Below are positions 1 through 64,000 of a stretch of DNA of 64,000 nucleotides, piece by piece. The stretch is from positions 1-64,000 of the forward strand of contig JAVRCJ020000037.1 in NCBI GenBank assembly GCA_034530875.2. The letters are read 5' to 3'. The stretch is from Nostoc sp. DedSLP01. Lineage in GTDB: Bacteria > Cyanobacteriota > Cyanobacteriia > Cyanobacteriales > Nostocaceae. How positions within the stretch are numbered: the first letter of the stretch is position 1; each line of letters begins with the position of its first letter. Position numbers and translations under genes: made by a program. The notes beneath the pieces were generated by a model. That model did no database searches, had not been told where the DNA came from, and saw only the letters and a list, made by a program, of their open reading frames with translations.

Positions 1-1026
1 AGCTTTGCTGCGGTCTAAGCCATTACTTAGATAGTAGAGCGTATTTGATGGAGTAATTTCGTTATACCAGTCAGGAACTGTTTGGCTATTGGTGGTTTGT
101 GTTGTTCCATCGCTATAGTTAAAAGTCAAACGGACATCGCTGCTTCCTTCCGTTGAAGTTAACGCCAGATGCACATAAGCATACTGACCGCTAACATTAA
201 AGCTAAAACTCCCAGTAGAGGTTTTAATCAGACGGGCATTATTACCGTTGTCAGTGTTTCTATAATTAAGTTGAATATCTGGATTAAAGCTAGTAGCTGC
301 AAAAAATCCGTTATCTGGCAGCCCATTACCCGAAGTGCTATTGGAAAAAGTAGCGAAGGATTGAGTTATCAAAGCATTGTTGTTCGCATCAATCGCTGTT
401 TGGGCAGTGTCGGTGACTCCTGTGCTACGGTTGACAATGACATCACTATCAAACACTGATGAGACGTTAAACGATACTGTGGCGGCTAAAATCCCTGCAT
501 AATTTGCTATTACCCGATCGCTAAAAGCTAGTTGGGGTAAAATCTCACCCACGGTCACTTCTAAATTCCAATTCCCTTCTAATGATGCATTACCCGTTTT
601 TGCAGCGGAAGCGGCTATTTTAGCGTCGGTTAAGGAGTGTAGTTGGTGGAGAAATTCCTCTCCTACATCACCAGCAGCAACATTACAACCGTATAAAAGT
701 AAGTTGAGATTTTTTCTCAACCAACTTTGTAATTCTGAAGCATAATCTTTTAAGTTATCAACGCTAAGTTGGCTATTACCTAAATACAAACATCCGGGCG
801 CACCGTGAGAGACAATGTGAACTGTCTCTATGTCGTGGCGTTGTTTGAGTACTTCTGTAATTTGCTCTACTCCGTCTCGTTGTGCTGACAGAATAATAGT
901 TTCAATTCCAGGTAAAGTTTCTTCGATCAGGATTTCTGCGTCACTGACAAAAGCATCGATGAAAAGGATTTCTAAACCTGTTACTACTTTTGGGCTATCT
1001 GTGGCGATCGTAGAATTTAAAAACAT
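1..1026 (-). CDS. DUF4347-domain large surface/secreted protein, 5' part (runs off window edge; absent from ORF track)
   Basis: Manual translation from ATG at 1026: MFLNST...ILFIDAFV...DGVEQITEVL...VHIVSHGAPGCLYLG...LLLYGCNVAAGDVGEEF...GNWNLE, typical of DUF4347, followed by a Ser/Thr/Asn-rich region open to position 1. Confidence 0.85.
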   Translation of the reverse strand, partial: MFLNSTIATDSPKVVTGLEILFIDAFVSDAEILIEETLPGIETIILSAQRDGVEQITEVLKQRHDIETVHIVSHGAPGCLYLGNSQLSVDNLKDYASELQSWLRKNLNLLLYGCNVAAGDVGEEFLHQLHSLTDAKIAASAAKTGNASLEGNWNLEVTVGEILPQLAFSDRVIANYAGILAATVSFNVSSVFDSDVIVNRSTGVTDTAQTAIDANNNALITQSFATFSNSTSGNGLPDNGFFAATSFNPDIQLNYRNTDNGNNARLIKTSTGSFSFNVSGQYAYVHLALTSTEGSSDVRLTFNYSDGTTQTTNSQTVPDWYNEITPSNTLYYLSNGLDRSKA

Positions 1027-1778
1027 AATAAATTTAGTGTGACTATTTTTTTACGTAACGTATAAAGTTTAATCGTATATCTATCCAAAGAAATACGAGT
1101 AAATACTTAAAAATTTAGATTTAATATTTCAGTGTTTATGCAGGTTATGCAAAGTTTTTGATACAGCTATACTTATGAATTTGAAGAAGTCGGCCGTAAG
1201 TATGGCTAATGGCATTATGAGATGGAGTAGCTATTATTCAGCGCCAAAGTTTTTTAGGGCAAGCATTTGATTAACTACAAAGCTGTCAGGATTTAGTAGT
1301 TGGGGTTGTTAGAATATAAGCCAGCGTTGGAATCTGAGTGATGGTAATGTAGCCGTTGAAGCAATATCATGTTCGGTTAAAGGCTTATTATTGTTTATAC
1401 TTGCTTAGGTAGGGGAAACGCAGTAACACGGAGAAATTATAATTACGGGTGATTAGCCGGATATGGGATAAAATGCGATCGCTCCTTCTCACAGCGATCG
1501 CATAATCATAATACTGGCTCAAAAAGCTCTCTCCTCCAGTGAGAACTTTTGCTGCAAATAGTATTTTTATTTAAGCCAATACAACTGGAATTAAGCCTTA
1601 ATTCTCTCTAACAATACTTAAAAAGAAGGAAATTAAACCCCGTTCTTTTAGTAAGACTGTGTGAATCTTCATAACTAGATATCATTAACGTCAAGGATAT
1701 TCATTTTTAAACCTCTCTTCACTTATTTTAAAAATTTGGAGAGAGGTTTTCCAGAATCTCTTGAACTCGCATTATCTT

Positions 1779-1933
1779 AACCTGAATTTGACTGCTCGTG
1801 TAGTGTCGATTTAATTAGCTGAATAAAAAATCTATAAGAGGTTTTACTACGCAAAACCGTTCCTCTCCGAGTCGCAGAGGGACACCCTTGAACTTTAAGT
1901 TCAAGGGTGGGAGAGGTTCGTCAAATTGGCATT
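1779..1933. mobile_element. Degenerate MITE-like element, related to 46053-46206
   Basis: Shares the core AAAACCGT.CCTCTCCGA...GAGGGACA..CTTGAAC...AGTTCAAG...GGGAGAGGTTCGTC with the 46 kb copy; ends are imperfect inverted repeats. Confidence 0.6.
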
Positions 1934-2637
1934 ATCTTACTTCTGTACTTGCTATTTCTAAAAGAGTTTTCAGTACAGAATCAGGATTAAGGCTGATGGA
2001 ATCAATACCTTGTTGAACTAAAAATTGAGCAAATTCTGGATAATTGCTTGGTGCTTGGCCGCAAATACCAATTTTGCGTTCGTGGTTTTTAACTGTAGCT
2101 ATGGCTTTGGCAATCATTAGCTTCACAGCTTCATTGCGTTCGTCAAATAAATGAGCTACTAATTCTGAATCTCTATCTATAGGAATCCGGTTTGATTACT
2201 GAAATTATTTGTGTAGGTAGGGAGTAGGGAATGGGGAGTAGGGAGTGGGAAAGAAGCCTTGTTTGGGTGTACTGATTTTTTTCAGAAATCAAATATGATT
2301 CCTATACTCCTAATGTTAATTGTGTCAGGTCATTGGAGCCAATTGAGAAGCCATCAAATATTTCACAAAATTCATCTGCCAATTGCACGTTACTAGGCAA
2401 TTCGCACATTACATAAACTTGTAAACCGTTTTCTCCCTGCACATAAGCTGTAGTAGCAAAACCTGTAGGAATTTTGATGCCTTTGGGTACAAGCTGCTGA
2501 ATCATTTCTCCTAGTGAAGCGTTTTTACCACCCACTAGCGGGATATCTGCAATCCCAACTGCATCTAGGGGTAGTACTAGGGCTTGTTGTTTGGTGTTCT
2601 GACTTGATGTCTTTTGAGCAACAAATGTTTCAAGCAT
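1932..2637 (-). pseudogene. ppsA: Phosphoenolpyruvate synthase remnant: internal in-frame deletion plus MITE insertion
   Basis: N-terminal [11 protein letters not shown]...GFATTAY is joined directly to C-terminal [17 protein letters not shown]...[16 protein letters not shown]; after a 125-bp insert the frame continues DRDSELV...GICGQAPS...SISLNPDS. About 192 codons remain. Confidence 0.93.
2180..2304. mobile_element. MITE with TA target duplication inside ppsA
   Basis: Ends TAGGAATCCGGTTTGATT and AATCAAATATGATTCCTA, flanked by TA at 2178-2179 and 2305-2306. Removing the element and one TA restores LGV-DRDS. Contains GGGAGTA heptamers. Confidence 0.9.
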
Positions 2638-2726
2638 GAGAAATTTTCCTTAAATGCATTCTCGCTACTGTTACTCGAGAGGAGTCGGTGTTAGTTTTGT
2701 ACTCCCTCTTGAGTCTCACACTTTTG

Positions 2727-2759
2727 GTTATAGGAAAATAGTTTGAGGAACTTGTGAGG
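2727..2759 (-). promoter_or_regulatory. Putative activator site plus -10 box upstream of ppsA
   Basis: Minus strand reads CCTCACAAGTTCCTCAAA-N9-TATAAC; the same layout occurs at three other promoters in the window. Confidence 0.7.
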
Positions 2760-3096
2760 TGATGACTATTTCTCTATACTGCCCAAGTTTGTAGATTCAC
2801 AATACAATCGATAGGCGTTGCTGATTGGTGGGATGATTTTTATCTCAAGCAGAGACGCAGAGAGAAAGAGGCTTTGGGGATTTTTGTACAGATGGGTAAT
2901 CATAAGTGATTAGCCAAATATGATATAACTACTGTTTTGCCAATAGAAATAATTTTCAAGTCATGCAATTTGAGATTTTAGATTTCTCCTACAATTTCAA
3001 ATCTGAGTTCATGTAATAACCAAGCAAACGTACAATATAAAATTTCTAATTGGCAGAAAAACTGATTTTAAATTACAAGATATTAGGTAATACTAA

Positions 3097-4746
3097 ATGA
3101 TTGATACTCTGATTGCCCAAGCAGCACAATCTACATCAAAAGTACCCCCAGCACCACCGCCCCCAGCTTTACCGACGGTAGCACAAATAACTGCTTTCTT
3201 ATATACATTTGGCGCATCTGCAATTATTTTTTTTGTCATCTATATATTACTGTTTTATGTCCTGCGATCGTTTCTTAGGCGCACAGAAAAAGATACAGCC
3301 CTACTAATTCTTGGGATTTCGCAAATTCCGGCGATCGCAATTTTTTTGTTTGCCAGTCTCAAACTTTCGCTGTTTCAATTAGGTTCAGGAAGAATCGTAG
3401 GTTGGATTGGACAAGGACTCACAGCTTTGTTAATTGCTGCTTTCACTTATTTGGCAAGTATGTTATTTACAGAAGCAGCAGTCGCCTACTTGAAAGACTA
3501 CGCCCGCAAAACTGAAGCTGTGTGGGATGACGTCTTAATTCCACTACTACAAAATTTTATTCCAGTAATTACATATATAATTGGAATTTCTTTATTTTTC
3601 ACTACTCTGGGAGTTGATTTAAGCGGAATTGGTTTAGCAATAGGTAGCATCACCGTAGTTTTAGGATTGGCAGTCAAAGATATTTTAAGCGACTTTTTCA
3701 GCGGCTTAGTATTGCTAGTTGATACACCGTTTAAATTTGGAGATGTCATCTCCATGCCAGATGGTTCTATTGCAATTATTAAACAGATTGGTATTCGAGT
3801 AACGAAACTATATTTGATTAACGAGCATTGCGAAGTATATGTACCGAACACATCCTTGGGAAGTCAAAATATAGTTAATCTCAGTCGCCCTACAACTCAC
3901 TACGCTTATACAATCAAAGTGTCAGTAAGAGTTGATGCTGATGCAGTAGTAGCAACAAAAATTTTACAAGAAATCATCGTCGGACATCCAGATACTTTAG
4001 GTGATATTGATGAAAAACTTGAATGCTTAGATAGTTTTGCTGTATTAAGAGAAGCAGAAGACAATAAATTATCAAAGAAAGAAGCAGGACGGCTGCGTTT
4101 GTTAGTTGAAAAAGATGTGAACGACCAACTGCAAAAACTTGAGCGAGTATTAGAATCTTTTGTACTTGAAATCAAACAGCTAGAAAAGGGGGGATTGAAT
4201 TCAGAAGAACTGAAAAGTATCCAGAAAAACTATCTAGAAATATTAAACTTTGTTGGGCTGGCAGTGATTACGGAACGTCAAGGCAAACGAGTGCGATCGC
4301 ACCTAGAAGAACAAATCGGGAAAGTAACTTTAATTGGCTTGATTCGTCAATGGTATCAAACTTGGTTAAAAGACCCCGATTTAGTGCTTGAAGACCACAA
4401 TATTTTACGAGATGAATGGGAGCATAAGATTGAATTGTTAAAAACAAAAATGAATAAAATATTTCAGAAAATTGCTAATCCTGGAGTAGATGAAACCAGA
4501 TTAGATGACTATTCATTAAAATTTCTTGAATGGTTGCATGAAAATTTTAAAGAGTCTAATACTGCATGGAAAGAACCACAAGTTCAACTAACTGATATCC
4601 AAGGTGCTGGTATGCAATTTTCCGTGAGGTTCTACGTTGATAATATTCAATTAGAACACTGGCGTCGTGGTAACCGCGTTCAAAATGAGGTGCGTCGAGA
4701 AATGGTACGGCGGTTAAGACAAGCTTATATTTACACGCTAGGATGA
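3097..4746 (+). CDS. MscS-family mechanosensitive channel with long C-terminal extension
   Basis: Transmembrane helices, then GLAVKDILSDFFSGLVLLVDTPFKFGDVI...IGIRVT...VPNT. Confidence 0.9.
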   Translation: MIDTLIAQAAQSTSKVPPAPPPPALPTVAQITAFLYTFGASAIIFFVIYILLFYVLRSFLRRTEKDTALLILGISQIPAIAIFLFASLKLSLFQLGSGRIVGWIGQGLTALLIAAFTYLASMLFTEAAVAYLKDYARKTEAVWDDVLIPLLQNFIPVITYIIGISLFFTTLGVDLSGIGLAIGSITVVLGLAVKDILSDFFSGLVLLVDTPFKFGDVISMPDGSIAIIKQIGIRVTKLYLINEHCEVYVPNTSLGSQNIVNLSRPTTHYAYTIKVSVRVDADAVVATKILQEIIVGHPDTLGDIDEKLECLDSFAVLREAEDNKLSKKEAGRLRLLVEKDVNDQLQKLERVLESFVLEIKQLEKGGLNSEELKSIQKNYLEILNFVGLAVITERQGKRVRSHLEEQIGKVTLIGLIRQWYQTWLKDPDLVLEDHNILRDEWEHKIELLKTKMNKIFQKIANPGVDETRLDDYSLKFLEWLHENFKESNTAWKEPQVQLTDIQGAGMQFSVRFYVDNIQLEHWRRGNRVQNEVRREMVRRLRQAYIYTLG

Positions 4747-4776
4747 TGAAATACATGGGGGGATGAGATTTTATGT

Positions 4777-4801
4777 TAACTGTTGAGTGTCAACAGTTAA
4801 C
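4777..4801. terminator. Hairpin between convergent genes
   Basis: TTAACTGTTGA-GTG-TCAACAGTTAA inverted repeat. Confidence 0.55.
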
Positions 4802-4901
4802 AGCAAGGAATGGTTTTCCCAAATACCAGGAATAGTAATACTTTTACCTCCTGCCTTCAGGAAGAACTGCCTCCTGCTATACTTAGGCGATCGCAGTTAG
4901 A

Positions 4902-5123
4902 TCAATCTTCGCTCCAATCTTCACGGCCTAACAAATCTATAATTTTGTCGCGCAGCAAAAATTCATTTTTTTCTAGTTCGAGTTCTACGCAAACCCACTC
5001 GCGACCGGGAATATATTTACACAAAGCCAAAATTGGCTCGTTCCGACGGATTGCTCCTTTTTTTACCAGTTCCCGCGCTTCATCTTTGATTAGCTCAATG
5101 TCATACTTTACAAGAGTATCCAT
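4902..5123 (-). CDS. DUF4327 family small protein
   Basis: YDIELIKDEARELVKKG...LCKYIPGREWVCVELELEKNEFLLRDKIIDLLGREDWSED matches this cyanobacterial family. Confidence 0.85.
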   Translation of the reverse strand: MDTLVKYDIELIKDEARELVKKGAIRRNEPILALCKYIPGREWVCVELELEKNEFLLRDKIIDLLGREDWSED

Positions 5124-5182
5124 AACAAACCCCCCTGATATTAACTAGTCAGCCTAAGTATCTACACTTTGACTCTAACTTT

Positions 5183-5215
5183 AATGTATCCAAAATATTT
5201 GAGGATTTTGTGAAG
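5183..5215 (-). promoter_or_regulatory. Putative activator site plus -10 box upstream of the DUF4327 gene
   Basis: Minus strand reads CTTCACAAAATCCTCAAA-N9-TACATT. Confidence 0.65.
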
Positions 5216-5562
5216 ATTGCAAATTAAATTTATACAATGGCGGTGTATTAAGGGATTACATAATATTTCTGGTTACAAATTGTATTGAAAACACGTACTT
5301 ATAAGTATTAATTGTAGTATAATAATTAACACTATTGAAAGCCAAAACAGAGATTTCCCCAACCCTCTTTATAAAGCAATAGACACCACAAATCTCTGGC
5401 GGTGCGTTACGGACGATAGTCAAAATTGTGGTTCGTTCCCTATTCCCTTTTTGGTGTTTATCAAATTATTATTTATATGTCCTCATCCTAAGGATTGATT
5501 TTCATCGATAAGTAACTCGGTTTAAATAGAAAAGTCCGTGTACGTATACGGGTTAATCCTCT

Positions 5563-8500
5563 ATGAGACGTGATGCTACAGGTAAGTTTACTAGCAATTG
5601 GGATTATGAGGCGAAAAGGCGAGTTAGCGTGACTCTTACCAAGACAGCATGGCGATTATTAGAGGAAGAAGCGCAAAAATACAATATTTCTCGCTCTGAG
5701 TTAATTGAGCGTACTGCCCGCAGTTTTGCAATAGCCAATCAGCCTGTAAAAACCAAAGGTAACGAAGAGGGACATGGGTTTGTGGTTGGCTCCAATTCAT
5801 CAGGCGATCGCCCGAACGATAGTATCAGTTTTGATAGTAGTAGCGATAATGCACGCACTCACTTAACTGCAACCACCCCAGCCGAGCAAAAAGTATCAGC
5901 GATTTTAGAAAGTATTAGCGATGCATTTGTTGCTTTCGATCGCAACTGGCATTATACCTACGTCAATCAAGCAGCAGCTAGAATTATTGGGAAAACATCA
6001 GCAGAGCTACTTGGTAAGCATGTCTGGAATGAAGTTTTTCCGGAATTCGTTGGCAGTATTGCCTATCAGCAGTTGCATAGAGCCATAGCACAGCAAGTTC
6101 CGGTTTTTTGGGAAGAATACGAACAAGCGATTCCGCGTTGGCTGGAGGTAAACGCCTATCCATCAGATGAAGGAGTAACTTTATATTTTCGCGATATCAC
6201 CGAGCGCAAGCAAGCCGAGCAAACATTGCGGAACACCGCCGAGCGATTGAGTTTAGCATTAGCGGCGGCACAGCTGGGAGATTGGAGTTGGGATGCTGCC
6301 ACTGATGTAGTCACGTTTTCCGAACGGGCGGCTGAAATTTTTGGCATTCCACCAGGCCCTTACATGACCTGGACGCAGATACGCGATCTGCTGCATGAAG
6401 ACGATCGCGAACTAGCGCGCTTAGAAGTGGAAAAAGCGATCGCCAACCGCAGCGACTACAGTATTGAATACCGGGTGCTGCATAAAGATGGATCTCAATG
6501 CTGGATTGCGGCGAGTGGGCGTGCTTACTACTCTCCCACAGGAGAAGTAATTGGAATGCTGGGAGTAGTACAGGATATCACCCAGCGCAAGCAACTCCAA
6601 GCCCAATTGCAGAATCAGAAGCAACAATTCAAGATGTTGGCAGACAACGCGCCAGATATTATTGCTCGTTTCGATGCCAAATTTTGCCATCTCTACGTTA
6701 GTCCTTCTATTGAAGAGGTTACAGGAATTCCAGCTACGGCATTTATTGGCAAAACCAATACAGAACTGGGAATGCCAGAGGAAGTTTGTATTGCTTGGCG
6801 CAACAGTTTAGAAAAAGTATTTGCTACAGGTTTGGAGCAACAAATCGAATTTCAATATCCCACTCCTAATGGCATTCGCTGGTATCAGTCTCGCCTTGTA
6901 CCTGAGTTTGCTGGCAGCGGTGTTATTGAGTCGGTGTTAGGCATCACCCGCGATTTTCAAGAGTACAAGCAAGCCGAACAAGCATTACGCCGCAGCGAAG
7001 AACGATTGCGCTTTGCTCTAGAAGCTGCCGGTATGGTGGCGTGGGAATGGAATCGAACGACAGGTGAAGTTGTGCGATCGCATACATCTCATGAAATTAT
7101 CGGCATCAGTTGCGATGCAGGGTCAGAAGTTGATTCGGAATTTTTTAATTTGATTCATGCAGACGACCGTGGCTTAGTGTTTGGGTCGTTGGATCGAGCG
7201 ATCGCCGAAAAATCATCCTACAGTGCAGAGTTTCGCATTATTAAACCCGATGGTTCCCTGCGCTGGATGTTCGACCGAGGTCGCGTGATTTGTAACGATG
7301 GCGGGAATGTGGTTCGCATGAGTGGCGTGATTCAAGACATCACCGACCGCAAACAAGTAGAATTTGCCCTGCGAGAAAGCGAACTGAAATTTAGGACGCT
7401 GGCAGATAAAATGCCGCAATTATTCTGGATTACTCGACCGGATGGCTATCATGAATACTTTAATCAACGCTGGTTTGAGTACACTGGTATGACCCTGGAA
7501 CAGACTCAGGGATGGAGCTGGCACAATTTGCTACATCCTGACGATCGCCAGCGTTCTTTAGAAATTTGGCAGCAATCGCTGCGCACAGGCAACGACTATA
7601 CAATTGAATACCGATTCCAACGAGCTAGCGATCGCGAGTACCGTTGGTTTTTGGGTCTAGCATTTCCCATGCGCGATGCAGATGGGCAAATTATCAAGTG
7701 GTTTGGCTCCTGCACCGACATTCACGACCAGCGATGCTTGCTTGAAGAACGCAATCGAGCTCTAGCCCAAGAACAATCTGCGCGTCAGCAAGCTGAAGCC
7801 GCAAACCGGATTAAAGACGAATTTCTGGCAGTATTGTCTCACGAACTGCGAACCCCATTAAATCCGATTTTGGGTTGGTCGCGCTTATTGAGGCAAGGCA
7901 AGCTCGATGCTAACAAGACAACCGTGGCGCTGGAAACAATTGAACGCAACGCCAAGTTGCAAATTCAATTAATTGATGACCTGCTTGATATTTCTCGGAT
8001 TTTACAAGGCAAACTCAGCCTCAATTCTGCCGCAGTTAATTTGCAAAGAACCATTACAGCGGCGATTGAAACAGTCCGTTTAGCCGCTGAAGCTAAAGCC
8101 ATTCAAATTCAAACTCAATTTACATCTGAGACTGTTACTGTTCTGGGCGATGCTACTCGCTTACAGCAAGTATTTTGGAACTTGATCGCCAATGCTGTGA
8201 AATTTACTCCCCAAAACGGCCAAATTAAAGTTCGGTTGTCAAAAAGCAAATCTCAGGCACAGATTCAAGTCCAGGATACAGGTAAGGGAATTCGACCGGA
8301 ATTTTTGCCATTCGTTTTCGATACATTCCGTCAGGCAGATAGTAGCACAACTCGGACATTTGGCGGATTGGGATTGGGACTAGCGATCGTGCGCCATTTA
8401 GTCGAACTGCACGGCGGCCTTGTCAAAGCAGAAAGTACAGGAGAGGAACAAGGCGCAACATTTACCGTGACGCTTCCCCTGATGCTAGCAGCAGTTTCAA

Positions 8501-8910
8501 CTAGCCAGGCAGCAGCAATGTCCGATCGCTTTCATCTACAAGGCATAAATATTCTGGCCGTCGATGATGAAGTTGATAATCTTGAACTGGTTCAGTTTAT
8601 TTTAGAGCAAGCAGGAGCGACAGTGGTTGTTGTATCCTTGGCGACAGAAGCACTGGTAAAGCTTCGTCAATCAAAGCCTGACATACTGCTTACCGATATT
8701 GCTATGCCTCAGGTTGATGGTTACACCCTAATGCAGCAAATTCGACAACTACCCGCAGAACAAGGCGGACAAATTCCAGCCATTGCTCTGACTGCTTATG
8801 CTGGAGAGATGAACCAGCAACAAGCTCTTGCCGCAAGCTTTCAAATGCATCTGTCAAAACCAATTGACCCAGAGGTATTAGTCCAAGCCATCTTTGAGTT
8901 ACTTAATTAA
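5563..8910 (+). CDS. Multi-PAS hybrid histidine kinase with N-terminal ribbon-helix-helix-like segment
   Basis: About five PAS/PAC units, H-box LSHELRTPL, G-boxes DTGKG and GGLGLGL, C-terminal receiver (VDD...DIAMP...SKP). Confidence 0.92.
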   Translation: MRRDATGKFTSNWDYEAKRRVSVTLTKTAWRLLEEEAQKYNISRSELIERTARSFAIANQPVKTKGNEEGHGFVVGSNSSGDRPNDSISFDSSSDNARTHLTATTPAEQKVSAILESISDAFVAFDRNWHYTYVNQAAARIIGKTSAELLGKHVWNEVFPEFVGSIAYQQLHRAIAQQVPVFWEEYEQAIPRWLEVNAYPSDEGVTLYFRDITERKQAEQTLRNTAERLSLALAAAQLGDWSWDAATDVVTFSERAAEIFGIPPGPYMTWTQIRDLLHEDDRELARLEVEKAIANRSDYSIEYRVLHKDGSQCWIAASGRAYYSPTGEVIGMLGVVQDITQRKQLQAQLQNQKQQFKMLADNAPDIIARFDAKFCHLYVSPSIEEVTGIPATAFIGKTNTELGMPEEVCIAWRNSLEKVFATGLEQQIEFQYPTPNGIRWYQSRLVPEFAGSGVIESVLGITRDFQEYKQAEQALRRSEERLRFALEAAGMVAWEWNRTTGEVVRSHTSHEIIGISCDAGSEVDSEFFNLIHADDRGLVFGSLDRAIAEKSSYSAEFRIIKPDGSLRWMFDRGRVICNDGGNVVRMSGVIQDITDRKQVEFALRESELKFRTLADKMPQLFWITRPDGYHEYFNQRWFEYTGMTLEQTQGWSWHNLLHPDDRQRSLEIWQQSLRTGNDYTIEYRFQRASDREYRWFLGLAFPMRDADGQIIKWFGSCTDIHDQRCLLEERNRALAQEQSARQQAEAANRIKDEFLAVLSHELRTPLNPILGWSRLLRQGKLDANKTTVALETIERNAKLQIQLIDDLLDISRILQGKLSLNSAAVNLQRTITAAIETVRLAAEAKAIQIQTQFTSETVTVLGDATRLQQVFWNLIANAVKFTPQNGQIKVRLSKSKSQAQIQVQDTGKGIRPEFLPFVFDTFRQADSSTTRTFGGLGLGLAIVRHLVELHGGLVKAESTGEEQGATFTVTLPLMLAAVSTSQAAAMSDRFHLQGINILAVDDEVDNLELVQFILEQAGATVVVVSLATEALVKLRQSKPDILLTDIAMPQVDGYTLMQQIRQLPAEQGGQIPAIALTAYAGEMNQQQALAASFQMHLSKPIDPEVLVQAIFELLN

Positions 8911-9101
8911 ACCTAAGATATTCTAAAGATATTCTTAAGCTAGAGTTAGAAAACTTAAAAACTTGTAAGAATTGAAATTAATTGTTCACCATCGTTTGAC
9001 TTTTAATCATACCAACGAAAGAATAACAAAACCTGAATTAGAGCTTAGATCTAATAAGAAAAGACATTATTAACCTTTAATTCATAGAGCAGAAGTTTTA
9101 T

Positions 9102-9329
9102 ATGTCAGGACAAGAAAAAGAAAAAATATTTCATACAGAATTAGTCAAATACGGTGTGAAATACGAAAAGGCTCAGAAAGCTGCACAACTTTTAGCTTCT
9201 GGCAAACCAGACGAGCTTTTGACACAGCAAGAAAGACAAATAGTTCTTGAAGCATGTTATGAATGGTCAAAACAGCGCAAACGCTACAAACATCTGAAGT
9301 CTTTACTAGATTCTGAAAGGCTGAACTAA
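9102..9329 (+). CDS. Hypothetical protein
   Basis: 75-aa ATG ORF with normal composition in an intergenic gap. Confidence 0.6.
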   Translation: MSGQEKEKIFHTELVKYGVKYEKAQKAAQLLASGKPDELLTQQERQIVLEACYEWSKQRKRYKHLKSLLDSERLN

Positions 9330-9350
9330 GCAATAATAAAATCCCCTATG

Positions 9351-9477
9351 TAGGACTCACATTTGATTGCGTGAAAAAAAACAGTACATCCAGACAAGGC
9401 TTCTGTCCCACTCCCTACTCCCCATTCCCTACTCCCTGTCTACACAAATAAATTCTCGAAATCAAACCGGATTCCTA
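9351..9477. mobile_element. MITE, same family as 2180-2304, inverted
   Basis: TAGGACTCACATTTGATT ... AATCAAACCGGATTCCTA; interior resembles the reverse complement of the ppsA insert. Confidence 0.85.
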
Positions 9478-9594
9478 TAGATATAATCCTGAGGTATGAC
9501 AACAAGGCTGGCAGCTTGTGCGATCGCCATTTAGAAACGAGTTCATCAAGCATAATGAAACTCTTGTTAACCATAAGCCATTTCTATTTAGTGT

Positions 9595-10380
9595 ATGTCT
9601 AGCGATCGCGGTTCTATTTTACATCTTTTCATCAAACAAAAACCTCGTTTGCCAATGACAGAAGTTGAGGAAATCAACTTAAAAGTAGGTCATGGTATAG
9701 AGGGAGATATTAATGCTAACTCAATCAGTCCCAGGCAAATTTTGATTGTGAGGAATGAAGATATTGTATATTTTGCCATTCCACCAGGAGAATTACGAGA
9801 AAATATTGTCATAGCAGGGATAAATTTTGAAAATTTTATTCCTGGCTCTTTGATAACTATTGATGGTGATGCCGCTATTCGTTTAACTTTTCATTGCGAA
9901 CCATGCAAGCGCGTAGCTCATTTAGTTGATTCTTTAAAAAGTATCTACTACCAAAGAGGTATTTTAGGTATAGTTATCAATTCCGGAACAATTCGTGTGG
10001 GAAGCAACGTTAAGATTGAAACTGATAAATTTCCAGCATTCTCTGAAAAACCTTACGAACGGTTTCTTGATTTTATAGTAAAAGTCCCATCGGGAAACGT
10101 AGTAACCTATCAACAGATAATTACAGCCATTGGAGTAGATAATAGCTATCTTAGGGCTATTCCCATATATTTGAAGAAAACATCTGTTGATGATTATCCA
10201 ATTCACAGAATATTAGATTCTCAAGGCTATTTAATAAAATATGCACCCCATCAAAAGAGTAAACTAGAATCTGAAGGTATTGAAATTTTAAATTCTCCAG
10301 ATTTGCTGAATAAAGAAAATAGATACTTTGTAAATACTGAGAAATATTTGTATGAAAATCAAACAATTTATTTGAATTAA
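9595..10380 (+). CDS. MOSC domain fused to MGMT/alkyltransferase-like DNA-binding domain
   Basis: GIEGD, RQI, GELRENIV, CEPC, RGILG (MOSC), then VPSGNVVTYQQI...PIHRI (MGMT-like, with Cys replaced). Confidence 0.8.
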   Translation: MSSDRGSILHLFIKQKPRLPMTEVEEINLKVGHGIEGDINANSISPRQILIVRNEDIVYFAIPPGELRENIVIAGINFENFIPGSLITIDGDAAIRLTFHCEPCKRVAHLVDSLKSIYYQRGILGIVINSGTIRVGSNVKIETDKFPAFSEKPYERFLDFIVKVPSGNVVTYQQIITAIGVDNSYLRAIPIYLKKTSVDDYPIHRILDSQGYLIKYAPHQKSKLESEGIEILNSPDLLNKENRYFVNTEKYLYENQTIYLN

Positions 10381-10431
10381 CAAATATTACGTTCAAAATG
10401 ATATTCAGCAAGCAACTGAAGTTCGTTGCTC

Positions 10432-10776
10432 AGAGAATGTTTGAAAAGTCATGATTGAGCTATAAAATATTTTTTTACTCCTCCCTAACCCTCCCCTTGT
10501 AAAGGCTACGGTGTACACACAAGTTATCGAATCACTACCAGTCCTCGAATCACCCCACCCTAACCCCTTTCTAAGGGGAGGGAACTAGATCTCTTTTTCC
10601 CCCCTTTCTAAGGGGGGATTAAGGGGGGTAAAACCCTGAGTTCACAAGCAACTCCGACTTGTGCGTACACCGTAGCCTTGTAAAGGGGAGGGAACCGAAT
10701 TTTTCTTATTTCCACCCTTTATAAGGGGGAAAAAACACAACTAAAATCACAGTCAACCACTTTTCAAACAACCTCT
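10432..10776. mobile_element. Host MITE-like element containing a nested MITE
   Basis: Imperfect inverted ends AGAGAATGTTTGAAAAGT and ACTTTTCAAACAACCTCT. Confidence 0.6.
10506..10675. mobile_element. MITE with 11-bp target duplication (IS4-like ends)
   Basis: CTACGGTGTACACACAAGT ... ACTTGTGCGTACACCGTAG flanked by CCTTGTAAAGG on both sides. Confidence 0.9.
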
Positions 10777-11018
10777 CATAGCAAAAGTCATCTACAGATA
10801 CTGAGATTTTTTCATAAATCAAAGCGGATTTTTATAGAAACTATGCAATTAAAAACTATTTTTTTAATTAATAAAAATACATTCATTATAAAACTAACAT
10901 ACAGCAATCATAAATGAGATAGGAACAAATCTATTTCCTGTTTTCTCCCACCACTAAAAGTTTGTCAATCAAATAAAATTGGTATATTTTTTCAAATTAT
11001 GCAAATAAATGTCAGATT

Positions 11019-11426
11019 TCACTCAATAATTGGGCAAATAGTTGAATGATGATTATCCGGCTTAATTTCCCAATGAGAAATCAATCCTGATAATTCTTGT
11101 CTTAAAATCAGTAATTTTTCAATTTGTTCGTCAATAGCTTTTACTTTATCTTCTAACTTAACTTTTATATGTTCGCAAGGTAATTCTCCGCCATCATGAA
11201 TATTTAAAAATTCCTTAATTTCTAACAAACTTAATCCTAAGCTTTGAGAACGTTTAATAAAGTGCAATCGCTCCAAAATATCCGAGTCAAATAATCTAAA
11301 TCCTCCTTCGGTTCTCCCTGAGGATTTTAATAAACCAAGTTCTTCATAGTAGCGAATAGTTTTAATTGGAACGCCACTTTCTTTGGCGACAACACCAATC
11401 TGTTTTGCTTGTGCTTGAGCTAACAT
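11019..11426 (-). CDS. MerR-family heavy-metal-responsive regulator
   Basis: IGVVAKESGVPIKTIRYYEELGLL...GFRLF...LGLSLLEIKE, with Cys in LPCEH and ICPII. Confidence 0.93.
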   Translation of the reverse strand: MLAQAQAKQIGVVAKESGVPIKTIRYYEELGLLKSSGRTEGGFRLFDSDILERLHFIKRSQSLGLSLLEIKEFLNIHDGGELPCEHIKVKLEDKVKAIDEQIEKLLILRQELSGLISHWEIKPDNHHSTICPIIE

Positions 11427-11465
11427 ACTTATCTAACTCTCACTTATATTATAATTACCGATTTT

Positions 11466-11497
11466 ATCCTAAACTCTCCAGTTAACTGGAGAGTCAA
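11466..11497 (-). promoter_or_regulatory. MerR-type long-spacer promoter with operator
   Basis: TTGACT-N20-TAGGAT on the minus strand with the perfect palindrome ACTCTCCAGTTAACTGGAGAGT (11473-11494). Confidence 0.85.
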
Positions 11498-11520
11498 GCA
11501 TACTGTTAGCAGAAACTAAA

Positions 11521-12765
11521 GTGAATGGAACGACGATGAACTCACAAGGATCTAAGTCGAGGCAAGAACAACAAGAGCAGGGGATGTATTCTTTGAGCCA
11601 GTCAAAAGATTGGTCGTGGCCATTCTGGGCTGCTGTGCCTTTCTATCCTTACAGCAAGCGGCGGACACTCCGCCAGGAAATAGTGAAGGAAACTATCTGG
11701 ACATTCGATCAACTTCACGGCATTCTCTACACCATTGTGCCGATTCGGATGACTGTCGTTAAGCTTGCTGCTGGAGGTTTTCTCGTCTATGCACCCGTTG
11801 CTCCCACAACTGAGTGTGTCCGTTTGGTTAATGAATTGGTGGCAAAATACGGTGAAGTTAAGTACATCATATTACCAACCAGTTCGGGTCTAGAGCATAA
11901 AGTCTTTGTTGGCCCCTTTTCGAGACGTTTTCCTCAAGCACAAGTTTTTATTGCCCCGCACCAATGGAGTTTTCCGTTCAACCTACCGCTGAGTTGGCTA
12001 GGCTTTCCCCAAAAACGGACTCAAGAACTCCCAGAGGACTCAAGTCTTGCTCCATTTGCTGATGAGTTTGACTATGCGATTTTGGACATCGACTTAGGAC
12101 GAGGATCTTTTGCAGAAGTTGCACTATTTCACAAGCGATCGCGTACTCTGCTTGTAACTGATTCTATAATTTCTCTACCAGAAGATCCGCCCCAAATTCT
12201 GCAATTAGATCCTTATCCCTTACTGTTTCATGCCAGGGACAATGCCTTAGAAGCGATGGCAGATAATGAAGACAACCGCCGCAAGGGATGGCAACGCATT
12301 TCATTGTTTGCGCTTTATTTCCGTCCCAGCGCCGTAGAAGTTACTTCAATCCTACAGATGTTTCGCGATGCTTTCAAGGCACCACAGCGATCGCGAAAAA
12401 CGTACTTTGGTTTATTTCCTTTTCGCTGGCAAGAAAACTGGAAACAAACATTCGATGTTTTACGAGGTCAGGGGCGACCATTTGTCGCACCGATTCTGCA
12501 AATTCTCATTCTTCCCCAAGCACCAAGACAAGTTTTCGACTGGGCTGATACAGTTGCAAATTGGGATTTTCAGCAGATTATTCCCTGTCATTTTGACTCG
12601 CTAATTCAGACAAATCCGCGTCAATTTCGCCAAGCATTTGCTTTCCTTGAGAAAAATCCCTCTGAAAGTCAGTCTTTATTAGAGGCAGACTTAAGATTTA
12701 TTCGGGAACTGGAAGTCAGTTTAGTGAAGCGCGGTATTGCAACGCCAGCTAAAGATAAGGTCTAA
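11521..12765 (+). CDS. DUF4336 family protein (metallo-beta-lactamase-like)
   Basis: VPIRMTVVKL, SGLEHK, TLLVTD, IIPCHF. Confidence 0.85.
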   Translation: MNGTTMNSQGSKSRQEQQEQGMYSLSQSKDWSWPFWAAVPFYPYSKRRTLRQEIVKETIWTFDQLHGILYTIVPIRMTVVKLAAGGFLVYAPVAPTTECVRLVNELVAKYGEVKYIILPTSSGLEHKVFVGPFSRRFPQAQVFIAPHQWSFPFNLPLSWLGFPQKRTQELPEDSSLAPFADEFDYAILDIDLGRGSFAEVALFHKRSRTLLVTDSIISLPEDPPQILQLDPYPLLFHARDNALEAMADNEDNRRKGWQRISLFALYFRPSAVEVTSILQMFRDAFKAPQRSRKTYFGLFPFRWQENWKQTFDVLRGQGRPFVAPILQILILPQAPRQVFDWADTVANWDFQQIIPCHFDSLIQTNPRQFRQAFAFLEKNPSESQSLLEADLRFIRELEVSLVKRGIATPAKDKV

Positions 12766-12915
12766 TTAAATTGACACAAATACCTACTCCTGAATATGGT
12801 CTGTCGCACGTGTTTGCTCTATTTACCTTTGCTAGGGAGGTGTATAAAATATTGCAAATTCTCAAGCGTATTGGTCAAGCGATCGCTTTTGTGTAAAGCT
12901 TGAGTGTTGATAAAC

Positions 12916-13125
12916 AAAGTTGCGATTTTAAGGCTTAATGTTACGACATTAAGAACAAAGATTGCGATCTTAAGGCTTAATATTACGACATTAAGAACAA
13001 AGGTTGCGATCTTAAGGCTTAATGTTACGACATTAAGAACAAAGGTTGCGATCTTAAGGCTTAATGTTACGACATTAAGAACAAAGGTTGTAATCTTAAG
13101 GCTTAATGCTACGACATTAAGAACC
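12916..13125. repeat. Five tandem 42-bp units, each containing an inverted repeat
   Basis: Consensus AAGGTTGCGATCTTAAGGCTTAATGTTACGACATTAAGAACA; no unique spacers. Confidence 0.95.
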
Positions 13126-13254
13126 AAGCTTGTAACATTGATAACTATAACTTAACAGTACTGACGGCAAATTTAATATTGCTAATGATGCAATTATGCT
13201 GCCAGACTATTTCAGCCCAGAATTTAAGGGACTTTTAGAAAAGAAATTATCCGG

Positions 13255-13409
13255 CTACGGTGTACACACAAGTTATCGAATCACTACCAGTCCTCGAATT
13301 ACCCCACCCTAACCCTCCCCTTATCAAGGGGAGGGAACTGGATTTTCCGGTTTCCCCCCTTAGAAAGGGAGGATTAAAGGGGGTAATTGGACTTGTGTAT
13401 ACACGGTAG
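13255..13409. mobile_element. MITE, same family as 10506-10675
   Basis: CTACGGTGTACACACAAGTTATCGAATCACTACCAGTCCTCGAAT is identical to the 10.5 kb copy; right end ACTTGTGTATACACGGTAG. Confidence 0.88.
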
Positions 13410-13559
13410 CCTTGGCAAAGGGGAGGGTTGGGGAGGGGTGTGGTGTACCTCATTTACTCGCAAAACGCTGTAGTAATCTAGATTGGCTCAATGCCCAGAC
13501 TTGGCATTGAGAAAAATTTCTATTATTTTGAAGTACAAACTTAACTGGAAATACCATAT

Positions 13560-16226
13560 TTGATGATTACTGATATTTTCATCTCTTATTCGCGTCGAGA
13601 TAAAGCATTTGTGAGAGCGCTCTATTCTACATTGCAGAAAATGAATCGAACTGCTTGGATTGATTGGCAGGATATTGCGCCGGCTGTAGATTGGGAGAAT
13701 AGCATTTTCAAGGGGATTGAAAATGCCAATAAGTTTATCTTTATTATTAGCGCTGATTCTGTAGATTCACGTTATTGTAATGATGAAATTAATTACGCGA
13801 TCGCACATAATAAACAATTAGTTCCTATCCTATGTCGTGAGACTGACTTAAGTAAATTGCATCCAGGAATTGCCAAGTTTCAAGTTATTTCATTCTGTGG
13901 AGAGAGTGACTTTGACACCTCATTTGCAAAGCTTCTACAAGCGATTGATACAGATTTAGAACACACTCAGTTTTATACTCGTTTAAATAGTCGATCGCAA
14001 CAGTGGGAAAAAAGCGATCGCGACCCAAGTCTTCTTTTAAGAGGTAAAGAACTTGCATCTGCCGAAAAATGGTTAACTGACAGTACTGATAAACATCCAA
14101 AGCCTACTGATTTGCATAAGGAGTATATTATTGCTAGCCAAGAATGCCAACGCCAGGAAATTTATCGCTGGCAGGCATTATATGAAGCAGCCGAGCAGCA
14201 ACGTATTTCATCTGAAAAAAATGAAATTAAAGCACTTTGCAAATCATCAACAGCTTTTGTGGCTTTACATCAGGAGTTTGACGGTTTATTAGAAGCTATA
14301 AAGGCTGGAATAAAATTTAAATATGCTAATTGGAATCAGGAAACACCTGAAATAGAAAATGAAATCATATTTGCTCTCACACAAGCAGTTTACGGAATAC
14401 AAGAATTTAATCGTCTAGAAGGGCATACTTCTATTGTCAGAAATATATGTTTCAGTCCCGAACGCCAAATAATGGCTTCATGTGATGATGACGGAGCAAT
14501 TAAATTATGGAGACTAGACGGCTCATTAATCACAATTCTGGTAGGGCATACAGCCTGTGTAAATGATATCATCTTTAGTCCTGATGGTCAGATACTAGCT
14601 TCCGCTAGTGAAGATAAAACGGTAAAGCTTTGGAAAATTGATGGTACTCTCATCAAAACCTTTAGCGAACATAATGCTGATGTTCTCGGTATAACTTTTA
14701 GTTGGGATGGTCAGGCGATCGCTTCGATTAGTGGAGATGGAATTATTAAGTTATGGCAACCAAATGGCACTTTAATTAGAAGCTTTATTGGGCATAGTAA
14801 TGGTGGGCAAGTTATTAAATTTCTTCCAGGCGATCGCTTGCTTGTTTCTGGTAGTAATTCACCCTCAGAAACTACCCTGAAATTATGGGATTGTGAGGGT
14901 AATTTGCTGCAAACCGTACAAATAAATCAAGGAATTCTAGATATTGATATTCATCCAAATGGACAGTATCTAATGATTGCAGGTGGAAGAAATGTAGAAA
15001 TTTTTGACTTCAACGGTAATTCTCTTGGTGTTGATTTCGACAAACATGAAAACCAAATCACTAGTATTTGCTTCAGCCCAAATGGTCAAGTTATAGCTGC
15101 TGGTGACTCTGATGGGACAATTAAGCTTTCAAATCTTGATGGTCTATTATTACAAACTTTACAGCAACCTGCTAGCGTGACTTGTGTCAAATTTAGCCCT
15201 AATAATAACTACCTACTCATTTCTGCTGGCGTTGATGGTGTCATCAGGTTTTGGCATTTAAATAATAAATTGTTCGATATCCTCAATGGCAAGAACAAAG
15301 AGGGTTTTATGGGAGTCAGCTTTAATCCTAATAGCCAAACTTTTGTAACTGCTTGTAATGACGGCAGCATCAAGCTTTGGAATCGAGAAGGAACCCAATT
15401 GAAAAGCTTAGATGGGCATAGCAATCAAGTACTAAAAGTACGCTACAGTTCAGATGGTAAATTTATTGCTTCCTGTAGCTCAGATAAGACAGTTAAGATT
15501 TGGAGTAGTGACGGTATCTTATTACAAACTCTTCAACATCACACTGTAGTTTTGGATATTAGTTTTGGATCTGACAGTAAAACTCTAGTATCCTCTGGAA
15601 CAAACGAAACTCTTAAGCTTTGGAAAATAAATGGCACTCTCATCAAAACCTTTAGCGAGGGAGGCGAACACTACAATTACAGCCTCAGTTTCAGTTCGGA
15701 TGGTCAAATAATTGCTGTAGGCAGAAGTGATAGAACTATTCAGCTTTGGAATAGTGATGGCACACTAATTAAAATTCTTCAAGGGCACGGTCGTGCTGTA
15801 ATGGGTTTAAGCTTTAGCCCAGATAGCCAGATACTTGCTTCAGGTAGCCGAGATAATACTGTCAAGCTTTGGAGTCGAGATGGCACGTTACTTAAAACTT
15901 TGCGAGGACATCGTAGCTTTGTATATGGTGTGACCTTTAGTCCTTGCGGTCAAGTACTTGCTTCGGCTAGTTTCGACAAAACTATCAAGCTTTGGCGGCT
16001 GGATGGTACTCTGATAGCAAATTTCTCAGGACATAGTGATGCTGCTTGGGAAGTAAGTTTTAGTCCAGACGGCCAAATCTTTGCCTCTACAGGTCGCGAT
16101 CGTAAGATTATTTTGTGGAAGTGGGATTTAGATTTAGATAGTCTACTAAGGTACGGTTGCGATTGGTTACATGATTATTTACTAGTAAACTCTGAAAAGA
16201 TTGTTCTGCTAGGGACTTCCAGATAA
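13560..16226 (+). CDS. TIR domain plus WD40 repeat protein
   Basis: DIFISYSRRD...WIDWQDI...SRYCNDEINYA (TIR), then about 14 GH...FSPDG...ASAS.DKTVKLW repeats. Confidence 0.92.
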   Translation: MMITDIFISYSRRDKAFVRALYSTLQKMNRTAWIDWQDIAPAVDWENSIFKGIENANKFIFIISADSVDSRYCNDEINYAIAHNKQLVPILCRETDLSKLHPGIAKFQVISFCGESDFDTSFAKLLQAIDTDLEHTQFYTRLNSRSQQWEKSDRDPSLLLRGKELASAEKWLTDSTDKHPKPTDLHKEYIIASQECQRQEIYRWQALYEAAEQQRISSEKNEIKALCKSSTAFVALHQEFDGLLEAIKAGIKFKYANWNQETPEIENEIIFALTQAVYGIQEFNRLEGHTSIVRNICFSPERQIMASCDDDGAIKLWRLDGSLITILVGHTACVNDIIFSPDGQILASASEDKTVKLWKIDGTLIKTFSEHNADVLGITFSWDGQAIASISGDGIIKLWQPNGTLIRSFIGHSNGGQVIKFLPGDRLLVSGSNSPSETTLKLWDCEGNLLQTVQINQGILDIDIHPNGQYLMIAGGRNVEIFDFNGNSLGVDFDKHENQITSICFSPNGQVIAAGDSDGTIKLSNLDGLLLQTLQQPASVTCVKFSPNNNYLLISAGVDGVIRFWHLNNKLFDILNGKNKEGFMGVSFNPNSQTFVTACNDGSIKLWNREGTQLKSLDGHSNQVLKVRYSSDGKFIASCSSDKTVKIWSSDGILLQTLQHHTVVLDISFGSDSKTLVSSGTNETLKLWKINGTLIKTFSEGGEHYNYSLSFSSDGQIIAVGRSDRTIQLWNSDGTLIKILQGHGRAVMGLSFSPDSQILASGSRDNTVKLWSRDGTLLKTLRGHRSFVYGVTFSPCGQVLASASFDKTIKLWRLDGTLIANFSGHSDAAWEVSFSPDGQIFASTGRDRKIILWKWDLDLDSLLRYGCDWLHDYLLVNSEKIVLLGTSR

Positions 16227-16233
16227 AGAATAA

Positions 16234-17133
16234 TCAATCGTTCTTAATCTTATTTACAAACTGTAAAATATATTCAGATATTATTTGCGGCTGTTCAATT
16301 TGGGGAGCATGACCGCAATTTTTCAGCTTGACGAGATGAGAATTTTTAATGTCTTGCTGGAATTTTTCTGCATCTCCAAGAGGCAGCATATCGTCGGTTT
16401 CTCCCCATAAAATTAGTGTTGGTTTGTCAATTTGGGAAATTCTATTTGCCAAGTTAGTATAACCGCCAGTTTTGACGTAAGAAATCAAAGCCTCATTCCA
16501 ACCAGGCATTTCTTGATGTAGCATCGCGCACTGAATAGCCAAAGGAATTTCGGGATTAAAAGTAGCTAAAATAGGGCTGAAATTGGATGCAAAAATGTGG
16601 CGTTGGCGTAAGTATTCTACAGCCAAGAAGTCAAAAGGAGGAAACAAATATTTGCTAAAGGCGGGAGCGCAAGTATAACCTAAACTATTAATTAATACTA
16701 GCGATCGCACAACTTCAGGATAAGCGAGAGTAAACTCAATTGCCGCAGCACCTCCCATTGATGCGCCCACTAATACTATCGGTTTGTCGATTAAAGTTTT
16801 CCAAAAATCGTAAAGGTGAATTTGGATTGTATCTGGGCTGTAAGTTATTTCTTTTTGCCGTTGTGTAAAGCCAAAGCCTAACAAATCTAATGCCCACGTT
16901 TCATTTTGAGCAGCAAGTAATGGCAGCAGCAGACGAAACTCTAAAATGGAACTGTCGAAGCCGTGGAGCAGTACAATTGGCGTTCCTTTGCTACCTTTGT
17001 GGATGTAGGTTGTGAAGATTGGGTCTTGGCTGAGGGAAGTTACAAGACCAATTATCTCAATACTTTGGACGAAAGCGATCGCTTTTGGATCTGTTAGTTG
17101 ACGCACTTGCGGCGGCAGAAAATCTGGAATCAT
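16234..17133 (-). CDS. Alpha/beta fold hydrolase
   Basis: LLHGFDS, DLLGFG, GASMGG nucleophile, WGETD, CGHAPQ. Confidence 0.92.
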   Translation of the reverse strand: MIPDFLPPQVRQLTDPKAIAFVQSIEIIGLVTSLSQDPIFTTYIHKGSKGTPIVLLHGFDSSILEFRLLLPLLAAQNETWALDLLGFGFTQRQKEITYSPDTIQIHLYDFWKTLIDKPIVLVGASMGGAAAIEFTLAYPEVVRSLVLINSLGYTCAPAFSKYLFPPFDFLAVEYLRQRHIFASNFSPILATFNPEIPLAIQCAMLHQEMPGWNEALISYVKTGGYTNLANRISQIDKPTLILWGETDDMLPLGDAEKFQQDIKNSHLVKLKNCGHAPQIEQPQIISEYILQFVNKIKND

Positions 17134-17362
17134 TGGTATTCACTAGAATTCTTGTAGGAAAAGGACGGATCTTTACCCTTGTCCTGTGAGTTCCGTAAAA
17201 TCTTGAAGGGAATGTGTAGTTTTACTGTAGTCGAATATTCTAGTCGTGGAGTAAGGATACAATCACTATACATATTTCTTAGTGTCATGGATAGCACATA
17301 ATTATTATTTTGTAAAAAATTTAATTGCAAATAATTACAAATTATTTTTCGAGGAGTCGTTG

Positions 17363-20300
17363 ATGAGCAAACAGCAGGTAAAGCAGTTGCAAACCACGTT
17401 GAATAAGATGGAAGTTACGCTGGATGCGATCGCTGATGCTGTAGTCTGGGTAGGAGAAAACCAACTCATTCAATGGTGCAATTCTCGTTTTGAAGTTCTA
17501 GTTAACCAAGCCCACGGTAGTGTTGGCTTGAGTTTAACTGAGTTACTACCCCTGACACAAGCTGGAGAATTAATTGATTTTTGCTGCTATCCCCACATAC
17601 AGTTACTAAATGGCGAATATCAAACAACAAATTATCACTTCCAGCAAAGCGATCGCATTTTAACATTAGAAATTTCTGGTAGCTGTCTGGGGTTGGCTGA
17701 TGAGAAATGTGCAATCTTGGTGATTCGAGATATCACAGAGATGAAACAAACTCAAGAATCTTTGCAAGAAATTAACGAGCAGTTGCAGACATTAATTAAC
17801 GCGACACCAGATATTATTTGTTTAAAAGACGGCGAGGGAAAGTGGTTGCTGTCCAACGAAGCTAACTTGGAATTTTTAGAGTTACAAGGCGTTGATTATC
17901 GAGGCAAAACTGATTCAGAACTAGCAGAATTTACCAATTTTTATCGCGATGCCTTGCTTTATTGCAGCGAAACAGACGAACAATCTTGGCAAATGGGAAC
18001 TGTGCATCGGGTAGAAGAAATTATACCCAGACCTGATGGCACAACGAGCAGTTTAGATATGATTAAAGCTCCTTTGTTTCACCAAGATGGGAGACGCAAG
18101 GCAATGCTTGTTTTGGGGCGCGATATTACAGACCGCAAGCAAACCCAAATAGCTTTAGAAAATTCTTTGTCTTTGTTAAATGCTATTTTTGAATCAATTC
18201 AAGATGGTATTTTAGTCGTAGATAGTTCCAGTAATATCGCTACTTACAACCAAAAGTTCTTAGAAATGTGGTCAATTCCACCAGAACTTTTGAGCGAACC
18301 AAATCATTCTGTACGGTTAGCGTATTTGGCAAACCAACTCAAAGACCCCGATAGCTTTGTACGCCGCGTCCGAGAACTATACCAAAAACCCGAAGTAGTT
18401 AGTCACGATTCCTTAGAATTAGCAGATGGCAGGATATTTGAGCGCTACTTCTTTCCTCAGCGCATCGGCGAACAAATTATTGGTAGAGTGTGGAGTTTCC
18501 GCGACGTTACTCAACGCCAAAGGGCAGAAGAAGCACTACGGCAAAATGAGTTGCAATACCGGAGTATTTTTGAAGCTATCAATGATGGACTATTTATTAC
18601 TGAAATAGAAACTCAAAAAGTTGCCGAAGTTAATCCTGCTGCTTACCAGATGCACGGTTATACCTACGAAGAATTTATCAGTTTGCATCCATTTGCTTAT
18701 ATTCACCCAGATTCGCATCCTATTTTCCATGAGTTTCTCGGAAAAACGCGAGCTGGCGAGCAATTTTACGGACAAGCAGTTGATATCTGTAAAGATGGCA
18801 GTTTAATAGATGTAGAAGTCAAAGGAACGAGTTGCATTTATAATGGCAAGCGCCACGTTTTAGCTATAGTGCGGGATATTACTTCTCGCAAGCGCACCCA
18901 GGAAGCCTTACGTCAAAGCGAAGCACAGTATCGAGATTTGGTGCAAACAGCCAACTGTATCATTCTGCGTTGGGATAATAACGGTGACATTATATATTTG
19001 AATGACTTCGGTCAAAGGCTGTTCGGTTTCGATTTAGATGAAATTACAGGGCGTAATGTCGTCGGGACAATTGTTCCAGAAACCGAAACATCTGGGCGGG
19101 ACTTGCAGGCGTTAATGGTGGATATTTGCGAGAACCCAGAAAAGTATATTTTTAACGAAAATGAGAATTTGTGCAAAAATGGCGATCGCGTTTGGATAGT
19201 TTGGGCAAATAAACCCATACTAGACGAACAAGGCAACTTAATCGAAATTCTATCAGTGGGCACCGATGCCACAGAACGCAAACGCACTCAAGCAGCTTTG
19301 CAAGAAAGCGAATTAAAATTCCGCAGCATCGTTGAAAATGCCAACGATTTGATATTTGTCCTCTCGGCAGAGGGAATTTTTACTTATCACTCGCCAAATG
19401 TGACTGCAATTATGGGTTACACTTTGGAGGAAATTGAAGGTCATTCGGTGGTGGAGTTCACCAAACCTGAAGATTTACCGACTAGCGCAGCTGCTTTACA
19501 AAAAGCGCTGGCTGGCGAAAAGCTAACCAATATTGAAGTGCGATTGCGACACAAAAATGGCAGCTGGCGATGGTTTAACTTTAACACTTCCACAATCATC
19601 GCTTCTAACGGTGAAATTGCGATCGCAGGTGTGGGACGCGATATTACAGAACGCAAGCAAGCCGAAGAAGCCTTGCGTCGCAGCGAAATGAAGTACCGCA
19701 ATATCTTTGAAAATTCCCAAGTGGGAATTTTTCGCACCCGTCCGCAAGATGGCTTAATTCTTGATGCTAACGATCGCGGTGCTAATATTTTAGGTTTTGC
19801 CTGTGCTTCTGAATTAATTGGTCAGTATTCCATCGCCGATTTATATGTCAACTCTAGCGAACGGGCGCTGATTTTAAAAGAGATAGAACAGTACGGCGAA
19901 GTATGCAATTTTGAACTAGAAATGCGTCGCTTGGATGGTTCTGTGGTTTGGCTATTATTGTCGCTGCGCCTCAACTCCGAAGAATCTTGTTTAGATTGCG
20001 TATTTACAGATATTAGCGATCGCAAACAGCAAGAACAAGCTTTACGCTTAATTGTTGAGGGTACGGCAGCGAAAACAGGCGATGAATTTTTCAATTCCTG
20101 CGTTCGCTATCTTGCCGAAGTCTTGCAAGTTCAATACGCTTTAGTTACACAGTTTAATGACGAGCCAAAAACTAAAGTCAAGACTTTGGCATTTTGGTGT
20201 TGCGGGGATATTGGCGAAAACTTGGAATACGATCTGCGCGGTACTCCTTGTCAGCATACCTTGCGAGGCAACTTATGTCACCATTCCCAAGGAGTGCAAG

Positions 20301-22912
20301 CCGCTTTCCCCGATGATGCAGATTTAGTGAGAATGAATGCCGAAAGTTTTCTTGGCGTTCCTCTCACCAGTTCCTCCGGCGACATCATCGGCCATCTAGC
20401 AGTGATAGACATTAAACCAATGCAGCCCGATCCTGGGCGAGAACTGATTGTCAAAATTTTTGCTGCCCGTGCTGGTGCCGAATTGGAACGCAAACAAGCA
20501 GAAGCCGCACTCCAACGCAGTGAATTAAAGTTTCGCACGATTGTGGAAAATGTTAACGATGTGCTATTTGTTATCAATCCCGATGGGGTTTTCAACTATA
20601 TTTCTCCCAACATTTTGAAGACTACCGGATTTGCCCCTAGCGAAATCGAGGGTAATTCCTTGGCATTATTTACTCATCCCGATGATGTGCCAAAATGCGT
20701 AGAAGTCGCCCAAACAGTCTTGGCAACAGGTGAGGGAATTTCAAATAGTGAGTTTCGTGGCAGACATCGTAATGGCGGTTGGGTTTGGCAAACTGCGAAT
20801 GTCGCCCGCACGCAAGATGCCCAAGGTAACTTTCAGATTGTCGGCGTAGCCCGCGATATTAGCGATCGCAAAAAAGCAGAAGCCGCCTTGGAACGTCGTA
20901 CTCAAGCCGAAACTTTACTCAGCAGTATTTCTCGGCAATTCATCGACCAAGATTTAGAAACAGCAATTAATTTTACACTGCGAGCGATCGCTCAATTTAT
21001 TAATGCCGAACACAGTTGTATTTTTGAATGCTCCAGCGATCGAAAAGAATTTTACCTGATTCATGAATGGTGCTGTGAAAATGTTCCACCATTAATTGAT
21101 ATTGCCAGAGGTTCGCCGGTGGAAGCTTTCCCTTATTTCTACGAGCCGATTCTGCGTGGCAAACATCGCCAAATCTCTCGCGTGGAAGAACTACCGCCCC
21201 ATCTCCCTGAGCGAAAACTGTTTGAAACCATGTCGTTTCAATCTTTACTTGCTGTGCCGATGGTTCATGCTGGCAGAGTCGTTGGGTTTGTTGGTGCAGC
21301 GATGATTCACTCCTCGAAAACCTGGAACCAAGAAGATATTAATCTCTTGAAACTCGTAGGTGAAATAATAGCGATCGGTCGAGCTAGACATCAAGCAGAA
21401 GAAGCCTTGAGAATTGCCAAAGAAGCCGCCGAAACTGCCAACCGAGCCAAAAGCGCTTTCCTGGCAAACATGAGTCACGAACTCCGCACCCCGTTAAATG
21501 CGATTCTCGGTTTTTCGCAATTAATGGAACGAGATACCAGCCTCAACTCCAATCAGCGTGAATCTTTGGCTACCATTAACCGTAGTGGAGAACACTTACT
21601 AAATTTAATTAACGATGTCTTGGAAATGTCCAAGATTGAAGCCGGGCAAATCATTTACAACCCCGAAGACTTCGACTTATATCTCTTGTTGCAAACATTA
21701 CAAGACATGTTCCAAGTGCGGGCACAAGCCAAGCAATTATTCCTCAAATTTGAAATGTCCCCCGATCTCCCGCGTTACATCCAAACAGATGAAGGCAAAC
21801 TCCGCCAAGTCCTAATTAACCTTTTAGGTAATGCCGTCAAGTTTACCCAAACTGGTGGAGTCACCTTGCGAGCGAGGATGGCGGCTGGGGACTGGGAACT
21901 GGGGACTGACGGTAAGGTAACCAGAATAACTAATCCCCACTCCCCACTCCCTACTCCCCATTCCCTAGTTTTTGAAATCGAAGACACTGGACGGGGAATA
22001 GCACCAGAAGAAATGAATAATTTGTTTCAGCCTTTCGTACAGACATCAAGCGGTATCCAAACTAAGGAGGGGACAGGGCTAGGATTAACTATTAGCCGCC
22101 AGTTTGTGCGATTGTTGGGTGGTGACATTCACATTACTAGTACCGTTAGGCAAGGATCTACTTTTAGCTTTGACATCCAAGTGAATTTAGTTGCAGCCTT
22201 AAAAGCTACACCCAAGTTGAGTAAAGGACGCGTAATTAAGCTGGCATCAAACCAACCAGATTATCGGATTCTGGTAGTGGACGATCGCAAAGAAAATTGC
22301 GATTTAATCGTGCAACTGCTTGGTAGTGTTGGTTTTAATACCAAAATTGCTAATAACGGACAACAAGCGATCGCTATTTGGGAAAGTTGGCAACCCCACC
22401 TAATTTGGATGGATATGCGAATGCCTATCATCAACGGCTACGACGCAACTAAAGAAATTAGAGCCAGAGAGAAAAATACAGATATAAATCACCGCGCTGT
22501 AATTATTGCCCTAACTGCCAGTGCTTTTGAAGAACAACAAGCAAGTATCTTAGCCGCAGGTTGTGACGACTTAGTTCGCAAGCCATTCCGCGAACAGGTA
22601 ATTTTTGAAAAAATGGCTGAATATTTACATGTGGATTATATTTATGCAGAACAAACCAGTGACAATGCCATAGAGAAAAAGTCAGATAACGTTCAATCTT
22701 CTATCTTCAATCTTCACTCTGCAATTCAGGCGATGCCTGCTCAATGGATAGCACAATTAAATCAAGCAGCCATTGAAGTTGATGCAGAGCGAATTTTTCA
22801 ACTGATTGAGCAAATTGAGCCAAGTCAGTCTCAGTTGGCAGAAGAACTCACAAATTTAGTCCGTAACTTCTGCTTCGATGAAATTATCGACCTTACCCTA
22901 CAGATGGAATGA
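17363..22912 (+). CDS. Multi-PAS/GAF hybrid histidine kinase (ORF open from 17282)
   Basis: Many PAS units, two GAF-like domains, MSHELRTPL, DTGRG, GTGLGL and a receiver domain; GAGGAG precedes the ATG at 17363. Confidence 0.92.
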   Translation: MSKQQVKQLQTTLNKMEVTLDAIADAVVWVGENQLIQWCNSRFEVLVNQAHGSVGLSLTELLPLTQAGELIDFCCYPHIQLLNGEYQTTNYHFQQSDRILTLEISGSCLGLADEKCAILVIRDITEMKQTQESLQEINEQLQTLINATPDIICLKDGEGKWLLSNEANLEFLELQGVDYRGKTDSELAEFTNFYRDALLYCSETDEQSWQMGTVHRVEEIIPRPDGTTSSLDMIKAPLFHQDGRRKAMLVLGRDITDRKQTQIALENSLSLLNAIFESIQDGILVVDSSSNIATYNQKFLEMWSIPPELLSEPNHSVRLAYLANQLKDPDSFVRRVRELYQKPEVVSHDSLELADGRIFERYFFPQRIGEQIIGRVWSFRDVTQRQRAEEALRQNELQYRSIFEAINDGLFITEIETQKVAEVNPAAYQMHGYTYEEFISLHPFAYIHPDSHPIFHEFLGKTRAGEQFYGQAVDICKDGSLIDVEVKGTSCIYNGKRHVLAIVRDITSRKRTQEALRQSEAQYRDLVQTANCIILRWDNNGDIIYLNDFGQRLFGFDLDEITGRNVVGTIVPETETSGRDLQALMVDICENPEKYIFNENENLCKNGDRVWIVWANKPILDEQGNLIEILSVGTDATERKRTQAALQESELKFRSIVENANDLIFVLSAEGIFTYHSPNVTAIMGYTLEEIEGHSVVEFTKPEDLPTSAAALQKALAGEKLTNIEVRLRHKNGSWRWFNFNTSTIIASNGEIAIAGVGRDITERKQAEEALRRSEMKYRNIFENSQVGIFRTRPQDGLILDANDRGANILGFACASELIGQYSIADLYVNSSERALILKEIEQYGEVCNFELEMRRLDGSVVWLLLSLRLNSEESCLDCVFTDISDRKQQEQALRLIVEGTAAKTGDEFFNSCVRYLAEVLQVQYALVTQFNDEPKTKVKTLAFWCCGDIGENLEYDLRGTPCQHTLRGNLCHHSQGVQAAFPDDADLVRMNAESFLGVPLTSSSGDIIGHLAVIDIKPMQPDPGRELIVKIFAARAGAELERKQAEAALQRSELKFRTIVENVNDVLFVINPDGVFNYISPNILKTTGFAPSEIEGNSLALFTHPDDVPKCVEVAQTVLATGEGISNSEFRGRHRNGGWVWQTANVARTQDAQGNFQIVGVARDISDRKKAEAALERRTQAETLLSSISRQFIDQDLETAINFTLRAIAQFINAEHSCIFECSSDRKEFYLIHEWCCENVPPLIDIARGSPVEAFPYFYEPILRGKHRQISRVEELPPHLPERKLFETMSFQSLLAVPMVHAGRVVGFVGAAMIHSSKTWNQEDINLLKLVGEIIAIGRARHQAEEALRIAKEAAETANRAKSAFLANMSHELRTPLNAILGFSQLMERDTSLNSNQRESLATINRSGEHLLNLINDVLEMSKIEAGQIIYNPEDFDLYLLLQTLQDMFQVRAQAKQLFLKFEMSPDLPRYIQTDEGKLRQVLINLLGNAVKFTQTGGVTLRARMAAGDWELGTDGKVTRITNPHSPLPTPHSLVFEIEDTGRGIAPEEMNNLFQPFVQTSSGIQTKEGTGLGLTISRQFVRLLGGDIHITSTVRQGSTFSFDIQVNLVAALKATPKLSKGRVIKLASNQPDYRILVVDDRKENCDLIVQLLGSVGFNTKIANNGQQAIAIWESWQPHLIWMDMRMPIINGYDATKEIRAREKNTDINHRAVIIALTASAFEEQQASILAAGCDDLVRKPFREQVIFEKMAEYLHVDYIYAEQTSDNAIEKKSDNVQSSIFNLHSAIQAMPAQWIAQLNQAAIEVDAERIFQLIEQIEPSQSQLAEELTNLVRNFCFDEIIDLTLQME

Positions 22913-23035
22913 TACCGAGTTGCGTTCAAAAATATTAATTTTTGAAGTCAAGACCCTTATTAGCCATTTGTACTTTGCAAATATCAATCACAAAGTACAA
23001 ATGGTCAACAACCGTTACAAGTTGACGTACAACTT

Positions 23036-23170
23036 ATATCAAGTTCGGATGATTAGTTATGATTGCAGTCCTCGCGTTACCCCTCCCCAACCCTCCCCTT
23101 GCTAAGGGGAGGGTGCCGTAAGGCGGGTGGGGTGTTTCAGGATTTACAAGTAATTAAGCGAACTTGATAT
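23036..23170. mobile_element. MITE, near-identical to 54882-55016
   Basis: ATATCAAGTTCG ... CGAACTTGATAT inverted ends; internal CCCTCCCCTT...AAGGGGAGGG hairpin. Confidence 0.88.
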
Positions 23171-23184
23171 TATAGCTACACATA

Positions 23185-23321
23185 TAGCAGTCCGTTTTGA
23201 TTTCGAGAACTTACTTGCGTGGTACGCCAAGCACAGTGCAAGCGCGATACGTAGGGAACAGGGAACAGAAAAAAACGGATAGAGGCGCACCTAGCTTCCT
23301 AGAAATCAAATAGGACTCCTA
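23185..23321. mobile_element. MITE of the TA-targeting family (as 2180-2304); more degenerate copies near 24767-24863, 27025-27117 and 27637-27744
   Basis: TAGCAGTCCGTTTTGATTTC ... GAAATCAAATAGGACTCCTA flanked by TA. Confidence 0.75.
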
Positions 23322-23522
23322 TAGATTCAGAGAGTTTTGATAGGTACCAATGAAGTAATTGGATTTCTACTCACTATGAGCGTTTGAACAGGGCTTCGTT
23401 ACCTCAAATTACTGATAACTCACCAGAGGCTAAACGCCTGACTACCGCTAACAGCACTTTGCTATAAATGCACAACAACTTAGCAACGATGGAGTCTTTC
23501 TAATTCCACTACGGTCTAGTGT

Positions 23523-24131
23523 CTAGTTAGGTTTATAAATGTTGAGGGAACCAGAATTAGAAGTACTCAGATAAGCATAAGAAGACAGACCAGCAATTAC
23601 GTTAGTACCGCCTATAGTAATACTGCCTGTTGCTGTTGCGTCACGAGATGTACTTTTAGAGCGATAGTTTGATAGGTAGCCTGGGCCTCTATAGTGGCTA
23701 ACGGAGTTACTACGGTAATTATTACCTGTACCAGTCCAAGACAAGTTTACGTTTGCAGTCTGGGAGGTTCCCGAGTAGTAATCATAAAGTACGACACTGC
23801 CAGTCACAGAGGCAGATTGCAATGAATTGCTAATTGTGACGGTTGCGCTGTCACTAAAGCCATCACCATACGAATATGTTCCATTGCAGTAGTTGTAGGT
23901 ACTGTAACTGAGGTAAAGCCCTTTCAAGGAAGTTGGGGAACCTGGTGCCGATTTCTCAAGGTTGTTAAAAGCAGAAATGTAAACGTCGGTATAGCTGCAT
24001 TCATCAGATTGGTAGAAAGAAGCATAGGCATTTTCTCCCTTGACTTGGTACTTATAAGCGGCAGCTAAAGTTGGAGCAGCAGTTAGGCTCAGTACTGCCA
24101 AGGTGGTTGCAATTGCTGTTGCTGTTTTCAT
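23523..24131 (-). CDS. Secreted Ser/Tyr/Thr-rich hypothetical protein
   Basis: Signal peptide MKTATAIATTLAVLSLTAAPTLA after GGAG; beta-strand-like mature part with two Cys. Confidence 0.75.
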   Translation of the reverse strand: MKTATAIATTLAVLSLTAAPTLAAAYKYQVKGENAYASFYQSDECSYTDVYISAFNNLEKSAPGSPTSLKGLYLSYSTYNYCNGTYSYGDGFSDSATVTISNSLQSASVTGSVVLYDYYSGTSQTANVNLSWTGTGNNYRSNSVSHYRGPGYLSNYRSKSTSRDATATGSITIGGTNVIAGLSSYAYLSTSNSGSLNIYKPN

Positions 24132-24864
24132 CTTCGTTCTCCAAGAATGATTGTTTTGACAAAACATTAATTTTTTGTGCTGGACAAAATCACCGTCTGA
24201 TAAAAGACGGCATTTGCAGATTCCAGACTGATAGCGATCGCACTTCAGCCAGATAATTGATTACTTGTCAGAGAAGACAAATAATAATCTGAGGTAAAAA
24301 TTTTTCAGCATTGATTTAAGTACTTCTATTTATGTGAAGCACTTCATTTACTTTCGCACCAACCAGAATTAATGCAATATCAGGATGTACGTATGCCGTT
24401 TAATTTGCCTACGTTTATCTCAAAAGCAGTACATGAACATCCCGAACTCTAGCCATATTACGAGAAATTCTGGTGCTGATGAAAGTTTGTCAGACTATGC
24501 CTGAGACTATGTGTCAAACATAACAATTACCTTTTGGCTTGATATCATGTCAATCGTATATTTGCATACTACCATCAACATAATACCATAGTACAATCAA
24601 TTTAATCTTCTTTACAAGAGGATTAAACTGTCGGGACTCAGGATAAGAAATGATTTATAAAGTAGACCTTAAATTTGCAGTTGGGTTAAGCGTTGTTGTG
24701 AAGGCAGGGGGAGAAATTTTATAAGTTGCTAAATCGTCTCTCGATTCAGCAATGCCCCCTACTATATAAGACTCTTGCTTGATTTTGTTGTACTAAGTAC
24801 ACTTTTTTCCCGTTCTCCGTTCCCTGTCCCTACGAATAATTCAGCAATCAAATGGGATTACTAC

Positions 24865-25018
24865 CAATACAGTTCGGTTAACGTGTTTATTCCTAGAAGA
24901 TCCCCCAAACCCCCCGATAAATTTGGGGCTTACAACAAAAGGGGGGGCTTACAACCCTCTTCTACCTCCTTTTTAAGGGGGTCGCCGTAGGCGGGGGGAT
25001 CTTAACCGAACTGTATTG
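24865..25018. mobile_element. Nezha-like MITE with perfect 10-bp target duplication
   Basis: CAATACAGTTCGGTTAA ... TTAACCGAACTGTATTG flanked by GGATTACTAC (24855-24864 and 25019-25028). Confidence 0.9.
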
Positions 25019-25117
25019 GGATTACTACTATATATATAGAGCGATCGCCGCAGGGATTGAAATTCACGCAGAGTTTTTCCCGAAACCACACAACCAACCA
25101 GACAAAAGCGATCGACT

Positions 25118-26452
25118 CTAAACAGTTGCTACCACTTCCCCAATTTTGCTGATATCGTAGCCACCGAGAATTTCAAATTGTGAGTGAACCATCCGATGTC
25201 CCAAAGTACTAAGTAACTGCTGTACTGGGGCTTCTTCGAGATATTCCTTGAGGATCGCTAAGTCATATCTCGATTGATGTAGAGGGATAAATCCCAACCC
25301 AAAGGCTGTAGCTACAGATGCCGTACCCATACCTGCATCGGCAATTCCTAATGCTACTGCTTGGGCAACATCTTGGTGACTTTGAACAATATAGTCAAAA
25401 CCTCGGACATCATGAAACGGTATGCGTTGTTCTTCGAGTTTTTGTTCCAACAGTAAACGAGTACCAGCACCTGTTTCGCGGTTAACAAAACTCGCTCCCC
25501 GTTCCACTAAATCATTAACTGTTGTAATTCCCATCGGGTTACCAGGTTTGACTAAAAGTCCCTCTTCCCAGACACCCAGAGTAATCAAAACCGCTTCTCT
25601 TCCAGCCAAAACATCTCGAACAAAAGGAGTATTATACTCACCAGTTTTGGGATCGTATAGGTGCATTCCAGCAATGTGTGCCTCACCTCGGGATAAACCC
25701 TGCAATGCAGACATACTGTTAGCAAAGTTAAATTGCACTCGTAGCTGAGGATGCCAGCGTTCGGTGGCTCTAGCCCATAGCGAAATCACAGGCGCACAAC
25801 CAGCAATCACAACGGTGTTGTGCAGTGCTTCGAGATTATCATCCAACAGGCGAACTCGAACTTTATCTGTGTCAGTTTGATGCTGATTTTCTTCCTCCGA
25901 GTGAGGCTCGTTCCTCGCTACCGCTGACGCTAACGGTAGTTTGCTTGTGCCTGTTAACTCTTCCACCCTTACGGGTGACGCTCCTGCGTCGCTACCGCTT
26001 GCGCTAACGCCACTCCCTACAACGGGGAGCCACTGCGTTGGACGGGTTTCCCGGCTTGAAGCAAGTGGCGTGGGAACCCCTGCAACTGCTTCACCATCAG
26101 CGGGAATCATATCTTGGCGAAAAGCATCCTTGCCAATTAACGGATAAGCTACCCACTGTCCGCCCACACGAGCCAGACTGACTCGCGTCTGCTGTCCAGT
26201 TGGGACTGGTTTGGTAAGCACTGCTTCAATTTCAGGTAAATCTCGCTCTAACCAGAATAGATCTTCTACTTGACAGCCAAGTGCCTTTGCTAGGCGGAGC
26301 GTTATGGCCACTGAGGGAGCGTATAATCCAGACTCTACACCACTAATAGTTTGACGGGTAACATTAGCTAGGTTAGCCAAATCTTGCTGACTCATACCTA
26401 AGCGGGTTCTTATTGACTTCAAGTTGTTACGGAGATCGTTATCCTGCTTCAT
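25118..26452 (-). CDS. XRE-HTH plus molybdate-binding (PBP) regulator, VnfR-like, with in-frame repeat insertion
   Basis: GMSQQDLANLANVTRQTISGVESG HTH; SMSALQGL...AHIAGMHL, FVNRETGAGTRLLL, SHQDVAQAV...ADAG, GGYD. Confidence 0.85.
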   Translation of the reverse strand: MKQDNDLRNNLKSIRTRLGMSQQDLANLANVTRQTISGVESGLYAPSVAITLRLAKALGCQVEDLFWLERDLPEIEAVLTKPVPTGQQTRVSLARVGGQWVAYPLIGKDAFRQDMIPADGEAVAGVPTPLASSRETRPTQWLPVVGSGVSASGSDAGASPVRVEELTGTSKLPLASAVARNEPHSEEENQHQTDTDKVRVRLLDDNLEALHNTVVIAGCAPVISLWARATERWHPQLRVQFNFANSMSALQGLSRGEAHIAGMHLYDPKTGEYNTPFVRDVLAGREAVLITLGVWEEGLLVKPGNPMGITTVNDLVERGASFVNRETGAGTRLLLEQKLEEQRIPFHDVRGFDYIVQSHQDVAQAVALGIADAGMGTASVATAFGLGFIPLHQSRYDLAILKEYLEEAPVQQLLSTLGHRMVHSQFEILGGYDISKIGEVVATV

Positions 26453-27161
26453 TGGCTTGAGCTACTCTCGGTTTCAAAAAGCCGTAGCGGATTTAACTAA
26501 ATCTGCCAAGGCGAAAGCGCGGTCTTTAGAGTTTATATTATTCCTCTTGGAGAAGATTAACTGTGCTTTCGCTGTTTTGATTCCCTTTATTCAAAGAATA
26601 TCACACAATTTGCAAAATTCCTTGCCAAGCGCAATTTTTTTTGCTGAAGAATTTTGCGATCGCTGTTTATTGGCTCAAAACTCGTTCGTAGTAGCCAATC
26701 AAGGATTTATTTGATGTTTCAGTTTTACCAAAAAAAATGGTAAAAAGTAGCATAAAATACAGTTTTGCAAATTGGTTTAGGATTTGATGCTTGATAAGCG
26801 AGCGATCGCAAAATGCTGTTAGCAGTGGCAGGGCGTTGAGCTTGTGCAGAGTATAAGCCTAGTTGCTTTATTGCTTTGAGCAGTTAACGCTGTCCTAACA
26901 ACCTGATTAAAGCCATAAGGGATATACCACCAACCAACTTTGCTTTTTGGGGTCAATTGTACCTCAGTAAAAATTACCTTTTTTCCTTAAAGAAATATGC
27001 AGATATCTATTGCAAAATCGGCTAGAGAAATCCGATTTGATTGTTGAATTTATTTGCTTCCAGTAAAGAGTAGGGAAGTGTAGGGAGTTTTTTGGCGCAA
27101 TCAAATAGGAATTTTATCTTTATTGACCAAAGCGGGCAATAGATAAGAATCAGTTACAGTA

Positions 27162-27539
27162 ATGGAGAGAAGAATGATTACCGAAGAAGACTTAGCTCAA
27201 CAATTTAACGTAATTATCCAACACGCTCACCCACAGATATGGGAACTGCTACGTCAATGTTATGTAAAGGTGATTAATCCTAAACCTTACTTAACAAAAG
27301 CAAAGATGAAAACGTGTATCCGTCATACAAGGTACATTGCCATTTACTGTCCCGACAGACTCATGGATGCGGTGGTAGCAGAGAAAAACTTACTTGGAGA
27401 AGTAGCAGAATACGTTGGTTTAGTTGAGGTTGTTTGCTTGAATGCCAACAATTTGCTGCGCGATCCTCTGTCAAATCTCAAAAAAACTTATCCTCAGTTG
27501 TGGTTAGAGCTACTTTGGTTGATTACTCAAGAACAATAA
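27162..27539 (+). CDS. Hypothetical protein
   Basis: 125-aa ORF with normal composition and no competing frame. Confidence 0.7.
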   Translation: MERRMITEEDLAQQFNVIIQHAHPQIWELLRQCYVKVINPKPYLTKAKMKTCIRHTRYIAIYCPDRLMDAVVAEKNLLGEVAEYVGLVEVVCLNANNLLRDPLSNLKKTYPQLWLELLWLITQEQ

Positions 27540-27815
27540 CGGTAATTATAAGTAGACGGACATAATTAAATGTAAAATCCAAAGCAGTAAAACCTTTTAC
27601 TGTTGAGGGTATTACCTTCTGTCTGCTGCCTTCTACTGAGTAATCCAGTTTGATTTTTGAACTTATCGATATAGGTAGGGAGTGGAGAGTAGAGAATAGC
27701 GCAAATTGCACGGAGTCTTTTCAAAAATCAAATAGGATTTCTATGTGAGGGCTGAAATTTTCTGCAATCTTTGTGCAAACAATTGCTGTTGTATTTTATC
27801 GCTGGTGACAATCCT

Positions 27816-28172
27816 ATGAATAAATCTTGTCTACCTCCGGATGATATGCCTTCCAATCAAACAATAAGAGTAAGTGAATTACTATTCAGGCAACTTGAAG
27901 AAGCAACGAAAAAAAGCTTTTTCTTGGGCTGCGATAACATGACACGCATGTTGTTATGTAGCTGCCATTGGTATTTTCAAATCAATAGTGGCATTATGAC
28001 ATTGATTATGATTTGTCACGATATGGAAAGTTACCGCAACATTATGAAATGCGTTCCCCATTTTGCTGAAAAGTTAAAACAGTTTACCAACAGAGCGAGA
28101 ATTAGTGTTAGTTCTCCAATTGATAAAGGTATGCCGTGGATGCTCAGTATAGATAACATTTTACCTGAATGA
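27816..28172 (+). CDS. Hypothetical protein (ORF open from 27771)
   Basis: MNKSCLPPDDMP...; normal composition. Confidence 0.7.
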   Translation: MNKSCLPPDDMPSNQTIRVSELLFRQLEEATKKSFFLGCDNMTRMLLCSCHWYFQINSGIMTLIMICHDMESYRNIMKCVPHFAEKLKQFTNRARISVSSPIDKGMPWMLSIDNILPE

Positions 28173-28195
28173 CACTTGCCTAGTACCTGTTAAGG

Positions 28196-28301
28196 AAGGC
28201 AGGAGGCAGTTCTTGCTGGAGGCCGTTTTTGTAACGAGGATTTATACCCCGTGACAAAAACTTTGGACGAAGTACGGTTTTAGACCCGATTGTTTCGATA
28301 A
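28196..28301. repeat. Dispersed repeat; inverted copy at about 44089-44186
   Basis: GGAGGCCGTTTTTGTAA...AAAAACTTTGGACGAAGTACGGTTTT...GATTGTTTCGATAA is shared. Confidence 0.8.
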
Positions 28302-28476
28302 ATACAGCAGAATTCAAGAGTCAAAATTCAGAATTAGAATAGGCTTTATAGCTAGCTTTGAAGTCGAAATGATGACTTAACTCGCCTTGAAATCTGCTGT
28401 ACATTTTCAGGAAAGGGGCAAGAGGCAATTAATTTTTTACTATTTATTGCCTATTGCTTACCTCTAAAAACACGGT

Positions 28477-28641
28477 CTAATTATGAGACGCTTTGTCTTC
28501 ATTCACAGAAAGAGAACGAATTAACTCGCGAATGACATCGGTTGCTGGTCTCCCTGTCATTGAACAGTATTGCTCTAGCTTCTGCGCCTCTTCTGATGCA
28601 AGGTTGATGGTAAATCTTTTAACAGCCCATTTTTTATTCAT
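28477..28641 (-). CDS. CopG/ribbon-helix-helix transcriptional regulator
   Basis: KRFTINLASEEAQKLEQYCSMTGRPATDVIRELIRSL. Confidence 0.8.
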   Translation of the reverse strand: MNKKWAVKRFTINLASEEAQKLEQYCSMTGRPATDVIRELIRSLSVNEDKASHN

Positions 28642-28946
28642 GATTAGAAAAAATATATTTTGCAAGGACTTTTCTAATATCAGTTTTTTATGCTGTTACT
28701 ACAATGGTAGAATCAATGAAATTGCATTTAAGAAATAATGAAGCTAAATGGTATATTTCTCGCTCGATAATGAAGAAATAAATTTTATTTTGATATATGA
28801 AGTTTATTTAATTTAACTGTAACAATTATAAACACGGCATTAAGCAACTATTAAAAAATACTTATAATAGTTGAGTATTTACTGAATCAGACTTTTTACT
28901 ATTTGAGAAATTATTAGCGATCGCTCTCAATCCATCAGCAACAAAT

Positions 28947-29900
28947 TTATTGAACGTTACGATATTTTTGTTCTAGTTGTAAGGCGAGAATACAGCCAAT
29001 TAAACATAACAAGCCTACAGCGTAGCCAACGAAGACATCAGTAGGCCAGTGAACGCCTAAATAAAGTCGGCTAAAACCGATGGCAATAATTAAAATAGCG
29101 ATCGAAGCGATAATTTGCTTTTGGTATTGAGGAAATTGTTTTGCCAAAATATAGCCGATAAGACCGTAAATTACTAAAGATAGCATTGCATGACCGCTGG
29201 GAAAGCTGTGGTGGCCGACATCAATAATCCACTTCCACAGTGTTGGACGCGGCCTACCAAAAATTACTTTCAGTGAAAAAATTAAAGCCATTGAACTAAT
29301 GGTAGATATACCCAAAGTAGCTGCTTCCCATCGACGATTGTTATATAGCCAATTAGCTTGTACTCCTAAACTAATTAGTAGTAAAACTAATGGTTCACCA
29401 AAAAAAGTTGTACTCAGCATAAGTCGGTCTAGCAGGGGAGTGTGGAATTTTTGTATTGTTAGTAAAATCGTGCGGTCTAGACCGTATCTGTGTAATAATG
29501 CACTACAAAACGCTAGGGAAAAAATAGCCCCAGATAATTGAACAAGCTGATTGTTTACTGTATATATAGGTAAAGTTTTAGGGTTTTGGTTGATATCAAT
29601 TTTTCTAACAGGTAGTTTGATAATTTTTTTTGTGTAATCTAAGACAATATTTTGCAGAATTGAGGCGATCGCATTTGGACTAAAATCTTGATGAAAAATT
29701 ACAAGAACATTTCCTGTCAACTCGTTCGCGTGAAATTTGGTAATTTTTTGCTCCTGGGATAATCTGGATGTTATGTAGTTTTTCAGACTTTGTGAATATT
29801 TTAGTCCACTGACTTTATATCTAGCTCTGCCTTTCACAGCAGTGTGTACAGCTTGAATTAAAGCATTTTGCTCCAAAGAATGATTTAAATTAGCGTTCAT
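28947..29900 (-). CDS. PAP2 phosphatase with N-terminal HMA2-like domain
   Basis: KVIFGRPRP, SFPSGH, SRLYLGVHWPTDV; N-terminal VKGRARYKV...ANELTGNVLVIF. Confidence 0.88.
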   Translation of the reverse strand: MNANLNHSLEQNALIQAVHTAVKGRARYKVSGLKYSQSLKNYITSRLSQEQKITKFHANELTGNVLVIFHQDFSPNAIASILQNIVLDYTKKIIKLPVRKIDINQNPKTLPIYTVNNQLVQLSGAIFSLAFCSALLHRYGLDRTILLTIQKFHTPLLDRLMLSTTFFGEPLVLLLISLGVQANWLYNNRRWEAATLGISTISSMALIFSLKVIFGRPRPTLWKWIIDVGHHSFPSGHAMLSLVIYGLIGYILAKQFPQYQKQIIASIAILIIAIGFSRLYLGVHWPTDVFVGYAVGLLCLIGCILALQLEQKYRNVQ

Positions 29901-30402
29901 TTTTCTAAGTAATTTATTTTTGTAATAAAATATTTTACAGCGGTTTTCAGACCGCGAAACAATACTTTTGGGTTAAAGGGAAGAGGTTTAAATTCACCCT
30001 CACTTTTTTGGCTTTACCATTTTCCTAAACCAGGATAGAAGTTTTTGGTATCGTTTCTAAAAGTATCGACCGATGAAACACATTATTTCATTACAGGTAA
30101 AGCTAAAAGAAACAAGATTGTCGTCAAAATACATGAAAACTACTGTTATTATAAATCAATCAACTTGATGCTACGGACAAAAAGTTGAAATTACGTAGGT
30201 TAACTGAATAACCTAGAAACACTGAACGTTGCTTTAAGTAGGGTAACTGAATATTTGGCTAAACTGAAGCAAATATTCCTACAACCATTCTTACGCTAGA
30301 GCGATCGCTAGTTTAAGGGTGTTACACAAGGGTCTGGCGATCGTATGTAAAATTAATTTTAATTTAATATTTAGATTGTAAATCAAAATCTATTTTCTAA
30401 AA

Positions 30403-30939
30403 ATGGAAAACTTGAAATCACCTGGTTTCACTTGCTGGTTAACTGGATTATCTGGCGCAGGAAAGTCAACTTTAGGAATAGAAATAACCAAAGCATTAGA
30501 GAAATTATCCCTTGCTTGTGAATATTTAGATGGTGATGCCATTCGTACTAATCTTTCTAAAGGGTTAGGTTTTTCTCGTGAAGATAGAAATACGAATGTT
30601 GCTAGAGTTGGCTTTGTTTGTGGGCTTTTAAATAAACATGGCATTAATACCGTTGTCGCTTTAATTTCTCCTTATCGAGATGGCCGCGAACACCTCAAAC
30701 TTCAAATACCCAATTTTATCGAAATTTTTGTTGATACTCCTTTGGAAGTATGTATTGCAAGGGATGTGAAAGGTTTGTATAAAAAAGCTTTAGCTGGAGA
30801 GATTCCTGAATTTACTGGAATTTCTTCTCTATACGAACCGCCTTTAAACCCGGATATAATTCTCAAAACTGACAAAGAAACTGTAAATGAGTGCGTAGAA
30901 AAAGTCTTAAATTATCTTCAGGAACAACGAAAAATATAA
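30403..30939 (+). CDS. cysC: Adenylyl-sulfate kinase
   Basis: WLTGLSGAGKST, LDGDAIR, LGFSREDR, RDVKGLYKKA, FTGIS..YEPP. Confidence 0.95.
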   Translation: MENLKSPGFTCWLTGLSGAGKSTLGIEITKALEKLSLACEYLDGDAIRTNLSKGLGFSREDRNTNVARVGFVCGLLNKHGINTVVALISPYRDGREHLKLQIPNFIEIFVDTPLEVCIARDVKGLYKKALAGEIPEFTGISSLYEPPLNPDIILKTDKETVNECVEKVLNYLQEQRKI

Positions 30940-31032
30940 TTAAAGAAGTCCCAAGTCGGAAGTAGAGTTTTGTCATGGGGATATAGACTTTTACAAGGGT
31001 GATTTTTAGAAAAACTTGCAAGGTATAAGGCA

Positions 31033-32964
31033 ATGGTGCGATTAAAGCTGTGGCAATGGGTTGTGTTAGCAATGCCCATCGCTTTTATTATCATTTTCTT
31101 ACTGGTATCTGCCGGTTTGCAAATTCATGAGTGGGGCATTAATTGGATTTGGGCTGTATTCACTCTTTTATTTGTTGGCTGGCGTTGGCTGTTAGTCAAA
31201 TGGACTCAACCAGCGCTACAACAGGTAGAAGCGGTATTAGCTGAATTTCAGCAAGAATTAAAATCGGTGGTAGTAGATAATGTAGTAGCAGCAGAAAGCA
31301 ACGCTACCAAACAAACAGAAGCCGCCCTGCAAGAGATTCTGCAAGCTGCACAAAGCGATCGCCCGATTTGGGAAGATTGGCCAACTTTTTGGACGCGATG
31401 TCAAGATTTAGTTGTAGCGATCGCTCATATTTACAATCCTCAAGTTCAATATCCGCTGCTGAATATTTACGTTCCCCAAGCTTACGGACTGATTCGGGGA
31501 ACCGTTGATGATGTAGATTTGTGGATGCAAAACTTATCGCCTGTGCTGAATCAGGTAACGGTTGGGCAAGCATATCAAGCCTACGAAGTCTACCGCAAAT
31601 TGGAACCATCTGCCCGGAAATTCTGGAAAGCTTGGAACTGGGCACAGTGGTTATTAAATCCAGCGGCGGCGGTGGCAAAACAAGTTAGTCAGGGTTCGAG
31701 TAACCGCGCAACCGAGCAATTATTGGGCAATTTGAGTCAAATATTGCGGGAAGTTGCCCTGAAGAATTTATGCAAACAAGCGATCGCCCTCTACGGTGGT
31801 AGTACGTTAGAGATTCCAGCATCCCCAACTACACCAGCCCTGCCCAAGGCAAAAACCCAAACACTCAAAGAAATCCTCACTCAAGCCCAACCAGCAGAAG
31901 CAGTCGAACAAAAACCCGTGAATATTCTCCTAGTGGGACGCACGGGTTCGGGAAAAAGCAGCTTGATTAATACGCTATTTCAAGCGGATCTGGCAGACGT
32001 CGATGTTTTGCCGAGTACCGATCGCATTCAAAATTATCAATGGCAGACTGAAACCGGAGAAAGCTTGACGCTTTTGGACACGCCTGGTTACGAACAAGTC
32101 AACCGTACAGATTTACGAAGTTTAGTGCTTGATTATGCTACCAATGCAGATTTATTGTTGTTAGCGACTCCAGCCTTAGATCCTGCCCTCCAGATGGATG
32201 TAGACTTTCTCCAAGAAATGAAAGGAGAGATTGCAGATTTACCAGCGATCGCAGTTGTCACCCAAGTAGATCGCCTGCGGCCGATCCGGGAATGGCAACC
32301 GCCTTACGATTGGGAATGGGGCGATCGTCCCAAGGAAATTGCCATTCGGGAAGCCACTGAATACCGCGCTAAACAGCTGGGTGAGTTTTGCAATTTAGTT
32401 TTACCAGTGGTGACAGCTGACAGCAAAACAAATCGAGTTGCTTGGGGAGTAGAGGCGCTATCGTTGGGATTAGTAAATGCGATCGCTCCTGCAAAACAAC
32501 TGCGTTTCGCCCGGTTTTTGCGTAATCTAGAAGCCCGAACTGTTGCTGCTGCCAAAATCATCGACCAGTACACTTTTCAAATGGCCACAGCCAAGGGATT
32601 AGCATCGCTGCTCAAAAGTCCGGTTCTTCAGTTTATTTCTACCTTATCAACTGGCTCTCCAAACTTGGCTTATTTGTTAGCAGAACAAATTCCTGTGGAA
32701 CAGTTGCCAGTTGTAATCGGCAAACTCCAAATGGCTTACGATTTATTCTTACTTTTGAATACATCCAACGCCAAACCACTCAAATTTGAGTTGCTATCTT
32801 TGTGGCCGTTGCTGTTAGAAAATTCTGCTGCACCAGAACAAAATGCTTGGGCTTTCGGTCACGCATTAGTGGAATATTGGACTCAAAATTTGACGGTGGA
32901 ACAACTTGGCGATCGCTTCAAGAGCTATTTATCTACATTAAATCAAATTCAACCAGAGAATTAA
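31033..32964 (+). CDS. Membrane-anchored GTPase family protein
   Basis: N-terminal transmembrane helices, GRTGSGKSS, DTPG, TQVD. Confidence 0.88.
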   Translation: MVRLKLWQWVVLAMPIAFIIIFLLVSAGLQIHEWGINWIWAVFTLLFVGWRWLLVKWTQPALQQVEAVLAEFQQELKSVVVDNVVAAESNATKQTEAALQEILQAAQSDRPIWEDWPTFWTRCQDLVVAIAHIYNPQVQYPLLNIYVPQAYGLIRGTVDDVDLWMQNLSPVLNQVTVGQAYQAYEVYRKLEPSARKFWKAWNWAQWLLNPAAAVAKQVSQGSSNRATEQLLGNLSQILREVALKNLCKQAIALYGGSTLEIPASPTTPALPKAKTQTLKEILTQAQPAEAVEQKPVNILLVGRTGSGKSSLINTLFQADLADVDVLPSTDRIQNYQWQTETGESLTLLDTPGYEQVNRTDLRSLVLDYATNADLLLLATPALDPALQMDVDFLQEMKGEIADLPAIAVVTQVDRLRPIREWQPPYDWEWGDRPKEIAIREATEYRAKQLGEFCNLVLPVVTADSKTNRVAWGVEALSLGLVNAIAPAKQLRFARFLRNLEARTVAAAKIIDQYTFQMATAKGLASLLKSPVLQFISTLSTGSPNLAYLLAEQIPVEQLPVVIGKLQMAYDLFLLLNTSNAKPLKFELLSLWPLLLENSAAPEQNAWAFGHALVEYWTQNLTVEQLGDRFKSYLSTLNQIQPEN

Positions 32965-32967
32965 ATT

Positions 32968-33318
32968 ATGCAATTGGAAGATTACTTTACCTTTCTGGCT
33001 CCCGACGACATTCGTTTAAAAGGTTCGCGCATTGGTATAGAAACGATTTTATATGAATATATTTATCGCGCTCGTACTGCTGAAGAAATTGCCCAAATCT
33101 ATCCAAGTCTCAGCATAGAACAAGTTTATGCTACTATCCTTTATTACCATCACGAAAAAGAAAAGGTGAGTAAATATATAGCTGATTGGCTAGAGTGGAC
33201 TCACCAAATGGAAGAAGAACAACGGAAAAATCCCCACCCTGGAATTAAGAAATTAATGGAACTGAAAGCTGCCCAAAAAGCCAAGAAACTGAACGATGAC
33301 AATTCAATATCTAATTGA
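32968..33318 (+). CDS. DUF433 family antitoxin
   Basis: IRLKGSRIGIETIL...EEIAQIYPSLSIEQVYATILYY. Confidence 0.88.
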   Translation: MQLEDYFTFLAPDDIRLKGSRIGIETILYEYIYRARTAEEIAQIYPSLSIEQVYATILYYHHEKEKVSKYIADWLEWTHQMEEEQRKNPHPGIKKLMELKAAQKAKKLNDDNSISN

Positions 33319-33658
33319 TGAAAATGTTAATCCTCTTTATGCTCAACAACTCCGGAGACGAGAACTGGATATACTTGTTGAAGTTGTGGGAGAACCAGGA
33401 ACACCACTTAAAGGAACTTTAGATCCAGAAATATTAATTTGGTGTGAAACATATCAAGCTATTCTGGTTACCAATAACCGAAAATCCATGCCTGTTCACT
33501 TAAGAGATCGTCTGGCTCAAAATCCTCATGTTCCAGGAATTTTTATACTTAATGCTAGTTTAGGTATTGGCGAAACAATAGATGAGTTAATTCTGATAGC
33601 CAAAGGCTCTTTTGATAATGAGTATCAGGATCGTATTTCTTTTCTTCCAATTCCGTAA
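33296..33658 (+). CDS. DUF5615 PIN-like toxin
   Basis: YLIDENV...DPEILIWC...ILVTNNRKSM...HVPGIF; overlaps the DUF433 gene. Confidence 0.85.
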   Translation: MTIQYLIDENVNPLYAQQLRRRELDILVEVVGEPGTPLKGTLDPEILIWCETYQAILVTNNRKSMPVHLRDRLAQNPHVPGIFILNASLGIGETIDELILIAKGSFDNEYQDRISFLPIP

Positions 33659-33758
33659 TTAGTGTTTATCAATATTAAATCAAATTAAACCAGAGAATTA
33701 AATTATGCAACTCGAAGATTACTTTACCTTTCTGGCTCTCGACGACATTCGTTTAATT

Positions 33759-34115
33759 TCATTCAAAATTCAAAACTATATCTAACGCAGCACGAATAGT
33801 TTGCCAATATTCATCTTCTAAAATTCCTATTAACCCTAATACCCGACTATTATCAACACTGCGAATTTGTGCAACATCAATATAACGGTCTTGGTCTAAA
33901 CCATTGTTAGTTGTAGCTTTAACATTTACTACATAAGGAGCATTTTTCGTTCCAGGTCGAAATGGCATCACAATAGTTAAAGAACCATATTGATTCATCA
34001 CATCATTTTGAACTATTAGACAAGAACGGGTTTTTTGGGCTTCTGCACCGACTGTAGGATCGAGTTTTATCCAGCGAATTTCCCCACGTCGATAAGCTAA
34101 AATACCGTTTGGCAT
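33759..34115 (-). CDS. mazF: MazF/PemK family toxin
   Basis: RRGEIRWIKLDPTVGAEAQKTRSCLIVQND...QIRSVDNSR. Confidence 0.9.
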   Translation of the reverse strand: MPNGILAYRRGEIRWIKLDPTVGAEAQKTRSCLIVQNDVMNQYGSLTIVMPFRPGTKNAPYVVNVKATTNNGLDQDRYIDVAQIRSVDNSRVLGLIGILEDEYWQTIRAALDIVLNFE

Positions 34116-34354
34116 TATTCAATACCATCTCCAGCAACAGAATCCCAAGCTGCTATCTCTGAGTGATATTCAGTATTATTGGTATCTTCTTTGAGTGCTG
34201 CGATCGTTTCCGCTTCCAAAACAGCACGGCGATGTTTTGCTAAAACAGAGTTTATATAACTGCTGCGGTTGGGGGTGTCTCCAAGTAACGCAGCCTTGAG
34301 GTCGATAAAAGCAAGAATGTCATCATCAATAGTGATAGTAACTTTCTTAGCCAA
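34115..34354 (-). CDS. RHH-type antitoxin paired with MazF
   Basis: KKVTITIDDDILAFID...NRSSYIN...WDSVAGDGI; stop codon overlaps the toxin start. Confidence 0.85.
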   Translation of the reverse strand: MAKKVTITIDDDILAFIDLKAALLGDTPNRSSYINSVLAKHRRAVLEAETIAALKEDTNNTEYHSEIAAWDSVAGDGIE

Positions 34355-34620
34355 GAGTATTTTTCCTTAGTATCACTATAATGTCTTACTGATTTATCAT
34401 ACTATAAAACTAATTTGGATATTAACTCTAAAGTCGTTGACTGTTAATTGTTAACACTGAACTGTCAACGATCGACACTGAACAATAGCAATGGAATATT
34501 TTTTTTACTTGGAAGTCTCTAATCAGCAATACCCGAATAAATTCTGTACCTTAACCTGCTAAAGACCGTAACAATGTAACAATAGCGATCGCAACCAAAC
34601 TCTTGAAATCATCATCACCA

Positions 34621-35670
34621 GTGAACACCTCTAGTAACGTCTCTGCGCAAACTCAAAATCGCAAAGCAGATCACATCCGGATCTGCTTGGAAGAAGATGT
34701 TCAGTGTCATCAAGTCACCAATGGACTAGAACGCTATCGCTTCACCCATTGTTGTTTACCGGAAATAGATTACACCGACATTGATATCAGTACAAATTTT
34801 TTGGGTAAACACCTCGGCGCACCTTTGTTAATTTCTTCCATGACTGGAGGAACCGAACAAGCAGGAACGATTAACCAACGCTTGGCCGAAGTCGCCCAAC
34901 AGTACAAAATTGCAATGGGTGTCGGTTCCCAGCGAGTAGCCGTGGAAAAACCCCAGGTAGCCGATACTTTTGCTGTGCGTAAGTATGCGCCAGATGTTCT
35001 ACTATTTGCCAACTTGGGCGCTGTGCAACTTAACTATAAATATGGCTTAGAACAATGTTTGCGGGTAGTCGATATCTTAGAGGCTGATGCATTGATTTTA
35101 CACATTAACCCCCTACAAGAATGCATTCAACCCAAAGGTGATATTAATTTCAAGGGATTGCTTGACAATATTTCTAAAGTATGTTCAAAAATCCCAGTAC
35201 CAGTAATTGCCAAAGAAGTCGGTAACGGGATTTCAGCCGCGATCGCCAAGAAACTCTTAGATGCTGGAGTCACAGCCATTGATGTGGCTGGTGCGGGTGG
35301 TACTTCATGGGCGATGGTAGAAAGCGAACGAGCTGAAAATGACTTGCAGCGTCGCTTAGGCAGGACATTTGCCGATTGGGGTTTACCGACAGCTGAGTGC
35401 ATTACGAGTATCCGAGCGATCGCCCCAGATGTGCCTTTAATTGCCTCAGGAGGATTGCGTCACGGGCTAGATGCAGCAGTAGCGATCGCTTTAGGAGCAG
35501 ACATAGCTGGTTTCGCAATGCCCTTCCTGAAAGCAGCAGCAGTATCGCAGACCGCAGTTGCCGAACTAGCTGAAGTATTGATTGCCGAAATCACTACCGT
35601 ATTATTTTGTACAGGAAATGCTAACTTATATCAATTAAAGCACTCTGATAGTTTACAACCTATAAAATAA
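34621..35670 (+). CDS. fni: Type 2 isopentenyl-diphosphate isomerase (start uncertain; ORF open from 34603)
   Basis: [44 protein letters not shown]. Confidence 0.95.
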
Positions 35671-35756
35671 ATTGGTCTTGCAGAACACCGAGATGAATTT
35701 AGGCAGCCAGGGAAACCCCCGCAACACACTGCCTCAAGAGCCTGAACAGATAAATT

Positions 35757-36150
35757 AGACTTCTTGCAGAAGTCGGGAAAAGGGTAAAGGGGAAAGGGGA
35801 AAGGGATAAGAAAAAACCTTTTCCCTTTCCCCCAAGAGTGAAAAAAGAGTTTTGCAAGAGGTCTTTCTTTACAGCGTTTTTCATCTATTTAAACCACAAT
35901 CTTCGGTAGGGGCTTTACAGCTGTTATTGGTGTCAACTTAACGTGAAACCCTGATGAAAACTCTACTCACTTACCATCAAGATCCACGTTACCCCACCCC
36001 GGCTTTGCTGACGCAAAACCGCCCCCCCCCTGGGCATGGGGTGGGGTTGGGGGTGGGTTAAAACGCGTCTGGGACAAGCGTTTGAGCTTAAGTTGACACC
36101 AATGCACAGCTGTAAAGCCCCTACAACGTGGTCTATTTAAGTGAAAATTC
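35757..36150. mobile_element. Cluster of adjacent and nested MITE-like elements
   Basis: AGACTTCTTGCA...TGCAAGAGGTCT (about 35757-35864); ATTGGTGTCAACTTAA...TTAAGTTGACACCAAT (about 35926-36103) inserted in a GTAGGGGCTTTACAGCTGT/ACAGCTGTAAAGCCCCTAC palindrome. Confidence 0.8.
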
Positions 36151-36427
36151 CTTAAACCAAGCGTATTGCCTTGAGGCTGGGAGTGTAAAAAGTTCACCTA
36201 TAGATCGACTCAAGTCTCTTCCTGATGAAAGAGAACTTGGGCATCAACGTTATTTAAAGTGGGCTTAAAGAATTAATCTCGATGCGAGCGAGTAATGGCG
36301 ATCGCATCCCATTTGTAAGAGCAGATTGAGAATCAGGTCTTCAAGCCTGTATGGGAAAAGGTCGCCTAGCCCAATGCTGGGGTTGGCCGGAAATATTGGC
36401 AGAAACTAAAACACAGGGAGATAACTT

Positions 36428-37411
36428 ATGGAATATCGGCAATTAGGTAAATATGGCATTCGTGTCTCAGAAATTTGTTTAGGGTCATGGCTCACCTATG
36501 GCGGCGCAACAGCAGAAGACACCGCCCGTCAATGCATCGAGCAAGCATATAATTTGGGAATTAATTTCTTTGACACCGCAAATGTCTATGCCAACGGAGA
36601 AGCTGAAAAAATTGTCGGTCAAGTGCTGCGGCAGTACCTGCGCGAATCTTATGTTTTGGCAACCAAAGTTTATTTCCCAATGGGTAAGGGGCCGAACGAT
36701 CGCGGGCTATCGCGCAAACATATTCTCGAGCAATGTGATGCTAGTTTAAAACGATTGGGGCTGGACTACATTGACCTCTACCAGGCACATCGTTACGACC
36801 CGACCGTACCCCTGGCTGAAACCCTGATGGCATTCGATTATCTAGTGAAACAAGGGAAAATCCTTTATTACGGAGTTTCTGAGTGGAGTGCCGGACAACT
36901 CGCCCATGCCACCGACTTAACCCGGTTAGCAAATCTCGCACCCATTGCATCCGATCAACCTCGTTACAATCTGCTCGATCGCACCATTGAAAAAGAGGTA
37001 TTACCCCTGTGCCGTCGAGAAGGAATTGGCATCATCAATTACTCACCCTTAGCCCAAGGTCTGCTGACTGGTAAATACAAAGCCGATGGAGCTTTACCAG
37101 AGGGTTCCCGGGCAAGCGACCCCAAACAAAATATGTTTTTGAACAATGGAAAACTAGATCGGCAACAGTTACTAAAAGTACAGCGATTGTTACCCATCGC
37201 CGAGCAAGAAGGTTTGAGCATGACGCAACTGGCGCTTGCTTGGTGCTTACGCAATCCCGAAATTAGTAGCGTCATCATCGGCGCCAGCAAACCCGCACAA
37301 ATACAAGAAAACGTTACAGCATCGGGTAAGCAACTTTCTGCGACAACGATTCAAAGGATTGAAGAAGTTCTGGAAATGGAAATTAGCGATCGCGTTACCG
37401 TTGGCGTCTGA
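36428..37411 (+). CDS. Aldo/keto reductase
   Basis: GINFFDTANVY, LATKV, SLKRLGLDYIDLYQAH, YSPLAQGLLTGKY. Confidence 0.95.
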   Translation: MEYRQLGKYGIRVSEICLGSWLTYGGATAEDTARQCIEQAYNLGINFFDTANVYANGEAEKIVGQVLRQYLRESYVLATKVYFPMGKGPNDRGLSRKHILEQCDASLKRLGLDYIDLYQAHRYDPTVPLAETLMAFDYLVKQGKILYYGVSEWSAGQLAHATDLTRLANLAPIASDQPRYNLLDRTIEKEVLPLCRREGIGIINYSPLAQGLLTGKYKADGALPEGSRASDPKQNMFLNNGKLDRQQLLKVQRLLPIAEQEGLSMTQLALAWCLRNPEISSVIIGASKPAQIQENVTASGKQLSATTIQRIEEVLEMEISDRVTVGV

Positions 37412-37667
37412 GTTGTTTTGAATTTCACGAAATTTATTGATACGAATCACTGTTCTTGCTCCCCCTGGCGTCTAAACAATTGTTTTAGACACGATATGAA
37501 TCGGTATTAAGCGGAGGGACAAATCCGATCGCTAAATCATCCCTGGATTCAGCAATGCCATAGGATTAATTGACTACTTTTTATTATTGCCAGTAGACCG
37601 AAAAATTCGCTCGTCGCTTACTGGCATTATACTCTTAAATACAAGCAAGACAGTAACAATCACCTGT

Positions 37668-37901
37668 CTATAGCAACTGAATTTTTATCCTTAAAGTATC
37701 ATCCCGATCGCGTTGGACTTTTGGAGGTTCGTGTTTTAATAGCAAATCAGCAAAATCGTAAATTGTGACTTTTGGTTGCGGTTCTACTTCCACTCTTGGT
37801 GCAGGTTCTGGGATAATTTGAGGTTCATATAGACCTATTGCATCTCTTAAAAATTGTTCCACCTGTATCACCTCTGTAATAATTTTAGGTATTATTCCCA
37901 T
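37668..37901 (-). CDS. Possible small protein downstream of the WD40 gene
   Basis: 77-aa ATG ORF, co-oriented, 54 bp after the WD40 stop; no recognisable motif. Confidence 0.4.
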   Translation of the reverse strand: MGIIPKIITEVIQVEQFLRDAIGLYEPQIIPEPAPRVEVEPQPKVTIYDFADLLLKHEPPKVQRDRDDTLRIKIQLL

Positions 37902-37955
37902 TTAAACACCGCACTTACCAGAGCAGTGCCAATAAAGTCCCAAGGAGTGAGGAAA

Positions 37956-40900
37956 TTAACAATTTCTGGAATGACGATCCGAAAAACGCTGGATATCATT
38001 GCACAGATAGCGATCGCTCTCACTAATACAAGGGTTAGTGCTGAGATAAGCATGTAGCCATTCACAGCCGCGCACCAAAAGCGCATCTAACTCTGTAGGG
38101 GCATCTAAATGGTTTATTTTCCAAATTCTGACAGTTTTGCCATCACTAGCAGAAGCGATGAACTTACCATCAGGGCTGAAACTTACACTGTTGACACAGT
38201 TATTATGTCCGTGAAAAGTTTGAATATCTTTGCCTGCTAAATTCCAAAGTTTAACTGTCTTGTCATCGCTGGCGGAGGCGATGAATTTACCATCAGGACT
38301 GAAAGTTACGCTGTTAACAGCATCTCTATGTCCCTCAAAAGTTTGCAGTTCTCTGCCATCAATACTCCAGAGTTTGACTGTACCATCGTCGCTAGCAGAA
38401 GCGATCGCTTTTCCATCGGGGCTAAAACTCACGCTTCTCACCCAATTCTGATGTCCTTGAAAAGTACGCAGTTCTAAGCCTTCTAAATTCCATAGTTTAA
38501 CTGTCTTGTCGTCACTGGCAGAAGCAATTGTTTGACCGTCCGGACTAAAAGTGACGCTCCAAATCCAATTGCTATGTCCGGAGAAAGTGCTGATTTCTGT
38601 GCCATCGAGATGCCAAAGTTTTATAGTTTGGTCGTCGCTGGCTGAGGCAATTATCTTACCATTGGGACTGAAACTCACGCTTCTGACTCTTTGGTTATGC
38701 CCTTGCAAAGTTTTCAGCAAGGTGCCATTCAAACTCCAAATTTTGACGGTTTTATCCTCACTCGCTGAAGCTAGAATCTGCCCATTAGGACTGAAAGTCA
38801 CGCTCCTTACCCAGTCAGTATGTCCTTGGCAAGTGCGTATTATTTTACCGCAAGTATCCCATATTTTTACGGTTTTGTCTTCGCTGGCGGAGGCTAGCAT
38901 TTGACCGTTGGATCTGAAACTTACACAGCTGACTCTAGCAGTATGTCCTTGATGGGTGGGCTTTTCTATACCTTCAAGGCTCCAAAGTTTGACTGTACCA
39001 TCATCGCTAGCGGAGGCCAGTAACTGAGTATCCGGACTAAAACTAACACTCCTGCTTCTAGCTCGATGTCCCTTTAAGGTTTTGAGTAAAATTCCATCCA
39101 AGCTCCAGAGTTTGACTTTACTATCATCGCTAGCTGAGGCAATGGTTTGGCCGTCGGCACTAAAACTCACACTTCTAACTCTATCGCTATGTCCGAGTAA
39201 GGTTTGCACTTGTGTGCCGTTGAGGTTCCAGAGTTTAACTGTCTTGTCGTCACTAGCAGAGGCAATTATTTGGCCGTCGGGGCTAAACCTCACACACCTC
39301 ACCCTAGCAGTATGCCCAAGTAAGGTTTGTATTACTGTACCGTTGAGGTTCCAGAGTTTAACTGTACCGTCATCGCTGGCGGAGGCAATTATTTTTCCGT
39401 CAGGGCTGAAACTGACGCTTCTAACTCTGGCATTATGCCCAACTAAGGTTTTTATCTCTGTACCGTCTAATTTCCAGAGTTTGACTGTGCCATCGTCACT
39501 GGCGGAGGCGATGGTTTGACCGTTAGGGCTAAAACTGACGCTGAAAACCCAGTCGCTATGTTCAGTAAAGGTACTTAGCAGTTGTGAGTCGTTAAGTCGC
39601 CAAAGTTTCACTGTTTTGTCGGTACTTGCAGAGGCTAGCATTTGCCCGTCGGGGCTGAAACTGACACTATTAACCCCGAGACTATGACCTTGCAGAGTTT
39701 TAACTAAACTACCGTCGCGCTGCCAAAGTTTAATTGTATTGTCGTCACTTGCAGAAGCGATGGTTTGACCGTCGGGACTGAAACTCACGCTCAAAATTCT
39801 AGCGCTATGCCCTTGCAAGCGATTGCGCTCTTGAATTTCGCAGACTGCTTGCTGTAAATTAGCTACCGTCTTGTGCTTGAGTTTGATATCCACCAGTGCA
39901 GGTATCTCTTGTAATTTTCTACCTGCGCGAACGGCAGCGACTAATGCCCCAAGTTGGTCGTGCGATAATAGCAATGCTTGAGAAAGCGCACTTAAGGCCT
40001 CAATCTCTGCAATCTCTGCCCGCTTGCGTTCTTGTTTTTCTTGAAACTTAGTCAGCTTCAGTTCTTCTAATAGTTCGGGTTCTTGTTGTTGGCGAATAAA
40101 TGCAACTAAATAATCATGAACTAAGTGATAGCGATCGGCAGGTTGTTCGCGGACGCGAAATACAAAACCCGCACCAACTAAAATCTCTAAAACTAAATCT
40201 AATTGCTCGGTTTTTAATTGCAAACCAGCAGTTTCTATTTTCTCGATTAATTCCGCACGAGTTTTCAGCGGGCGCGTGCCGTTTTCATCTGTTAAGAGAA
40301 ATAAAATGAGTTGAGCAATCCTTTTATTTTCAACACCGCAGTCTTGGATAACTTGTTCTAAATAGCGCTCAACTAGTTTGGTTTTGGAATTGGAACCAAG
40401 TTGCTGATATTGTTCTAAGGTCGTTATGTTATCTTCTTCCAGTTGCGAACCCAAAATCTGTAATTCAATGGGACGCACAATACCTAAATCTCCAGCTAAA
40501 TCTTTGACTAAGGCATCAATTAGCTGCGGCTCGAAGTGAAATTGCGATCGCGCTGTTAAACTTTGGATGTTTAATTTAGCATCTTCTGGCGAAAACTCTT
40601 TTAAAGAGTAACGAATATTTTTACTGAGAATATCATTATTAATAATATTTAAACTGGTAAAACGCTCCCATTCCAATAAATAATGTAGATAGTCTTCTCG
40701 CAGTAACAAAATAATTTTGACGCGGGGAAGATTCAAGCAAGTGTGTAAAAATTCATAAAATGGTTTTCTTTGAAATGGCTCGGTGCAAACAAAGAAAAAC
40801 TCTTCAAATTGATCGAAAATTAAAACTGTGAGTAAATTCCGATTTTTATGATTTTGTAATTGGGCGATAATGTCTTCTGCTGTATTGGGAATTGCAGGTA

Positions 40901-42689
40901 TGCCCATACCTTTTTTTTCTAAAGCATCGGCCACAGCCCTGCCCAATTTCTCTACCCAATTTATATAAAACTGCTGGACTACGGGCAAGGTTTTATATTG
41001 GCTAACTGGATCTTCCAGCGCTGGTAGTAATTCCTTATTCACCATCGAACTCTTACCCACTCCAGATTGTCCGTGAATCACTATTAATTTGCGATCGCTC
41101 CGGGAAATTCTCTCTTTAATCAAGTAATTAACTTCTTGCTGACGACGAGCAGAAGTAGCGATTTCCGAGTTATTTACTGACTGGGTAGATGGTAGCAATG
41201 CCGAGCTAATTAGCTGTTGCTTTAAAGGTAGCGGATCTGCACCGATGAAGGCTCGAAAGCCATGCTGATGTTCGATTTGACGTTTTTGCTGTTTGCTTTG
41301 AAAAGCTTTGAGATATTGACCTTGCTGAAAGTAAAGCGATCGCAATTCCTCTAAAATCCGAATATAAACCATTGGATTATACTCAGGTTTACTTTCTGCT
41401 CTGGCAGTTTCTAAGTTTTTAATTGCTTCTGCAACTTCACCGAGATGCAGTTGTGCTTGAGCCAATAATAATAAATACCAACCGCCATGAGATTGCCAAG
41501 CCTGAGCTAAACTTGTACTCTGCTGTAGGTAACAATAATTGAGGGCTGGCTCTGCGGCATTTGCGAGAATGTACTGTGCTTTTTCAGTATATTGCTGTGC
41601 TTGTTGCCAAGCGGATTTTGTCAGTGCAACCTCGGCTAATAAGCCATAACTGTAAGCAAGTCTGATGGGATGAAAATATTCTTGATGTAAATCTCGCGCT
41701 TTATTAGCAATATCTTCCAATTCATGCCATTGGTTTAATTTTTGTAAAACCAAGCCTAAAGCATTGATAAACTTCGCCTCTAAATCGGGGCGGCTAGCTT
41801 GTTGGAATACCTTAAGCGATCGCTGATAATAATCTTTGGCTGTAGTACAAGATTGCTGATACTGGGAACGGTGACGCACGCCGTATGTCAGCCACCAAAG
41901 TCCCAAGCAAAATAGCGAACATCCTTGCCATTCTGGAGAATTGGACTTTTCCCAAAATTCTAAACTTTTTTTATAGTGTTCTAGAGATTGTTCCATTGAG
42001 TTGGAAGCATCTCGTCCCAAAACAAATTCTAAACTGGCTTCTAGCTCTGGTTGCAAATTGACGCCACGGCGTTGTAAATCTTTCGTAGCTGATTCCAACT
42101 CAAAGCGACGAGACGAACCAACGCCTAAATTCAAGGCTGCATTGTCTACAAATGTATCTGCACCCACTTCTATAACTGTGGCAAATACCTCATTTGCTGT
42201 TTGTTGCAAAAACTCAAGTAACTCATCGCTGTTGAGTTCAAATACAATTGTTGTCGCCCAACTCTCGAAATCTGGCGTCAAGCGAATCAGCTTTTGCAAT
42301 ACTCGGTCGTTCACCCACAACAATAAGGGAAAGGGAAAATTTTTGCTAAATTCCTCTCTGACTTGATTGGTAGAAGTGAGTACGGTATCGATATCGCTGA
42401 CTGCATCTAAACCAAATAACATCAATGCTGGTGGCTGTTCGCAACCAAGCTCTGCCTGAATGGTAGTATAAAGCGTCTTCACAGACTCAGGGACAATTAA
42501 CTCGCGAATTTTGACAGTTGCAATATCCCGCAGTCGTTGTACCATGCGTTCGCGTAGAACTGCGTAGTTACAACGTAAAAAGATTAACGAAAATTGTCCT
42601 TGAGAACGAGCGATCGCTCGCACTAGCGCCTGTAATGAACTCTCGTTATCGGCAGCGAAATTTTCTGTTTGATGTGAATTAGTCATCAC
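37956..42689 (-). CDS. Degenerate-NTPase/TPR, STAND NTPase (nSTAND1-like) and WD40 repeat protein
   Basis: TPR-like helices, Walker A GQSGVGKSS, Walker B LIFDQFEEFF, LREDYL, YHLVHDYL, about 14 WD40 repeats. Confidence 0.9.
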   Translation of the reverse strand: MMTNSHQTENFAADNESSLQALVRAIARSQGQFSLIFLRCNYAVLRERMVQRLRDIATVKIRELIVPESVKTLYTTIQAELGCEQPPALMLFGLDAVSDIDTVLTSTNQVREEFSKNFPFPLLLWVNDRVLQKLIRLTPDFESWATTIVFELNSDELLEFLQQTANEVFATVIEVGADTFVDNAALNLGVGSSRRFELESATKDLQRRGVNLQPELEASLEFVLGRDASNSMEQSLEHYKKSLEFWEKSNSPEWQGCSLFCLGLWWLTYGVRHRSQYQQSCTTAKDYYQRSLKVFQQASRPDLEAKFINALGLVLQKLNQWHELEDIANKARDLHQEYFHPIRLAYSYGLLAEVALTKSAWQQAQQYTEKAQYILANAAEPALNYCYLQQSTSLAQAWQSHGGWYLLLLAQAQLHLGEVAEAIKNLETARAESKPEYNPMVYIRILEELRSLYFQQGQYLKAFQSKQQKRQIEHQHGFRAFIGADPLPLKQQLISSALLPSTQSVNNSEIATSARRQQEVNYLIKERISRSDRKLIVIHGQSGVGKSSMVNKELLPALEDPVSQYKTLPVVQQFYINWVEKLGRAVADALEKKGMGIPAIPNTAEDIIAQLQNHKNRNLLTVLIFDQFEEFFFVCTEPFQRKPFYEFLHTCLNLPRVKIILLLREDYLHYLLEWERFTSLNIINNDILSKNIRYSLKEFSPEDAKLNIQSLTARSQFHFEPQLIDALVKDLAGDLGIVRPIELQILGSQLEEDNITTLEQYQQLGSNSKTKLVERYLEQVIQDCGVENKRIAQLILFLLTDENGTRPLKTRAELIEKIETAGLQLKTEQLDLVLEILVGAGFVFRVREQPADRYHLVHDYLVAFIRQQQEPELLEELKLTKFQEKQERKRAEIAEIEALSALSQALLLSHDQLGALVAAVRAGRKLQEIPALVDIKLKHKTVANLQQAVCEIQERNRLQGHSARILSVSFSPDGQTIASASDDNTIKLWQRDGSLVKTLQGHSLGVNSVSFSPDGQMLASASTDKTVKLWRLNDSQLLSTFTEHSDWVFSVSFSPNGQTIASASDDGTVKLWKLDGTEIKTLVGHNARVRSVSFSPDGKIIASASDDGTVKLWNLNGTVIQTLLGHTARVRCVRFSPDGQIIASASDDKTVKLWNLNGTQVQTLLGHSDRVRSVSFSADGQTIASASDDSKVKLWSLDGILLKTLKGHRARSRSVSFSPDTQLLASASDDGTVKLWSLEGIEKPTHQGHTARVSCVSFRSNGQMLASASEDKTVKIWDTCGKIIRTCQGHTDWVRSVTFSPNGQILASASEDKTVKIWSLNGTLLKTLQGHNQRVRSVSFSPNGKIIASASDDQTIKLWHLDGTEISTFSGHSNWIWSVTFSPDGQTIASASDDKTVKLWNLEGLELRTFQGHQNWVRSVSFSPDGKAIASASDDGTVKLWSIDGRELQTFEGHRDAVNSVTFSPDGKFIASASDDKTVKLWNLAGKDIQTFHGHNNCVNSVSFSPDGKFIASASDGKTVRIWKINHLDAPTELDALLVRGCEWLHAYLSTNPCISESDRYLCNDIQRFSDRHSRNC

Positions 42690-43993
42690 TGCAACTCTTT
42701 TGCTTGTGCCAAAATCGGATTAATATCAAACCACAAATCGTCTTGATACCGATATTCAAAGACAAACATACTGTGTATCAAACTTTGGTATCTCGGATCT
42801 CCTCTTAAGCCTTTTTCTTGTGCTACTTGATGCAGCAAATCCCACTCATCATCGGTAATTGTATTTTTTAGTGTATTACAGCGTTGCTTAATGACACTTG
42901 CCAAGCAGTTAGATGAAATAGGTAAATCATCTGTTTTTTGCAGGCAAGTTTGCACTAACATGAGCAAGGTACGGACGTGACCGCCGCTAAATCTACATAG
43001 TTGTTTTAAAGTCTCAGGACTATCAAAAACCTCGGCGATTAAATTACGGCTATTTTCCCAGCTGACACCAGGAAAAGCTCTCGCCATGACTAACTGTTGC
43101 AGTAGAACGATACCCCGGGAAAATTCCGAACTATCCTTTAGTTGTACGGGAACCATCGGCAAAACTTTCGGCTCTACCCCAAATCGATCTGTTAGCCTTC
43201 CTAAGACGTTGGAAAAAATTAAGACTAGGGGAATTGTATAAACTAGGTGACAATTCAATTGTTTTAACTGTTCGCCTCGGTCTACAAATAAATATTCTGC
43301 CTGACTAGAACCTGAAGGCTTCATGGAATTATGTAATTTTTCCAAATTATCAACAATTACCACCAGTCCTTTTTTACCTTGCCACTTGAGTTTTTCAATG
43401 GCAGGTTCTAGCACTTCTCGGTTAATTGCTTCTAAAAGTCGATTCGTTTGTGGCTCTAGAAAATATCTTAACTGGCTCCGAAGTCTGGGACTATCTTTAG
43501 TTTTAGCTGTAACTTTAGCAATATTGCCAGGAATAGAAAGCTCTACATCAGTTATATCGACTGGTGTTTGTAAAATCTCGGCAATTTCTCGAAATAAATT
43601 GGCAAAATATCCTGATGCGAGCTTAATTTTAATACCTTCTAAGCTTTGAGTCACCTCACGAGCGATCGCTAATAAAATATCTGTAATATCAACATCCGCC
43701 ATATCCATATCGTTGCTAGAGTTGAAATAAACTACATGAAAACCTTGCAGTTCTAACTCTGCTTTGAGCCGTTGTAACTCTGTGGACTTACCACAGCCGA
43801 CATGTCCTGTAAATAGTTGGCAGGTTGGTTTATCCGGCGAATAAAGTGCGATCGCTCGTTCTAATTCGGCAATAATTTTACCACCGCGCACTGAGGAAAA
43901 ATCAATATAGTATTGCCGATCCTCTGCATTCCCTACCACAAGGGTTTTGCTGGGGTCGCACGCTTGATAAAATTTTGTTAAATCTAATTTCAT
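42686..43993 (-). CDS. P-loop ATPase coupled to the STAND-WD40 gene
   Basis: FTGHVGCGKSTEL, VIVDNLEK, SGGHVR; 4-bp ATGA overlap with the next gene. Confidence 0.9.
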   Translation of the reverse strand: MKLDLTKFYQACDPSKTLVVGNAEDRQYYIDFSSVRGGKIIAELERAIALYSPDKPTCQLFTGHVGCGKSTELQRLKAELELQGFHVVYFNSSNDMDMADVDITDILLAIAREVTQSLEGIKIKLASGYFANLFREIAEILQTPVDITDVELSIPGNIAKVTAKTKDSPRLRSQLRYFLEPQTNRLLEAINREVLEPAIEKLKWQGKKGLVVIVDNLEKLHNSMKPSGSSQAEYLFVDRGEQLKQLNCHLVYTIPLVLIFSNVLGRLTDRFGVEPKVLPMVPVQLKDSSEFSRGIVLLQQLVMARAFPGVSWENSRNLIAEVFDSPETLKQLCRFSGGHVRTLLMLVQTCLQKTDDLPISSNCLASVIKQRCNTLKNTITDDEWDLLHQVAQEKGLRGDPRYQSLIHSMFVFEYRYQDDLWFDINPILAQAKELQ

Positions 43994-44187
43994 AAAAAAT
44001 AATCTGACCGTACCCTTTACATTACATACAGAGCAAAAAATTCCGATTTCGGGTCAGGTGAGAGCAAAAAAATTAATAAATATTAAGGTTATCGAAACAA
44101 TCGAGTCAAAAACCGTACTTCGTCCAAAGTTTTTGGAATGGGTTATAAATCCTCCTTACAAAAACGGCCTCCTGCCTCCTGCCTTCG

Positions 44188-45918
44188 TTATTTTTCTGAT
44201 TCAGGAGTCTGTTTGTGGGAATGGCGATCGCGGTTTTGAAATGCAGCGATCGCAGTATGCAAGGTAAGAAAAACGTGTTCGGGGCCAATTTTTTGTAAAA
44301 GTTGCGATCGCTTTAGTTGTTTGTAAAGATCCTGTTTGACACGCGTCATCGCCAAGGTAATCCCTTTAGCGGCTAATTCACCGTGCAATTGTGCTAGTGC
44401 GTCGATGGCAGTAATATCAACTTCGACAATTGCTTCTGTATTGAGTACAAACCACTCTACAGGAGTTTTCTCGGCTTCAATTGCCAACAATGCCCTGCGC
44501 TTGAAGTGTTCCACATTCGCAAAACAAAGAGGAGCATCATAGCGATAAATTACTAAACCTGGGATAGTTTTGGCTCCTTCCCAATCTTCAATATCGTGTA
44601 AACCAGGTAAATCCGGCACTTCTCCCAAAACTGCATCGTGTGGTCGTGCTACCCTGGCAAATAAATCAATCACAGATAAACCCACAGCGATACCAACACC
44701 AACCAAAATATCTGTGAGTAAAACTCCAAAGATTGTAGCCACCGCCAAGAATAACTCACTGCGGCGAAATTGTATCAATCTGAGAAATTCTGGAATTTCA
44801 ATCAGTTTCGTAGCTGCATAGATGACAATCGCCCCCAATGCTGCTTTAGGAAACTCTGCCAGCAAGGGTCTGAGGAATAATAGCACCAAGATGACAACAA
44901 CAAAAGCAACTAAAGAAAACGCCTGACTTTTGCTTCCTAATGAGTTGGCGATCGCAGTGCGGCTACCGCTACTACTAATTGGAAAACCCTGCATCAATCC
45001 GTTTCCCAGATTCGAGATTCCTAAAGCCAAAAGTTCTTGATTGGCGTCAATTTTCTCGCGATTGCGGCTAGCAAATGCCCTTGCTGTGAGTACATTATCT
45101 GAATAGCCAACTACCGCAATCCCAATGGCAGAAGCTACGAGTGTTAATAAATCTTGAGTCGGTAATTTGGGTAAAGCCAAATGAGGTAAGCCAGCCGGAA
45201 TCTCTCCCACTACCGCTACCCCTTGTCGGTCGAGATGAAATAACCCTACGCTAGCCGTTGCTAATAACACTGCTAACAAAGGCCCCGGCGCAGTTGGAAA
45301 GCGACGCTGAATTATGAATAAGAAAGCTAAGACTAAAACTCCTAAAATTAAGGTTGGCTGATGAATTCGCTCTAGTTTGCTAAAGAATTCACCTACTTGC
45401 CCAAAAACAGTATTTGCCTCAATTTGAATGCCGCTAATTTTACCTAGCTGCCCTGCAATCATAATTACGGCAACCCCTGCCATATAACCAATCAGAATCG
45501 GTTTCGATAAAAGGTCTGCGAGAAATCCCAAACGGGCAATGTAGCCAATTATGCATATAACTCCCACCATCAGAGCCACCAGAGAAGCCAGACTTGCATA
45601 ATTACTATCATTAGATGCAACCACAGGAGCGATCGCTGCTGCTGTCATGACTGCCGTCGTCGATTCTGGCCCTACTGAGAGTCGGGGTGAAGATCCTAAC
45701 AAACTATAAATAATTATTGGCGGCAGAATTGCCCACAATCCTACAATAGGTTGCACCCCTGCCAATTCCCCATAAGCCATGCACTGCGGAATTAAGTAAG
45801 CGGCTACCGTTACACCTGCCAGTACATCAGGAAGCAACCACCCTCGCTGGTAAGACAGCAACCGTTTCAACCCCGGTATGCTTGGCAAGGTTACTTGATG
45901 TTTTTTGAACATATACAA
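44188..45918 (-). CDS. SulP/SLC26 anion transporter with STAS domain
   Basis: DVLAGVTVAAYLIPQCMAY, SVGP, DANQEL, SGSRT, YRYDAPLCFAN. Confidence 0.93.
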   Translation of the reverse strand: MYMFKKHQVTLPSIPGLKRLLSYQRGWLLPDVLAGVTVAAYLIPQCMAYGELAGVQPIVGLWAILPPIIIYSLLGSSPRLSVGPESTTAVMTAAAIAPVVASNDSNYASLASLVALMVGVICIIGYIARLGFLADLLSKPILIGYMAGVAVIMIAGQLGKISGIQIEANTVFGQVGEFFSKLERIHQPTLILGVLVLAFLFIIQRRFPTAPGPLLAVLLATASVGLFHLDRQGVAVVGEIPAGLPHLALPKLPTQDLLTLVASAIGIAVVGYSDNVLTARAFASRNREKIDANQELLALGISNLGNGLMQGFPISSSGSRTAIANSLGSKSQAFSLVAFVVVILVLLFLRPLLAEFPKAALGAIVIYAATKLIEIPEFLRLIQFRRSELFLAVATIFGVLLTDILVGVGIAVGLSVIDLFARVARPHDAVLGEVPDLPGLHDIEDWEGAKTIPGLVIYRYDAPLCFANVEHFKRRALLAIEAEKTPVEWFVLNTEAIVEVDITAIDALAQLHGELAAKGITLAMTRVKQDLYKQLKRSQLLQKIGPEHVFLTLHTAIAAFQNRDRHSHKQTPESEK

Positions 45919-46052
45919 CGTAGATGGGACTGGTATTTAGTTATCAGAAGATAATAATTAGTTTAAGAGAAAGTTAAGACAAATTTTCTACGAGCAGCTG
46001 CACTAGCGGCACATCAGCGACTGCCTCCTGCCTCCTTCAATGGCTTTGGATT

Positions 46053-46206
46053 AACGTGAATTCGACGGTTTATATAGTGTCCGTCTAATTAGCCAAATAA
46101 AAAACCTCTCCCTGGTTTTACGTAGTAAAACCGTCCCTCTCCGATTCGGAGAGGGACAGACTTGAACACTAGTTCAAGACAGGGAGAGGTTCGTCGAATT
46201 CACATT
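46053..46206. mobile_element. MITE-like element
   Basis: AACGTGAATTCGACG ... CGTCGAATTCACATT inverted ends; related to 1779-1933. Confidence 0.75.
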
Positions 46207-46209
46207 GGA

Positions 46210-48678
46210 TTAAAGGGTTTTCCTTTTGCCGTTTAAAGCTGCCAAAATAGTCTCTATTAGTACATCTGGCTCAATTGGTTTGGAAATATGGGCTTGAAAT
46301 CCTGCGGCTAGTGCTTTAAGTCGATCGCTTTCTCCGGCATAAGCAGTCAAAGCGATGGCGGGAATTTCTTTGCTGCTATTGGGTGCGTGGTTTCTAATTT
46401 GACGAATTAGCGTATAGCCATCGATATCGGGCATTCCAATATCGCTAATTAATAAATCAAATTTTGCTTCTTGCCAACTACTCAAAGCTTCACTCGCTGA
46501 ATTCGCTTCAGTCACCCGCGCCCCGTATTGTTCTAGCAAAAAGGCGATGAACTCGCGTGAATCTCTGTCATCATCTACCAGCAGCGTTTGCAATCCATTA
46601 AAATTGAACTCTGAGGAATTATCAGATACGGTATCATCGCCATCCAATTTTGCGGTAGGGATGAGTGGCAGCTTGACTGTAAAAGTTGCTCCTTGTCCTT
46701 CCCCCGGACTGGCGGCCTCAACCGTTCCTCCATGCAATTCGATCAAATGACGCACGATCGCTAAACCTAATCCCAACCCTCCAAATTTTCGGGTGGTTGT
46801 CCCATCAGCTTGGCGGAAGTAGTCAAACACGTAGGGCAAAAAGTCAGCAGAAATGCCCCTGCCATTGTCGCTGACAACGATTTGCGCGTATTCCAAAGGA
46901 TGAATATCGACTTCATTTACCTTTTCTAATCGCACCTCTACTCGGCCGCCCTGTGGGGTAAATTTAATCGCATTGGCCAGTAGATTCCAAATCACTTGTT
47001 GCAGGCGACCGGAATCGCCCAATACTTGCCCAATGTTTGGTTCAAAGATTGTTTCAATTTGAATCGATTTCGCTTCAGCAGCGAGTTGCACGGTTTCCAG
47101 GGCCGCTTTGATGGTAAAAGTCAGACTAACTGGAACCGTGTTCAAATTCAACTTACCTTGGAGAATCCGCGAGACATCAAGCAAATCTTCAATCAATTGC
47201 GCTTGTAATTTGGCATTGCGCTCGATGGTTTTCAGGGCGTACTCAGTTTTGGCTGCGTCTTGTTGGGTGGTTTGCAGAATTTTTGCCCAACCCAGAATCG
47301 GATTGAGGGGCGATCGCAATTCATGGGACAGCACCGCCAGAAATTCGTCTTTGATGCAATTGGCCTGACGCAGTTGGTCGGCTTGCTGCTGTAACGATGT
47401 CAAAAGCTGCCCCCGGTCTAAGGCAATTGCTATCTGGTCGCATAATGTCTGCATTAAGTTAATTTCTGCGGACGTAAATTGCTGGCGGCGCCGGCTGCCA
47501 AACGATAGCGTCCCAAATATATGCCCCTGAGCAATCAGCGGTTGGCAGGAGTAGGCAGTGATTCCCAGGGAGCGAATCAAAGCAGTTGTGCAATCGTTTG
47601 AATTTTGAATAGCTGCACAGACAATTTGATTTTTGCCTTGAGCAGTCATCCCGCAGACCTCTTGTCCATACTCCAACCATTCAATCTCTTGGGCAACGGC
47701 TGCATCGATGCCTTCATAAGATGCTAGATGAAGCTGGTGGCGATCGCGATCGATCAGGTAATTGAAGAAAACATCTAACTCTAACACCTCTTTGAGCTTT
47801 CTAAATAAGCTATGAATTAACGTTAGAGGTTGTTCGGTAGAAAGTAAATCCCGTGTAGTTTCATAGAGCAAATCCAGGCGTTGATTGCGTTCTTGTAAAA
47901 TAATTTCTGCTTGCTGGCGTTCGTTTTCGATTTGCTTGCGCTCGGTAATATCAGAGAGGATAAAAACCGCACCAGTCAGAATTCCTTCGTCGTCAAATAC
48001 CGGGTCAATAGTTTTGGTAAACCAGCGCCCCTGAGACTGAAATTCTAGAATTTGCCGTTGGTGAGTTTCTTTAGCAAGGCGAAAGCAAGTGCCGTTAAGG
48101 ATTCCCGATTCTACCTTGAGCAACTCATGGTAAGGACGACCCAAAATTTCACTGGGATGCTTGCCCACGAGCTCCATCATCGCGCGATTAGAGCGCAGAA
48201 TTATAGCTTCTCGGTCTACCAAACATACGCCATCTTTGATGGCATCAAAAGTCGTTTGCCATTCCCGCGCTGAGGACAAAGCAGACTCTTCTGCTCTACG
48301 GATTCGTAGCAGCGATCGCACTGTGGCAACTAGTTCAATCGGTTCGACTGGTTGCGCTAGATAGGCATCAGCACCACTGTCTAAGCCTTCTGCTTTATCT
48401 TGGCTGCGAACAAAACTTGCAGAAAGATGTAGCACTGGAATAAAAGCTGTTTCGGGGTTGGCCTTTATTTGGCGACAAACTTCAAAACCGCCCAAATCTG
48501 GTAATTTCACATCCAGAATCACCAGCGCTGGCTGCAACCGAGCAACAGCTTCTAATCCTGAAGCTCCGCTTTCTGCTTCCACGATGTTAAAGCCTGCATT
48601 TTGCAAAATCCGGGTCACAATGTAACGATTGGCTTCGTTATCGTCAACATGGAGAATTGTAACCCGTGGCTCAGACAT
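46210..48678 (-). CDS. REC-PAS-GAF-HisKA-HATPase-REC hybrid kinase (stressosome output)
   Basis: N-terminal receiver HVDD...LDVKLP, LSHELRSPL, GGLGLGL, C-terminal receiver. Confidence 0.92.
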   Translation of the reverse strand: MSEPRVTILHVDDNEANRYIVTRILQNAGFNIVEAESGASGLEAVARLQPALVILDVKLPDLGGFEVCRQIKANPETAFIPVLHLSASFVRSQDKAEGLDSGADAYLAQPVEPIELVATVRSLLRIRRAEESALSSAREWQTTFDAIKDGVCLVDREAIILRSNRAMMELVGKHPSEILGRPYHELLKVESGILNGTCFRLAKETHQRQILEFQSQGRWFTKTIDPVFDDEGILTGAVFILSDITERKQIENERQQAEIILQERNQRLDLLYETTRDLLSTEQPLTLIHSLFRKLKEVLELDVFFNYLIDRDRHQLHLASYEGIDAAVAQEIEWLEYGQEVCGMTAQGKNQIVCAAIQNSNDCTTALIRSLGITAYSCQPLIAQGHIFGTLSFGSRRRQQFTSAEINLMQTLCDQIAIALDRGQLLTSLQQQADQLRQANCIKDEFLAVLSHELRSPLNPILGWAKILQTTQQDAAKTEYALKTIERNAKLQAQLIEDLLDVSRILQGKLNLNTVPVSLTFTIKAALETVQLAAEAKSIQIETIFEPNIGQVLGDSGRLQQVIWNLLANAIKFTPQGGRVEVRLEKVNEVDIHPLEYAQIVVSDNGRGISADFLPYVFDYFRQADGTTTRKFGGLGLGLAIVRHLIELHGGTVEAASPGEGQGATFTVKLPLIPTAKLDGDDTVSDNSSEFNFNGLQTLLVDDDRDSREFIAFLLEQYGARVTEANSASEALSSWQEAKFDLLISDIGMPDIDGYTLIRQIRNHAPNSSKEIPAIALTAYAGESDRLKALAAGFQAHISKPIEPDVLIETILAALNGKRKTL

Positions 48679-48688
48679 GACTTTCCCC

Positions 48689-50845
48689 CTAAGTATTTAG
48701 AATAAGTCCAGCTTTGACGAGTGCATCTTCAAGTTGGGCGTAGACGCGAAGCGGCTTGTCGTCAGACATCGCCATTGCTTGCGAACTTGTTTCTTTAGAA
48801 AGAATAGCGATGCTTTGTTTTGCTAAGCACCTTTGCACTTCTGCATCCAGTTGTGCAGATGAGTGGATGATAACAGGAATCGACTGAGTAATGGAATTGT
48901 TCTTCAACTGCTTGAGTACTTCAAATCCATTTAACTCTGGCATCTCTAAGTCAAGTACGATGGCGTTTGGCTGTTCGTGTTCTGCCAAATCTAATCCTTC
49001 CTGCCCGTTCGCAGCTTCTAAAATACTTAATGGCGTATTCACCAATAACTGTTTTACTAAATACCTATAGGTACGGTCATCATCAATTAGTAAGATTTTT
49101 TGATGGCGATCGCCATTAATTAACTTGTTAAGTTTATTCAACAAAAGCAATCTGTCTACAGGCTTAATTAAAAAGCCGTCTGCTCCTAGTGCCAATGCTT
49201 GTTTCTCATTATCAATGATGGTAATCACAACTACAGGGATGGAGCGAGTTGTGGCATCTCCTTTGAGTTCGCGCAAGAACGTCCAGCCATTTTGTCCTTC
49301 TAGCATAATGTCTAGCATAATCGCTGCGGGTCGAACTTGTTGTAAAACAAGCCTTGCCTGAGCTAAAGTGCGAGTCGCAATCAATTGATAAGTTGACTCT
49401 TGCAAGTGCTTTTCATAAATAAATAGTGTTTCTAAATGATCTTCAACTGCCAGAATCGGTAAGCGAGTTGGCTCAATCGCTCGAATTGGTTTCAGGGTAG
49501 GAAATTCAGTTGCGTGTGGGTAGATGAGGGGAATTGATGCTGTAAAGGTGGAGCCTTTCCCAGGTTCGCTGCTGATGGAAATGCTACCTCCGAGGAGCTC
49601 CGTTAGCTTGCGCGATAACGGCAATCCTAAGCCTGTTCCCTTCACCTGCTTTTGTAAAGGAGACTCGATTTGCACAAAATCCTCAAAAATGCGCTCTAGA
49701 TCCGCTGGAGCAATGCCGATGCCTGTATCGGATACGGAAAAGGCCACGAGATGGCCTGTTTGCACGGCACTGACGCGCACTTCTCCCTTTTCGGTAAATT
49801 TGAGGGCATTGGAGACAAAGTTTCTGAGAATTTGAGCAACTTTGCCCTCATCGCTATAAAGTGGGGCAATGTCTTGGGGTTCCTCGACAATCAGGGATAC
49901 GGAGGAGCCTTGAACCAATAAGGGGCGCAGCATCCCGCGCAATGTGGCAAATAATTCGCTGACTTCAAACGAGCTGGCACGCACTTCAATTTTTCCAGCT
50001 TCTACTTTTGCTAAATCCAGCAAGTCGTTGACCATTTCTGATAAGCCGCTGGCTGCTTTTTGGATAAATGTCACCTGCTTTTGTTGCTCGGCAGTTAAAT
50101 CGCCATCCATCCGCGCCAGCAGCATTTGAGAGAGCGACAGAATTGAGTTGAGGGGCGTGCGAAACTCGTGACTCATATTCGAGAGAAAGCGGGTTTTAAG
50201 TTCGTTGACTTTTTGCAGCGAATCTGCTTTCTCATCGAGTTCTGCATACAGGGCAACTACACCACGATTGGTATCTTCGAGTTCGCGGTTGAGCTGAATT
50301 AGTTCTTCTTCGCGCTTGCGCAAATCTGCCATTGCCGAGAGTAATTCCTGGTTTTGGCGTTTGATTTCTTCATAAGGATTTTGGGGCGATCGCTCCATCG
50401 CCGCTTCTCGAATCTGCTGCAATTCGGCATCGGTGAAAGCAGGTGTCCGTTTGGACAAGGTTTTACTCATCACCACTGTTGTTCCCTGTCCCGGCAACGA
50501 TTCAATCTCAAAGAAATCCATGAGTCTGCGAGTGCCGACGATGCCTAATCCCCTGCCTGTATCGGAGGTGTAACCTCCAGCTAAAACCTCTGCTAAATGA
50601 GGAATGCCCTCACCTCGATCTTGAATTTGGATCGCAAACGCTTGCGGCTCTCCGGCCACAGAAAATTCCACAGTTCCACCTTGGGCATACTGAAGGGCGT
50701 TACGGGCAATTTCTGAAACTGCCGTTGCTAATCGTACCCGGTCTTGAGCATCAAAGCCCAACTGCTCGGCGATTTCCCGAGTTAGTTGCCGAGCTTGCAC
50801 GACATCTTGTTCGTAGTGGATGGCGATCGCCAAAAGAATTGTCAT
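48689..50845 (-). CDS. Hybrid kinase with N-terminal RsbT-like HATPase domain and two receivers
   Basis: ATAVSEIARNALQYAQGG...DRGEGI...GLGIVG, then MSHEFRTPL, a HATPase domain and two REC domains. Confidence 0.9.
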   Translation of the reverse strand: MTILLAIAIHYEQDVVQARQLTREIAEQLGFDAQDRVRLATAVSEIARNALQYAQGGTVEFSVAGEPQAFAIQIQDRGEGIPHLAEVLAGGYTSDTGRGLGIVGTRRLMDFFEIESLPGQGTTVVMSKTLSKRTPAFTDAELQQIREAAMERSPQNPYEEIKRQNQELLSAMADLRKREEELIQLNRELEDTNRGVVALYAELDEKADSLQKVNELKTRFLSNMSHEFRTPLNSILSLSQMLLARMDGDLTAEQQKQVTFIQKAASGLSEMVNDLLDLAKVEAGKIEVRASSFEVSELFATLRGMLRPLLVQGSSVSLIVEEPQDIAPLYSDEGKVAQILRNFVSNALKFTEKGEVRVSAVQTGHLVAFSVSDTGIGIAPADLERIFEDFVQIESPLQKQVKGTGLGLPLSRKLTELLGGSISISSEPGKGSTFTASIPLIYPHATEFPTLKPIRAIEPTRLPILAVEDHLETLFIYEKHLQESTYQLIATRTLAQARLVLQQVRPAAIMLDIMLEGQNGWTFLRELKGDATTRSIPVVVITIIDNEKQALALGADGFLIKPVDRLLLLNKLNKLINGDRHQKILLIDDDRTYRYLVKQLLVNTPLSILEAANGQEGLDLAEHEQPNAIVLDLEMPELNGFEVLKQLKNNSITQSIPVIIHSSAQLDAEVQRCLAKQSIAILSKETSSQAMAMSDDKPLRVYAQLEDALVKAGLILNT
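48741..48767. repeat. 27-bp SDR5-like insertion in a HIP1 site
   Basis: GCG-[TAGACGCGAAGCGGCTTGTCGTCAGAC]-ATCGC, in frame. Confidence 0.85.
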
Positions 50846-51849
50846 TTACTGATTCCTTTAGCTACTAACACCGTTACATCGTCTCGTTCTCGGTTAAAGT
50901 CTCGGTATAGCACGCCTGCAATCAGGCTGGGATGTTTTTGAGCCAAACCGGGATAGCGATCGAGCCTCCATTTAGAGCCTAATCCATCGGAATGCATAAT
51001 TAACATTCCATTGGCATACCAAGGATAGCTAAATTCTTGAATTTTGCGAAGTTCGTGGCCGACGATACCGTTGTAAGATAGCAGATGATGTTGTTCGGTA
51101 AATGAGAAGATGCTGGCAGCGATGTTGCCAATGCCGGCAAACCGGACGCATAGTTGTTCCGAGTCGATTTCGGCAATGGCAAGTGCGGCTCCCCGGGTAT
51201 TTCGTAATGCGGCGTGGGCAGCTTGTACGATCGCCGCCGGAGAATAATGATAATGTTCTTGAAAGGTTCTCACGGCTTCTAAAGCAGCACTGGCAGCCGC
51301 AGATCCATGCCCCAAGCCATCGGCTACAAGTAGCAGACTACGGCCGCCCTCGATTCGATGCGCCCAGGCATCCCCAGAGACATCCTCCTCCAATTTGGAC
51401 AAACACACAACCCCAATTTCTAAGGTATTTTCTCCCGGCTGTGGTATCGAGTACGACCACAAGCGAGCCAACAGGGCTGTCCCTTGATTGGGAATCGAGT
51501 AAATTTCAAATACATCGGAGAGGCGACGAATTGCCCCTAATCCATTGCCTAAGGTTCCGGCTGTGGAAAAGCCATCTTGCAAGCATTCATCAACATCGAA
51601 CATCCCTTGTCCTTTATCCAAGGACAAAACCTCAATCCCCACAGCCGAATCGTCCTGAAGCGCTCTGAGCAATAACACGCCGCCATGAGTGTGCTGTATC
51701 AAATTGCTGGCGATTTCTGTTACCACAATGCCGACTTTACCGCGTTTGATTTCCTCAAACCCGAGTTTAGTTGCCAAAGCGATCGCTTTTCGTCTGGCTT
51801 CTCCGGTCTGACTTGGTTCGGTAATAGTAAGGGCAACAGATTCTCTCAT
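50842..51849 (-). CDS. RsbT-like HATPase fused to SpoIIE/PP2C phosphatase (RsbX-like)
   Basis: TEIASNL...DKGQG...GNGLG, then SGDAW, VADGLGHG, HSDGL, DDVTVL. Confidence 0.9.
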   Translation of the reverse strand: MRESVALTITEPSQTGEARRKAIALATKLGFEEIKRGKVGIVVTEIASNLIQHTHGGVLLLRALQDDSAVGIEVLSLDKGQGMFDVDECLQDGFSTAGTLGNGLGAIRRLSDVFEIYSIPNQGTALLARLWSYSIPQPGENTLEIGVVCLSKLEEDVSGDAWAHRIEGGRSLLLVADGLGHGSAAASAALEAVRTFQEHYHYSPAAIVQAAHAALRNTRGAALAIAEIDSEQLCVRFAGIGNIAASIFSFTEQHHLLSYNGIVGHELRKIQEFSYPWYANGMLIMHSDGLGSKWRLDRYPGLAQKHPSLIAGVLYRDFNRERDDVTVLVAKGISK

Positions 51850-51850
51850 T

Positions 51851-52255
51851 TTATTTCCATCGTACAATTGTTACGCGCGTACCTTTTCCCTCTACAGACT
51901 GAATTTCAAACTCGCTCGCCAGTCGTTTGGCACCGCCTAGCCCCATACCTAAGCCGCTGCCTGTGGTGAAACCATCTTTGAGTGCCAGTTCGATATCGGG
52001 AATTCCCGGCCCCTGGTCTTCAAACGTCAGCCTGAGTCCGCGCCGTCCCTCTTGATGAAGCGTTTCTAATTTTGCTGTGCCGCCTCCGCCATAGTCTAGG
52101 GTATTGCGGGCTAGTTCGCTAGCGGCGGTGACGATTTTTGTTTGGTCTACTAAGCTAAAACCAATCTCTACAGCCAACTGACGGACGGTTTGCCGGACTA
52201 AGACGACATCTGTAGAAGATTTAATGTCGAGCGTTTCAGTCCTCTGGATTGTCAT
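51851..52255 (-). CDS. rsbT: Stressosome serine/threonine kinase
   Basis: VTAASELARNTLDYGGGG, FEDQGPGIPDIELALKDGFTTGSGLGMGLGGAKRL. Confidence 0.93.
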   Translation of the reverse strand: MTIQRTETLDIKSSTDVVLVRQTVRQLAVEIGFSLVDQTKIVTAASELARNTLDYGGGGTAKLETLHQEGRRGLRLTFEDQGPGIPDIELALKDGFTTGSGLGMGLGGAKRLASEFEIQSVEGKGTRVTIVRWK

Positions 52256-52649
52256 CTGCACGGGATTTAGTGACAGCGATTTGATTTGTAGTTTGATTGA
52301 GTGACGATCGCAACAGTGCCATACCCTTTTCGATATTCAGGGCAGTGCAAATTCCCGTCAGCGTCAGTCCCAATTCCACTAGAGTAATTGCCACCGCAGG
52401 CTGCATTCCCACAACAACCGTTTGAGCGCCGAGAATGTGTGACATTCTGGCAATGTTGGCTAAAATCCGAGCGATGAAAGAATCAACAATCTCTAATGCA
52501 GAAATATCGATGAGGAGACCTAGAGCGTGAGTTTGAGTGATGCGGTTGGTTAGCTCGTCCTGTAGAGTTATGGCCAGGCGATCGTGCATATCTACTTGGA
52601 TGGTTACAAGCAGGAAATCACCCATTTGCAGTATGGGAATGCGTTCCAT
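52236..52649 (-). CDS. rsbS: Stressosome STAS protein
   Basis: IPILQMGDFLLVTIQ, IDISALEIVDSF, VGMQPAVAITLVELG. Confidence 0.93.
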   Translation of the reverse strand: MERIPILQMGDFLLVTIQVDMHDRLAITLQDELTNRITQTHALGLLIDISALEIVDSFIARILANIARMSHILGAQTVVVGMQPAVAITLVELGLTLTGICTALNIEKGMALLRSSLNQTTNQIAVTKSRADDNPED

Positions 52650-52666
52650 TGGTTCCTCCCGTCCGC

Positions 52667-53518
52667 CTATTGAGGTTGAGAGCGAGTAATCGTTGCTCCC
52701 AAACGTTTTAAAGCTGTGAGAAAGGCATCGGCTAACGTTGCCTTTGTTGTCACACCAGTCAAATCAATACCAAGATAAACGATTGTTTGGGCAATTTGAG
52801 GACGAATTCCGCTGATAATACAATCAGCTCCCATGAGACGAGCTGCAGTAACGGTTTTGAGCAGATGTTGAGCCGTGAGGGTATCAACCGTGGGAACTCC
52901 GGTAATGTCAATGATGGCAACTTCTGACTCGGTTTCCACAATTTTTTGTAATAAGGACTCCATAACTACTTGAGTGCGGGCGCTATCTAGAGTGCCGATA
53001 ATCGGCAATGCCAAAATTCCCTTCCAGAGTTTAACTACTGGGGTGGACAGCTCCATTAACTCTTCCTGCTGCCGCACAATCATCTGTTCCCGCGTCTTCT
53101 GATACACTTCCATTGTCAGCAATCCCAGCCGATCCAGTAAAGTTGTAGCTAGCCAGATATCTTCACCCAATTGAACCGGGTCTTGCAATTCCTGACGCAG
53201 ACGGTTAAAAAGGGGTTGTTTCAAGGAAAAGACAAATGTAGCAGTTTCCGAGGGCGTGAAACCTTTTTGCGATCGCGATCGAGAAACGCTCGTTAGCATC
53301 TCCCGTACATGCTGCCAAGTTGATGCTTGAATATTGGTTAAGTTGCCCTGTGCAACCGCACTGCGAAACAAGCCAAGGAATTCTCGGCACTCCTCCTTTA
53401 ACTCAGCTTCCTTAATTAAACCTTTGCGAATATTGACACTAGCTAACTCCTGAGTCCACTCTGAGAGCAAGTCTGCCTCGAAGGTTTCCAATATCTTTGA
53501 TATCTTACTGTCACTCAT
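52667..53518 (-). CDS. rsbR: Stressosome sensor with N-terminal globin-like domain and STAS domain
   Basis: ELSTPVVKLW, LPIIGTLDSAR, IDITGVPTVDT, SGIRPQIAQT. Confidence 0.93.
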   Translation of the reverse strand: MSDSKISKILETFEADLLSEWTQELASVNIRKGLIKEAELKEECREFLGLFRSAVAQGNLTNIQASTWQHVREMLTSVSRSRSQKGFTPSETATFVFSLKQPLFNRLRQELQDPVQLGEDIWLATTLLDRLGLLTMEVYQKTREQMIVRQQEELMELSTPVVKLWKGILALPIIGTLDSARTQVVMESLLQKIVETESEVAIIDITGVPTVDTLTAQHLLKTVTAARLMGADCIISGIRPQIAQTIVYLGIDLTGVTTKATLADAFLTALKRLGATITRSQPQ

Positions 53519-53738
53519 GTTTCTTGGTAAAGGCAACTGCTTTCATTAGCACAGAATTCAGTGTATGACGATTCTGTGTAATGTGAAAGGCGATCGAGTG
53601 AAGGAGGTAGGGGCGGGGCAGAGGGGGCAGGTTTTTCAGATTCAGTCTGAAAAAGCCGATTTTTTCGTTCTGAAATCTTTCTTTGCGTCGCCGTGTCCCC
53701 GCCCCCCCGCGTCGATCGAAAGCCAAGCGTGTTGCTGT

Positions 53739-53771
53739 CCTCACAAGTTTCTCAAATTGTTTTTTTATGAT
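53739..53771 (+). promoter_or_regulatory. Putative activator site plus -10 box upstream of the hox cluster
   Basis: CCTCACAAGTTTCTCAAA-N9-TATGAT; the 18-mer differs by one base from the ppsA site. Confidence 0.72.
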
Positions 53772-53821
53772 TTCAACTGCGAGACGCGGAACATCCTGAA
53801 GTTCTACAAAAGGCTCAAACA

Positions 53822-54037
53822 ATGAATTCAGCATCTGCTGTTAAAACTCACAACACAGCAAAAGATAAGCGCTTTAAAATGCTAGATGCAACTATCAAAC
53901 GCTACCAGTATCAACAGGATGCACTGATTGAGATATTGCATAAAGCGCAGTCTGCACCAAATCCAGTATTTAGTACTTTGCGTTATTTCCGAGATGAGTA
54001 TTTGGCTTTGATTCGAGAAACTGCCATATCTACATAG
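53822..54037 (+). pseudogene. hoxE/hoxF: hoxE 5' end fused in frame to hoxF 3' end
   Basis: [29 protein letters not shown] (HoxE N-terminus) is joined to [17 protein letters not shown] (HoxF/NuoF C-terminus). Confidence 0.9.
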
Positions 54038-54047
54038 GTGAACCAAA

Positions 54048-54878
54048 ATGTTTACCAAAATTTTACTTGTCATTGGTGCATTAGTGGCGATCGCATTTAT
54101 CGCTTTAGTCATCATTAAGATAAAGAACGAACAAGAAGTAGAGAGAATTTGGCGAACGCTTGAAGTAACGCCAACAGGCGATCGTTTTAGTGAGGATATG
54201 GTTGCAGACTTACCTCTTCCTGTGCGGCGCTACTTCTTGCACAGCATTGCACTGGGAACTCCTCTGGCTTCCTCTGTCAGCTTGGAAATGAGTGGCAGTT
54301 TTCGCTTGGCAGAGGATAAACCGTGGATACCAATGCGAGCAAAACAAATTATTTCAGCAGCGAAAGGATTTGTTTGGAAACCGATTATTGGTAGCGGTTT
54401 GTTTCAATTTATGGGCACTGATTACTACGCAAACAAATCTGGTGGAATGCGCTTTTCAATTTGGGGGCTGATTTCTGTGGTCAATGCTCGCAATTTTAAT
54501 ATTACTCGCTCTAGCATTGGACGATTTGCAGGAGAATTTTTCTGGTTACCTTCTGCTTTGCTACCCCAACGCAATGTAACTTGGAAAGCAATAGATGAAA
54601 GAACTATCGAAGCTAGTTTCAAAATTGATGACGAACCGATAACCTTAACACTAGTTACAGACCTTGACGGCAAACCGCTAAAGGTTTCTTTCCCGCGTTG
54701 GGGAAAATATACTGAAGATAATACTCATACTTACATTCCCTTTGGTGGAGAATTTACAGAAGAAAAAACATTTAGCGGCTATACAATTCCCTCCCAAGTT
54801 TGTGCGGGATGGCGAATTGGGACAGAGAATTATTTCGAGTTCTATCGAGCAGAAATTCAGCAAGCTGAGTTTCGTTGA
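54048..54878 (+). CDS. DUF6544-like membrane-anchored protein
   Basis: N-terminal transmembrane helix, DLPLPVRRYF, GFVW, WLPSALLP, GYTIPS. Confidence 0.75.
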   Translation: MFTKILLVIGALVAIAFIALVIIKIKNEQEVERIWRTLEVTPTGDRFSEDMVADLPLPVRRYFLHSIALGTPLASSVSLEMSGSFRLAEDKPWIPMRAKQIISAAKGFVWKPIIGSGLFQFMGTDYYANKSGGMRFSIWGLISVVNARNFNITRSSIGRFAGEFFWLPSALLPQRNVTWKAIDERTIEASFKIDDEPITLTLVTDLDGKPLKVSFPRWGKYTEDNTHTYIPFGGEFTEEKTFSGYTIPSQVCAGWRIGTENYFEFYRAEIQQAEFR

Positions 54879-54881
54879 GTA

Positions 54882-55016
54882 ATATCAAGTTCGGATGATT
54901 AGTTACGATTGCAGTCCTCGCGTTACCCCTCCCCAACCCTCCCCTTGGCAAGGGGAGGGTGCCGTAAGGCGGGTGGGGTGTTTCCGGATTTATAAGTGAT
55001 TGAGCAAACTTGATAT
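54882..55016. mobile_element. MITE, near-identical to 23036-23170
   Basis: ATATCAAGTT ... AACTTGATAT ends and shared interior. Confidence 0.88.
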
Positions 55017-55048
55017 AACTCAAAATAATTAATAAAAGTGAGGTGGAA

Positions 55049-55792
55049 ATGGCAGTCAAAACTTTAACAATCAACGAGCAATTAATTAGCGCCCGTGAGG
55101 AGAAAACCATTTTCCAAGCAGCGCAAGAGGCAGGAATTCACATTCCCACTTTGTGTTATTTAGAAGGAGTTGGAGATGTTGGAGCTTGTCGGCTTTGTTT
55201 GGTGGAAATTGTTGGCAGTAATAAACTGCAACCTGCTTGTGTGACGAAAGTTGCTGAAGGTATGGAAGTGCAAACAAATAGCGATCGCCTCAACAAATAT
55301 CGCTGCACAATTATAGAAATGCTGTTTGCTGAAGGCAATCATATTTGCTCAGTGTGCGTTGCCAATGGAAATTGCGAATTGCAAGATTTGGCAATTGAAA
55401 CAGGTATGGAACATGTGCGGTTGGATTATCATTTTCCCAATCGCAAAGTCGATGTTTCTCACCATCGCTTTGGCATTGACCACAACCGTTGTGTTCTTTG
55501 TACTCGTTGCGTGCGTGTTTGTGACGAAATCGAAGGAGCGCACACTTGGGATATGGCGGGTAGAGGCACGAATTCCCACGTCATTACCGATTTAAATCAA
55601 CCTTGGGGAACCTCAGATACTTGTACTTCCTGCGGCAAATGCGTTAATGCTTGCCCAACTGGTGCGCTTTTTTACCAAGGCTCTAGCGTCGGCGAAATGA
55701 AACGCGTAGACGCGAAGCGGCTTGTCCCAGGACATCGCGCCAAACTTGATTTTTTGGTTACAGCGAGAGAAAAGCAACAATGGCTGATTTAG
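55049..55792 (+). CDS. hoxU: Bidirectional hydrogenase diaphorase subunit U
   Basis: [56 protein letters not shown]. Confidence 0.95.
55707..55733. repeat. 27-bp SDR5-like insertion in a HIP1 site inside hoxU
   Basis: GCG-[TAGACGCGAAGCGGCTTGTCCCAGGAC]-ATCGC, in frame. Confidence 0.85.
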
Positions 55793-56005
55793 CTGGCGAT
55801 GGTGAATTATATCAATTCTCTAAAATTCGGTTACATATTCAAATGTTGAAACTTAATACCGATTCAATTCATGATTGCAACAATATTTCGGTGAAGACGC
55901 GATGAATCGCGTCTCTACAAATCGTTTATTTGTTGTATTGTTTTTTCAACTTGGTATAAATACAATCTCAATTTATTACGAATTACGAATTCAAAAGGAG
56001 TTTTT

Positions 56006-56530
56006 ATGTTACGCCGCATCTTAAAACTCTTCTGGTGGCTTTTATTACTGGGAATATTAACAACATATATATACCTGGGTTTAGCCAGCTTCACATCTAA
56101 ACCAGCGATCGCTGCTGTCATTCAATTAGAAGAATCACCACAAGAAATAATTTATAGATCGCAGCAAAGATTGAACGACCAATGGGGCAATCATTGGCAA
56201 GTTGTTTTGTTTAAGCGGATTCATTCTAATAGTAATAAAATATCTTCTATCAATCTCCGCTTGGTAGGATTTCCTGGTTCTCAAGAACTTCCCCATCCCT
56301 TACCATTGCAGATTACTACCGATACAGGTAAAGTATTAACGGCTCCCGATATTTTTCTAGATGAAGCACCAGCACCAACCATTGCTGAGTATGACTTCAA
56401 TAATGTTTTGTCTCAATTACCAAATCAAGAATTATCGATTGGTATCCCTATAGGTAAAAAACAGTTCATCAATATTCCAATCCCTGAATACGTTGTGCAA
56501 GAATGGCAAGAAATTGCATTAAAATCTTGA
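56006..56530 (+). CDS. DUF3122 family protein
   Basis: YRSQQRLND..G..WQVVLFKR, LRLVGFPG, HPLPL. Confidence 0.8.
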   Translation: MLRRILKLFWWLLLLGILTTYIYLGLASFTSKPAIAAVIQLEESPQEIIYRSQQRLNDQWGNHWQVVLFKRIHSNSNKISSINLRLVGFPGSQELPHPLPLQITTDTGKVLTAPDIFLDEAPAPTIAEYDFNNVLSQLPNQELSIGIPIGKKQFINIPIPEYVVQEWQEIALKS

Positions 56531-56580
56531 TGTCAATATCACAACTTATTTACTCCAAATTTATACCGTAAAAAAAGAAA

Positions 56581-57126
56581 ATGGCTCGTTTAAAATTTGC
56601 GACAGTTTGGCTAGGTGGCTGTTCTGGGTGCCACATGTCTTTTCTCGATTTAGATGAATGGCTGATTGATTTAGCGCAACAAGTAGATTTAGTTTTTAGT
56701 CCCTTCGTTGATGCTAAAAAATATCCGCAAGGTGTGGATGTGGTATTAGTGGAGGGTGCAATTGCCAATGAAGAACATCTAGAAATGATACAGATAGTGA
56801 GAGAGCGATCGCACATTCTTGTCTCTTTTGGTGATTGTGCTGTCACTGGTAATGTTACTGCTTTACGCAATCCTTTAGGTAGTACTGAACCTGTTCTACA
56901 ACGTTGTTACATCGAAGCAGCTGAAATCCACGGCACAATTCCCCATGAACCTGGTATTGTACCAACCTTACTAGATAAGGTAGTACCAGTACATACGGTA
57001 GTACCAGTTGATATTTATTTACCAGGGTGTCCCCCTGATGCAACTCGGATTAAAGCAGTATTAGAGCCACTGTTAAGAGGAGAAAAACCTTTGCTCGAAG
57101 GACGTGAATTTATCAAGTTTGGTTAA
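56581..57126 (+). CDS. hoxY: Bidirectional hydrogenase small subunit
   Basis: WLGGCSGCHMSFLDLDE, VEGA, GDCAVTGNV, PGCPP. Confidence 0.95.
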   Translation: MARLKFATVWLGGCSGCHMSFLDLDEWLIDLAQQVDLVFSPFVDAKKYPQGVDVVLVEGAIANEEHLEMIQIVRERSHILVSFGDCAVTGNVTALRNPLGSTEPVLQRCYIEAAEIHGTIPHEPGIVPTLLDKVVPVHTVVPVDIYLPGCPPDATRIKAVLEPLLRGEKPLLEGREFIKFG

Positions 57127-57193
57127 CTTCACAACTTACTCAAATTCTTTATCTAAGGTAAAGGTGACTGGGGACTGGGGATTAGGGATTGGG

Positions 57194-57328
57194 CAATAGG
57201 TTCGGTTAACGTGTTTATTCCTCGAAGATCCCCCCAACCCCCCGATAAATTGGGGGACTTACAACCCTCTTTTACCCCCTTTTTAAGGGGGTCGCCGTAG
57301 GCGGGGGGATCTTAACCGAACCGTATTG
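57194..57328. mobile_element. Nezha-like MITE inside a GGGGACT heptamer tract
   Basis: Nearly the same sequence as 24865-25018; eroded flanks AGGGATTGGG and AGGGACTGCG. Confidence 0.85.
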
Positions 57329-57472
57329 AGGGACTGCGGACTGGAGATTAGGGACTGGGTACTAAGAAAGCTCTTTATTTTCTAGTCAATACTGCACACT
57401 CTTATCATCCATTCTCTATTTCCTCTTCCCTATCTCCCCAGTCTCCAGTCACCAGTCGCCAATCCCCAAATT

Positions 57473-57931
57473 ATGGTTATGGCAGTTAATTATCAGCAAA
57501 GAATTATTGCTCTTTGGACAGTATTTCTATTAGGAACGCTGTTTCATACACAACTAGGTTTAATGCCAATTTTTCACGGCTTATCTGTTATAGAATCTCA
57601 AAAAGCCACAAACATCAATGATATTTCTGGAATTATGTGGTTGATGTTGGGCTTTTTTGTAATACCGATACTAGCAATTATTGCTACAGATTTTACTGAT
57701 TCAAAGCGTTATCGAATCATTCATTTTGGGTTAACCATCTTTTACAGCATCATCAACTTATTACATATAATTGCAGATTTATTTGTCCAGCCAATTCTCT
57801 GGTATCAAATAGCCTTGATGGTCTTGTTATTCCTGATAGGTTTATTATTAAACGTTACTGCTTTTAAATGGATACGGTTGCATCATTTAGTGAATAAATC
57901 GCACAAAAATTTAGAACAATCAAGCATTTAG
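57473..57931 (+). CDS. Hypothetical four-helix membrane protein
   Basis: Four hydrophobic segments with intramembrane His residues. Confidence 0.75.
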   Translation: MVMAVNYQQRIIALWTVFLLGTLFHTQLGLMPIFHGLSVIESQKATNINDISGIMWLMLGFFVIPILAIIATDFTDSKRYRIIHFGLTIFYSIINLLHIIADLFVQPILWYQIALMVLLFLIGLLLNVTAFKWIRLHHLVNKSHKNLEQSSI

Positions 57932-58011
57932 GTATTAAGTAAATTAATATCTATCGAGAATTAATTATTCTCAGATTACCAAATAAATTCAAACCGTATA
58001 ATGTCAACATC

Positions 58012-58650
58012 ATGAGAATTTTGGAGAACATTATGTTAAAAGCATCTGATATTATGACTAAAGATGTTGCTACAATTCGCAGTTCAGCAACCATAGCTGA
58101 AGCAGTCAAACTTTTAAAAGCAAGGGACTGGAAAGCACTGATTGTAGAACGCTCCCACGAACAGGATGCCTACGGGATTATTAGCGAAAGCGATATTGTA
58201 TATAAAGTGATTGCTTATGGTAAAGATCCCTTTAAGGTGCGTGTCTATGAAGTAATGACCAAGCCTTGTATAGTCATTAATCCTGACCTTGGCTTAGAAT
58301 ATGTAGCACGATTATTTGCTGACTATAATTTGCACAGAGCGCCTGTTATTCAGGGCAAGCTAATAGGTATCATTTCTCTAGCTGATATTTTAGCTAATAG
58401 TAACTTTCTTGAACAGCCACATAATATCCTGTTAGAACAACAACTTCAGGACGAAATCAAAAAAGCTCGTGCGGTTTGTACTCAAAAAGGTATTCATTCA
58501 GAACAGTGTGCTGCTGCTTGGGACGTAGTTGAAGAATTGCAAGCCGAAATAGCGCATCAACGAGCAGAGAAAGTTGAGAAAACAGCTTTTGAAGAATACT
58601 GCGATGAATTTCCAGAAGCTAAAGGATTTTATAACACTTGGTGTAGCTAA
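58012..58650 (+). CDS. CBS-CP12 domain protein
   Basis: CBS pair, then CAAAWDVVEELQAE...FEEYCDEFPEA. Confidence 0.9.
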   Translation: MRILENIMLKASDIMTKDVATIRSSATIAEAVKLLKARDWKALIVERSHEQDAYGIISESDIVYKVIAYGKDPFKVRVYEVMTKPCIVINPDLGLEYVARLFADYNLHRAPVIQGKLIGIISLADILANSNFLEQPHNILLEQQLQDEIKKARAVCTQKGIHSEQCAAAWDVVEELQAEIAHQRAEKVEKTAFEEYCDEFPEAKGFYNTWCS

Positions 58651-58718
58651 CAACCTCAAGAATATATTTATTAAGTTGCTGGGTTAGATAGGGAACAGTT
58701 GCAGAGAAAGATAAAACT

Positions 58719-59087
58719 ATGACGATAAATTTCATAAATTCACAAGAGACAAAAATTGCATCTGAAAAATTGGAAAGTTTCCATTTAACAGACGGGCAAA
58801 TTGGTGAAATATCTTTAATTAATGGAACATTATATGTTCGTTTTCAAACTGATGATGAAAAAGATTTGACGCTTGTCTTTAAAGATGTAGCTGGAGTTGA
58901 GATGTTCAATATTCAGAATGTCGAAGTGAGTAAATGGACAGTTAGCTTAAACGATCCTTTCATCGAACGAAGTAGAAAACTATCAGAAAAACATACTGAA
59001 AATCTTGTTTGCTATGCTTTTTGGTCGCCTTGGCTGGAAGAACCTCTGATGCGTATTTTAGCTGGGGATTTTGAAATCAAAAGCTGA
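58719..59087 (+). CDS. Hypothetical acidic protein
   Basis: 122-aa ATG ORF co-oriented within the hox cluster. Confidence 0.65.
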   Translation: MTINFINSQETKIASEKLESFHLTDGQIGEISLINGTLYVRFQTDDEKDLTLVFKDVAGVEMFNIQNVEVSKWTVSLNDPFIERSRKLSEKHTENLVCYAFWSPWLEEPLMRILAGDFEIKS

Positions 59088-59118
59088 TAAGTAGAAGGCA
59101 AGATACAGCAAAATTATT

Positions 59119-59478
59119 ATGAAAAAAGTAATCATCGACCCAGTTAGCCGAATTGAAGGACATGCCAAAATCAGCATTTATCTCGACAATACTGGACAAG
59201 TGACTGATGCTCGTTTTTATGTCACAGAATTTCGCGGATTTGAAAAGTTTTGTGAAGGTCGGCCGCTGTGGGAAATGCCGGGAATTACGGCGCGGATTTG
59301 TCGAATTTGTCCGGTGAGTCATTTGTTAGCATCAGCGAAGGCAGGCGATCGCATTCTTGCCGTTACAATTCCTAAAGCAGCTGAAAAACTACGCCGTCTG
59401 ATGAATTTGGGTCAAATGCCTTTACATATTCAATTAGTTGGGACAGATGGGAACATTCTCAATGAGGTTTGGCGATAG
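59119..59478 (+). pseudogene. hoxH: NiFe hydrogenase large subunit with in-frame internal deletion
   Basis: [31 protein letters not shown]...LMNLGQ joined to the C-terminal peptide [20 protein letters not shown]; the DPCxxC motif is absent. Confidence 0.93.
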
Positions 59479-59585
59479 TAATCTATTCTGAATTCTGAAT
59501 TCTTACTTGAAAAGTTCTCTCCTAACATTTAACCTTCATTCTTCTGTAATTTGCATTCCAAAACGCAAATCTAGCGAGGGCGATA

Positions 59586-60476
59586 ATGCCTAAAGTAGAA
59601 GAACAGAAGCATGAAAGCGTGAATACAAAACTCCTCATTTCTCCTCAAGAACTCACGTCCCTGTTAGCCGAAAAATCCTCACTATCTGTCATTATTGATA
59701 CGCGAAGTCGAGAAGAATATGCTATTTCTCATATTCCCAACTCCATAAATATTAGAGATTTTTTCACTTATCTTTTAGAGAATTCCTCCCCAGCGGGATT
59801 AAAGGAATTGCAAGAATATTTTGCAGAAATTATGAGTAGGGTAGGAATATCCGGTACCGAACATTTAATTGTTTATGAAGATGCTCTAAATAGAGGTTAC
59901 GGCCAATCTTGTCGAGCAGCTTTTTTATTAAAGTATTTAGGTTGTCCTCAAGTATCTATTTTACATGGAGGATATAGAGCATGGCTCAAGGCAGGATTAC
60001 CTACTAACGATGAAGCCCCCAAGCGTGAAAGTAGTATATTTAGATTGCATCCTAACGCTAACATCATGGTGACTACTACTGAGATGTTGCAAGCAATTGA
60101 TAACTCAGCAATTATTAAATTAGATGTGCGCGATCGCGATGAATGGCTTGGCTTGAGTTCTTCTCCCTACAATCCTGATTTTTGCCCTCGCAAAGGTAGA
60201 ATCCCTAATGCAGTATGGTTAGAATGGCATCGTCTGATGAATTGCGATTCCGAAATTCCCATGTTGCGATCGCCAGATGAAATTCGAGAAATTTGTCAGT
60301 CAGTAGGTATTACTTCTGAGTCTGTTGTGTATATTTACTGCTTTAAAGGTTCTAGGGCTGCTAATACATTAATAGCCCTCGAACAAGCAGGAATTTCTGC
60401 TAAAAATTATTTTGGCTCTTGGAATGAATGGTCTCGCGATTTTTCATTACCTATTGATAGCACAGTAATTTCATGA
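59586..60476 (+). CDS. Tandem rhodanese sulfurtransferase
   Basis: IIDTR..EEY..SHIP, LHGG..AW, LDVR..DEW, GRIP, YCFKGSRA, YFGSWNEW. Confidence 0.9.
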   Translation: MPKVEEQKHESVNTKLLISPQELTSLLAEKSSLSVIIDTRSREEYAISHIPNSINIRDFFTYLLENSSPAGLKELQEYFAEIMSRVGISGTEHLIVYEDALNRGYGQSCRAAFLLKYLGCPQVSILHGGYRAWLKAGLPTNDEAPKRESSIFRLHPNANIMVTTTEMLQAIDNSAIIKLDVRDRDEWLGLSSSPYNPDFCPRKGRIPNAVWLEWHRLMNCDSEIPMLRSPDEIREICQSVGITSESVVYIYCFKGSRAANTLIALEQAGISAKNYFGSWNEWSRDFSLPIDSTVIS

Positions 60477-60613
60477 GCAATATTAATAGATTAATTATGC
60501 TGGATTTATCTTAAATTCTGACTTATGACTTCTGAATGCTGAATTATTACCTTTAATCATAAATGCCAATAATTTGAGAAGATTGTGACAAATACTTCAA
60601 CCCTTCTCTATTT

Positions 60614-60646
60614 CCTCACAACTTCTTCAAGTTTTTTGCTTAACTT
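60614..60646 (+). promoter_or_regulatory. Putative activator site plus -10 box upstream of hoxW-acs
   Basis: CCTCACAACTTCTTCAAG-N9-TAACTT; an inverted related site lies at 60573-60590. Confidence 0.62.
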
Positions 60647-60673
60647 GAAAGTAGTCTTAGACAGCTAAAAATT

Positions 60674-61123
60674 ATGAATTGTAATGTCATAGCTATTGGT
60701 TATGGTAATGAATTGCGTAGTGATGATGGTATTGGTCAACAAGTAGCTAAAACGTTACAGCTATCAAACGTAAAATCTCTTCCTGTCCAACAACTAACTC
60801 CCGAACTTGCCCAAAATTTAGCCCATGCAGATTTGGCAATTTTTATTGATGCTTGTATTAATTACCAAAGTTTTGAGGTGCAAGTAGAAGCGCTTTCACC
60901 TACCTCTTTCAAGACGATCGCCGGACATATAGGGGAACCGCGATCGCTTCTGGCTTTGACTCAAGCAATTTATGGCTATTGTCCGCCGTCTTGGTGGATT
61001 AAAGTACCAGGAGTAAACTTTGAATTAGGCTGTAGCTTATCGCCAATTGCGGAAACCGGAGTGGCGATCGCTTTACAAAAAATTACCCAAATTATAGACG
61101 AAAATTTGAGCTTGTTTATTTAA
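60674..61123 (+). CDS. hoxW: Hydrogenase maturation protease
   Basis: IGYGNELRSDDGIG, QLTPELA, IFIDA; located in the hox cluster. Confidence 0.85.
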   Translation: MNCNVIAIGYGNELRSDDGIGQQVAKTLQLSNVKSLPVQQLTPELAQNLAHADLAIFIDACINYQSFEVQVEALSPTSFKTIAGHIGEPRSLLALTQAIYGYCPPSWWIKVPGVNFELGCSLSPIAETGVAIALQKITQIIDENLSLFI

Positions 61124-61168
61124 AATTTCCCTAGCTGACTATATTCCCAGCAAAGGTAACAACAACTA

Positions 61169-61732
61169 ATGCAAAAGCCTATTCAGCAATCTAGCGATCG
61201 GGCGTATGATATTTTGCGAACTGAGAAAGTTAATCCCCTCAATGCTATCTTTGCCCCCAAAAGTGTTGCCGTAATTGGTGCTAGTGAAAAGGCTGATAGT
61301 GTTGGACGCACTCTGTTATGGAACTTAATTAGCAATCCTTTTGGTGGAACAATTTTCCCTGTCAATCCTAAGCGCCACAGCATCCTGAGAATCAAAGCCT
61401 ACCCGACTATTTTTGATGTCCCGGAATTAGTGGATTTAGCAGTTGGTCGGTTAAGTAAAATACATAGTATAAATGCAGCGGAATTTGCTATTGTAGTGAG
61501 CGATCGCTGTCAGTGCCAAGGTATAGGAACGGAGTTATTACAAAGGTTACTGCAAGTGAGTCGAGATGAGCAATTAAACACAATTACTGCTGATATCTTA
61601 GTTGACAATTATGGTATGCAAAAAGTTTGTGAAGAACTTGGTTTTCGCATCCAACGCACAGACGATCCGACTGTAGTCAAAGCTCAAATCGAAGTCAAAA
61701 AATCCCCCTCAACTGCTGAATTTTCGGACTAG
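61169..61732 (+). pseudogene. Acetate-CoA ligase (ADP-forming)/GNAT fusion (Pat/YfiQ-like) with in-frame internal deletion
   Basis: AIFAPKSVAVIGASE...FPVNPK...VDLAV (CoA-binding start) joined to GRLSK...AEFAIVVSD..Q.QGIGTELL...NYGMQKVCEELGF (GNAT end). Confidence 0.88.
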
Positions 61733-61979
61733 TAAGCTTTGGTCATAGTTGTTGAAGAGGAAGTAGAGGGGAAAATAACTAATGGCTAATAATATTATGT
61801 CCGGCTAATCACTTACGATCGCCGCATCTCTAGCAAAATCCTAAAATCATCTTCTCCCCTGCCCCCTAAACGATCGGCCTTCAACCTGACATAGATATTA
61901 CTTTATAACTCTCAAGCAAAACTTCGCTGATTTCCGGTAAAATCAAGTTCTGAGGACTGTGGATTGGGAGAATTTTGGG

Positions 61980-62705
61980 GTGCCTACACTTGGCGTTAAC
62001 ATTGACCACATTGCTACCATCCGGCAAGCACGGCGGACGGTAGAACCAGACCCCGTAGCAGCCGCAGTGCTGGCAGAATTAGGGGGTGCAGATGGGATTA
62101 CAGTGCATCTGCGAGAAGACAGGCGGCATATCCAAGATCGAGATGTGCGAATCTTAAGACAAACGGTGAGAACTCACTTAAATCTAGAAATGGCCGCTAC
62201 AGATGAAATGTTAGCGATCGCTCTCGATATTAAACCAGATTATGTCACCTTAGTCCCCGAAAAACGCGAAGAAGTCACCACAGAAGGCGGACTAGATATC
62301 GTTGGGCAAATTGCTAGAATAGGTGAGATAGTTGATAAATTGCAAAGCGCTGGCATTCCAGTTAGTTTATTTATCGACGCCGAGCCTGCACAAATAGAAG
62401 CATCTGTCAAGGTGAAAGCTAAATTTATTGAATTGCACACCGGACAATATGCTGAGGCTAAGGACGAAACAAATCGCCACCATGAATTAGCCATCTTAGC
62501 TAAAGGCTGCGAACAAGCAATTAAAGCGGGACTGCGAGTCAACGCCGGACATGGGCTAACCTACTGGAACGTCTACCCAGTGGCTGCACTTCCAGGCATG
62601 GAAGAACTAAACATCGGCCATACCATCATCAGTCGGGCAGCCTTAGTAGGCATAGAACGAGCAGTCCGGGAAATGAAGGAAGCGATACATGGGCATGGGG
62701 CATAG
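61980..62705 (+). CDS. pdxJ: Pyridoxine 5'-phosphate synthase
   Basis: [45 protein letters not shown]. Confidence 0.97.
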
Positions 62706-62715
62706 GGCATTGAGA

Positions 62716-62818
62716 AGTGTGGGAGGTGTGGGAGGTGTGGGAAGAGAGGGGGGCATAAATTCTCTTTCTCCCCACACTCCCCACACTCCCCACACTCCCC
62801 ACACTCCCCACACTCCCC
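62716..62818. repeat. 9-bp tandem repeats in inverted arrangement
   Basis: GTGTGGGAG-type units followed by about five CCCCACACT units; could form a hairpin after pdxJ. Confidence 0.85.
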
Positions 62819-62870
62819 AAAAGAGGGGTTGTAACTGCGAAATCCGGAAGTAAATGTCAGCAAGAATTCT

Positions 62871-63587
62871 ATGACCGCAACACAGTCTAACAACCTGCCG
62901 CTTTGGGTACAGGATCGCGATCGCGCGATCGCAGAAAGTAGCGATACAGAGTGGCGCTATCAGACACCGCCCGATTATTCTCGCTCCAAAGAAAATTTGG
63001 CAAAAGAAAGTACGCGCAATCACCTTGAAGGTACGCTAGAAGCGATCGTGCAAAACTTGGTGCGAACCTTTGAGATGGAAGTATCTTTTAAAGCGAACCC
63101 GGAACAATGGTTATCTATTGTTAATGACAAGTTTCGCGTTAGTACCAATGGCGGAGTAGATTACACAGCAGCAGATTTATCAGCCCAAGGTACTTACAAT
63201 TTATTTATGGCTGATTCAGACCACTACAAGGCTTCCGAAGAAAGCTTTGAATCATCCGCGAAACTCTTCCATACAACATTTCCTCAAGGATTTCCTTGGG
63301 AAGTTCTGGAAGTTTTCTCAGGGCCGCCGAATGTAACATTCAAGTGGCGCCATTGGGGACATTTTAAAGGAGAATACAAAGACTACGCACCTACTGGAGA
63401 GACAGTGGAAATTATCGGCATGAGCATTGCAAAAGTTACCGATGACTTAAAGATTGTTTCCTTAGAACACTACTTCGACAATAGTCTGTTCTTGAGCAAA
63501 CTAACATCTGGTGGCAAGGCAAATGCAAACAACCAAGGAAGTGCTTGTCCCTTCAGTTCTTGGTTCAAGAAAGCCCGCAAAAGTTAA
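62871..63587 (+). CDS. SnoaL-like / pathogenesis-related family protein
   Basis: WRYQTPPDY, LVRTFEME, GTYN, GFPWEVLEVFSGPP, FKWRHWG. Confidence 0.85.
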   Translation: MTATQSNNLPLWVQDRDRAIAESSDTEWRYQTPPDYSRSKENLAKESTRNHLEGTLEAIVQNLVRTFEMEVSFKANPEQWLSIVNDKFRVSTNGGVDYTAADLSAQGTYNLFMADSDHYKASEESFESSAKLFHTTFPQGFPWEVLEVFSGPPNVTFKWRHWGHFKGEYKDYAPTGETVEIIGMSIAKVTDDLKIVSLEHYFDNSLFLSKLTSGGKANANNQGSACPFSSWFKKARKS

Positions 63588-63642
63588 TTCTTAGCGGTAC
63601 AGCGTATATTAGCGCTGAAATTATTCACATAGCAACCAAAGG

Positions 63643-63978
63643 ATGAAAATGCAAACATACCATTACGTTTTGGCCAGTCGACGCTTTCTGCTCGAAGAAG
63701 AACCGATACACGAAGTTCTCAAAGAACGCACGCGTCATTACCACGAACAAGAAAAACAAATTGATTTTTGGTTAATCGAGCAACCAGCTTTCTTAGAAGC
63801 CCCTGAGTTAGCACAGGTAAAAGCGAAGTGTCCCCAACCAGCGGTAGCAATTATTTCCACTAATCCCCAATTTATTACTTGGTTAAAATTGCGTCTAGAG
63901 TACGTGATTACAGGACAATTCCAAGCTCCTTCCGATAAAATACCCGATCCTTTAGCTTCTTTGGCTAGCGTGTCATAA
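63643..63978 (+). CDS. ycf54: MgPME cyclase auxiliary protein
   Basis: YHYVLASRRFLLEEEP..EVLKER...DFWL..QPAFL...FITWLKLRLEYV. Confidence 0.93.
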   Translation: MKMQTYHYVLASRRFLLEEEPIHEVLKERTRHYHEQEKQIDFWLIEQPAFLEAPELAQVKAKCPQPAVAIISTNPQFITWLKLRLEYVITGQFQAPSDKIPDPLASLASVS

Positions 63979-64000
63979 AAGAATGGGAAGTAGGGAATAG

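What the first reader, a model, noticed from the sequence alone, without database searches (positions are those of the whole stretch)
1932..61732. Four anaerobic-metabolism loci hollowed out the same way: cores removed, termini rejoined in frame
Seen: ppsA, hoxE-hoxF, hoxH and the acetate-CoA ligase/GNAT gene each keep their start and stop regions joined in frame, with no frameshift or nonsense change in the retained parts apart from a MITE in ppsA. Neighbouring genes look intact. Known: full-length homologues are roughly 800, 165+535, 480 and 900 aa, and PpsA, Hox and acetate-CoA ligase are associated with dark or anoxic metabolism. Inference: the simplest reading is recent loss of a whole pathway by repeated microhomology-mediated deletion. 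Less likely alternatives are a targeted or programmed excision process, or assembly error. In-frame joins are easier to spot, so some ascertainment bias applies.
Basis: partly seen in the sequence, partly recalled or inferred. Interest (0 to 1): 0.82.

Follow-up and report, generated by a model that had tools for sequence, protein, structure and literature searches.

The report
Hydrogenase gene island caught mid-collapse
This cyanobacterium has lost the middles of four genes from one cluster for living without oxygen, most likely through ordinary, recent deletions after the cluster stopped being needed; related species are losing the same cluster the same way, and the neat in-frame joins are probably a known side effect plus chance, not a programmed process.

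Summary
The four junctions are real. Against intact relatives, ppsA lacks 1,860 nt, hoxH 1,086 nt, the CoA-ligase/GNAT gene (pat) 2,259 nt, and hoxE is fused to hoxF. All four are in frame. Independent contigs cross three joins unchanged, and no core is elsewhere in the assembly. They are not four separate loci: relatives carry them in one ~25-kb hox/ppsA/pfkA/pat/nifJ island. Three more relics of that island lie on other contigs and break the pattern: an out-of-frame P-type ATPase deletion, a truncated pfkA and a frameshifted nifJ. All 7 island genes over 1 kb are broken, against 1 of 9 smaller ones. No hollowed gene was found among 418 control ORFs. Sixteen congeners show 24 independent island deletions, only 9 in frame. 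Long repeats in these genes are mostly in frame anyway, a published bias, so 4 of 5 in frame has P about 0.14. Remnants still show purifying-level pN/pS, so the loss is very recent. Core-genome ppsA, nifJ and pfk copies are intact. Verdict: early-stage deletional pseudogenisation. Selection for removal remains possible; programmed excision is unsupported.

The parts
1932..2637 (-). ppsA (PEP synthase) remnant: N-terminal 65 codons joined in frame to the last ~127 codons; 1,860 nt deleted; split by a MITE
   Evidence: PRK06464 hits on both halves
2442..2442 (-). ppsA deletion junction, 1 nt shared
2180..2304 (.). 125-bp MITE with short terminal inverted repeats and TA target duplication (2178-2179, 2305-2306); introduces a stop into the ppsA remnant
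   Evidence: 51 full-length copies among 74 hits in the assembly
4902..5123 (-). DUF4327 gene, intact; neighbour of ppsA in the ancestral island
53822..54037 (+). hoxE(1-43)::hoxF(last ~23 codons) in-frame fusion; 1.9-2.2 kb deleted
   Evidence: crossed by contigs of X1-X3
53948..53950 (+). hoxE-hoxF junction, 2-3 nt shared
54048..54878 (+). DUF6544/DUF6920 gene, intact passenger
55049..55792 (+). hoxU, full length, orphaned
   Evidence: (over PRK07569 cut-off)
56006..56530 (+). DUF3122 gene, intact passenger
56581..57126 (+). hoxY, full length, orphaned
57473..57931 (+). 152-aa hydrophobic ORF without family, intact passenger
58012..58650 (+). CBS-CP12 gene, intact passenger
58719..59087 (+). 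122-aa ORF without family, intact passenger
59119..59478 (+). hoxH remnant: codons 1-99 joined in frame to the last ~20; 1,086 nt deleted; carries a private G62R change inside the first nickel-binding motif
   Evidence: crossed by contigs of X1-X3
59410..59417 (+). hoxH junction, 8-nt microhomology
59586..60476 (+). rhodanese-like sulfurtransferase, intact; kept in 87 of 127 genomes of the genus
60674..61123 (+). hoxW maturation protease, full length, orphaned
61169..61732 (+). pat (acetate-CoA ligase/GNAT) remnant: codons 1-92 joined in frame to codons ~846-end; 2,259 nt deleted; both domains are partial
   Evidence: crossed by contigs of X1-X3
61436..61444 (+). pat junction, microhomology of up to 9 nt

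Best explanation
These are four deletion scars in one ancestral hox/ppsA/pfkA/pat/nifJ gene island that is likely decaying because selection on it recently relaxed.

Shown: each scar removes 1.1-2.3 kb; the island is also broken in its P-type ATPase, pfkA and nifJ; every gene over 1 kb is hit and the small ones are spared; sister species show the same erosion at other breakpoints.

Inferred: (1) kilobase deletions arise by Ku-independent, microhomology-tolerant end joining or slippage (1-9 nt shared); (2) they hit large genes first because these are the large targets; (3) they stay inside single genes, and so keep the termini, because still-conserved passenger genes (DUF6544, DUF3122, CBS-CP12, rhodanese, pdxJ) are interleaved with the dispensable ones; (4) they are often in frame because short repeats in coding DNA are mostly spaced by multiples of three, plus chance and easier detection; (5) the fused ORFs are non-functional.
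For: Linkage: ppsA lies within about 15 kb of hoxH in G054 and G031, with hox and pat following. ppsA, P-type ATPase, pat and hoxE are contiguous in G048 and G005 and linked to hox in G131 and G035.

Other relics in the own assembly: P-type ATPase C7:54080-54368 (1,010-1,013 nt deletion, out of frame, both termini lost); pfkA C12:27431-27535 (first 35 codons only); nifJ C25:25883-26498 (first ~190 codons, 4-nt duplication).

Size: 7 of 7 island genes over 1 kb broken versus 1 of 9 under 0.9 kb (Fisher P 0.0014).

Background: of 602 ORFs of at least 250 aa in 79 x 20 kb of G046, 418 match the own assembly. The 4 with an internal gap are two inteins, one G046-specific ProRS insertion and one repeat artefact, so 0 are hollowed.

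Genus: 30 of 126 congeners match the hoxH termini, 18 as full genes and 12 as relics. 24 distinct island junctions in 16 genomes, 9 in frame (binomial versus 1/3, P 0.67; Fisher versus 4 of 5, P 0.14).

Frame null: repeats of at least 7 nt in donor ppsA, hoxH, pat, hoxF, P-type ATPase and nifJ are 52-62% in frame; P(at least 4 of 5) is about 0.14. Danneels et al. 2018 (PMC6054270; abstract, passages and section 20 read) report a 3n deletion bias in pseudogenes with 1-12 nt microhomologies and mostly no Ku/LigD. Ku was found in 0 of 5 genomes here.

Recency: private pN/pS is 0.15 in the remnants versus 0.13 in relatives, and 0.19 versus 0.18 for hoxU/Y/W. One frameshift and no nonsense codon in 4,363 retained bp, against 9 such lesions in 1,745 bp in G057. 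No recombinase-like motif is shared by the four joins, and none of the six breakpoints tested in ppsA, hoxH and pat lies at a HIP1 site.
Against: Kilobase deletions (5, plus at least 2 truncations) outnumber small lesions (1 frameshift, 1 MITE), whereas neutral indel sizes follow a power law (PMC6054270 passage). The contrast with older relics is 5:1 versus 17:29 (P 0.07), which leaves room for selection favouring removal.

4 of 4 in frame inside the window has P about 0.05 on its own. Two joins have only 1-3 shared nt, so 'microhomology-mediated' is not shown for them.

The 37 split or partial control ORFs were not resolved one by one, and some may be truncation relics. The control covers 1.58 of 8.9 Mb of one relative's chromosome. 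Donors are only about 90% identical, so microhomology lengths are approximate. 3 of the 9 in-frame calls in other genomes rest on weak alignments. The pN/pS counts are small.
Confidence: 0.74

Rival explanations
1. Selection-driven purge: after a change of habitat (the runs holding this DNA are labelled root metagenome), large deletions of costly Fe-S/Ni enzymes were favoured and swept, one per large gene, sparing useful neighbours; frame is incidental.
For: Every large gene was hit while almost no point damage accumulated. Koskiniemi et al. 2012 (PMC3386194, abstract read) found about 25% of Salmonella deletions raised fitness. The cycad isolate Nostoc punctiforme lacks Hox (PMC2661322 passages).
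Against: Target size alone predicts the pattern. The large-versus-small contrast is not significant (P 0.07). hoxU, hoxY and hoxW, which would also cost, are untouched. A cycad symbiont (PCC 7422) and Nostoc azollae are listed with HoxH (PMC2974642 Table 2 passage), so symbiosis does not force loss. Runs X1-X3 may be the source sample, and the habitats of the G genomes are not given.
Confidence: 0.18
2. Selection for in-frame, non-polar joins: only deletions that keep translation running were tolerated, to protect downstream genes (DUF6544 after hoxF, rhodanese after hoxH, pdxJ after pat), or the mini-proteins have a new use.
For: All three joins inside the hox operon are in frame and have same-strand downstream genes. 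A hollowed pat ORF also occurs in Scytonema (P0001, 308 aa, pat 1-171 plus 775-927).
Against: No Rho over the family cut-off in this genome, so classical polarity is weak (inference). ppsA has no downstream partner and is broken by a MITE. The same genes carry out-of-frame deletions in other species upstream of the same rhodanese gene (G106, G105, G135). The pat remnant holds only half of each domain. HoxH has a G62R change in its metal-binding motif.
Confidence: 0.05
3. Programmed or targeted excision removes the gene cores in some cell type, by analogy with heterocyst excision elements (recalled knowledge).
For: Only the clean look of the joins. The genome's hupL is interrupted by a ~6-kb insert, so rearrangement of a hydrogenase gene is plausible in this lineage; its recombinase was not confirmed.
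Against: No core sequence anywhere in the 8.57-Mb assembly. Contigs of three runs run unbranched through three joins at 186-474x, equal to flanks. The joins share no motif and 1-9 nt of homology. Known excisions restore genes rather than destroy them (recalled). Breakpoints differ between species.
Confidence: 0.015
4. Assembly error collapsed the genes.
For: The ppsA join was not read-checked; X1-X3 may be the source sample.
Against: Shared sequence of 1-9 nt is far below any assembly k-mer (inference). A separate assembler gives the same three joins. The cores are absent from all 113 contigs.
Confidence: 0.015

Closest known systems
3n-biased, microhomology-flanked deletions in bacterial pseudogenes (Danneels et al. 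2018, PMC6054270; abstract, passages and section 20 read)
   Same: Deletions in genes under relaxed selection; 1-12 nt microhomologies at a part of the joins (171 of 396 there, 2 of 4 clear here); Ku absent; excess of frame-keeping sizes linked to repeat spacing in coding DNA.
   Different: That study deals with small deletions in reduced symbiont genomes; here the deletions are 1.1-2.3 kb, confined to one island of an 8.6-Mb genome that is not reduced.
Alternative end joining in E. coli (Chayot et al. 2010, seen only as cited in passages of PMC4872102)
   Same: Large deletions joined at microhomologies without Ku/LigD.
   Different: Not tested in this organism; replication slippage would leave the same scars.
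Loss of the bidirectional hydrogenase in Nostoc punctiforme ATCC 29133 / PCC 73102 (PMC2661322 passages; PMC2974642 Table 2 passage)
   Same: End state: uptake hydrogenase, hyp genes and one nifJ kept, Hox gone.
   Different: Here the loss is caught in progress, with breakpoints, orphaned hoxU/Y/W and relics of the linked ppsA, pfkA, pat, nifJ and P-type ATPase.
Cyanobacterial hoxEFUYH(W) clusters near nifJ (Puggioni et al. 2016, PMC5186783 section 6 read; Barz et al. 2010, PMC2974642 passages)
   Same: Gene order of the clustered type (their group 2); association of Hox with PFOR and fermentation.
   Different: In the parts read, neither describes the wider island with ppsA, pfkA, pat and a P-type ATPase, nor its deletion relics.
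Heterocyst excision elements (nifD, fdxN, hupL; XisA/XisF/XisC) - recalled, no paper read on them
   Same: DNA removed from within a gene with an in-frame join.
   Different: Those remove an inserted element at a recombinase site and restore a gene in one cell type; here native coding cores are gone from the whole assembly and no site is shared.

Membership tests
Deletion-derived pseudogenes under relaxed selection | Essential domains missing relative to intact orthologues | tested here: met
Deletion-derived pseudogenes under relaxed selection | Further disabling lesions in the same genes or pathway | tested here: met
   MITE in ppsA, 4-nt duplication in nifJ, out-of-frame P-type ATPase, G62R in HoxH
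Deletion-derived pseudogenes under relaxed selection | Raised dN/dS in the retained parts | tested here: inconclusive
   0.15 versus 0.13: not raised; fits very recent loss but does not itself show relaxation
Deletion-derived pseudogenes under relaxed selection | No functional product | not testable with these tools
   needs proteomics or enzyme assay
Microhomology-mediated (alternative end-joining type) deletions | Short direct repeat at both ancestral breakpoints, one copy kept | tested here: inconclusive
   met for hoxH (8 nt) and pat (up to 9 nt); only 1-3 nt for ppsA and hoxE-F
Microhomology-mediated (alternative end-joining type) deletions | Ku-dependent NHEJ absent | tested here: met
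   PF02735 in 0 of 5 genomes
Microhomology-mediated (alternative end-joining type) deletions | Dependence on resection and LigA after a double-strand break | not testable with these tools
   needs genetics
Programmed heterocyst-type excision | Unexcised form present in vegetative DNA | tested here: not met
   no cores in assembly; unbranched contigs over three joins; ppsA join not read-checked
Programmed heterocyst-type excision | Conserved recombination site at the ends | tested here: not met
   no shared motif; breakpoints vary between species
Programmed heterocyst-type excision | Recombinase encoded in the excised DNA | tested here: not met
   the missing DNA is native coding sequence in donors
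Inteins | In-frame segment with splicing motifs, absent from a functional allele | tested here: not met
   missing segments are catalytic domains; true inteins were recognised in the control set

The most novel reading that the evidence does not exclude
A root-associated cyanobacterium has just purged its whole hydrogen-fermentation island by positively selected, gene-by-gene kilobase deletions that arrived faster than point mutations and spared every interleaved neighbour. The genus would then be a natural series of at least a dozen parallel, datable losses in which to test whether selection, rather than drift, drives gene loss on entering plant symbiosis.
Probability: 0.2. Interest if true: 0.55.

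Novelty: new member of a known kind. Interest (0 to 1): 0.3.

Why it matters
Nostoc strains without the bidirectional hydrogenase are long known, but only as an end state. This genome shows the first steps: which genes go first, where they break, and that the loss covers a linked ppsA-pfkA-pat-nifJ island. I found no description of such relics in four literature searches (open-access library only). It is a clean natural example for the drift-versus-selection question in bacterial gene loss, and a warning that annotation would call hoxU, hoxY and the fused ORFs functional. It is not a new mechanism.

Tried and rejected
Programmed excision and misassembly: rejected.

HIP1-site recombination as the cause: none of the six breakpoints tested in ppsA, hoxH and pat lies at a HIP1 site. 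One junction in another genome (G005) does sit on HIP1.

A test of reads against an intact relative, to look for minority full-length copies and to see the ppsA join, could not be run; this stays unchecked. An exact search for the ppsA join in metagenome contigs found 0 matches, which is no evidence either way because records near the own genome may be left out. A look-up of the remnant proteins in protein clusters could not be made. No RNA holder was listed. Run X4 (share 0.12) gave only short low-depth pieces and no junction.

pfl was found in 0 of 5 genomes, so it offers no test. The Fe-ADH family gave no difference between own and relatives. ldh was not searched.

The first pN/pS value for remnants (0.43) was a misalignment across the pat join and was replaced by the split analysis. 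One search printed 33 junction rows: 6 own (5 distinct) and 27 others, of which 3 duplicates or shared events were dropped to give 24.

The pdxJ tree (30 of 127 genomes, one gene) puts the own genome beside G015, G055 and G077 (97/93), which have no hoxH match. It suggests but does not prove independent losses.

Earlier-findings look-ups gave nothing on this island. No structure was predicted: both domains of the pat remnant are halves, so a fold would not decide anything. Supplements of the papers were not read; Puggioni's supplementary tables on incomplete hox sets may bear on novelty.


Full report
Setting. The window is G000:C37:1-64000 of an 8.57-Mb assembly in 113 contigs, 99.8% complete. 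The three runs that hold the DNA in full are labelled root metagenome, belong to one study and may be the source sample.

Observation. All four joins exist. Alignment to intact relatives about 90% identical places them exactly. ppsA lacks 1,860 nt with 1 nt shared at 2442. hoxE codon 43 is joined to the last ~23 codons of hoxF, with 1.9-2.2 kb missing and 2-3 nt shared. hoxH lacks 1,086 nt with an 8-nt repeat. pat lacks 2,259 nt with a repeat of up to 9 nt. All four are in frame. Gene identities pass NCBIfam cut-offs in the donors for PpsA, HoxE and PFOR; the pat donor scores just under the acetate-CoA ligase alpha cut-off and carries CoA-binding, ATP-grasp and GNAT domains. A 125-bp MITE with a TA duplication breaks the ppsA remnant; 51 full-length copies occur among 74 hits in the assembly.

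Not an artefact. Logan contigs of X1, X2 and X3 cross the hoxE-F join (53000-54936) and the hoxH and pat joins (57300-62500) with 0 to 2 differences, at depths equal to the flanks. An alternative path of 1-2 kb at appreciable abundance would be expected to break such contigs (inference). Protein and DNA searches of the assembly with donor cores find only a distant ppsA paralogue and short repeat-like hits. The ppsA join has no read check.

One island, not four loci. In G054 and G031 the order is ppsA, DUF4327, P-type ATPase, pfkA, hoxE, F, U, DUF3122, Y, small genes, H, rhodanese, W, pat, and in G031 nifJ follows, all within about 25 kb. G048, G005, G131 and G035 also link ppsA to hox; in G046, G044 and G043 ppsA lies on another contig or far away. 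In the own genome about 48 kb of unrelated genes separate ppsA from hoxE, and three more island relics lie on other contigs. The P-type ATPase relic (C7) has lost both termini and carries an out-of-frame 1,010-1,013 nt deletion. pfkA (C12) keeps 35 codons. nifJ (C25) keeps about 190 codons with a 4-nt duplication. So 4 of 7 lesioned units fit the 'termini rejoined in frame' picture, and they are the ones visible in this window. Seven of 7 genes over 1 kb are broken against 1 of 9 under 0.9 kb (P 0.0014).

Specificity. I sampled 79 windows of 20 kb evenly along the G046 chromosome. Of 602 ORFs of at least 250 aa, 184 have no match in the own assembly, 376 match at full length, 37 are split or partial (not resolved singly), 1 is a repeat artefact and 4 show an internal gap. 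Those four are two inteins, an insertion in G046 ProRS (the own ProRS is 604 aa) and a repeat artefact. A DNA-level scan of 872 kb of unique alignment gave the same three in-gene cases. Hollowing is therefore confined to the island at this sampling. Core-genome copies are intact: ppsA (C24) and nifJ (C39) without stops, pfk, ackA, hypF; hupL is present with an insert. pfl was found in none of 5 genomes. The functions lost without a found substitute are Hox and the pat ligase.

The genus does the same. The hoxH termini match 30 of 126 congeners, 18 as whole genes and 12 as relics, mostly beside the rhodanese gene, which 87 of 127 genomes keep. Mapping relics to donor coding sequences gave 24 distinct junctions in 16 genomes after dropping 3 duplicate or shared rows; 9 are in frame, three of them on weak alignments. 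That does not differ from one third (P 0.67) nor from the own 4 of 5 (P 0.14). None of them shares a breakpoint with the own genome. A one-gene tree of 30 genomes places the own genome beside three species with no hoxH match. A hollowed pat ORF also exists in Scytonema (P0001).

Why in frame. In the donor genes, exact repeats of at least 7 nt spaced 300 nt or more apart are 52-62% in frame, against 34% for 1 nt. Using junction-specific values, 4 of 4 has P about 0.05 and at least 4 of 5 about 0.14, before allowing for the window having been picked for this pattern. Danneels et al. 2018 (PMC6054270; abstract, passages, section 20) found a 3n bias in pseudogene deletions, microhomologies of 1-12 nt in 171 of 396, Ku/LigD absent in 6 of 8 genomes, and microhomologies more likely at 3n spacing. 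Ku was found in 0 of 5 genomes here. Large microhomology-joined deletions without Ku are reported for E. coli (passages in PMC4872102). No Rho passes the family cut-off, which weakens an anti-polarity argument.

Timing. Substitutions private to the own lineage give pN/pS 0.15 in the remnants (relatives 0.13) and 0.19 in hoxU/Y/W (relatives 0.18), with pS 0.11-0.15. My estimate from these counts is that the genes were free of selection for only a few percent of the branch, at most about a tenth. The retained 4,363 bp carry one frameshift and no nonsense codon; G057 has 9 such lesions in 1,745 bp and G059 4 in 906 bp. HoxH has a private G62R change in the first metal-binding motif, which Puggioni et al. 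describe as highly conserved (PMC5186783 section 6).

What remains odd. Five kilobase deletions and at least two truncations came with almost no small lesions. The contrast with older relics (5:1 versus 17:29) has P 0.07, and lesions inside deleted cores are invisible, so it is not proof. It is the reason to keep selection-driven removal (PMC3386194 abstract) at about 0.18. A link to symbiosis is open: N. punctiforme from cycad roots lacks Hox, but another cycad symbiont and N. azollae are listed with HoxH, and the passages searched in a paper on genomic changes in symbiotic Nostoc do not mention hox (PMC5913679).

Verdict. Real, recent, island-wide deletional decay; a new and unusually fresh example of a known process. 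Relaxed selection 0.74, selected purge 0.18, selection on frame 0.05, programmed excision and misassembly about 0.015 each. Searches of the open-access library showed no paper on such relics; searches supplied the comparators. Interest 0.3.

Noticed in passing
window 44188-53536, minus strand: Complete-looking RsbR-RsbS-RsbT-RsbX stressosome-type cluster followed by two hybrid histidine kinases and a sulfate permease, divergent from hoxE.
   Followed up: no
window 2180-2304 and near 9351-9479: A 125-bp TA-targeting MITE family with 51 full-length copies in the assembly, 6 at 95% identity or more, so probably recently active; a second copy lies in this window.
   Followed up: partly
G000:C13:105906-113367 (partly L262): hupL is interrupted by a ~6-kb insert with three ORFs; G044 is also split, while G054, G046 and G031 are uninterrupted. 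The first 378 aa of the 492-aa ORF gave no Pfam hit.
   Followed up: partly
L068:6934-8202 (G035): In-frame pfkA::ppsA fusion made by a deletion that removed the P-type ATPase between them, while hox is intact.
   Followed up: partly
L086:6853-7369 (G131): One pat copy hollowed by two deletions beside hoxW while a second, divergent pat copy is intact; two pat and ppsA lineages (about 70% identical) exist in the genus.
   Followed up: partly
L080:5731-8949 (G089): nifJ with a 396-nt in-frame internal deletion next to an intact hox cluster.
   Followed up: no
L083 near 10800 (G005): A second, relic hox locus in a genome that also has an intact one; its DUF6544-hoxH junction sits on a HIP1 site.
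   Followed up: no
L136:7100-9247, L163:18200-19954, L126:12126-14195 (G046): Inteins in RtcB and in a family-4 uracil-DNA glycosylase (with a LAGLIDADG domain), and an 83-aa insertion in ProRS; all absent from the own genome.
   Followed up: partly
window 59586-60476: The rhodanese gene outlives the island: present in 87 of 127 genomes against 18 with whole hoxH, so it marks former hox sites.
   Followed up: partly
protein P0001 (Scytonema sp. NUACC26) and P0011: Other hollowed pat ORFs, both breaking near residue 171; P0001 keeps a whole CoA-binding and a whole GNAT domain and could be functional.
   Followed up: partly
window 9595-10380: ORF joining a methylguanine-methyltransferase DNA-binding domain and a MOSC domain.
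   Followed up: no
window 32968-34115: DUF433 gene pair and a PemK/MazF-like gene, probable bacterial toxin-antitoxin modules.
   Followed up: no
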